Part shown: piece after piece, positions 1 through 32,283 of the stretch
Layout of the letters: each line of letters begins with the position of its first letter
How positions within the stretch are numbered: the stretch's first letter is position 1
Source of the DNA: an uncultured virus (IMG/VR IMGVR_UViG_2061766007_001450)
Lineage: Duplodnaviria; Heunggongvirae; Uroviricota; Caudoviricetes
Virus record (IMG/VR): IMGVR_UViG_2061766007_001450
Strand: one strand, 5' to 3'
Length of the DNA stretch: 32,283 nt
Translations under genes and position numbers: made by a program
The notes under the pieces: generated by a model
The model's database searches: none
What the model was told of the DNA's origin: nothing
What the model saw: the letters and a program-made list of their open reading frames with translations, nothing else

Positions 1-1
1 T

Positions 2-1025
2 ATGGGAAACACCGTACAAGTACCCGTAATTGACTACGACGGCACAATCAGTGTTGCCAATTCGCGTTCCTGCGTTATTTCGGACGCAGAGAACACCTCC
101 GCACTTTACACCGTTGTTTGGAAAACATACGCCTGCGGTTTCACGATGGTTCCCGCGATGTACTCCAACAACGAAATTTCCTACGAGCGCGACTTCAACC
201 GCAAGATNNNNNNNNNNGACATACGCCTGCGGTTTCACGATGGTGCCGGCGATGTACTCAAACAACGAAATCACCTACGAGCGCGACTTCAACCGCAAGA
301 TGGCGAAACTCGTCCGCGTTTTCGCAGACGCTTTGGACGTTGACGCGGTGGCGGCACTCGAAGCCAACAAGACGCAAGTTTACACCGACCCCTTGCAGTA
401 CACCATCACCGGCAACGAGATTGTAATCCCGGTTCAGATGGCAACGGAAGTTTTGGGCGACATCAACCCGATGATGCGCGCAAACGGTTTCCGCCGTCAA
501 ATTCACATTGTCGGCAACGCGGGTATTGACAGCCTTACAAGGAAACTTGCACAGCACGGTCTTTACAACGACGTCAACAAGCAGTTGGAGTATCAGGGTA
601 AGGTGTTCCACTTCACAACCAACGTTGTAAACGACAACAGCGTCATTGGCACATTCTACGCAGTAGAGGACGGCAACGTCGGCATCTTGACGAGGGTTGA
701 CCGCGAGGCGTATCGCAGGGGACGCGCCAACGGTCACGAATTTGACGTTGCATTTATCCCCGAGTTGGGTATCAGCGTCGGCACTCACTACTACACCGCC
801 GTTGGCGACCAGTCCGCAATCGCGGGCACGGCAACTGACGATTTGACTTGTGCCATCAAGGAGTATTTCGGATTTTCCGTGGATGTGGCTTTTGTCCTTG
901 CTTACAACACCGACAACACCACAATCCCCGAGCCGATTATGAAGGGAGAAATCGCAGCACCCGCAACCGACACACCGTTCGCAACGCCTGTTTACGTCAC
1001 CAACGCGGCAGACTTCCCCGCGTAG
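2..1025 (+). CDS. Major capsid protein (5' truncated at window edge; overlap duplication across N-gap 208-217)
   Basis: ORFs 2..343 and 30..1025 are two frames of one gene joined at a gap. Motifs PVIDYD, YACGFTMVPAMYSNNEI, LAQHGLYNDVNKQ and SVDVAFVLAYN match my recollection of the B40-8/B124-14-type major head protein; followed by a terminator hairpin. Confidence 0.85.
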
Positions 1026-1056
1026 TCGCTTAACTTGTTGTTATTCTAATTTGTTG

Positions 1057-1093
1057 AGGGGCGTAGGCAATTTCAAATGCCCGCGTCCCTTTT
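1057..1093 (+). terminator. Probable intrinsic terminator after capsid gene
   Basis: AGGGGCGTAGGCA-loop-TGCCCGCGTCCCT imperfect stem followed by T run; partly present again in reverse at the right window end. Confidence 0.55.
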
Positions 1094-1095
1094 CA

Positions 1096-1111
1096 ATTTT
1101 CACGTGAAACA
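1096..1111. promoter_or_regulatory. parS: parS-like palindrome ATTTTCACGTGAAACA (14/16)
   Basis: Match to TGTTTCACGTGAAACA between capsid terminator and next start; allelic to 32239-32254. Confidence 0.7.
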
Positions 1112-1127
1112 AAAGANNNNNNNNNNG

Positions 1128-2437
1128 ATGATACGATTAACAGACATACAAGATGCGCTATTGCATTTGGTTGGTTGGGAGCAGTCATACGTGCCGAGTG
1201 ATTATTTGTCTGATTTGACCGAGAGCGAGAGCGGATTGAAATTTCAGGACGCGCACCCGCTTTGCACACTTGACAACATCAAGGCGATTATCCCCGATAA
1301 TTTCAAATTGCAATATCCCGAATGGAATATTAGTTCGATGTACGCAATAGGCGCAAAGGTTCAATATGGCGGCGTTGTTTGGTATGCAACCGCAGCGAAC
1401 ACGGGCGAGAAACCACCCATCGACGATTGGCACGGCGATTATTCCGAGCAATATTCGGGCAGTTGGCAGCCTTACAACTTCCTCACTGACTACCTTACAA
1501 AACTTACGAAAAACGGCATCGCTCAAATGGTTCAAAATTGGTTGACAATGAAAAAAACATCAGCCGAAACAAAGAGCCTTTTGGAGCGGCGCACGTTCTT
1601 TGACGGCGCGGGACGTATCGCAGCAGCGCAAAACAACAGCGGCAAAATTGTTGGCTTTGAGATTGTGCCGGTGCGGTCTATGGGCGTGACAATGAAGATT
1701 GAAAAAATAGGTCTGCAAATGACCGGCGGCACGGGCATTGTAAAGATGTATTTATTTCACTCCTCGCAGCCTGACCCGATTAAAACATTTGATTTGGACT
1801 TTACAAAGACAAATGGCGGGTTTCAATGGTTTACGCTTACCGATTGTTATCTTCCTTACATTGCAGACAGCAACAACGCGGGCGGAGCGTGGTATCTTTG
1901 TTACAATCAAAACGACTTGCCCGATGGTATGAAAGGCATCAATGTTTCAAAGGATTGGAGCAGAGAGCCGTGCGGCACTTGTAACATCGGCAACCTTGAA
2001 ACATGGCGGCAACTGACAAAATATATGCAAATATCGCCCTTTGCCGTTCCCGCCTTGCAGACGTTTGCGGAATATCCCGAATTGTGGGACATCGAAAGAA
2101 ACATTTACACCAACACCTGCAACTATGGCATTAATTGTGAGGTGTCGGTAGGTTGCGACTTGACCGATTTTATTATCAGTCAAAGGAATTTGTTTGCAGA
2201 CGCTTTGCANNNNNNNNNNNNNNNNNNNNNNNNNNNNNNNNNNNNNNNNNNNNNNNNNNNNNNNNNNNNNNNNNNNNNNNNNNNNNNNNNNNNNNNNNNN
2301 NNNNAGATGCAAAGCACCCTGACGGCTTGGGTCAGAAACTCAAAAAGATTTACAACGCTCTCGAAGTTGACACAAACGGTCTCGACCGTATTTGTCTGAC
2401 TTGCAACAATGGCGGCGTTAAATATAGGACTGTGTAG
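1128..2437 (+). CDS. Virion structural/head-associated protein, variant copy of 30909..32225 (frame broken by N-gap)
   Basis: MIRLTDIQDALLHLVGWEQSY...NNGGVKYRTV nearly identical to the right-end gene; directly follows the capsid gene. Confidence 0.75.
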
Positions 2438-2472
2438 TAATAGAAGTTTTTGTTTTTTTTGTTTTGTCTAAC

Positions 2473-2498
2473 GCACTCGGTTTGTGCCGAGTGCTTTT
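2473..2498 (+). terminator. Intrinsic terminator GCACTCGG/CCGAGTGC + TTTT
   Basis: Perfect 8-bp stem followed by T run after stop at 2437. Confidence 0.7.
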
Positions 2499-3736
2499 AA
2501 ATGTTGATTATGACGATAGCGGGATTGATAGACGGCGCAAAGAAATTCTTACAAGACGTTGAGAGCGGGCGGTTAATTCAGAATTGCNNNNNNNNNNGCC
2601 GACGTTTAACTGATGCTGTCCGGTCTCGGCTTGCATCCTTTTCATTGCGTCCATCAATGCGTTTGTCTTGCTGATTAACTGCTCCGATTTCTCGGCTGCA
2701 TCTCTTTCGGCTTGTGACATTGCATTAATGCGGATTTTGTTTAATGCGTATTGCGCCGANNNNNNNNNNCCTCTCTGCTTGGCTCATTGCATTGATACGG
2801 ATTTTGTTTAATGCGTATTGTGCCGATAAAGCGTTATAACTTCCCGCCGTGGCGTTTGCCAATTTCGCCTGNNNNNNNNNNAGAAATAAGTTGCTCGGAT
2901 TTTTCCGCTGCGTCCCTCTCTGCTTGTGACATTGCATTAATGCGGATTTTGTTTAATGCGTATTGCGCCGATAAAGCGTCGTAACTGCCCGCCGTGGCAC
3001 GTGCGAGTTTTGCCTGCAATTTCTCAATCTTGTTTTGCTCTTGCTGTGCCAATTTGAGTTCTTGCAATGCCTTTTTGTTTTGCGTTTCCGCTGNNNNNNN
3101 NNNNNNNNNNNNNNNNNNNNNNNNNNNNNNNNNNNNNNNNNNNNNNNNNNNNNNNNNNNNNNNNNNNNNNNNNNNNNNNNNNNNNNNNNNNNNNNNNNNN
3201 NNNNNNNNNNNNNNNNNNNNNNNNNNNNNNNNNNNNNNNNNNNNNNNNNNNNNNNNNNNNNNNNNNNNNNNNNNNNNNNNNNNNNNNNNNNNNNNNNNNN
3301 NNNNNNNNNNNNNNNNNNNNNNNNNNNNNNNNNNNNNNNNNNNNNNNNNNNNNNNNNNNNNNNNNNNNNNNNNNNNNNNNNNNNNNNNNNNNNNNNNNNN
3401 NNNNNNNNNNNNNNNNNNNNNNNNNNNNNNNNNNNNNNNNNNNNNNNNNNNNNNNNNNNNNNNNNNNNNNNNNNNNNNNNNNNNNNNNNNNNNNNNNNNN
3501 NNNNNNNNNNNNNNNNNNNNNNNNNNNNNNNNNNNNNNNNNNNNNNNNNNNNNNNNNNNNNNNNNNNNNNNNNNNNNNNNNNNNNNNNNNNNNNNNNNNN
3601 NNNNNNNNNNNNNNNNNNNNNNNNNNNNNNNNNNNNNNNNNNNNNNNNNNNNNNNNNNNNNNNNNNNNNNNNNNNNNNNNGGCAAGGTTCTGAAATATTG
3701 ATATTGTTGTTTCTTCCATAACGGCGCAAATATAAT

Positions 3737-3752
3737 TGTTTCACGTGAAAAA
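3737..3752. promoter_or_regulatory. parS: parS-like palindrome TGTTTCACGTGAAAAA (15/16)
   Basis: Intergenic, 2 nt from a minus-strand TATATTTG element (3727-3734); allelic to 28742. Confidence 0.75.
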
Positions 3753-3754
3753 TC

Positions 3755-4628
3755 CTAATTTTTTTTCAGTTGTTTTTTCTTAATTTTTATTTGCTCTCTG
3801 CCGTATTCGTAGAGGTTGTAAAACTCCATAGTCGTAAGGCTTTTAACGTCCTTATTGGTGTACTCCGATAAATACAGACAAAGCCTCTCGAAATTCTTTT
3901 CATATCGGATTTCTGCATTGTCCTTGCCGACAAATGATTTTGGTTTCACGTGCAACAATAACGCCTGCGTNNNNNNNNNNGGATAAATACAGACAAAGCC
4001 GCTCAAAATTCTTTTCGTATCGGATTTCTGCATTATCCTTGCCGACAAATGATTTTGGTTTCACGTGCAACAATAACGCCTGCGTCAATCGTTCAATCTT
4101 CGCCGCATCGCCCTCGCCGCTAATGCTCTGCAACATTGCAAGTGTGCGCGATTTCAATAGGTCATAATATTCTTTGTCGCTCTCGTCGTCGAATAAGTCT
4201 GCAAAATAGGTTTTCAACTCGTCATCAAGTCTTTTTTTTTTCGCATCTACATTTGCATCAACCTCGCCGACGGTTGCATCTTTCAGAATGTCCGCAACCT
4301 TTTGTAATTCACTGTCAGTCGTGCCGGTCGGCTTGCCATCCAATTCCGCCACCAATGCCGCAAATGCCAACAATCGCGGAGAAACGCCATTGAGGATAAA
4401 GTTAAAATTTTGGCGTAGATTGTCAAGTTCAATTTGGGCAAGGTCGATTTTTTTACCGCCAACATACGCCCTCGCCTTATACAAATGACGGTCAACCGCC
4501 GCCATATCTCCGCCGATACCTGCATCAATCAAAAGGCACTTCATAAACTTATGATAGCGTACAATCGGCATATCCTCAATGCCATCAAAGATTGATGCGG
4601 TGTGTTTTCCAATTTTTATTGTCTGCAT
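3755..4628 (-). CDS. Probable tail assembly chaperone, divergent variant of 28760..29524 (duplicated segment around gap 3971-3980)
   Basis: Clear homology to the 254-aa ORF at 28760-29524 and same gene neighbourhood; contains parS-like GGTTTCACGTGCAACA at 3942 and 4057. Confidence 0.55.
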
Positions 4629-4643
4629 TGTTGTTATTCTATT

Positions 4644-4659
4644 TGTTACACGTGAAACA
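4644..4659. promoter_or_regulatory. parS: parS site TGTTACACGTGAAACA (perfect match to TGTTNCACGTGAAACA)
   Basis: Abuts the stop codon at 4660; allelic to 29537. Confidence 0.8.
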
Positions 4660-4929
4660 TTATTGCAATTTTCTGCAAATAGGCGTTGCCAATACCGCCG
4701 TGGCGATTGCCCACCAATCGCCGATTATCGCCGCCGCAATGATGGCGATAATCAAAGACAGCCACCACGACAAACAAAAATCGCAATGCGCCAACTCCGA
4801 AATTAAATCGCTGCCGTGAACCTGCAACCATTCAACGATGCCAATCTTTTTGAATAGCAACAAAAAGAATGATGCAACCAAAGCCACGGCAACCGCTATT
4901 ATCAAGTAAGCCATAGTCATTCCTCGCAA
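4660..4929 (-). CDS. Small membrane protein with CxxC (DUF1360-like), variant copy
   Basis: Hydrophobic helices plus CDFCLSWW; near-identical to 29553..29822. Confidence 0.65.
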   Translation of the reverse strand: MRGMTMAYLIIAVAVALVASFFLLLFKKIGIVEWLQVHGSDLISELAHCDFCLSWWLSLIIAIIAAAIIGDWWAIATAVLATPICRKLQ

Positions 4930-5776
4930 ATATCCTCAACTTTGATTTCACCCACAAAACGCCATCCGCAATATGGGTGCATTAAATATTGATTGTCAAC
5001 TTCGGCAAGTGTAAAGCCTTGAAAAATATTCTCCGCCTTTTCGTACACTCTGCTAACCGTGAATGTGCCGGATTTCAAAAGCATTGAGTTGAGGACGCGC
5101 AAAATGTCCCTCTTCACCAATTCTTTGTTTCGCTCGTCCGTCGGCTCAATGCTGCGCATATCCACCCACACAATAAGGCTGCAATTTGCACGTACTTCGA
5201 TTTTCTGACCGCGCACACAATCAAGGTATTGCGGCTCGTCCACGGTAAAAAACGAATGATTGTGCAAATCCTTGTCGTCGGGGCTGATTTCGATATAGTC
5301 ATTCTCGGCTCGATACACATTCGGCAAATAGTATTCCTTGCCGTTGATTTCGTGTACAAGTCGCTCCGCAATGCCAAACGCGAAATTNNNNNNNNNNCAA
5401 GCCAAATATCTCTCCGTATTTGTCATATAGTTTTTGCGCCTTTTTGTCGGTGGCCTTGAACCATACCGCCTTATTGTCTGCATAGACAAAAAAAGACTTA
5501 TGAAAAGCCTCTGTATCTCGCAACGTCACGCGGTTGGTCGGCTGTCCTTTTTTCTGCTTGATGCTGATTGTGACGGGGCTGTAAGGCTGATATGACCGAA
5601 TGGTAACGCCAAGCGCATTTTCGCCCTCTTTGAATAGTTGCTCCTCGGTATTCATAGACACGATTTCCTTTTCGTTGAGGGTGATGCAATTCTGAATTAA
5701 CCGCCCGCTCTCNNNNNNNNNNGCCGACTACGCGGTCAAGTAATTGCGGATTGCTTTTTTTGGGTGCTTCGCTCAT
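4917..5776 (-). CDS. Tail terminator-like protein, variant copy interrupted by gaps and a misplaced neck-gene fragment
   Basis: 5723-5776 encodes MSEAPKKSNPQLLDRVVG and 4917-5387 the remainder, matching 29810..30373. Confidence 0.5.
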
Positions 5777-7018
5777 TTGAATAATGCAAATTTTAATTCA
5801 ACCATTAGCAAGGGGTAAAGCATATCCCACGCCACTTTATTACGATTTTCGACTGTTAAGCCAAATATCTCTCCGTATTTGTCATAAAGTTTTTGCGCCT
5901 TTTTGTCGGTAGCCTTGAACCATACCGCCTTATTGTCTGCATAGACAAAAAAAGACTTATGNNNNNNNNNNNNNNNNNNNNNNNNNNNNNNNNNNNNNNN
6001 NNNNNNNNNNNNNNNNNNNNNNNNNNNNNNNNNNNNNNNNNNNNNNNNNNNNNNNNNNNNNNNNNNNNNNNNNNNNNNNNNNNNNNNNNNNNNNNNNNNN
6101 NNNNNNNNNNNNNNNNNNNNNNNNNNNNNNNNNNNNNNNNNNNNNNNNNNNNNNNNNNNNNNNNNNNNNNNNNNNNNNNNNNNNNNNNNNNNNNNNNNNN
6201 NNNNNNNNNNNNNNNNNNNNNNNNNNNNNNNNNNNNNNNNNNNNNNNNNNNNNNNNNNNNNNNNNNNNNNNNNNNNNNNNNNNNNNNNNNNNNNNNNNNN
6301 NNNNNNNNNNNNNNNNNNNNNNNNNNNNNNNNNNNNNNNNNNNNNNNNNNNNNNNNNNNNNNNNNNNNNNNNNNNNNNNNNNNNNNNNNNNNNNNNGCGG
6401 AAATTGCTTGACGAGATGAAGATAAGGGAGAAAAACAACGCCGTACTAACTACGCAATATATTGAACATTTGCAAAATGCCAACAGCGCATTAGTCAAGG
6501 CATTGAGCGATAACACGGACGCATTGGCGAGGTTTTCACGAATATTGGAAGTGATAGAACACAAACTAATCGAGGTAGAGAAATGAACGAGCAGCCGAAC
6601 CCTATAAAATACTCGGACCTAATCAAGCCCGACAATTCAATTTCGGACTTGATAAAACAATTAGAGGATTTGCAAAAGGTGTATTCAGACACCGCCGCAA
6701 AACTCAAAGAGCAAGCGTTGCAAGTGACGGCATCGCTTAAAGGTGTTTCGGGCGCAACCGAAGAGGGTAGAAAAGCAATCAACGATGCAACCGCAGCAAC
6801 TGAAAAACTCACCGCAGAAGAAAAAAAGGTAACACAAGCAGAGCAGAAAAATACAAAGGCTTTAACTGAACTCAAATTAGCGCAGCAAGAGCAAAACAAG
6901 ATTGAGAAATTGCAGGCGAAATTGGCAAANNNNNNNNNNATTGCAAGAACTCAAATTGGCGCAGCAAGAGCAAAACAAGATTGAGAAATTGCAGGCGAAA
7001 TTGGCAAANNNNNNNNNN

Positions 7019-7693
7019 TGAATACCCGAAAATGTAGGCGGGTGTAAACCACGCGGCGCGATATTCCAATTTTAAAGCGTCGCCCAAACGTACCACGGCG
7101 GGGACTCCCAACAACGACAATGTTAAGTATGTCATAAAAAAACATCTTGCATCAATATCGCCACAATCCACAAAACAGTTCCACGAATAGTTGATGCCGT
7201 TGCTCCGTAGAAATTCCATCGCCGCCACAATCAGACCGCCTGCGCCAACTGTCGGCTCTTGGATAGTCATTATATAATTGCTGTCCTCTGCTATCTTGGC
7301 TTTTATTGTGTCAATGCCCGTTCCTACCATCGCCGTCATTTTTGACAAGGCGTAAGGCGTAAAGAATTGACCGAAATTAGCATTGTACGTGCCACTTTCC
7401 ATATACAACTCGCCCGCCCAATCTCTGAACGGTGCGCCGCCATTGACAGCAAGCGTTATTTCGTCTTGAAACCTCGCCAATGCCATTGAAAACGCTTTTA
7501 TCTGATTTCCGTTGTATTTCTTTGCAACATCTGCATACCGTTTTTCATACTCGGCGCGCTGACTGTCGTATGATACGGCGTTACGAATAGCGATTGCAGA
7601 CATTTCAAAAAAATCCGAAATTACTTCATACCGTGGGTGCTCGTATGCCATATCATTGAGCAAAGCGTTAATATCTCTCTGCAATGTGTTCAT
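7019..7693 (-). CDS. HsdM/N6-adenine methyltransferase-like protein (3' end lost in gap)
   Basis: GQFFTPY, EPTVGAGG (SAM-binding motif I), GDID and GDAL motifs; no NPPY/F seen before the gap. Confidence 0.75.
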
Positions 7694-7986
7694 TTTGATA
7701 TATTTGTAGGATTAACAAATTCTACACCGCTATCCTCGCACAATTCATTGAACTTGTCGCCCCACTCCTCATATATGGACAAGTAGCCAATGCCACGGGC
7801 GCAAAATTCATAGCCATCTTTTCTTTTATTTGCAATGCAAATATCTTGAAATTCGTATTGAGTGCCTTGTGGGGCGTAATGTATAAAACACACTACATAA
7901 TACCCCGCATCAAGTAACTCTTTTAAATGCGTATAATCTTTTGATGTCTTATACGCTCCGCTTTTTATACTGTATAATTCCTTCAT
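7690..7986 (-). CDS. Hypothetical protein (98 aa)
   Basis: Clean ORF with ATGA overlap to the next gene. Confidence 0.7.
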   Translation of the reverse strand: MKELYSIKSGAYKTSKDYTHLKELLDAGYYVVCFIHYAPQGTQYEFQDICIANKRKDGYEFCARGIGYLSIYEEWGDKFNELCEDSGVEFVNPTNISK

Positions 7987-7994
7987 AATGTTGA

Positions 7995-8010
7995 TGTTTT
8001 ACATGAAACA
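7995..8010. promoter_or_regulatory. parS: parS-like palindrome TGTTTTACATGAAACA (14/16)
   Basis: Occupies 16 of the 24 intergenic bp between the GT32 stop and the next ATG. Confidence 0.65.
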
Positions 8011-8715
8011 TTATTTGACTCTTTTGTAATGCTCCGCCAATCTCGGATTGTTTTTCGCTTGTGCCGCTTTCCTTTCCTCGGGTATCCACGTACCCGTGAA
8101 CTGATGCACGGCATAAGTATTAGCCGTTATTTCCATTTTATCCTCGCTCGGGTTGTAAGGACAAAAATAATCGGTCGGGTAGATTGTGATGTCTGCAACT
8201 GTCTGCACAATATCCAAATCAGGCTTTAAATTGTGCTTCACCAGCAAATCATTTTCCACCATTATATTGGTTACAAATGTAGGCTTCCCGTCTTTCGTTA
8301 GGAAGTTTCGCCGATTGTATTCCGCTTTCATTTCTGCGAATATCGGCAAATTTGGCTCTGCTCCCAAAATTAATCCCGATGCAAAAACGCCGCTGCAATT
8401 CTGACCGCCAAACGCCTTGTTACTCAAAAGGGGTGTGATGTCTTTTAGTAGAAAAACATCCGTATCTACATACACGCCGCCTTGATGGTGCAAAATGTCC
8501 CAACGTGCATAGTCTGACACGAAGGCATAATTGCCGCTATTGTACGCCTGACGGGCAAAGTCGTTGGTGGTGTTGACGTTATAATTATCCTCATTCCAAA
8601 ATTGGAATGACCAATCGGACGGCAAAACTTTGTGCCAACTTTCGATGCACTCGCCGCAAATGCGCGGCATCGGGTTCGTGCCAAACCACATATAATGAAG
8701 TGTTTTTGGTATCAT
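8011..8715 (-). CDS. Glycosyltransferase family 32 (OCH1-like, DxD sugar-binding region)
   Basis: MIPKTLHYMWFG, FWNE, AFVSDYARWDIL, GGVYVDTDV, YAVHQFTGTW hallmarks. Confidence 0.9.
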   Translation of the reverse strand: MIPKTLHYMWFGTNPMPRICGECIESWHKVLPSDWSFQFWNEDNYNVNTTNDFARQAYNSGNYAFVSDYARWDILHHQGGVYVDTDVFLLKDITPLLSNKAFGGQNCSGVFASGLILGAEPNLPIFAEMKAEYNRRNFLTKDGKPTFVTNIMVENDLLVKHNLKPDLDIVQTVADITIYPTDYFCPYNPSEDKMEITANTYAVHQFTGTWIPEERKAAQAKNNPRLAEHYKRVK

Positions 8716-9614
8716 TGATTTTTCGTTTTTTCACGTGAAACAAATCCGTCAAACGCTGTTTTTATACAACGATTTAACGCTAACTTATATGCCTTTGGTT
8801 GCAGTTCCCTTGCATCCTTGCCCGCTCTGATTATCCACTTGGCGGCATAATCATTGTGCCACCCTAACTCATTTTCCGCCTTATAGAGCGAAAAGGCTTT
8901 TTCTTTGTCTGCATCTGTTACAATGACTGCCGCCATCAATCCTTTTTCTGTCAGAAAATTGGCGATTGTTACATCGTCAGGCGGAATTTTGAAAATAAGT
9001 TTGCCGGTTGTCTTATAAGTGTCATAACATTCCCGCGTTTTTTCTGCGGGCGTTTTTGTCGGTGTCGGTGGCAATGTCTTTTGCATTTTAGGCTGCGTCG
9101 CCTTGATGTTGGTATATGCAACATCGCGGCGTTTTTTATACGCCCTCAACACCTTGCAAAGATACTCGGCATTGAGATTTTGGTAATGGCTGCGGTCAGG
9201 CTCTCCGTTGCCGTTAATCGGCAAATAATTGTCGAGGTCGCCAACGGTTAACAGTTCAAACGCTGTTTTCACGTCCTCAATGGTGAGGTCGTAAAAGTGG
9301 CGTTTAAGAACGTCCGCCAAGCGCACTACAATATATTGCCATTCTGCATCGTCCGCCGGTCGCTTGTACCCAACATCAATGCTTATAAATCGGAAACATT
9401 GATTAACGGCTGCGGCGATTTCCGTTGGCTGCATTTTGCCGATGGTGGTATTTTTTGCAGCCGACAAAATCAAAGTATCAACATTGCTTAATTGCGTGGT
9501 GTTGGTGTCCGCCAATCGTTGCAGCGCGGTTGTTACCGCCGATTGTCGGGGCGGTTGCTCGGGCTGCACCGTTGCCAATGCCTTGATGTTTATGTTTGCA
9601 AATGCCGTTTCCAT
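8712..9614 (-). CDS. Hypothetical protein, possibly replication accessory (helicase-loader-like)
   Basis: 300-aa ORF downstream of the initiator gene; function inferred from position only. parS-like TTTTTCACGTGAAACA at 8727-8742 lies in its 3' end. Confidence 0.45.
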   Translation of the reverse strand: METAFANINIKALATVQPEQPPRQSAVTTALQRLADTNTTQLSNVDTLILSAAKNTTIGKMQPTEIAAAVNQCFRFISIDVGYKRPADDAEWQYIVVRLADVLKRHFYDLTIEDVKTAFELLTVGDLDNYLPINGNGEPDRSHYQNLNAEYLCKVLRAYKKRRDVAYTNIKATQPKMQKTLPPTPTKTPAEKTRECYDTYKTTGKLIFKIPPDDVTIANFLTEKGLMAAVIVTDADKEKAFSLYKAENELGWHNDYAAKWIIRAGKDARELQPKAYKLALNRCIKTAFDGFVSREKTKNQ

Positions 9615-9615
9615 T

Positions 9616-9930
9616 TTAAACTAACTTTATAATCGTTGTGTCTTTATAGCGATAAATGTAGGACTCCGCCTTGCTCGGCTTGCCGTCCTTGTTGAATTTG
9701 TGCACCTTAAAAGGGCGGCTGTATTGATTATGGGCAAAGCCACAAAACAAATACCTTATGCCGTTAATTGCTACGGTATCGCCTTTGTGTATTCCCGTTT
9801 GCTCCTCAAATACACGCTCATACTCGGCGTTGTATTCGTTTTCAAGTTCAAAGCGATTGTTTTTCAACTCCTGCATTAAACTGTCATTTACTTTTATTTT
9901 AGCCTCTATTTCTGCAAGTCTGTTTTCCAT
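9616..9930 (-). CDS. Hypothetical protein (N-terminal coiled coil)
   Basis: 104-aa ORF in operon. Confidence 0.65.
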   Translation of the reverse strand: MENRLAEIEAKIKVNDSLMQELKNNRFELENEYNAEYERVFEEQTGIHKGDTVAINGIRYLFCGFAHNQYSRPFKVHKFNKDGKPSKAESYIYRYKDTTIIKLV

Positions 9931-9938
9931 TTCGTTGA

Positions 9939-9954
9939 TGTTTTACGTGAAACA
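9939..9954. promoter_or_regulatory. parS: parS-like palindrome TGTTTTACGTGAAACA (15/16)
   Basis: Intergenic, 8 nt upstream of ATG at 9930, next to a GC hairpin. Confidence 0.75.
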
Positions 9955-9983
9955 ATCGGGCGGCGGTCGTGCCGCCCTTGTTG

Positions 9984-10247
9984 TTAGTTGATTAAATAAT
10001 CATACTCTTTGCACCATTTTGCGATTGCAGCATGGAGTTTATTTTTGTACTCCTCGAATGTAAACTCAACGTCATATTCAGGATTAATATCTTTATAATC
10101 TGCCCAAAAATGGATTTCCTCAAATCCCGTCTTGGTGATTTCGTTAACAAATTCCACGCGCTTTTTGAGAGACAAGTGCGCAAACTCTTTTACTGCCTCC
10201 TCGGCTGCGTGGTCTATCTTGTTGTCGAAAAATTTAGTCGTTTTCAT
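9984..10247 (-). CDS. Hypothetical protein (87 aa)
   Basis: Preceded by ACACAAAGAAA leader and a promoter. Confidence 0.7.
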   Translation of the reverse strand: MKTTKFFDNKIDHAAEEAVKEFAHLSLKKRVEFVNEITKTGFEEIHFWADYKDINPEYDVEFTFEEYKNKLHAAIAKWCKEYDYLIN

Positions 10248-10295
10248 TTTCTTTGTGTTTTAATCGTTCAACATTTTTGTTTTTTGATTACGATA

Positions 10296-10350
10296 CAAAA
10301 TTACATATAATTTTTGTATGATGCAAATTTTTTATGTTAATAAACGTTAA
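10296..10350 (-). promoter_or_regulatory. Bacteroidota sigma-A promoter with upstream TTAAC-N5-TTAAC
   Basis: TTTG (10324-27) -N20- TAATTTTG (10296-303) on minus strand; GTTAA-N5-GTTAA at 10336-10350. Confidence 0.8.
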
Positions 10351-10366
10351 AACAACAAAGATTTTT

Positions 10367-10810
10367 TTACATTCGCAAATATGCCTTTGCAGCGTCCCAA
10401 TCAAAGCCGCTGTTAGTCTGTTTCTTATGAAGTTTGTTTTTTTCTTTGTCGCCCCTTATGAATGTTCGCACCGTTGCTAACCACCCTCGCGCCGTGCGCA
10501 TCGTGTTTGAACTGTCGGACCAATCCGCAACCGCGTTGTAATAATGCTCCATATCAAGGGTGGCGTATTCCTCGCCGCCAAATGTTTTAAAGAACGTTTC
10601 GCGGTCTGCGGCGGTGCTGTTTCGGAACAATGTTTTTTTGTTTGGGTTTGCCTCATCGTGGGGGGGCGCGGCGGAACTCGGGGGGGTGATTGTTTCGGTG
10701 TTTACGGTGATGGTGTCGCCGGTGATTTCCTCAACATCAACGTTGATAATGTTGTCGGGTGTGGGTGTAGGCGGATTTTCAAAGCCGACTACATTATTAT
10801 TATCTTTATT
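10367..10810 (-). repeat. Variant duplicate of the initiator 3' half
   Basis: Closely similar to 10855-11300 and bounded by N-gap 10811-10820; probably a second strain allele. Confidence 0.75.
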
Positions 10811-10854
10811 NNNNNNNNNNAACGTTAATAAACGTTAAAACAGCAAATATTTTT

Positions 10855-11745
10855 TTACATTCGCAAATATGCCTTTGCAGCGTCCCAATCAAAGATGCTG
10901 TTAGTCTGTTTTTTATGCAGCCTATTTTTTTCTTTATCGCCGCGAATGAATGTCCGCACCGTTGCAAACCAACCGCGCGCCGTGCGCATTGTGTTTGAAC
11001 TGTCAGACCAATCCGCCACGGCATTATAATAATACTCCATATCAAGTGTGGCGTATTCCTCGCCGCTGAATGTTTTAAAGAATGTTTCACGATTGGCGAC
11101 GGTGCTGTTTCTGAATAACGTTTTTTTGTTTGGACTTGCCTCATCGTTGAGGGGGGGCGCGGCGGAATTTGGGGGGGTGATTGTTTCGGCGTTTACGTTG
11201 ATAGGGTCGCCGGTGATTTCCTCAACATCAACGTTGATGATATTATCGGGGGTGGGTGTAGGCGGATTTTCAAAGCCGACTACATTATTATTATCTTTAT
11301 TTATATTATCATTTATATTATAATTCCCTGAACTTTTGTTCATTCCCCCCCTACATTTTTGTTCATAGTCCCCTGAACTTTTGTTCACGGTGGTGCTTTT
11401 TGCGCTCGGGGTGTTGGTTTCGAGTAGGGCGGCATTTACGCCAAATGTGTAAAAGGTTCGTCCCATCTCTGCGCACTTGCTGTATTTCTCCAAAATACCG
11501 GCATTGATTAGATTGTCAATTTTTTTGATGATACCTCTTTTTGTTGAAATATGCAGCAATGGCAACTCCTGCATAATTACGGCGTGTGCTATCCAATAAT
11601 AACATTTGCCGTTTTCATAGATTGTGATGCAATTTCCCGAAACGGCAAACGACTTGATAAAGTCATAAATGGCAAGGTCGCCAAAATCCAACTCGGGAGC
11701 AACCTTGACGGCTGCGGCTTGATTGACTGATACGATATATTTCAT
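10855..11745 (-). CDS. Putative replication initiator (N-terminal wHTH, Asn-rich linker, C-terminal domain)
   Basis: Start MKYIVSVNQ; wHTH-like segment (ISTKRGIIKKIDNLINAGILEK); internal direct repeats and AT-rich tract as in lambda O-type initiators. Confidence 0.7.
   Translation of the reverse strand: MKYIVSVNQAAAVKVAPELDFGDLAIYDFIKSFAVSGNCITIYENGKCYYWIAHAVIMQELPLLHISTKRGIIKKIDNLINAGILEKYSKCAEMGRTFYTFGVNAALLETNTPSAKSTTVNKSSGDYEQKCRGGMNKSSGNYNINDNINKDNNNVVGFENPPTPTPDNIINVDVEEITGDPINVNAETITPPNSAAPPLNDEASPNKKTLFRNSTVANRETFFKTFSGEEYATLDMEYYYNAVADWSDSSNTMRTARGWFATVRTFIRGDKEKNRLHKKQTNSIFDWDAAKAYLRM
11281..11387. repeat. Iteron-like repeats plus AT-rich tract (candidate origin)
   Basis: CCCTGAACTTTTGTTCA at 11326-42 and 11371-87, degenerate copy ending 11365; AT-rich 11281-11325. 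Confidence 0.6.
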
Positions 11746-11944
11746 AGCATCATAATTTAAAAAGCCACGCAAACACGCGCCGCGACGCACGTATTTTTGT
11801 GGCTCTTTTTGAATTGCAAAAGCAAAGTATTTTTGTCGGTCTCGGTCGCGGTCGATTCCGTTGTTATCTTCTGTGAAAAGACCGCCGCCGCAAAACCTCC
11901 ACCTGTCGGCATTGGCTAACGGTCTTATCCATCCTGAAACACTA

Positions 11945-11976
11945 CAAAGATAAGCAATTTTCTGAAATAGTGCAAG
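11945..11976 (-). promoter_or_regulatory. Sigma-A-type promoter for initiator leader
   Basis: CTTG-N20-TATCTTTG on minus strand. Confidence 0.6.
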
Positions 11977-11985
11977 TTAATAAAC

Positions 11986-12432
11986 TTAAAAAAGTGTTAA
12001 TTGCTTACACTTCCTATCAAATATTACCTTGTTGATTGCATCTTTGTATTTGGATTTCAAATTTTTACCTTTGAAATATTCCAACTGTGAGATAATCGCT
12101 TTATCTTCTGTTGGAAATGTCTCGCCATCGTACCAACAACCTGAACCGCCACCACCGCAACCATTTGAACCGACTTCGATATTGCAATAGTTGTAACCAA
12201 CAACCCAAAGACCGTCTTTGCGTTGTGCCGTCTTAATTTGCAACAAGTCATTGTAACTTACATTTAGCACATCAAGGACGTGAGGATTGCGGCAAACATC
12301 GTGGGCGTTCCACTGAAAGCCAAAGTACGTTGCCACTATTGCGTCGGAATATCTTGTGTCGTCGCAATACTTGTACCATTCATCGCTTGTATAATCTTTG
12401 TCAATGGCGGCACAATGATAAAATATGCCGTC
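11986..12432 (-). CDS. Hypothetical protein (start hidden in gap)
   Basis: Open frame ending KQLTLF, a clamp-binding-like or common phage C-terminus. Confidence 0.6.
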   Translation of the reverse strand, partial: DGIFYHCAAIDKDYTSDEWYKYCDDTRYSDAIVATYFGFQWNAHDVCRNPHVLDVLNVSYNDLLQIKTAQRKDGLWVVGYNYCNIEVGSNGCGGGGSGCWYDGETFPTEDKAIISQLEYFKGKNLKSKYKDAINKVIFDRKCKQLTLF

Positions 12433-12530
12433 NNNNNNNNNNNNNNNNNNNNNNNNNNNNNNNNNNNNNNNNNNNNNNAGGCGGAGCGGCTGTAAATACC
12501 GCCCCACCGTTGATTGTTAGTTAGTGTTGG

Positions 12531-13406
12531 TTAAAATGGCGCGGGCGCGTTGTTAGCGTCTGCCGTGGCTGATGCCGTCTTAGCATCCGCCAATTTTTTC
12601 TCCCAAACCGCAAATTTGGATTTCGGGTTTGACATCTTGACGGCGGTGAGTGTTTCCTCTGCTTTCTCCCAAAGTCCGGCGGAAACAAGTTCGCCAAACT
12701 CCGTGAAAGTCTTTTTAAGTGCCGATGCAACTTCAATCATTTTTGAAAAGTCGTAAGCCGGATATTTCGTCTGCAATTTCTTTACCTCTTCCGCTGCCTT
12801 TGCGAAGTCCACGCCCTCAATGTAGGCGTTAATCGCCCTGCGCTCTGCATCGGTCGGGGATGTCGGTTGCTGCGGTTGCTGATTGCGCGGTTGCGGCTGT
12901 CCCGACTGTTGCATCTTTGCATCAGGGTCTTCCTCTGTCTGCAAACCGAGTGCCAATCCAAGCAAGTAGCGCGTGGCGTAGGTGATGGTCGAGCCATCCG
13001 CTTTTATCGGCTCGGGGTTGCTTGCTCTCATAAAGGGGTAACAAATTGGCTCGCTCACTTCTCCCGTCGCCACATCTGTGAAGTGGATTGAGAAAATTCT
13101 GATACCCTGCGTCATCAACGAAATTGCCGCCTCTGACATTACGGGCGAAACCGTGTAGTCAATGCCTTCGTGGTCGAGTAGTGGCATAATGCGCTCCAAG
13201 ATTGACGGCAATGTTGCATACTTGACCGTCTTTGCAGGTGCGGTTTTTCCGCCCACTATGCTCGAACCATCTTTGCCAATCTTGCCGATGCTCGCCTTGA
13301 TGTGGAGCAACTTTGCAGCAAGTGTCATCGGCTTGCGCTCTGCGGTTACTGTCTGCGGCTGCTCCTCTACTTCGGGGGCTGTTACCTTTGCTGTCTGTTT
13401 TGCCAT
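12531..13406 (-). CDS. erf: ERF-family single-strand annealing protein
   Basis: KYATLPSIL and GSTITYATRYLLGLALGLQTEEDPDA match the ERF signature, followed by a Gln/Pro linker. Confidence 0.85.
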   Translation of the reverse strand: MAKQTAKVTAPEVEEQPQTVTAERKPMTLAAKLLHIKASIGKIGKDGSSIVGGKTAPAKTVKYATLPSILERIMPLLDHEGIDYTVSPVMSEAAISLMTQGIRIFSIHFTDVATGEVSEPICYPFMRASNPEPIKADGSTITYATRYLLGLALGLQTEEDPDAKMQQSGQPQPRNQQPQQPTSPTDAERRAINAYIEGVDFAKAAEEVKKLQTKYPAYDFSKMIEVASALKKTFTEFGELVSAGLWEKAEETLTAVKMSNPKSKFAVWEKKLADAKTASATADANNAPAPF

Positions 13407-13420
13407 TTTCTTTGTGTTAT

Positions 13421-13651
13421 TTAGATTAATACTACTTGTTTAATTTCGCTTTCGTCGTAATTGTCGATTTTGTCATCATCAATTACTTTGCACGTGCGGT
13501 GATAGTCCGAGTTGGTGACGTTGGCAATATCAACATCGCGAATGCCGTTTGCCAATAACGTTCCCCAATAGTCGCCACTTTGGGCGGCTGTCTTTACTTC
13601 CATATCGCCGTCAAATTGGCGGAGTTTTTCAATTAATTCTGATACTGTCAT
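13421..13651 (-). CDS. Hypothetical phage protein
   Basis: MTVSELIEKLRQFDGDMEV is a common phage small-protein N-terminus; shared leader. Confidence 0.75.
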   Translation of the reverse strand: MTVSELIEKLRQFDGDMEVKTAAQSGDYWGTLLANGIRDVDIANVTNSDYHRTCKVIDDDKIDNYDESEIKQVVLI

Positions 13652-13699
13652 TTTCTTTGTGTTTTGTGGCGGCTTGATGCTATCGCGCCGCCGTGGTTA

Positions 13700-13951
13700 T
13701 TAATGTATTCTGCAAATTACGCTTGAAACTGTTTCGTTGTCATCGGGAGCGATTTTGAAAAACTCCTCGGCGGGCATTTCGATTGACCTTTTGTAATTCT
13801 CTCCTTTGAAGTCAATCGCAAACGATGTCCTCAATCGCGTGAATGTTACATAGTCGCTGCCAAATTTGACGGTCTTTGATGCTAAGTTGCAAACCAACTT
13901 GCGGAGCAACTGCTTGACCGATACCTGATATGCTGCACTGAATTTTGCCAT
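13700..13951 (-). CDS. Hypothetical protein
   Basis: Shared ACACAAAGAAA leader; first gene after a promoter. Confidence 0.7.
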   Translation of the reverse strand: MAKFSAAYQVSVKQLLRKLVCNLASKTVKFGSDYVTFTRLRTSFAIDFKGENYKRSIEMPAEEFFKIAPDDNETVSSVICRIH

Positions 13952-13996
13952 TTTCTTTGTGTGTTAAGTGTTCAACTTTTGTTTTTTATTACGTTA

Positions 13997-14051
13997 CAAA
14001 TTTACATATAATTTTTGTAGTGTGCAAATTTTTTATGTTAAAGAACGTTAA
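13997..14051 (-). promoter_or_regulatory. Sigma-A promoter with TTAAC-N5-TTAAC
   Basis: TTTG (14025-28) -N20- TAAATTTG (13997-14004); repeat at 14037-14051. Confidence 0.8.
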
Positions 14052-14066
14052 CAACACAAAGTTTTT

Positions 14067-14363
14067 TTATCTGAAATTATTTGTAACCCACGCCAACATT
14101 TTGATTGTCATCGGGCGCGTTGATGCTGTTTTGCGTTTTGCAATGTCCTCGACCATTTCAAGGTCAGATTCGGGGATACGTGTGTATATTAGATATTCGT
14201 TTTTGGGTCGGCGACTTATCCAACATACATCAGCGACTTTAATATGATAAAAATAATGGGTGCGAGTTTCCCAAATACCCACCTTTATATCAAAGTCCTC
14301 GTTTTCAACGTCTCTGATTTTCTTTGCCGATTGCGGTAATGTTATTTTTCTGTATTGTGGCAT
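14067..14363 (-). CDS. Hypothetical protein
   Basis: 98-aa ORF in operon. Confidence 0.65.
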   Translation of the reverse strand: MPQYRKITLPQSAKKIRDVENEDFDIKVGIWETRTHYFYHIKVADVCWISRRPKNEYLIYTRIPESDLEMVEDIAKRKTASTRPMTIKMLAWVTNNFR

Positions 14364-14374
14364 TTTTGTTTTGT

Positions 14375-14689
14375 TTATTCGTTTAACAAAAAGTATTGAG
14401 GATAAAAATTGCGAGGCTCTCCTCTGTATATAATCATTGCGCCACGGCGGTTTTTTAAGACGTGGATGCCGTCTTTATCCACAAAATTTTTCGGGCAATC
14501 TCCCCCATTTATATAGGGGTTACCCTCTCTGTATGTAGGGTGATAGACAATGCGGGTAAGTATTACCCATAATTGTGCTTTTTGCCATTTGGTTTTTAGT
14601 ATTATGGGTTGCTCATTGATGATGTCGGCAACGCTTTTGCCCTTGTCCGATACCCACCCTTTTTGTGAACCGCACCAATATTCTGCCAT
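14375..14689 (-). CDS. Hypothetical protein
   Basis: 104-aa ORF with shared leader. Confidence 0.7.
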   Translation of the reverse strand: MAEYWCGSQKGWVSDKGKSVADIINEQPIILKTKWQKAQLWVILTRIVYHPTYREGNPYINGGDCPKNFVDKDGIHVLKNRRGAMIIYRGEPRNFYPQYFLLNE

Positions 14690-14781
14690 TTTCTTTGTGT
14701 GTTAATTGGTTATTGAATAGGGCGGCGGTGTTGATGCTGCCGCCCGTTTTTCTTACCGATTTTGTGTGTGTTCGCCGTAAC

Positions 14782-15258
14782 CTACAATGATTGCAGGTCG
14801 TGGCGTATTTCTGCCACCCTCGTGGCGGTCTTTGATGTAGTATTGACTACCACCATACCACGAGGCGTTTTTGAACCATACGGGGTAGACCTTTCTACGT
14901 TGCTCATTCTGACATATTCCGCAACTATTGTCCTTATATCAAATTGCGCATTGTGTGCGCAAAGTGCCGTTGATGCTTTTACATCTGCAAAGAATTGCAT
15001 AAACGCATCGTGATACGGCACACCCTCGGCGATTGCGCGGTCAGTGGTGATGCCGTGGACGGCTGCGGCTGCATCGGGAATTGTAAAGCCGTCGGGCTTG
15101 ATTATGAAGTCGCCCTCTTTGTCACCGAGTTTCCACGATAACTGTACCACGTGGGGGAAGTCGCCAAAATATACCAACGGCTCTTCCTTGCCCCTTGGTA
15201 TTACGCCGGTTGTTTCGGTGTCAAAAAATATAATATTCTCGTCGTTATTCATTTTCAT
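14782..15258 (-). pseudogene. DEDD 3'-5' exonuclease (DnaQ-like), apparently truncated
   Basis: ExoI IFFDTETTG, VHGIT and ExoII AHNAQFD present; no ExoIII (H-x-A-x-x-D) before the stop. Start position uncertain. Confidence 0.65.
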
Positions 15259-15715
15259 TGCTAAGTTGGTATTTTTTACCGTCAACAATCAGTGAGTTAT
15301 CGGCGGCGGTGTACTTGATGTTGAATGGAGTTAATACGCCTTTGTTGTTTAGCATCGTTTCTGATGTTGTTGTAAGTTCGTACTCGATGCCATCGCCACG
15401 CTCCATCAAAAATTTTATCATATCTTCCCTGCAACGGAAAAACTTTTTGAAGTCGGGCGCGGTCAGTCTGAATGGAAACACGAAATTTGGAATAAGCATT
15501 GGAGTTTTTGATACTTCCAATTTTTGGAGCGAACTGCGATAAAATACAAGTTGAATTTTGTATTTATCTCCATCCTCTGTGTATGCCGTGAAAGAAGCGC
15601 CACGGAGGACTTTTCCCGCCGCAATTTTCGCGTAACATTCCGCAATCACAGTTGAAATTAATTCGCTTTCACTCTGCGGTTTTGCGGCTGCTAATTCCAA
15701 AATCAGTATTTCCAT
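15245..15715 (-). CDS. Hypothetical protein (156 aa)
   Basis: Clean ORF in operon. Confidence 0.7.
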   Translation of the reverse strand: MEILILELAAAKPQSESELISTVIAECYAKIAAGKVLRGASFTAYTEDGDKYKIQLVFYRSSLQKLEVSKTPMLIPNFVFPFRLTAPDFKKFFRCREDMIKFLMERGDGIEYELTTTSETMLNNKGVLTPFNIKYTAADNSLIVDGKKYQLSNENE

Positions 15716-15717
15716 AA

Positions 15718-15975
15718 TTAAGCCGTTTTAACTGTTTCACGTGCAACATCGCCGTTCCACTCCAATATGTCGTTGGGGGTAACGCCGAGGATTGACGCAA
15801 TAATGTTGATGTTGTTTGGTGCGATGCGTGTTGTCCTGCCGGTCATAATGTTTTGCAGGTTTATACACCTCTGTAAAGCGGTGGCTTTCGGCCACAAGGC
15901 TTCACCGATTTTTTCACGTGCCGCCATTTCCTTTTCACGCGGCATTGATTTAAGTATTTCTTTAATTCGTTTCAT
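15718..15975 (-). CDS. XRE/Cro-like HTH regulator
   Basis: 85 aa with IASILGVTPNDIL XRE-type C-terminal helices; first gene after a promoter; parS-like TGTTTCACGTGCAACA at 15733-15748 in its 3' end. Confidence 0.7.
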   Translation of the reverse strand: MKRIKEILKSMPREKEMAAREKIGEALWPKATALQRCINLQNIMTGRTTRIAPNNINIIASILGVTPNDILEWNGDVARETVKTA

Positions 15976-16009
15976 TTGCTATTGATTTTGATGTTTTATT
16001 TTAACGCCA

Positions 16010-16064
16010 CAAATTTACATATAATTTTATTATTATGCAAATTTGTAGCGTTAATTTTTGTTAA
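16010..16064 (-). promoter_or_regulatory. Sigma-A promoter with TTAAC-N5-TTAAC
   Basis: TTTG (16038-41) -N20- TAAATTTG (16010-17); repeat at 16050-16064. Confidence 0.8.
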
Positions 16065-16240
16065 TCGTTGTCGGATTGTTTTTTAAGTCCATAGACACCG
16101 ACGGCGGCGATTATCAGACCGCCAAACAGTCCATACGTCCACCACTGCAATGTTGATGCGGGTTCGTGGCTCGGGACGAGATGGGTGGCGCACGCAATAG
16201 CGATTGCCACGCCTACGATGATTACTAATAAGTTTTTCAT
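16061..16240 (-). CDS. 59-aa membrane protein (not in ORF track)
   Basis: Manual translation MKNLLVIIVGVAIAIACATHLVPSHEPASTLQWWTYGLFGGLIIAAVGVYGLKKQSDND; two hydrophobic segments; fills the gap in the operon. Confidence 0.75.
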   Translation of the reverse strand: MKNLLVIIVGVAIAIACATHLVPSHEPASTLQWWTYGLFGGLIIAAVGVYGLKKQSDND

Positions 16241-16262
16241 TTTGATACGTTTTATGTGAACA

Positions 16263-16562
16263 TTAAAAAGGGATTGTGGTAATCTCCATAACGGCTTTTT
16301 TCGATGCCGTATAGATTACGATTGTGGCGATATTACCGAGGGCGATATTTTCCCACATCTTAATAACGATGCCATCATTAAATACGCTCAGGACAATATG
16401 CACATCATCAATGAAGTAGTCGGCTATCGTTTCGCCGTCTTGGGTGATGTACTGTTTTTGCTTCACCTCGTCTATTATCGTAGTGTCAAGCAAAATTTTT
16501 TCGTAGTCTTCCGCCTTGCCTGAATGAAGCGCGGAAACAAGATTTTGAACCAAGTTTTCCAT
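16263..16562 (-). CDS. Hypothetical protein (start MENLVQNL)
   Basis: Internal ATG after the intergenic hairpin is more plausible than the ORF-track start, which overlaps the upstream gene. Confidence 0.65.
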   Translation of the reverse strand: MENLVQNLVSALHSGKAEDYEKILLDTTIIDEVKQKQYITQDGETIADYFIDDVHIVLSVFNDGIVIKMWENIALGNIATIVIYTASKKAVMEITTIPF

Positions 16563-16611
16563 AATTCGTTGATTTTGTGGGCGGCGGTGTTGATGCCGTC
16601 GCCCGTGTTGA

Positions 16612-16920
16612 TTAATCGAGTAACTTGCCGAAATTCTCAAAAGAAATTTCGTGACAATCGCAAATGCCACAATCAAGATGATGCTTGTTAGTGTCACGAA
16701 TTTCACGCGCCAACCTTGCGCAATTTTTTGTGGTAAAAACTCGCGTTGCTGCGTATGGTGATTTCTCGGGTGTTACTCCATTGATTTGGAAACGGATATA
16801 ACCGTGGTTGGTGTCGCAAATGTGAAATATCACCTTTTCAATGTCGTACTCCTCGTAGAAAGGAATTACATCAAATATGCGAAGATTGCCGAAGTCGATT
16901 GTGTTAGTGTTTGCTTTCAT
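16612..16920 (-). CDS. Hypothetical protein with C-terminal CxxCxC
   Basis: 102-aa first gene of the early region, with a variant of the shared leader. Confidence 0.7.
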   Translation of the reverse strand: MKANTNTIDFGNLRIFDVIPFYEEYDIEKVIFHICDTNHGYIRFQINGVTPEKSPYAATRVFTTKNCARLAREIRDTNKHHLDCGICDCHEISFENFGKLLD

Positions 16921-16964
16921 TTTCTTGTGCTTATTGGTTAGTATTTCGTTTAACTTTGATGCTA

Positions 16965-17019
16965 CAAAATTACATTAAATTTCTGTATAGTGCAAATTTT
17001 TATAGTTAAGATTTGTTAA
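16965..17019 (-). promoter_or_regulatory. Sigma-A promoter with TTAAC-N5-TTAAC
   Basis: TTTG (16993-96) -N20- TAATTTTG (16965-72); repeat at 17005-17019. Confidence 0.8.
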
Positions 17020-17067
17020 AATATTTAATATTTTTGATTGTAGGGTGTTAAATGCCTGAAAATCAAC

Positions 17068-17102
17068 AAAATAAAAATACCCTACAAAGGGCGATTGTAG
17101 GG
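17068..17102 (-). terminator. Possible terminator after the leftward tail-tube paralog
   Basis: CCCTACAA/TTGTAGGG 8-bp stem with T-rich tail on the minus strand. Confidence 0.45.
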
Positions 17103-17171
17103 CGATTGTATGGTGCTATATTTCAAATTAGCAACAAAAAAGACAGCACCATAAAATTATGNNNNNNNNNN

Positions 17172-18239
17172 TGTGCCGTTGCCGCCGACAAGCGAGGTGC
17201 AGCCGTAAAACATAGCGGAACCCTTCGGAAGCGGAACCCAGTCGTTGTAAGTGTAGATGGTACGAAGATTGCGGCATTCATAGAAAAAGTAGTCAATATA
17301 TTCGACTTCCGAAACGTCGAAATTATGAAATTCAATTCTTTCACACCCGTAATTATTGAAAAGATACATACTATTTTTTGGCGCGCAAATAATGTTGTCG
17401 CTAACAATTTTGTAATATCCATAGCCGTTAACATCTCTCCAAATAGAAATTGTACGCAAGTCATCAGCGTAGCCAATTTGTTCAAATCCTGACAAATGTG
17501 CGACATTATAACCTTTGTAAAAGGAAATAAATACGGCGGTTGTCGGAACTGTCGCATGAAAAGCAAAAGTGCTTAACGTGGATTTTTGGGGCGATGGTGA
17601 TGCTCCCGCGCAGAAGTCAGTCAAGGGGTTGAACGTTTCCAAAACGAAAATGTGCAAATCGTCGGAATAGTTATTGAAAAACGACCATTGAATTACGTTG
17701 CTATCAGGTGCATCAATACCACCGTGTACTTTGTCACCAACAAAAAGCGACTTGATGGGTATTGGATAGGCGTTGCCGTCCTCATCAACAATACATTCCA
17801 CATTGCCATATTGGTCGAACAAATAAACGCCTAAACTTCCCTCGCACTGCATTTGTTTCAATGCGGAAACTACCGACTGCGGGAGATTACGCACACTCGC
17901 GGTAAATGAGGAAGGCTCGCGCCCGATTATCTCCTCTGCACCTCCGAGACCGTCGTTTCCGCCGCCAAAGGTTCGGGGCGCACCGGTCTCCTGCGTGGGG
18001 GAGTAGATGTAGGGGGATATTACGATTTTTGTGCTGTCGGCGGCTGTCATAGCCGACTGCCAGTTTGCTAAATCGGTGATTGTGTCAGTGCTGCCCGATT
18101 TCGGAAAACCGTTTTTCGTTCCATCATCGGCTCTCAATCTTTGAAAGGCTATTTTCTGAATTTGTCCAAAACGCTCAGGGCATTTCACACACGGAATGTC
18201 GGAAAGTGCCGTCGGCGATGGACAAGGACAAGTTAACAT
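17172..18239 (-). CDS. Tail-tube-like protein fused to a short DUF285/BspA-like domain (3' end in gap)
   Basis: Start MLTCPCP; FGQIQKIAFQRL, PRTFGGGN and LFVGDKVHGG motifs recalled from B40-8-type major structural/tail protein; C-terminus has one 26-aa repeat and a CTSLVGGNGT cap. Confidence 0.7.
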
Positions 18240-18246
18240 ATTTTTT

Positions 18247-18356
18247 TGTTTTACGTGAAACATATTTTTACGGCGGCAATTTATAATTTATTTTTCAAAT
18301 ATCAAAATTAATTTTTATATTTTTGCTCAAAATTAATTTTTTTTTCACGTGAAACA
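18247..18356. promoter_or_regulatory. parS: Divergent control region with two parS-like sites (18247-62 and 18341-56, both 15/16)
   Basis: TGTTTTACGTGAAACA and TTTTTCACGTGAAACA flank an AT-rich spacer; TAnnTTTG elements at 18303-10 (minus) and 18361-68 (plus). Confidence 0.75.
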
Positions 18357-18429
18357 TTATTATTTTTGCGGCAAGGTCGGCAAATGGTGTGCCGCTGTAA
18401 AACAAACGTTTAACTAAAAATTTATTACC

Positions 18430-20097
18430 ATGTTTACTTGTCCTTGTCCAGCGGACGCTGCATTGCCTGACATTCCATGCGTGAAATGCCCTGAAAGGTT
18501 CGGGCAGATACAGAGGGTAATTTTTCAAAGGGTCAAAGCCGACAACAAAATGCTATTGTCGGAAGTTGATAATATTGCAGAATGGCAACGTTATTTAACT
18601 GCTAATGATGACACAAAGATTGTTGTTAGCCCTTATATCTACTCTCCTACACAAGAGACCGGCGCGCCCCGAACCTTTGGCGGCGGCAACGACAGTTTAA
18701 ATGGTGTTGAAGAAATTATAGGCAGAGAGCCGTCCACATTCACGGGGTCTCTCAGGAATGTCCCGCAATATATTATAGCAATAATCAAGGCAATACAATG
18801 CGAAGATGTTGGCGTCTATCTGATAGATGGAAATGGTAATATTGAGGGGCTACAAGAAGTAGATAATGACAATAATGAATGGGTAAAACCAATACCTATT
18901 AAGGCTTTATTTATCGGTGACAAGGTGCATGGTGGTATTGAGCGTCCAGATACTAATGTTATACAATGGACGTTTAACGCGAACTATTCAGATGATTTAA
19001 GGATAATTCCGATAAAATCATTTAGTATTTTGACGGATCTTTGCGTTACGTCACACGAAACATACGCACATATTCCAAATGTTGAGTCCGTGCGCAGGTT
19101 TATTACCTCTAATACATCGTCTATCATATTTGACTATTCGGATAGTCAGTCAACAAGCGGTTATTCACACTTGGGTTATGTTGATGCCGCAAATCTGATT
19201 AATGTGTGGGCAAGGAATAATGATATTATGTTTCTAAGCGAATTTGAAATATTTGCGCCTTACGACTGCAAGGGAATGTTTAAGCATTACAGCGTTTCAA
19301 GAATTGAATTTGTTAATTTTAACACTTCCAACACGTCGTATTTTACAGAAATGTTTGACAGTTGCGTTAATCTGACAGATATAAATATATCTTCATTTAA
19401 TACAGCCAAAGCGATAAATATGGGCAGAATGTTTGCAAATTGCGAAAGTTTAACATCATTAAATCTTTCGACTTTCAATACTGCCCGCGTGATAATTATG
19501 CAAGGTATGTTCAGCGGCTGCACAAATTTGGAAATACTTAATGTTTCCTCATTTAGTGTGTCAAAGGTAACAGATATGCAATATATGTTCGCATCGTGTC
19601 AAAATCTTCGCTCACTCAATCTCTCTAACTTCAATACATCTTCGGCACGAAATATGAAGGCGATGTTCGCAAATTGTACATCTTTGCAGTCATTAAATCT
19701 ATCTAATTTCAATACATTGATTGTGGTAGATTTTAGCGAAATGTTTATAAATTGCGCTACAATATCATCGCTCGACCTATCAACATTTAACACGTCTAAC
19801 GCATCGTATTTGTATGATATGTTCAGAGACTGCGCGAACCTGACAACATTAAATTTGGCAAGATTTAGAACACCTCGCGTCCTTGATATTCAAACAATGT
19901 TCGCCAATTGTCGCCGTCTTATAACTATTTACGCGCGCAATGATTGGAGTTTGACCAATGTCGAAGATAATGAAATGTTCGTCAATTGCATAAGGCTTGT
20001 AGGTGGCAATGGTACAACATACAGTTCAAGCCATATTGGCTCTGAATATGCAAAAATTGATAGGGCGGGAACGCCCGGTTACTTCACACAAATATAA
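18430..20097 (+). CDS. Tail-tube-like protein fused to eight 26-residue DUF285/BspA-like surface repeats
   Basis: N-terminal ~200 aa paralogous to 17172..18239; LxLSxFNTxxxxxMxxMFxxCxxL repeated 8 times; CIRLVGGNGT...GTPGYFT cap. Confidence 0.8.
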   Translation: MFTCPCPADAALPDIPCVKCPERFGQIQRVIFQRVKADNKMLLSEVDNIAEWQRYLTANDDTKIVVSPYIYSPTQETGAPRTFGGGNDSLNGVEEIIGREPSTFTGSLRNVPQYIIAIIKAIQCEDVGVYLIDGNGNIEGLQEVDNDNNEWVKPIPIKALFIGDKVHGGIERPDTNVIQWTFNANYSDDLRIIPIKSFSILTDLCVTSHETYAHIPNVESVRRFITSNTSSIIFDYSDSQSTSGYSHLGYVDAANLINVWARNNDIMFLSEFEIFAPYDCKGMFKHYSVSRIEFVNFNTSNTSYFTEMFDSCVNLTDINISSFNTAKAINMGRMFANCESLTSLNLSTFNTARVIIMQGMFSGCTNLEILNVSSFSVSKVTDMQYMFASCQNLRSLNLSNFNTSSARNMKAMFANCTSLQSLNLSNFNTLIVVDFSEMFINCATISSLDLSTFNTSNASYLYDMFRDCANLTTLNLARFRTPRVLDIQTMFANCRRLITIYARNDWSLTNVEDNEMFVNCIRLVGGNGTTYSSSHIGSEYAKIDRAGTPGYFTQI

Positions 20098-20100
20098 GTT

Positions 20101-20859
20101 ATGATTGCTGAATGTCTTTTGATTAAAAATGAAAATCGCTATTTGTTAGAGCATCTGACATATAACGCGGCAGCGGGTATCAACCATTTTTTCATTTACG
20201 ACAATTTGAGCGACACCCCCGTCGTCGATTATTTGCGCGAAAACGCCCGCGAATTTCTCAACATCTGCACAATAACGCGGTATCATTCTAACAACAATCT
20301 CCAACTTGATTGCTATGCAGATTATTTGAGGAAATACCGCAACGTTGATTGGACGGTGTTTTGCGATACGGACGAATGTTTCACGGGAAACATTCGCGAC
20401 GCGGTGGCGGAATACGGCGGCAATTATAATTGTCTGTCATTTTCTCCAATTTTGCACGGCTGCAACGGCAACATTTATGATAATGGCGGCGGAATGTTCG
20501 AGAGATTTGAAAGTGATGTTATTAATCCTGCACATCATTGGTATAAATTACTTTCTCGCACAAATAGCATTACCTTTCAGGGTGTACATGATAATAAAAT
20601 GATTTCGCAAAAAATTATTCGTGTTTCACGTGAAAATTGCCAATGCGTATTACATCATTTTCGTTTTCGCTCCTTTGAGGAATGGGTTGCGAAAATAAAA
20701 CGCGGCGTGGCGTTTAATTGCTCAAAAAATCAACACAAAATAAATGAATTTTTTGAATTTAACAGAAATTTGAGCGCAAATAATCCCGATGTAATATCTG
20801 TAATGAAACGTTACGACGTTACATTACAGACATTACAAACAATACCTGTTATTCTCTAA
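20101..20859 (+). CDS. GT-A fold glycosyltransferase (GT2_4/GT92-like)
   Basis: CLLIKNENRYL, GINHFFIYDN, WTVFCDTDE, LHHF motifs; contains parS-like sites at 20377-92 (15/16) and 20622-37 (14/16). Confidence 0.85.
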   Translation: MIAECLLIKNENRYLLEHLTYNAAAGINHFFIYDNLSDTPVVDYLRENAREFLNICTITRYHSNNNLQLDCYADYLRKYRNVDWTVFCDTDECFTGNIRDAVAEYGGNYNCLSFSPILHGCNGNIYDNGGGMFERFESDVINPAHHWYKLLSRTNSITFQGVHDNKMISQKIIRVSRENCQCVLHHFRFRSFEEWVAKIKRGVAFNCSKNQHKINEFFEFNRNLSANNPDVISVMKRYDVTLQTLQTIPVIL

Positions 20860-21648
20860 AAACTTGTTTTAGGGAATACTCCAACCGATGACTTTATTAT
20901 TGAATATGTGGCTGTCGGAGGTACATTCCATGTCGTTAAATATGGAGATGATGGAAGCATCTCATCAATAACGACCGTTCTGTCATGGGCAATATCAATG
21001 GCTATCGCATTTGTTGTTTCAATTCCGCCCGCGTCAATATTCCACGCCTGCTTTATTTTGTAATAACCAGACGGTATATCATCGAATGTGGCTGGAGTTG
21101 CCGAACTTTTATCAACCCATCCGAAAGTATAATAACCTGCTCTATTAACGCCCTGAATACGCAGGTATATAAAATGTTCGTAAAGTTGGTCTCCGCCACC
21201 GCCACCGCCGCNNNNNNNNNNNNNNNNNNNNNNNNNNNTCATCCATATCATTAAGGGCATCAGTTATAACTCTATTTTCAACGGGATTGGTACTTGTATC
21301 GCTTAATGCAGGGTCAACGTTGACAATGCCGCCGCCGGACAATCTCGCAATAACGTCCATAAACCATCCACCTCGGCTATTGTAAAATACAACGATTTCA
21401 CCAGCCTCAACGGTATATCCTGCAAAATTAACATACGTGCCGGGTGTTGATGCTAAGTAAAATACAGATTGGTCGGTTATTCCGGGGTTGGTAGATGGAA
21501 TGGCGACACCTGCATACAAAGAATAACGTCCAATGCTATTGAGCATAGACACCAAAACATCTTGCAACAATTGACCCGTAATGGCTTTAACTCCATTCTG
21601 TTTTATTGCAAGTTTGACCGACGCGATTAATTCAGAATAATTTGCCAT
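20856..21648 (-). CDS. Putative receptor-binding/tail fibre protein (frame broken by gap 21212-21238)
   Basis: N-terminus MANYSELIASVKLAIKQNG..ITGQLLQDVL typical of Bacteroidota phage fibre anchors; VDPALSDTSTNPVENRVI motif, poly-Gly linker, small C-terminal domain; last gene of the tail operon. Confidence 0.6.
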
Positions 21649-21670
21649 AGTGTTACATTTTTTGTTTTTG

Positions 21671-21701
21671 CAAAAATATATTATTTTCTCTAAATCTCAA
21701 A
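21671..21701 (-). promoter_or_regulatory. Possible internal sigma-A promoter
   Basis: TTTG-N19-TATTTTTG on the minus strand upstream of ATG 21648. Confidence 0.5.
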
Positions 21702-21702
21702 A

Positions 21703-22626
21703 TTAATTTGAGTAATCGTCGTTAAAATCGTCATTAAAATCTCCCATATCTGTTAGTAGTGTGGGTATTTTCTTGACAATCGTATTTGTTTTAAACTCAC
21801 ATTCGACACTTGCCAAATTGCCTTGTACAAGCCATTTCGGGGTCATTAAAAATGACGTGCATTTATAGGCGACGCCGTAGGGGTCATAAACATTAACAAC
21901 ATCTGACAACCTTATCAACTGCATAACATCGCATAAAAATTCAGGTGCCACGAAAACGAAACGATAAACCTTTTCTGCTAACTGTACCGTCGGGAAAAAA
22001 TAACCATCTCTATCTTCACCCTCTTCGTTGAAGACGTAGTCAGGCTTGCCCAATTCCGTCGCAATGTAGATAGTTCGTCTTACAATATTCTTTGTGGTCT
22101 TGTACACGATAACTCCGCTATCAGTGCGCAAATTATTCACGTCGTACCATTCTAATTTTAAGAAGTTAGACGTTGGGTTAACCCAAGTAAAAACTTCCGA
22201 ATAGAGTTCTATTGTGGTGCGGGGCGCGCCAACATAAGCATTGTAAGCATAGTTGACAACTAAGTAATATCTTCCTTGCCCAACTTGATATAAATAATGT
22301 GGCAGAGATAATGCCGCCGTAGAGGCATAAACAATAGCACCGCTATAATCTCCTTGCGCAAAGTTTCCCAACAGCACAATTTCAAAGCCGGTGCTTGTCA
22401 TTGCATCCTGAGGCAATTGCCATACCAACCTATTCGTTTCAAATTCAAACAGTCTAAATATTGCTGCCGCACCAAGGGCTGACGGCACATTTATCTGAAA
22501 TTGCAATATGCGTCCGTATGGCGCATATAACGGATATACATCGCCATAAGAATATGGTTTGTTATGATTTTGTTTACTCCTGCTGTCGTAAAACGGCAAC
22601 ACGGAATTGTTGTTGTTATTATTCAT
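21703..22626 (-). CDS. Tail tip/baseplate protein
   Basis: 307 aa, second gene after tape measure, ends GDFNDDFNDDY. Confidence 0.65.
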   Translation of the reverse strand: MNNNNNNSVLPFYDSRSKQNHNKPYSYGDVYPLYAPYGRILQFQINVPSALGAAAIFRLFEFETNRLVWQLPQDAMTSTGFEIVLLGNFAQGDYSGAIVYASTAALSLPHYLYQVGQGRYYLVVNYAYNAYVGAPRTTIELYSEVFTWVNPTSNFLKLEWYDVNNLRTDSGVIVYKTTKNIVRRTIYIATELGKPDYVFNEEGEDRDGYFFPTVQLAEKVYRFVFVAPEFLCDVMQLIRLSDVVNVYDPYGVAYKCTSFLMTPKWLVQGNLASVECEFKTNTIVKKIPTLLTDMGDFNDDFNDDYSN

Positions 22627-24725
22627 TCGTTAGGGTATTTAAGTTTTATTTTTACACTCTGATTAACAATGTTATTTGTGACGCTATCCACAGCACCGTC
22701 GCCCACATTCGTAGTTATGTGTTTGATAGGGTCAACATCTTGCGCGGGAAATGTTACGTCGTTATATTTGGTGCGCACGTAGTCAACGTGTTGGTGTAGA
22801 ATACCCGACGCGCGAACCCTATCGCACGGCGCGTTATATAATAACACTCCCGGCTGTAATCTCCACATCGCTAACTCACCATTTGCCGCTCTCCACATTG
22901 CGCCCGGAAACTCGTCCCGTGTGAATTGCGTGTAATCAGTCTGCGCACCGTCGGCAAGAAATATTACAGCCAACCCATCAAGGCTGATTTCGTCGGTCTG
23001 CATAATCATTGCATTGATGTTACTTGTAATATTCATTATTGTTATCTCCTCGGTGCGTCCCTTTTGCACATAATTCGACATACATTGAAATCCGCTGCCG
23101 TCAAAAAAATCGTCGGTTGCATCCATCCATTGCCACTTGACAAATTCGGGCATTTGGTATTTCTCAAATTGATATTCATTCTGACCGTATGCGTATGACT
23201 TGCCATTTCGCGGCGCAACTAATTGCGTTAAATCAAAAGACGTTGCAGGTGTGCCGCTATATGTGCCGCCCTTTTTATAATATGAAATATGTTCCAATTT
23301 CAAGTCGCCGCCGTCCATACTCCAATAAACGTTTAAAGCGTTTTTGAGGAAATTAAATAAAGTGTTGAGAGTACACGGTATTTTGGACGCGGGTTCGGTG
23401 GCTCTCGGATTAATGACATTGGATTTTGCCGTGAAAACGATTTTAAACCCACTCTGCCAACCTGATACGGGCGGTGTCGCGCTGTACAGGAATTGCGAAT
23501 AATAGTCCGACGGATAAAAGGCGTATGATAACCCTAATGCCGTTTTGAACGCCCGCAAAAGGTCGGATATTTCGTAACAATATTTGATGCTGAGGCTGTC
23601 ACTCGTTAAGTCAATATCCTGAGACTGCGACCTCTTAATCCTTATCCACGCGGAAAACCTTTCAGACCAATAATTTTGCATTATCGGCAAGTAAGAATAG
23701 GTACTATCGGCGGGGTGGTAGTAATATGTTCCCGTCGGTGCGCCATTAATGTAAACTTCACCGTATTTTGTGGCATAATTGACGAAATTTGTTGCCAAAA
23801 CAACGTCGATGCCTTTTGTCAAGTCAAGCGGAGAAGCATAGCGGTACGCGGTACTGATTTGGGCAAACGTTCCAATCTCGGTTGCGCCGTGATTGCCTTG
23901 AATTGTCCTTACGTATAATTCGACGACGCCCAAATGAATATAACAAACAAGTTGCCCATCATCATCAATTACACCATCATTTGCAGAGCCTTGGAACGTG
24001 CCAAGGCTTGTGCCGCCTTGGAATAATTCCGCCGATTTGTAACCCGATTCCGTTATTGTCAAATCCAAAGTGTACGTACCATCTGTTAGTGTTAGATTTA
24101 CACTTTGCCCATACTGACGTACAAACGCCGTCGGCGGAAACTCTGCCGTTATTCCACTTGTTAACGTCACATCACAATAGCCGAAAGTGTTATAAAATGA
24201 AATGTCAAGCAAAGCACTGCGCGAAATACTATCATCTACTTCCGTACTCCATGTCATTCCTTGCCAATAATTCAAAACAAAATTTTGTCGTAACTGATAG
24301 AATTGCACCACGGCGGGAATGGGTATTTTGGCGACGGTGGTAGGGATTGCATAGTCGGCGAGATTAATTTCTCTGTCAAGGCTGCTCAATATATCATTAT
24401 ATTTGTCAGACACCTCTGGCGTTACTGAAATTATTTTATCGACTTCATTTATTGTACAATTAGTCCGCGCGAATGTGCCATTCCAACTAAATGTTGTCAC
24501 GCCGTTATCATAGACGCTTATATGCAACGAAATTAAAGCATCGAAACCACGCGACATTATCCACGTGTAATCGGCATCAACAAATTTTAGAGCCGTTGAC
24601 AATTTGCTACGGAAAAAGATTTGACTTTGTTCTCGCTCTGTCGTGATGCCAAAATCATTTCCGTATATCGGGTGCGCTGTCTGCGCGTCGTTGCCGTCTA
24701 TTAACACAAATGCAATCTCTCTCAT
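22623..24725 (-). CDS. Minor tail (hub/baseplate) protein
   Basis: 700 aa, beta-rich, immediately downstream of tape measure. Confidence 0.7.
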   Translation of the reverse strand: MREIAFVLIDGNDAQTAHPIYGNDFGITTEREQSQIFFRSKLSTALKFVDADYTWIMSRGFDALISLHISVYDNGVTTFSWNGTFARTNCTINEVDKIISVTPEVSDKYNDILSSLDREINLADYAIPTTVAKIPIPAVVQFYQLRQNFVLNYWQGMTWSTEVDDSISRSALLDISFYNTFGYCDVTLTSGITAEFPPTAFVRQYGQSVNLTLTDGTYTLDLTITESGYKSAELFQGGTSLGTFQGSANDGVIDDDGQLVCYIHLGVVELYVRTIQGNHGATEIGTFAQISTAYRYASPLDLTKGIDVVLATNFVNYATKYGEVYINGAPTGTYYYHPADSTYSYLPIMQNYWSERFSAWIRIKRSQSQDIDLTSDSLSIKYCYEISDLLRAFKTALGLSYAFYPSDYYSQFLYSATPPVSGWQSGFKIVFTAKSNVINPRATEPASKIPCTLNTLFNFLKNALNVYWSMDGGDLKLEHISYYKKGGTYSGTPATSFDLTQLVAPRNGKSYAYGQNEYQFEKYQMPEFVKWQWMDATDDFFDGSGFQCMSNYVQKGRTEEITIMNITSNINAMIMQTDEISLDGLAVIFLADGAQTDYTQFTRDEFPGAMWRAANGELAMWRLQPGVLLYNAPCDRVRASGILHQHVDYVRTKYNDVTFPAQDVDPIKHITTNVGDGAVDSVTNNIVNQSVKIKLKYPNE

Positions 24726-24727
24726 GT

Positions 24728-24743
24728 TGTTTCACGTGAAATT
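24728..24743. promoter_or_regulatory. parS: parS-like palindrome TGTTTCACGTGAAATT (14/16)
   Basis: Makes up nearly all of the 16-bp spacer between the tape-measure stop and the next ATG. Confidence 0.7.
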
Positions 24744-27700
24744 ATTGTTTTCTTATTCGGCGGGTGCAATTCTTGTACACTTCAACCAACATTCCGTTGT
24801 CGGTGTAGCATCGTGTTTCGCCTTGCTTTTTTATCGCCCTTACATCGTCGGCAAGCCCTGAAATGTCGGGACTTTCGCCGCCGACAAAAGTCGTTAGGGC
24901 TTTATCATCTGCCTTGATGACATTTTCTAAATTGCCGCTGTTAATGCTGTTTATTAATGACGGAATTACAGAGCGATAACGGCGCGAATTTCTCTTATTG
25001 ATAACGGCAAAAAACTCGCCGCCCTCGGCTCTGCGCCTTGTGCCGTCGGGTTTAGTTCCCAAATCAATATCGTTGCCGCTTGCATGGCTGCCGCCGTGTA
25101 ACATCTCTACCGTACCCTCGCCGTACTGCTCTGATTTTGTCATCTGCATTGATTTTATTTTTGCCGCCGCGAATGACGCCCACATTACAGCCACAGCCGG
25201 AATTGCATAAGGAAAACCAAGTTGCGCCCAAATCTTTGCCGACGCTGTAACAAGATTGCCCGCTTGTTGCAAGGTCTGAATGGCGGCTTGCCTTTTCTGC
25301 GCTTTCTCCTGCTCTTTTAAGGCTTTTTCTTGGTTGTTTTTCGCCATATCCAACTCCTTTTGAGCCGTTGCGACATTGTTGGCATACCCTTTCTCGCGGA
25401 GTTCAATTTCTTTATCCAACGCCTTTTGTGCGGCATCAACCTCTTTTTCAGATTCCGCCACCTTAGCATCTGCCGCCGCCGTGTACGCCTCGAAATAGGA
25501 ATTAAGTTGCTCTTTTGCGAATTCGATAGAACTATTAATGCCCTCACGCGTATCATCGTCGAGTTCCAGCCCGAAAAGGTCATAAATGTTGTCAATCTTG
25601 GGGCGGTCGAGTTCGTCTTGCAACCGCTGTATTGTGTTACGCATTGTCTGCTCCTCGATGTCGCTCATCTTATTGTTTGCAATAGCGTTTAGTTCGAGTA
25701 TTTTTTCAAGGCGTTCTTTTTCCGCTTTTATTCTGAAATCATTTTTTGCCCTCTCTGATTTTTTAAGCAAATCAAATTCAGACTGCGCCAAGGCTTGTTG
25801 GCTGTCAAATATCGCCAACTGCTCTTTCAGATATTTGTCGGCGATTTCACCCTTTTTGATGTCAAACGCCGCCGAAATATCCGCCTTTTGCGTTTCGGGG
25901 GCTTTCGTCAATGCAATTTCACGTGAAACATCATTCAACGCCAACATCAATTTTTTCTCATCTTCGCTGCCCGCCTTGACGGTCTGCAATTTAAGTTCTA
26001 ATGCTTGTTTTTGAAGTTCGAGTTCCTTGCGGTATCTATCCTCTTCGATTTTGATAATTTCATCAGTCTGCTTTTTTTCCAATGCCGCAATGGTGGCGTT
26101 GATGTTTTCGCGCGCCGTTTCCGTCAAGTCTTTTTGCGTTTCCAACGTGTGTTTTAAATCTTCGATTTGCCGTGTATAATAGAGATTTGTCTTTATTGTT
26201 TTTTGCTGCCAACTATCCTCTATTAACTGTAATTGCGCGTCCTCTGCGGTACGCCTTGCCGACAATTCCGCGCGGTATGCTCTTTCCGCGTCCTGCTGCG
26301 CCTTTTGCTGTGCTTTTTCGCGCTCGGCGGCAAATTTCTTTTGCGTTTCCTGATATTTTTTGAGTGCCTTTGCGTATTCCTCGGCCTCATCTTCAATATC
26401 CAAATCATACTCCTTGCCGCCAAGTTTTTTGATATTCATTCCCTTTGTGCCGCCTGCGCCTTGTCCCGTTGCGGTCGTGCCGCTCTTGGTTGCGCCGCCC
26501 TTTGCCTTTTCCTCGTCGGTTTGCGGGGTGAGATTAACGTTTTGGATTGTTGCCTCGGCTTCTTTGTAGTTATTGACAACCGCGTTAACGGTTGTCTTAA
26601 CTTGGTCGGCGAGGGAATTTAACGCCCTATTCCAACCCTCTTTGATTTTGTCCCAATCGAATGATAAAACGCCCACAACCAATTCGCCCAAACCAAACAA
26701 GGCTTTTGCGACGTTCTTGATTGCAGAAATGACGATTTCAAAGTTGGTTTTGACGGAAAAAGTAATAGCGGCGATTGCTGACCTAAAATCCTCTGAGGTT
26801 TCCCACAACTCGGAAAAATACTCTTTTACTTCCTTGTATGTTGATGCAACTTCGCGGATAACCATTGTGAGCCACTGCACCACGCTGCGCAATATGCCTT
26901 GCCCCTCGTTGATTTCGAGCATAAAGTCGTCCCACGCGCTGCCAAGGCTCTTGATGTCGCCCTCCAAATTGTCGCCCATCACCTCGGACATTTCTTTCGC
27001 TGTGCCGGTCGTATCATTGAGCGCGTCGCGTAACTCCAAAACATCGCCTGCGCCTTTCAAAAACGTGTTAAACGCTGCGACGGAGCGTTTGTCGGATAGT
27101 TCCAATGATTTTGCAAGGTCTATGCCCTCCGCGTCAAGTTGTTGCAGACCTGCAACTAAATCATTCAAGTTTTTGACGGGGTGTCCTATTGATTTTGCAA
27201 GGTCGCCGTTTGCATCTGCAAGATTTAACAAGATATTGCGTGTCGCTGTCGCCGCCGAACTTGCATCAAAACCCGCATTGGCAAGTTGCCCTAACAATGC
27301 CAAAACGTCCTCTATGTTAAAGCCAAAGGCATTTGCCACGGGGGACACTTGGCTTAATGCCGTATCAAGGTAACTGAATGATAATGCCGACTTCGTGGTT
27401 GATGCCGCCAATTTGTCCACAAACTCCTGAGTATCGGTTGTATCTTTCTGAAACATTCTTAATGCCGCGCCCGTCATACTTGACGCGTCGGCAAGGCTCG
27501 CGCCAGTGGCTTGTGCGAAATATAACACGTTTTCGGTCATATTCTTAATATCGCCTTGACTGTAACCGAGTTTTGCCAATTCTGTTTGAAGTTGGATTAC
27601 CTCGGTGGCGGTGTAGGTAGTGGTCGCGCCAAGTTGCCGCGCTTGGTCGGTCAATTCTTTTAAACCATCTTTCGTGCTGCCCGTGATTGATTGTAATGTA

Positions 27701-28449
27701 GATACAGCCTTTTGATAGTCTCTCGCCGTATCAATGCCGCTAATCATTGCGGTCGTGAAACCACCAACGGCGGCAACCGCCAAACCCATCGGTCCTGCGC
27801 CTGCCGCTAATGNNNNNNNNNNNNNNNNNNNNNNNNNGCTTGCCAACTGTCCGACGTTGCCGCTCAATCCTTTCATTGCCTTGCCTAAGCCGTCCAATGC
27901 GCTTTGATAGTTACCGACATTTAATTGATGCTGCCCTGTCTCGGCTTGCATCCGTTTCATCGCGTCATAAAGTGCGTTTGTTTTGCTGATTAATTGCTCT
28001 GATTTTTCCGCCGCGTCCCTCTCGGCTTGGCTCATAGCATTGATACGAATTTTGTTCAATGCGTATTGAGCTGACAAAGCGTTAAAACTGCCCGCCGTGG
28101 CATTTGCTAATTTCGCGGTCAGTTTTTCGATGCGATTTTGTTCCTGCTGTTGTAATTTGAGTTCGAGTAACGCCTTTGTATTTTGCTGCTCGGCGGCTGT
28201 AACCTTTTTTTGTTCCGCCGTCAATTTCTCCGCCGCCGCTGCTGCCTCATTGATGGTCTTTCGTCCCTCGTCCGTTGCACCCGACGCACCTTTAAGCGAT
28301 GCAGTCACTTGCAACGCCTGCTCTTTGAGTTTTGCGGCGGTATCAGAATACACCTTTTGCAAATCCTCTAATTGTTTAATCAAGTCCGAAATCGAATTGT
28401 CGGGCTTGATTAAGTCGGAGTATTTTATAGGGTTCGGCTGCTCATTCAT
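24742..28449 (-). CDS. Tail tape measure protein (TP901-type core)
   Basis: 1235 aa, helical and Ala-rich; ARQLGATTTYTATEV...GDNLEGDIKSLGSAWD core; parS-like AATTTCACGTGAAACA at 25915-30. Confidence 0.92.
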   Translation of the reverse strand: MNEQPNPIKYSDLIKPDNSISDLIKQLEDLQKVYSDTAAKLKEQALQVTASLKGASGATDEGRKTINEAAAAAEKLTAEQKKVTAAEQQNTKALLELKLQQQEQNRIEKLTAKLANATAGSFNALSAQYALNKIRINAMSQAERDAAEKSEQLISKTNALYDAMKRMQAETGQHQLNVGNYQSALDGLGKAMKGLSGNVGQLASXXXXXXXXXLAAGAGPMGLAVAAVGGFTTAMISGIDTARDYQKAVSTLQSITGSTKDGLKELTDQARQLGATTTYTATEVIQLQTELAKLGYSQGDIKNMTENVLYFAQATGASLADASSMTGAALRMFQKDTTDTQEFVDKLAASTTKSALSFSYLDTALSQVSPVANAFGFNIEDVLALLGQLANAGFDASSAATATRNILLNLADANGDLAKSIGHPVKNLNDLVAGLQQLDAEGIDLAKSLELSDKRSVAAFNTFLKGAGDVLELRDALNDTTGTAKEMSEVMGDNLEGDIKSLGSAWDDFMLEINEGQGILRSVVQWLTMVIREVASTYKEVKEYFSELWETSEDFRSAIAAITFSVKTNFEIVISAIKNVAKALFGLGELVVGVLSFDWDKIKEGWNRALNSLADQVKTTVNAVVNNYKEAEATIQNVNLTPQTDEEKAKGGATKSGTTATGQGAGGTKGMNIKKLGGKEYDLDIEDEAEEYAKALKKYQETQKKFAAEREKAQQKAQQDAERAYRAELSARRTAEDAQLQLIEDSWQQKTIKTNLYYTRQIEDLKHTLETQKDLTETARENINATIAALEKKQTDEIIKIEEDRYRKELELQKQALELKLQTVKAGSEDEKKLMLALNDVSREIALTKAPETQKADISAAFDIKKGEIADKYLKEQLAIFDSQQALAQSEFDLLKKSERAKNDFRIKAEKERLEKILELNAIANNKMSDIEEQTMRNTIQRLQDELDRPKIDNIYDLFGLELDDDTREGINSSIEFAKEQLNSYFEAYTAAADAKVAESEKEVDAAQKALDKEIELREKGYANNVATAQKELDMAKNNQEKALKEQEKAQKRQAAIQTLQQAGNLVTASAKIWAQLGFPYAIPAVAVMWASFAAAKIKSMQMTKSEQYGEGTVEMLHGGSHASGNDIDLGTKPDGTRRRAEGGEFFAVINKRNSRRYRSVIPSLINSINSGNLENVIKADDKALTTFVGGESPDISGLADDVRAIKKQGETRCYTDNGMLVEVYKNCTRRIRKQ

Positions 28450-28724
28450 TTCTCTAACTCTATTAATTTATGTTCGATTACTTCCAATATTCGTGAAAAC
28501 CTCGCCAATGCGTCCGTGTTGTCGCTCAATGCCTTGACTAATGCACTGTTAGCGTTTTGCAAATGTTCAATATATTGCGTGGTTAACACGGCGTTGTTTT
28601 TCTCCCTTATCTTCATTTCGTCGAGTAACTTCCGCCCAAACCAAACTATACAAAGGAATAGTACAACGCTAACCGCTACGGGGTAAGCAAGGTTTTGAAA
28701 TATTGATATTGTCGTTTCTTCCAT
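28446..28724 (-). CDS. Holin-like small membrane protein
   Basis: One N-terminal TM helix plus coiled coil (BhlA/UviB-like architecture). Confidence 0.5.
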   Translation of the reverse strand: MEETTISIFQNLAYPVAVSVVLFLCIVWFGRKLLDEMKIREKNNAVLTTQYIEHLQNANSALVKALSDNTDALARFSRILEVIEHKLIELEK

Positions 28725-28731
28725 AACGCCA

Positions 28732-28757
28732 CAAATATAAATGTTTCACGTGAAAAA
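28732..28757 (-). promoter_or_regulatory. parS: -7 element TATATTTG with adjacent parS-like site TGTTTCACGTGAAAAA (28742-57)
   Basis: 15/16 match; same layout as 3727-3752. Confidence 0.7.
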
Positions 28758-28759
28758 AC

Positions 28760-29524
28760 CTAATTTTTTTTCTGTTGTTTTTTCTGTTGTTTGATTTTTT
28801 CTTTCGCGTATTCGTACAGCGTGTAAAACTCAAAAACAGTCATACTCTTGACAGACGTATTGGTATGCTCCGACAAAGCAATGCAGAGTTTGTCGAAATT
28901 TTTATCAAATACGACTTCCGCGTTATCTCGACCGTAAAACATTCTCGGTTTTACGTGCAACAATAGTTTGTGCGTCAAAATTTCTATTTGTGTAGTATCG
29001 GGGCTTTGCGTGGTGATGCCACGCAATATTAACATCGTCCGCGACTTTAACAAGTCGAAATATTCTTTGTCGCTTTCGTCGTCAAACAACGCGGCAAAAT
29101 ATACTTTTAATTCGTCATCAATCTTTTTTTTTTCGGCATCGACGGCATCATTAACTTCTTTCATTGTCGCTGATTGCAACATTTCTGATACCTTTTGCAA
29201 TGTTGCATCGGTGATGTCGGTCTGCGGCTTTCCGTCAATCTCTGCAACGATAGCGGCAAAGGCTGTCAGTTTCGGCGTGATGTTGTTGCCGACAAACAAA
29301 ATTGCCTGCCGCAAATTTTCAAGTTCGATTTGTGCCAAATCGGGCTTGCCCGCGCTAATATAATACCGCGCCTTATAGAGATGCCGGTCAACGGCGGAGA
29401 TGTCCGAACCAATGCCCGCGTCAACCATCAAACATTTCGTAAATTTATGATAACGCAAAACGGGCATTTCTTCGATTGCATCGTAGATTTTTACCGTATG
29501 CGTTCCAATCTTCATTGTTTTCAT
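28760..29524 (-). CDS. Probable tail assembly chaperone
   Basis: Helical protein upstream of tape measure; C-terminal MTVFEFYTL resembles T-type chaperone domains; central A10 run. Confidence 0.55.
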   Translation of the reverse strand: MKTMKIGTHTVKIYDAIEEMPVLRYHKFTKCLMVDAGIGSDISAVDRHLYKARYYISAGKPDLAQIELENLRQAILFVGNNITPKLTAFAAIVAEIDGKPQTDITDATLQKVSEMLQSATMKEVNDAVDAEKKKIDDELKVYFAALFDDESDKEYFDLLKSRTMLILRGITTQSPDTTQIEILTHKLLLHVKPRMFYGRDNAEVVFDKNFDKLCIALSEHTNTSVKSMTVFEFYTLYEYAKEKIKQQKKQQKKN

Positions 29525-29536
29525 TGTTATTCTATT

Positions 29537-29552
29537 TGTTTTACGTGAAACA
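29537..29552. promoter_or_regulatory. parS: parS-like palindrome TGTTTTACGTGAAACA (15/16)
   Basis: Abuts the stop codon at 29553; allelic to 4644. Confidence 0.75.
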
Positions 29553-29822
29553 TTATTGCAATTTTCTGCAAATAGGCGTTGCCAATACCGCCGTGGCTAT
29601 TACCAACCAATCACCTATTATCGTCGCCGCAATGATGGCAACAATCAAAGACAGCCACCACGATAAACAGAAATCGCAGTGCGCCAACTCTGAAACTAAA
29701 TCGCCGCCGTGGACTTGCAACCATTCCACGATGCCAACCTTTTTGAATAGCAACAAAAAGAATGATGCAACCAAAGCCACGACAACCGCTATTAACAAGT
29801 TAATCATAGTCATTCCTCGCAA
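29553..29822 (-). CDS. Small membrane protein with CxxC (DUF1360-like)
   Basis: Hydrophobic helices and CDFCLSWW. Confidence 0.65.
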   Translation of the reverse strand: MRGMTMINLLIAVVVALVASFFLLLFKKVGIVEWLQVHGGDLVSELAHCDFCLSWWLSLIVAIIAATIIGDWLVIATAVLATPICRKLQ

Positions 29823-30373
29823 ATATCCTCCACTCTGATTTCACCCACAAAACGCCATCCGCAATATGGGTGCATTAAATACTGATTGTCAACCTCGGCA
29901 AGTGTAAAGCCTTGAAAAACATTCTCCGCCTTTTCGTACACTCTGTTAACCGTGAATGTACCGCTTTTTAAAAGCATTGAGTTTAGGACGCGCAAAATGT
30001 CCCTCTTAACCAATTCTTTATTTCGCTCGTCCGTCGGCTCAATGCTGCGCATATCCACCCACACGATGAGGCTAACATTTGCACGGATTTCTATTTTCTG
30101 ACCGCGCACACAATCCACATACTGCGGCTCGTCCACGGTAAAAAAGGAATGGTTGTGCAAATCCTTATCGTCGGGGCTAATTTCGATATAGTCATTCTCG
30201 GCTCTGTACACGTTTGGCAAATAGTATTCTTTGCCGTTGATTTCGTGTACAAGTCGCTCCGCAATGCCAAACGCGAAATTTAACCACGGCAAACCCGCGA
30301 TTAAAGCGTCCTGAATTTCACCGACTACGCGGTCAAGTAATTGCGGATTACTTTTTTTTGGTGCGTCGCTCAT
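29810..30373 (-). CDS. Tail terminator/completion-like protein
   Basis: 187 aa; assignment from position in the neck module. Confidence 0.55.
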   Translation of the reverse strand: MSDAPKKSNPQLLDRVVGEIQDALIAGLPWLNFAFGIAERLVHEINGKEYYLPNVYRAENDYIEISPDDKDLHNHSFFTVDEPQYVDCVRGQKIEIRANVSLIVWVDMRSIEPTDERNKELVKRDILRVLNSMLLKSGTFTVNRVYEKAENVFQGFTLAEVDNQYLMHPYCGWRFVGEIRVEDICEE

Positions 30374-30828
30374 TTGAATATTGCCATTTTTAATTCAACC
30401 ATCAACATAGGATAAAGCATATCCCACGCCACTTTATTACGATTTTCGACGGTCAAGCCGAATATCTCTCCGTATTTGTCATAAAGTTTTTGCGCCTTTT
30501 TGTCGGTCGCCTTGAACCATACCGCCTTATTGTCTGCATATACAAAAAAAGACTTATGAAAAGCCTCTGTATCTCGCAACGTCACGCGATTGGTCGGCTG
30601 TCCTTTTTTTTGCTTGATGCTGATTGTGACGGGGCTGTAAGGTTGGTATGACCTAATTGTAACACCAAGGGCATTTTCACCCTCTTTAAACAGTTGCTCC
30701 TCGGTATTCATAGACACAATTTCCTTTTCGTTGAGGGTGATGCAATTCTGAATTAACCGCCCGCTCTCAACGTCTTGTAAGAATTTCTTTGTACCGTCTA
30801 TCAATCCCGCTATCGTCATAATCAACAT
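30370..30828 (-). CDS. Neck/tail completion protein (virion morphogenesis-like)
   Basis: YSPVTISIKQKKGQPTNRVTLRDT motif and position. Confidence 0.6.
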   Translation of the reverse strand: MLIMTIAGLIDGTKKFLQDVESGRLIQNCITLNEKEIVSMNTEEQLFKEGENALGVTIRSYQPYSPVTISIKQKKGQPTNRVTLRDTEAFHKSFFVYADNKAVWFKATDKKAQKLYDKYGEIFGLTVENRNKVAWDMLYPMLMVELKMAIFK

Positions 30829-30830
30829 TT

Positions 30831-30858
30831 AAAAGCACTCGGTTTTTATGCCGAGTGC
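30831..30858 (-). terminator. Intrinsic terminator
   Basis: GCACTCGG/CCGAGTGC stem with TTTT tail on the minus strand. Confidence 0.7.
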
Positions 30859-30908
30859 GTTAGACAAAAAACGTCAATAAACAAAAAACATCCATCAAGT
30901 GATATTAA

Positions 30909-32225
30909 CTATACAGTGCGATATTTAACGCCGCCATTGTTGCAAGTCAGACAAATACGGTCGAGACCGTTTGTGTCAACTTCAAGGGCATTGTAAATCT
31001 TTTTCAACTTCACACCCAAGCCGTCAGGGTGTTTTGCGTCCGTATTGCCGTCAAGTTCATACAGAATGTCAAGCCTTGACACGTTGGATTGATTGCGGTT
31101 TACCCTTGTGTCGGGGTTCATCGCCATCGTGCGCAATGCAATGTAGGCAACTTGATGCTGCAAAGCGTCTGCAAATAAATTCCTTTGACTGATAATAAAA
31201 TCGGTCAAATCACAGCCTACCGACACTTCACAATTAATGCCATAATTGCAGGTGTTGGTGTAGATATTCCTTTCGATGTCCCACAATTCGGGATATTCCG
31301 CAAACGTCTGCAAGGCGGGNNNNNNNNNNAACTTTGTAATTTGCCGCCACGTTTCAAGGTTGCCGATGTTGCAAGTGCCGCACGGTTCTCTGCTCCAATC
31401 TTTTGAAACGTTGATGCCTTTCATACCCTCGGGCAAGTCGTTTTGATTGTAACAAAGATACCACGCGCCGCCCGCATTGTTGCTGTCTGCAATGTAGGGA
31501 AGATAACAATCGGTAAGCGTAAACCACTGAAAACCGCCATTTGTTTTGGTAAAATCCAAATCAAAGGTTTTAATCGGGTCGGGCTGCGAGGAATGGAAAA
31601 GATACATTTTGACCGTACCCGTTCCGCCGGTCATTTGCAGACCGATTTTCTCAATCTTCATTGTTACACCCATAGACCGCACCGGCACAATCTCAAAGCC
31701 AACAATTTTGCCGCTGTTGTTTTGCGCTGCTGCGATACGTCCCGCGCCATCAAAGAACGTGCGACGCTCCAACAATGATTTTGTTTCGGCTGATGCTTTT
31801 TTCGCTGTCAACCAATTTTGAACCATTTGGGCGATGCCGTTTTTTGTAAGTTTTGTAAGGTAGTCAGTAAGGAAGTTATAAGGCTGCCAACTGCCCGAAT
31901 ATTGCTCCGAATAATCTCCGTGCCAATCGTCGATGGGCGGCTTTTCGCCCGTGTTCGCTGCGGTTGCATACCATACCACGCCACTACATTGAACCTTTGC
32001 GCCTTTTGCATACATCGAGTTAATATTCCATTCGGGGTATTGCAATTTGAAATTGTCGGGGATTATCGCCTTGATATTGTCGAGGGTGCAAAGTGGGTGC
32101 GCATCTTGAAACTTCAATCCGCTCTCGCTCTCTGTCAAGTCGGACAAATAATCGCTCGGCACGTATGACTGCTCCCATCCTACCAAATGTAAAAGCGCAT
32201 CTTGTATGTCTGATAGTCTTATCAT
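30909..32225 (-). CDS. Virion structural/head-associated protein with CBM5/12-like insert
   Basis: Start MIRLSDIQ; follows the capsid gene in the left-hand copy; PEWNINSMYAKGAKVQCSGVVWYA resembles a ChtBD3 module. Confidence 0.75.
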   Translation of the reverse strand: MIRLSDIQDALLHLVGWEQSYVPSDYLSDLTESESGLKFQDAHPLCTLDNIKAIIPDNFKLQYPEWNINSMYAKGAKVQCSGVVWYATAANTGEKPPIDDWHGDYSEQYSGSWQPYNFLTDYLTKLTKNGIAQMVQNWLTAKKASAETKSLLERRTFFDGAGRIAAAQNNSGKIVGFEIVPVRSMGVTMKIEKIGLQMTGGTGTVKMYLFHSSQPDPIKTFDLDFTKTNGGFQWFTLTDCYLPYIADSNNAGGAWYLCYNQNDLPEGMKGINVSKDWSREPCGTCNIGNLETWRQITKXXXXPALQTFAEYPELWDIERNIYTNTCNYGINCEVSVGCDLTDFIISQRNLFADALQHQVAYIALRTMAMNPDTRVNRNQSNVSRLDILYELDGNTDAKHPDGLGVKLKKIYNALEVDTNGLDRICLTCNNGGVKYRTV

Positions 32226-32238
32226 CTCGTTTATCTTT

Positions 32239-32254
32239 TGTTTCACGTGAAAAT
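32239..32254. promoter_or_regulatory. parS: parS-like palindrome TGTTTCACGTGAAAAT (14/16)
   Basis: 13 nt upstream of ATG 32225. Confidence 0.7.
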
Positions 32255-32283
32255 TGAAAAGGGACGCGGGCATTTGAAATTGC

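What the first reader, a model, noticed from the sequence alone, without database searches (positions are those of the whole stretch)
1096..32254. Phage genome studded with host-type parS centromere sites but no parAB in view: candidate ParB hijacking/sponge system
Seen: 18 matches at >=14/16 to TGTTTCACGTGAAACA starting at 1096, 3737, 3942, 4057, 4644, 7995, 8727, 9939, 15733, 18247, 18341, 20377, 20622, 24728, 25915, 28742, 29537 and 32239, plus a 13/16 at 28947. Thirteen lie in the non-redundant 7-32 kb. A uniform-base estimate (1129 words/4^16 x ~30 kb) gives ~0.01 expected. Allelic pairs are retained between strains, in one case with different tolerated substitutions (4644 TGTTAC.. vs 29537 TGTTTT..). 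Known: this 16-mer is the widespread chromosomal parS consensus that loads ParB CTP clamps (and in many bacteria SMC); chromosomes carry a handful near oriC, and parABS phage-plasmids normally use their own ParB and unrelated sites. Inference: the phage uses host ParB to position or segregate its DNA (carrier/episomal state), or titrates ParB during replication to disrupt host segregation. I do not recall a described phage with this layout.
Basis: partly seen in the sequence, partly recalled or inferred. Interest (0 to 1): 0.92.

Follow-up and report, generated by a model that had tools for sequence, protein, structure and literature searches.

The report
Phage genome tiled with host-type parS
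A small lineage of gut Bacteroidales-type tailed phages carries about 25 to 30 near-perfect copies of the bacterial chromosome's centromere word (parS) spread over its whole genome without encoding the protein that reads it, so it most likely borrows the host's ParB, a trick so far described only for phage phi29 and at much lower density.

Summary
The window has 18 sites within 2 mismatches of TGTTTCACGTGAAACA (0.01 expected); 13 lie in the non-redundant 7-32 kb.

Related genomes carry the same sites. Two complete ones, 43.8 and 43.0 kb, have 28 and 24. A 32-kb partial one has 22. About 110 more distant relatives have none.

All 16 positions are constrained. Sites are 98% conserved against 86-88% flanks, and some are built into coding sequence at the cost of amino-acid changes. 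They sit mostly in tiny gaps just upstream of start codons and are spaced more evenly than chance.

No canonical ParB, ParB HTH domain or ParA is found on the phage contigs. A ParB_N-only gene in an accessory methylase cassette does not co-vary with the sites.

Sampled Bacteroidales chromosomes carry 1-2 sites of this consensus (62 of 81 genomes, control 0).

Best reading: host ParB docking sites, for episome partition or coating and/or ParB titration. Binding is untested. Phi29 is a published precedent, with five host parS sites (PMC2731898). I therefore rate this a new variant of a known kind.

The parts
1096..1111 (.). parS-like site ATTTTCACGTGAAACA (2 mismatches). Inverted strain-variant copy of the site at 32239.
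   Evidence: the flank is the reverse complement of the flank at 32239.
3737..3752 (.). parS-like site TGTTTCACGTGAAAAA (1 mismatch). Allelic to 28742.
   Evidence: repeat D4.
3942..3957 (.). Intragenic parS-like site GGTTTCACGTGCAACA (2 mismatches) in the phrog_8914 virion protein gene copy.
   Evidence: repeat D8. The same sequence is at G001 9687 and G004p 32039.
4057..4072 (.). Scaffold duplicate (115 bp away, across an N run) of the site at 3942.
   Evidence: (D8, 96%).
4644..4659 (.). parS-like site TGTTACACGTGAAACA (1 mismatch). Allelic to 29537 but with a different substitution.
   Evidence: D2, 92%. The same variant is in G004p at 32626.
7995..8010 (.). Intergenic site (2 mismatches). 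It directly follows the stop codon of gene 8011-8715 (-) and lies 8 nt upstream of the ATG of gene 7690-7986 (-).
   Evidence: Orthologous site in G004p at 13392 and in G005p.
8727..8742 (.). Site (1 mismatch) in the last codons of gene 8712-9614 (-), 11 nt upstream of the ATG of the glycosyltransferase gene 8011-8715 (-).
   Evidence: Orthologues at G001 30722 and G004p 14332.
9939..9954 (.). Intergenic site (1 mismatch), 8 nt upstream of the ATG of gene 9616-9930 (-) and just downstream of a GC-rich hairpin.
   Evidence: Orthologues at G001 31622 and G004p 15228.
15733..15748 (.). Site (1 mismatch) that encodes the C-terminal residues of the XRE-type HTH gene 15718-15975 (-). It lies 17 nt upstream of the ATG of gene 15245-15715 (-).
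   Evidence: Orthologue at G004p 19650, with flank identity 70% and the site 16/16.
18247..18262 (.). Intergenic site (1 mismatch), 7 nt upstream of the likely ATG (18239) of the phrog_8193/LRR gene on the - strand.
18341..18356 (.). Intergenic site (1 mismatch) in the divergent region before gene 18430-20097 (+). A TAnnTTTG-like box follows 4 nt downstream on the + strand.
   Evidence: Tandem sites at the matching place in G001 (18224/18255), G004p (40577/40608) and G005p.
20377..20392 (.). Intragenic site TGTTTCACGGGAAACA (1 mismatch) in the GT2 glycosyltransferase gene 20101-20859 (+). In this reading frame the consensus would give a TGA stop, and the mismatch removes it.
   Evidence: The frame was worked out from the coordinates.
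20622..20637 (.). Intragenic site (2 mismatches) in gene 20101-20859 (+), read as V-S-R-E-N.
24728..24743 (.). Intergenic site (2 mismatches). It overlaps the stop codon of the tape-measure gene 24742-28449 (-) and lies 2 nt upstream of the ATG of gene 22623-24725 (-).
   Evidence: Orthologues at G001 5451 and G004p 27812.
25915..25930 (.). Intragenic site (2 mismatches) inside the tape-measure gene, encoding D-V-S-R-E-I.
   Evidence: the site-bearing genomes G001 and G004p read LDVSREIA and the window's own gene reads NDVSREIA, while 54 of 59 hits (site-less relatives) read LENERQTA. The site is 15/16 conserved against a 68% flank.
28742..28757 (.). Intergenic site (1 mismatch), 17 nt upstream of the ATG of gene 28446-28724 (-). 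TATATTTG follows 2 nt downstream on the sense strand.
   Evidence: Orthologues at G001 9482 and G004p 31834.
28947..28962 (.). Decayed intragenic site GGTTTTACGTGCAACA (3 mismatches), the counterpart of 3942/4057.
29537..29552 (.). Intergenic site (1 mismatch). It directly follows the stop codon of gene 29553-29822 (-) and lies 12 nt upstream of the ATG of gene 28760-29524 (-).
   Evidence: Orthologues at G001 10274 and G004p 32626.
32239..32254 (.). Intergenic site (2 mismatches), 13 nt upstream of the likely ATG (32225) of the phrog_8189 gene.
   Evidence: Orthologues at G001 12989, G004p 35341 and G005p.

Best explanation
The sites are real, selected, chromosomal-type parS sequences. They are tiled about every 1.5 kb over the whole genome of a Bacteroidales-type siphovirus lineage that has no parS-reading ParB of its own. 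The most likely binder is therefore the host's chromosomal ParB.

Inferred mechanism: once the phage DNA is in the cell, host ParB dimers dock on the 24-28 sites. Each site has one perfect arm and one slightly defective arm. To the extent that CTP-dependent loading works at such sites, ParB then slides over the short distances between neighbouring sites.

This would have two effects. It would turn the phage DNA into a large ParB-coated complex that the host ParA system can position and hand down to daughter cells, giving a carrier or episomal state without phage-encoded partition genes. It would also make every phage copy hold more than ten times the ParB sites of the host chromosome, so that replication would drain ParB from the host origin.

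Shown: site identity, selection, distribution, absence of a phage ParB/ParA, and the host-order consensus. Inferred: binding by host ParB and everything downstream of it.
For: 1. Enrichment. The window has 18 sites against 0.01 expected. G001 has 22 and the backwards-pattern control 0. The two complete genomes have 29 (28 unique) and 24 on about 44-kb contigs. Their 2.1-2.5 Mb bins hold only 3-4 further hits elsewhere, and those include perfect parS next to the bins' own parA/parB genes.

2. All 16 positions are read. With a perfect 12-bp core, one flank is TG and the other is relaxed. With one core mismatch, both flanks are TG. The consensus of the position counts is exactly TGTTTCACGTGAAACA.

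3. Selection.
- Site columns are 251/256 identical against flanks 5351/6044 (G004p vs G001).
- Site columns are 110/112 identical against flanks 1991/2330 (G004p vs window).
- The tape-measure gene changed LENERQTA, as in 54 of 59 hits, to LDVSREIA to hold a site.
- In the more distant G005p only 5 of 10 aligned sites persist, yet the total stays at 24. Number and density are kept, not individual positions.

4. Genome-wide tiling. The spacing CV is 0.59 against 0.95 for random placement (p about 0.002) in G004p, and 0.69 (p about 0.05) in G005p. The largest gaps are 3.9 and 5.2 kb.

5. No phage reader. PF17762 and TIGR00180 gave no hit on C116, C125 or G001 even at E up to 10, apart from the N-domain of one 193-aa protein. 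AAA_31 (ParA) gave none at E up to 0.1.

6. Host lineage.
- Cultured relatives infect Bacteroides, Parabacteroides and Alistipes.
- Only 3 of 54 genes have a Shine-Dalgarno-like 4-mer, and leaders are 44% A.
- 62 of 81 sampled genomes of the order hold exact TGTTNCACGTGNAACA (control 0 of 81), mostly 1-2 per genome. At least 18 genomes hold the exact T-type 16-mer.

7. Precedents. Phi29 carries five host parS sites used via Spo0J (PMC2731898, passages). SGI1 carries parS mimics that bind a ParB encoded elsewhere (PMC10954446, abstract). P. aeruginosa ParB binds sites with one intact arm (PMC5961200, passages).
Against: - No binding data exist, and the host species is unknown. The MAG bins that hold the phage contigs are labelled Clostridia-type, which I take to be mis-binning.
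- None of the sites is a perfect palindrome: 0 of 28, 24, 22 and 18. A position-independent model expects about 6 and 4 perfect sites in the two complete genomes (my arithmetic). Host chromosomes and phi29-like phages do carry perfect sites.
- In P. aeruginosa, half-site binding did not give spreading (PMC5961200), so clamp loading at these sites is uncertain.
- One or a few sites would be enough for partition.
- About 110 related phages of the same general host group have no sites, so the trait is not generally needed.
- Placement just upstream of start codons, and two promoter-like contexts, also fit a gene-regulatory reading.
- The unknown-function proteins of the clade were not all excluded as binders.
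Confidence: 0.55

Rival explanations
1. A phage-encoded DNA-binding protein reads the palindrome. Candidates are an unrecognised HTH protein, the XRE-type protein, or the ParB_N-only protein together with a partner. It would act as a genome-wide regulator or transcription roadblock, like KorB on RK2 or the stoperators of cluster A mycobacteriophages. The identity with parS would reflect capture or convergence.
For: - Sites sit in short gaps at gene boundaries: at least half outside ORFs for 17/29, 17/24 and 12/22 sites, against about 3 for random placement.
- They lie 0-17 nt upstream of ATGs.
- Tandem sites precede the structural operon, where TTTG and TATTTTTG boxes flank a site, and a TATATTTG box follows another site.
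- The trait is confined to one clade that also has many clade-specific genes of unknown function.
- A 16-bp palindrome is a typical operator for an XRE dimer. An XRE gene is present, and a site is embedded in its 3' end.
- Earlier notes of this scan describe phages whose dispersed palindromes go with their own orphan ParB.
Against: - A palindromic 16-mer has 65,536 possible forms, and this one equals the host-order parS at every position.
- No ParB HTH domain is found on the phage contigs even at E up to 10.
- The ParB_N-only gene is missing from the syntenic place in G001, which keeps 22 sites. Its homologues occur in 5 site-less relatives that have no dispersed palindrome.
- An XRE homologue with a similar helix region is present in site-less PDS1.
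- Site turnover with a constant number fits a bulk function better than gene-specific operators.
- Most sites have no promoter-like box nearby.
Confidence: 0.25
2. The motif works in RNA: an intercistronic hairpin that serves as a processing, stabilising or translational-control element.
For: Most sites lie between a stop codon and the next start codon on the transcribed strand. The word can form a 6-bp stem with a 4-nt loop.
Against: - The hairpin is weak: -3.9 kcal/mol for the consensus and -0.3 to -1.6 for the observed variants.
- Substitutions are not compensatory. G2T, C15A and the AT/AA flanks break pairs.
- The loop and stem are conserved in sequence rather than in pairing.
- On the sense strand the hairpin-breaking G11A occurs 9 times, and its wobble-preserving mirror never occurs. 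That points to selection against the RNA structure.
- Sites also occur and persist inside genes.
Confidence: 0.04
3. Another host protein reads the sites. This could be a ParB paralogue such as a Noc-like protein, or an unrelated dimeric regulator that recognises a CACGTG-centred palindrome. The outcome would be unrelated to partition, for example membrane tethering or protection from a host defence.
For: The same facts that point to a host factor apply: no phage reader and a strong match to a host-type word. The complete lack of perfect sites could mean the preferred target differs slightly from parS.
Against: The position counts give the parS consensus itself, not the Noc-type word (the Noc site is recalled, not taken from a call). 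No such Bacteroidales factor is known to me, and I tested none.
Confidence: 0.1

Closest known systems
Host parS sites on Bacillus phage phi29 (five sites; Spo0J-dependent entrapment of the phage genome in the spore; Meijer et al. 2005 as cited in PMC2731898, passages read)
   Same: A phage without integrase and without its own parAB carries chromosomal-type parS sites that a host ParB can read. The phage genome is thereby handled by the host segregation machinery.
   Different: Here there are 24-28 in about 43 kb, tiled over all modules and mostly at gene boundaries.
- The hosts here are most likely non-sporulating Bacteroidales, so spore entrapment cannot be the purpose.
- None of the sites here is a perfect palindrome, whereas the phi29-like gut contigs I looked at carry perfect ones.
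- The two virus families are unrelated.
SGI1 parS mimics that hijack the IncC plasmid ParABS (PMC10954446, abstract read)
   Same: A mobile element without the ParB carries copies of another replicon's parS. It gains stability and, through copy number, titrates the system away from its owner.
   Different: SGI1 has two sites and targets a helper plasmid's ParB. Here there are dozens of sites, and the target would be the chromosome's ParB.
KorB and its 12 OB operators on IncP plasmid RK2
   Same: Many copies of one palindrome are dispersed over a small replicon, some at promoters, and are read by a ParB-family clamp.
   Different: RK2 encodes KorB itself. No ParB-family DNA reader is encoded here. 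The word here is the chromosomal parS, not a private operator.
Stoperators of cluster A mycobacteriophages (recalled, no paper read)
   Same: Twenty to thirty-odd copies of one short site sit in short intergenic gaps throughout a siphovirus genome.
   Different: Stoperators are asymmetric, orientation-dependent and bound by the phage's own repressor. These sites are palindromic and equal a host consensus.
Chromosomal parS sites and half-sites bound by ParB as a nucleoid-associated protein in P. aeruginosa (PMC5961200, passages)
   Same: Sites have one intact arm and one substituted arm, are bound by chromosomal ParB and are scattered over a replicon.
   Different: That case is the host's own chromosome, with hundreds of 7-bp half-sites. 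Here nearly full 16-bp sites sit on an invading replicon.

Membership tests
Chromosomal-type parS (ParABS centromere site) | 16-bp palindrome matching TGTTNCACGTGNAACA | tested here: met
   Consensus of 28 and 24 sites is TGTTTCACGTGAAACA, with every position constrained. Individual sites carry 1-2 mismatches.
Chromosomal-type parS (ParABS centromere site) | The bacteria concerned use this consensus | tested here: met
   62 of 81 sampled genomes of the order of a MAG titled Bacteroidales have an exact match, and the control is 0 of 81. The exact host species is unknown. PMC10197239 (passages) reports consensus parS in all 12 genomes studied, the two Bacteroidetes strains among them.
Chromosomal-type parS (ParABS centromere site) | Specific binding and CTP-dependent loading of ParB | not testable with these tools
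   Needs EMSA, BLI or ChIP.
Chromosomal-type parS (ParABS centromere site) | Cognate parAB on the same replicon, with sites clustered near the origin | tested here: not met
   No TIGR00180, PF17762 or AAA_31 hit on the phage contigs. Sites are dispersed about every 1.5 kb.
phi29-type exploitation of host ParB by a phage | Phage genome with several host-type parS sites and no phage ParB | tested here: met
phi29-type exploitation of host ParB by a phage | Host ParB-dependent segregation of the phage genome into a spore or daughter cell | not testable with these tools
   Spore entrapment is implausible for a Bacteroidota-type host (inferred). Inheritance by daughter cells is untested.
KorB/OB-type global regulon | The element encodes the ParB-family protein that reads the sites | tested here: not met
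   There is only a sub-threshold ParB_N-only protein (23-26 bits against a cut-off of 26.3), with no HTH, in a methylase cassette. It is absent from G001, which has 22 sites, and present in 5 site-less relatives.
KorB/OB-type global regulon | Sites placed at or near promoters | tested here: inconclusive
   Two loci show Bacteroidota-type TAnnTTTG boxes next to a site. Most sites show none (read by eye). No transcription start data are available.
Stoperator-type repressor sites | Asymmetric site with a fixed orientation relative to transcription, bound by the phage repressor | tested here: not met
   The sites are palindromic. The perfect arm is 5' in 17 and 14 sites and 3' in 9 and 9. The XRE homologue also occurs in a site-less relative.

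The most novel reading that the evidence does not exclude
The phage uses a lattice of slightly weakened host parS sites to load or dock host ParB along its entire chromosome. This would create a silenced, compacted and ParA-partitionable episome. It would amount to a carrier (pseudolysogenic) state in gut Bacteroidales built entirely from a host protein, with no integrase and no partition genes. Once replication multiplies the sites, the lattice would flip into a ParB sponge that uncouples the host origin from its segregation machinery.
Probability: 0.2. Interest if true: 0.85.

Novelty: new variant of a known kind. Interest (0 to 1): 0.66.

Why it matters
If host ParB does bind these sites, this would be the first case outside the phi29 family, and the first in Bacteroidota, of a phage exploiting the chromosome segregation clamp.

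It would also be a different design. The phage has 24-28 sites tiling the genome, against 1-2 on the host chromosome.

That offers a concrete, testable molecular handle on how 'virulent' gut Bacteroidales phages persist in their hosts. It also gives a natural experiment on how ParB behaves on arrays of imperfect sites.

The sites would be a ready-made tool too, for example as ParB-GFP labels for phage DNA in Bacteroides.

Tried and rejected
- No whole genome is held for the window.
- Megablast of 25 kb against cultured phages gave no match.
- A single-protein search of viral contigs found nothing. The alignment-based search worked.
- Cultured relatives BKO1-3, AS73P1 and PDS1 have no site and no over-represented palindrome of their own. 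The same holds for five relatives that carry the ParB_N-like gene.
- The 137 short loci around exact parS in viral contigs showed only 25-46 bp matches centred on the motif itself to the window; the tblastx step of that script printed nothing.
- Protein-atlas look-ups of two clade-specific proteins (288 aa and 223 aa) gave only unnamed clusters.
- Sequencing-run search: no RNA holder is listed. DNA holders are labelled bovine gut, cow dung or gut metagenomes, and only 2 runs of one sample hold most of the stretch. I did not lay reads.
- I considered whether the total lack of perfect sites means active avoidance. A saturating mutation-selection balance can also explain it, so I leave it open.
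- Literature searches for a phage with host-type parS gave the following:
  - One search returned 0 papers.
  - Searches returned nothing on phages beyond SGI1 and general ParB work.
  - One search returned 3 papers, none on phage-borne sites.
  - led to the phi29 work.
  - I found no description for Bacteroidota phages in these searches.
- Structure prediction and complex prediction were not used.

Full report
**1. Observation**

There are 18 matches to TGTTTCACGTGAAACA with at most 2 mismatches, at the stated starts. One hundred dinucleotide-preserving shuffles gave a mean of 0.01 and never more than 1. One search adds the 13/16 site at 28947.

The window is a strain-mixed scaffold with 1345 N in 19 runs.
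- Bases 2.6-6 kb are a 76-95% identical direct copy of 27.9-30.8 kb.
- Bases 1-2.4 kb are an inverted copy of the region at and just beyond the right end of the window.

None of the 18 is a perfect 16/16.

**2. What the DNA is**

PHROGs and Pfam show a siphovirus. Recognised genes include:
- tape measure protein, tail and virion proteins, and part of the major capsid gene
- Erf, an exonuclease subunit, a replication initiator and an XRE-type HTH protein
- two glycosyltransferases and two DUF285/LRR proteins

The terminase and portal genes lie outside the window.

The phrog_8189 protein is 60-65% identical to proteins of cultured phages of Bacteroides, Alistipes and Parabacteroides, and 45-47% identical to the B40-8/B124-14 group. 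In the complete relative G004p only 3 of 54 genes have a Shine-Dalgarno-like 4-mer upstream, against 12% in random 17-mers. Leaders are 44% A. Established knowledge of SD-poor translation initiation in Bacteroidota fits these numbers.

**3. Relatives**

Only a narrow clade carries the motif.
- Cultured relatives BKO1-3, AS73P1 and PDS1: 0 sites and no other over-represented palindrome.
- 80 IMG/VR loci (1.41 Mb) around the marker gene: only the three with 95-96% marker identity carry sites (7, 4 and 13). The other 77 have neither a site nor the 10-bp core.
- 35 loci from genome assemblies: L223 (95% marker identity) has 14, L224 (95%) has 1 in 1.7 kb and L254 (74%) has 8. One further locus has a single 2-mismatch hit without the core. 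The other 31 have none.

Whole records:

| Record | Size and status | Sites (≤2 mismatches) |
|---|---|---|
| G001 | 32,349 bp, CheckV 72% complete | 22 (backwards control 0) |
| G004:C116 | 43,954 bp | 29 (28 unique) |
| G005:C125 | 43,184 bp | 24 |

Both of the larger contigs have a 141-bp terminal direct repeat, so they are complete circularly closed assemblies.

The bins that hold these contigs are labelled Clostridia-type. They have their own perfect parS next to their own parA/parB genes on other contigs. I read the phage contigs as mis-binned.

**4. Anatomy of the sites**

*All positions are read.* When the 12-bp core TTTCACGTGAAA is perfect, one flank is TG and the other is relaxed (TT, AT, AA or GA). 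When the core has one mismatch, both flanks are usually TG. The position counts give the parS consensus at every position. This is the pattern of binding sites held at a threshold of total binding energy by a dimeric DNA reader.

*Placement.* At least half of the site lies outside ORFs of 70 aa or more for 17 of 29, 17 of 24 and 12 of 22 sites. Random placements average about 3 and never exceed 11 in 2000 trials. On the transcribed strand a typical site follows a stop codon by 0-3 nt and precedes the next ATG by 0-17 nt. In the window this holds for 9 of the 13 non-redundant sites. One more lies in a divergent intergenic region and three are intragenic.

*Intragenic sites.* They use the two reading frames that avoid the TGA in the word (V-S-R-E or F-H-V-K). 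In the third frame they carry the one mismatch that removes the stop, as at window 20377 and G001 3863.

*Spacing.* It is more even than random.
- G004p: mean 1565 bp, CV 0.59 against 0.95 (p about 0.002).
- G005p: CV 0.69 (p about 0.05).

Part of this may follow from the preference for gene boundaries.

*Strand asymmetry.* On the sense strand G11 to A occurs 9 times in the two complete genomes, and its mirror image never occurs. A DNA-binding dimer cannot tell the two apart, but the observed form weakens the RNA hairpin more: -0.4 against -1.6 kcal/mol, with the consensus at -3.9. It also makes the leader more A-rich. So the word is selected in DNA and tolerated, not used, in RNA.

**5. Selection**

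Between G004p and G001, site columns are 251/256 identical against 5351/6044 for flanks. Between G004p and the window the figures are 110/112 against 1991/2330.

Individual cases are sharper. The site at G004p 8120 is 16/16 in G005p with 62% flanks.

Inside the tape-measure gene, the site-bearing genomes G001 and G004p read LDVSREIA and the window's own gene reads NDVSREIA. There, 54 of 59 hits, all site-less relatives, read LENERQTA, and the more distant G005p, which has no site there, reads NEVAKNIA.

In G005p only 5 of 10 well-aligned sites persist, yet the genome still has 24. Sites turn over while their number is kept.

**6. Who reads them**

Six-frame HMM searches of the two complete phage contigs and G001 gave:
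- no HTH_ParB (PF17762) hit, even at E up to 10
- no TIGR00180 hit beyond the N-domain noted below
- no ParA-type AAA_31 hit

The same searches did find the bins' own genes and the control genomes.

The only ParB-related gene is a 193-aa ParB_N-only protein. It scores 23-26 bits against a cut-off of 26.3 and has a GGNMRYRA motif. It lies in a 2.6-kb cassette with a C5 cytosine methylase and a SAM methyltransferase, between the TerS-like and TerL genes.
- The cassette is absent from the syntenic place in G001, which has 22 sites.
- Homologues of the protein occur in five site-less relatives, and these have no dispersed palindrome.

ParB-fold proteins associated with methyltransferases are reported as common in phages (PMC12704722, passages).

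The XRE protein is only 50-52% identical among the site-bearing genomes. It has a homologue with a similar helix region in site-less PDS1.

I could not exclude every protein of unknown function. Two atlas look-ups were uninformative.

**7. The host side**

In 81 sampled genomes of the order of a MAG titled Bacteroidales, 62 hold an exact TGTTNCACGTGNAACA. The backwards control is 0 in all 81.
- Most have 1-2 sites, often as pairs about 40 bp or about 1.9 kb apart.
- Position 5 is C or T.
- At least 18 genomes show the exact T-type 16-mer among the rows listed.

PMC10197239 (passages) reports consensus parS sites in all 12 genomes of a mouse-gut consortium, which includes Bacteroides caecimuris, where a parS cluster goes with a large origin domain. 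It also says no known condensin homologue was found in its two Bacteroidetes strains.

So one infecting phage genome carries more than ten times the parS-like sites of a host chromosome.

**8. Interpretation**

The identity with the host-order consensus over all 16 positions, together with the absence of any phage ParB DNA-binding domain, makes host ParB the most economical reader (confidence 0.55).

Maintenance of number, density and even spread, with turnover of individual positions, suggests a bulk function:
- coating or partition-complex formation on the phage DNA, for inheritance in a carrier state, and/or
- titration of ParB as the sites multiply.

A gene-specific operator function fits this pattern less well.

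The main rival is an unrecognised phage-encoded reader acting as a KorB-like or stoperator-like global regulator (0.25). It is favoured by the gene-boundary placement and by two promoter-like contexts, but it has no candidate protein that co-varies with the sites. An RNA role is unlikely (0.04).

What remains unexplained is that no site in any of the four genomes is perfect. Position-independent frequencies predict about 6 perfect sites in G004p and about 4 in G005p (my arithmetic). Host chromosomes and phi29-like phages do carry perfect sites. A saturating mutation-selection balance could explain this. So could selection for sites that dock ParB without strong clamp loading. In P. aeruginosa, sites with one intact arm bind ParB without spreading (PMC5961200).

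**9. Comparison and novelty**

Phi29 carries five host parS sites, and Spo0J is involved in segregating its genome into the prespore (PMC2731898, passages, which cites the original 2005 work that I did not read).

SGI1 likewise carries parS mimics for a ParB encoded on another replicon (PMC10954446, abstract).

What is new here:
- the phylum, with a non-sporulating host
- the number and genome-wide tiling of sites
- their fit into intercistronic gaps
- the uniform imperfection of the sites

My searches found no description of this for Bacteroidota phages.

Earlier notes of this scan describe other phages with dispersed palindromes, but those have their own orphan ParB. I tested that idea here and it was not met.

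**Verdict:** a real, selected feature. It is a new variant of a known kind, with interest 0.66.

Noticed in passing
IMG/VR records G091-G095 (loci L264, L265 and L009, L017, L052, L071, L079): Five small viral contigs of 12-18 kb each carry 3-6 chromosomal-type parS sites. Two of the contigs have inverted terminal repeats and are rated 100% complete. Fifteen of the 25 sites are perfect 16-mers, and none of the contigs has a TIGR00180 ParB. G091 is phi29-like: collar/connector proteins, a DNA polymerase and a terminase. This fits the published phi29-Spo0J paradigm and shows it is widespread in gut phi29-like phages.
   Followed up: partly
window 10276-10367, 13977-14068, 15990-16081, 16945-17036: Four copies (67-85% identical) of a 92-nt AT-rich element lie in the gaps of the early region. 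They have Bacteroidota-type promoter-like features and none contains the parS-like word. They are probably the early promoters/operators.
   Followed up: no
window 10336-11301: A roughly 490-bp tandem duplication (88-92% identical; repeats D3 and D10) spans an N run in front of and into the replication-initiator-like gene. It may be real iteron-like structure or a scaffold artefact.
   Followed up: no
window 17157-18239 (-) and 18430-20097 (+): Two divergently oriented paralogues share an N-terminal phrog_8193 domain (annotated 'major head protein'). The + strand copy, 555 aa, continues into DUF285/BspA-type leucine-rich repeats. In G001 and G004p the N-domain gene is separate. These look like modular surface or decoration proteins.
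   Followed up: no
G004:C116 4500-7149 (loci L258); absent between G001 25291 and 25643: An accessory 2.6-kb cassette sits between the TerS-like and TerL genes. It holds a ParB_N-only protein, a SAM methyltransferase and a C5 cytosine methylase. It is present in two complete genomes of the clade and missing in a third.
   Followed up: partly
all site-bearing genomes (window, G001, G004:C116, G005:C125): Every one of about 90 site instances has at least one mismatch. Nearly all have exactly one perfect arm, TGTTTCAC. On the sense strand the G11A variant occurs 9 times and its mirror never occurs.
   Followed up: partly
window 1-7000: The left 7 kb is a patchwork of strain-variant copies of the structural region, joined by N runs. 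One part is inverted and short pieces are duplicated 79-145 bp apart. This is an assembly or scaffolding artefact, not biology.
   Followed up: yes
window 8011-8715 (-), G001 30000-30710: A phage glycosyltransferase with a DXD sugar-binding region (Gly_transf_sug) sits near a second GT2 enzyme. In relatives there is also a UDP-glucose dehydrogenase-like gene. Together they suggest phage-directed modification of a host surface glycan or of phage DNA.
   Followed up: no
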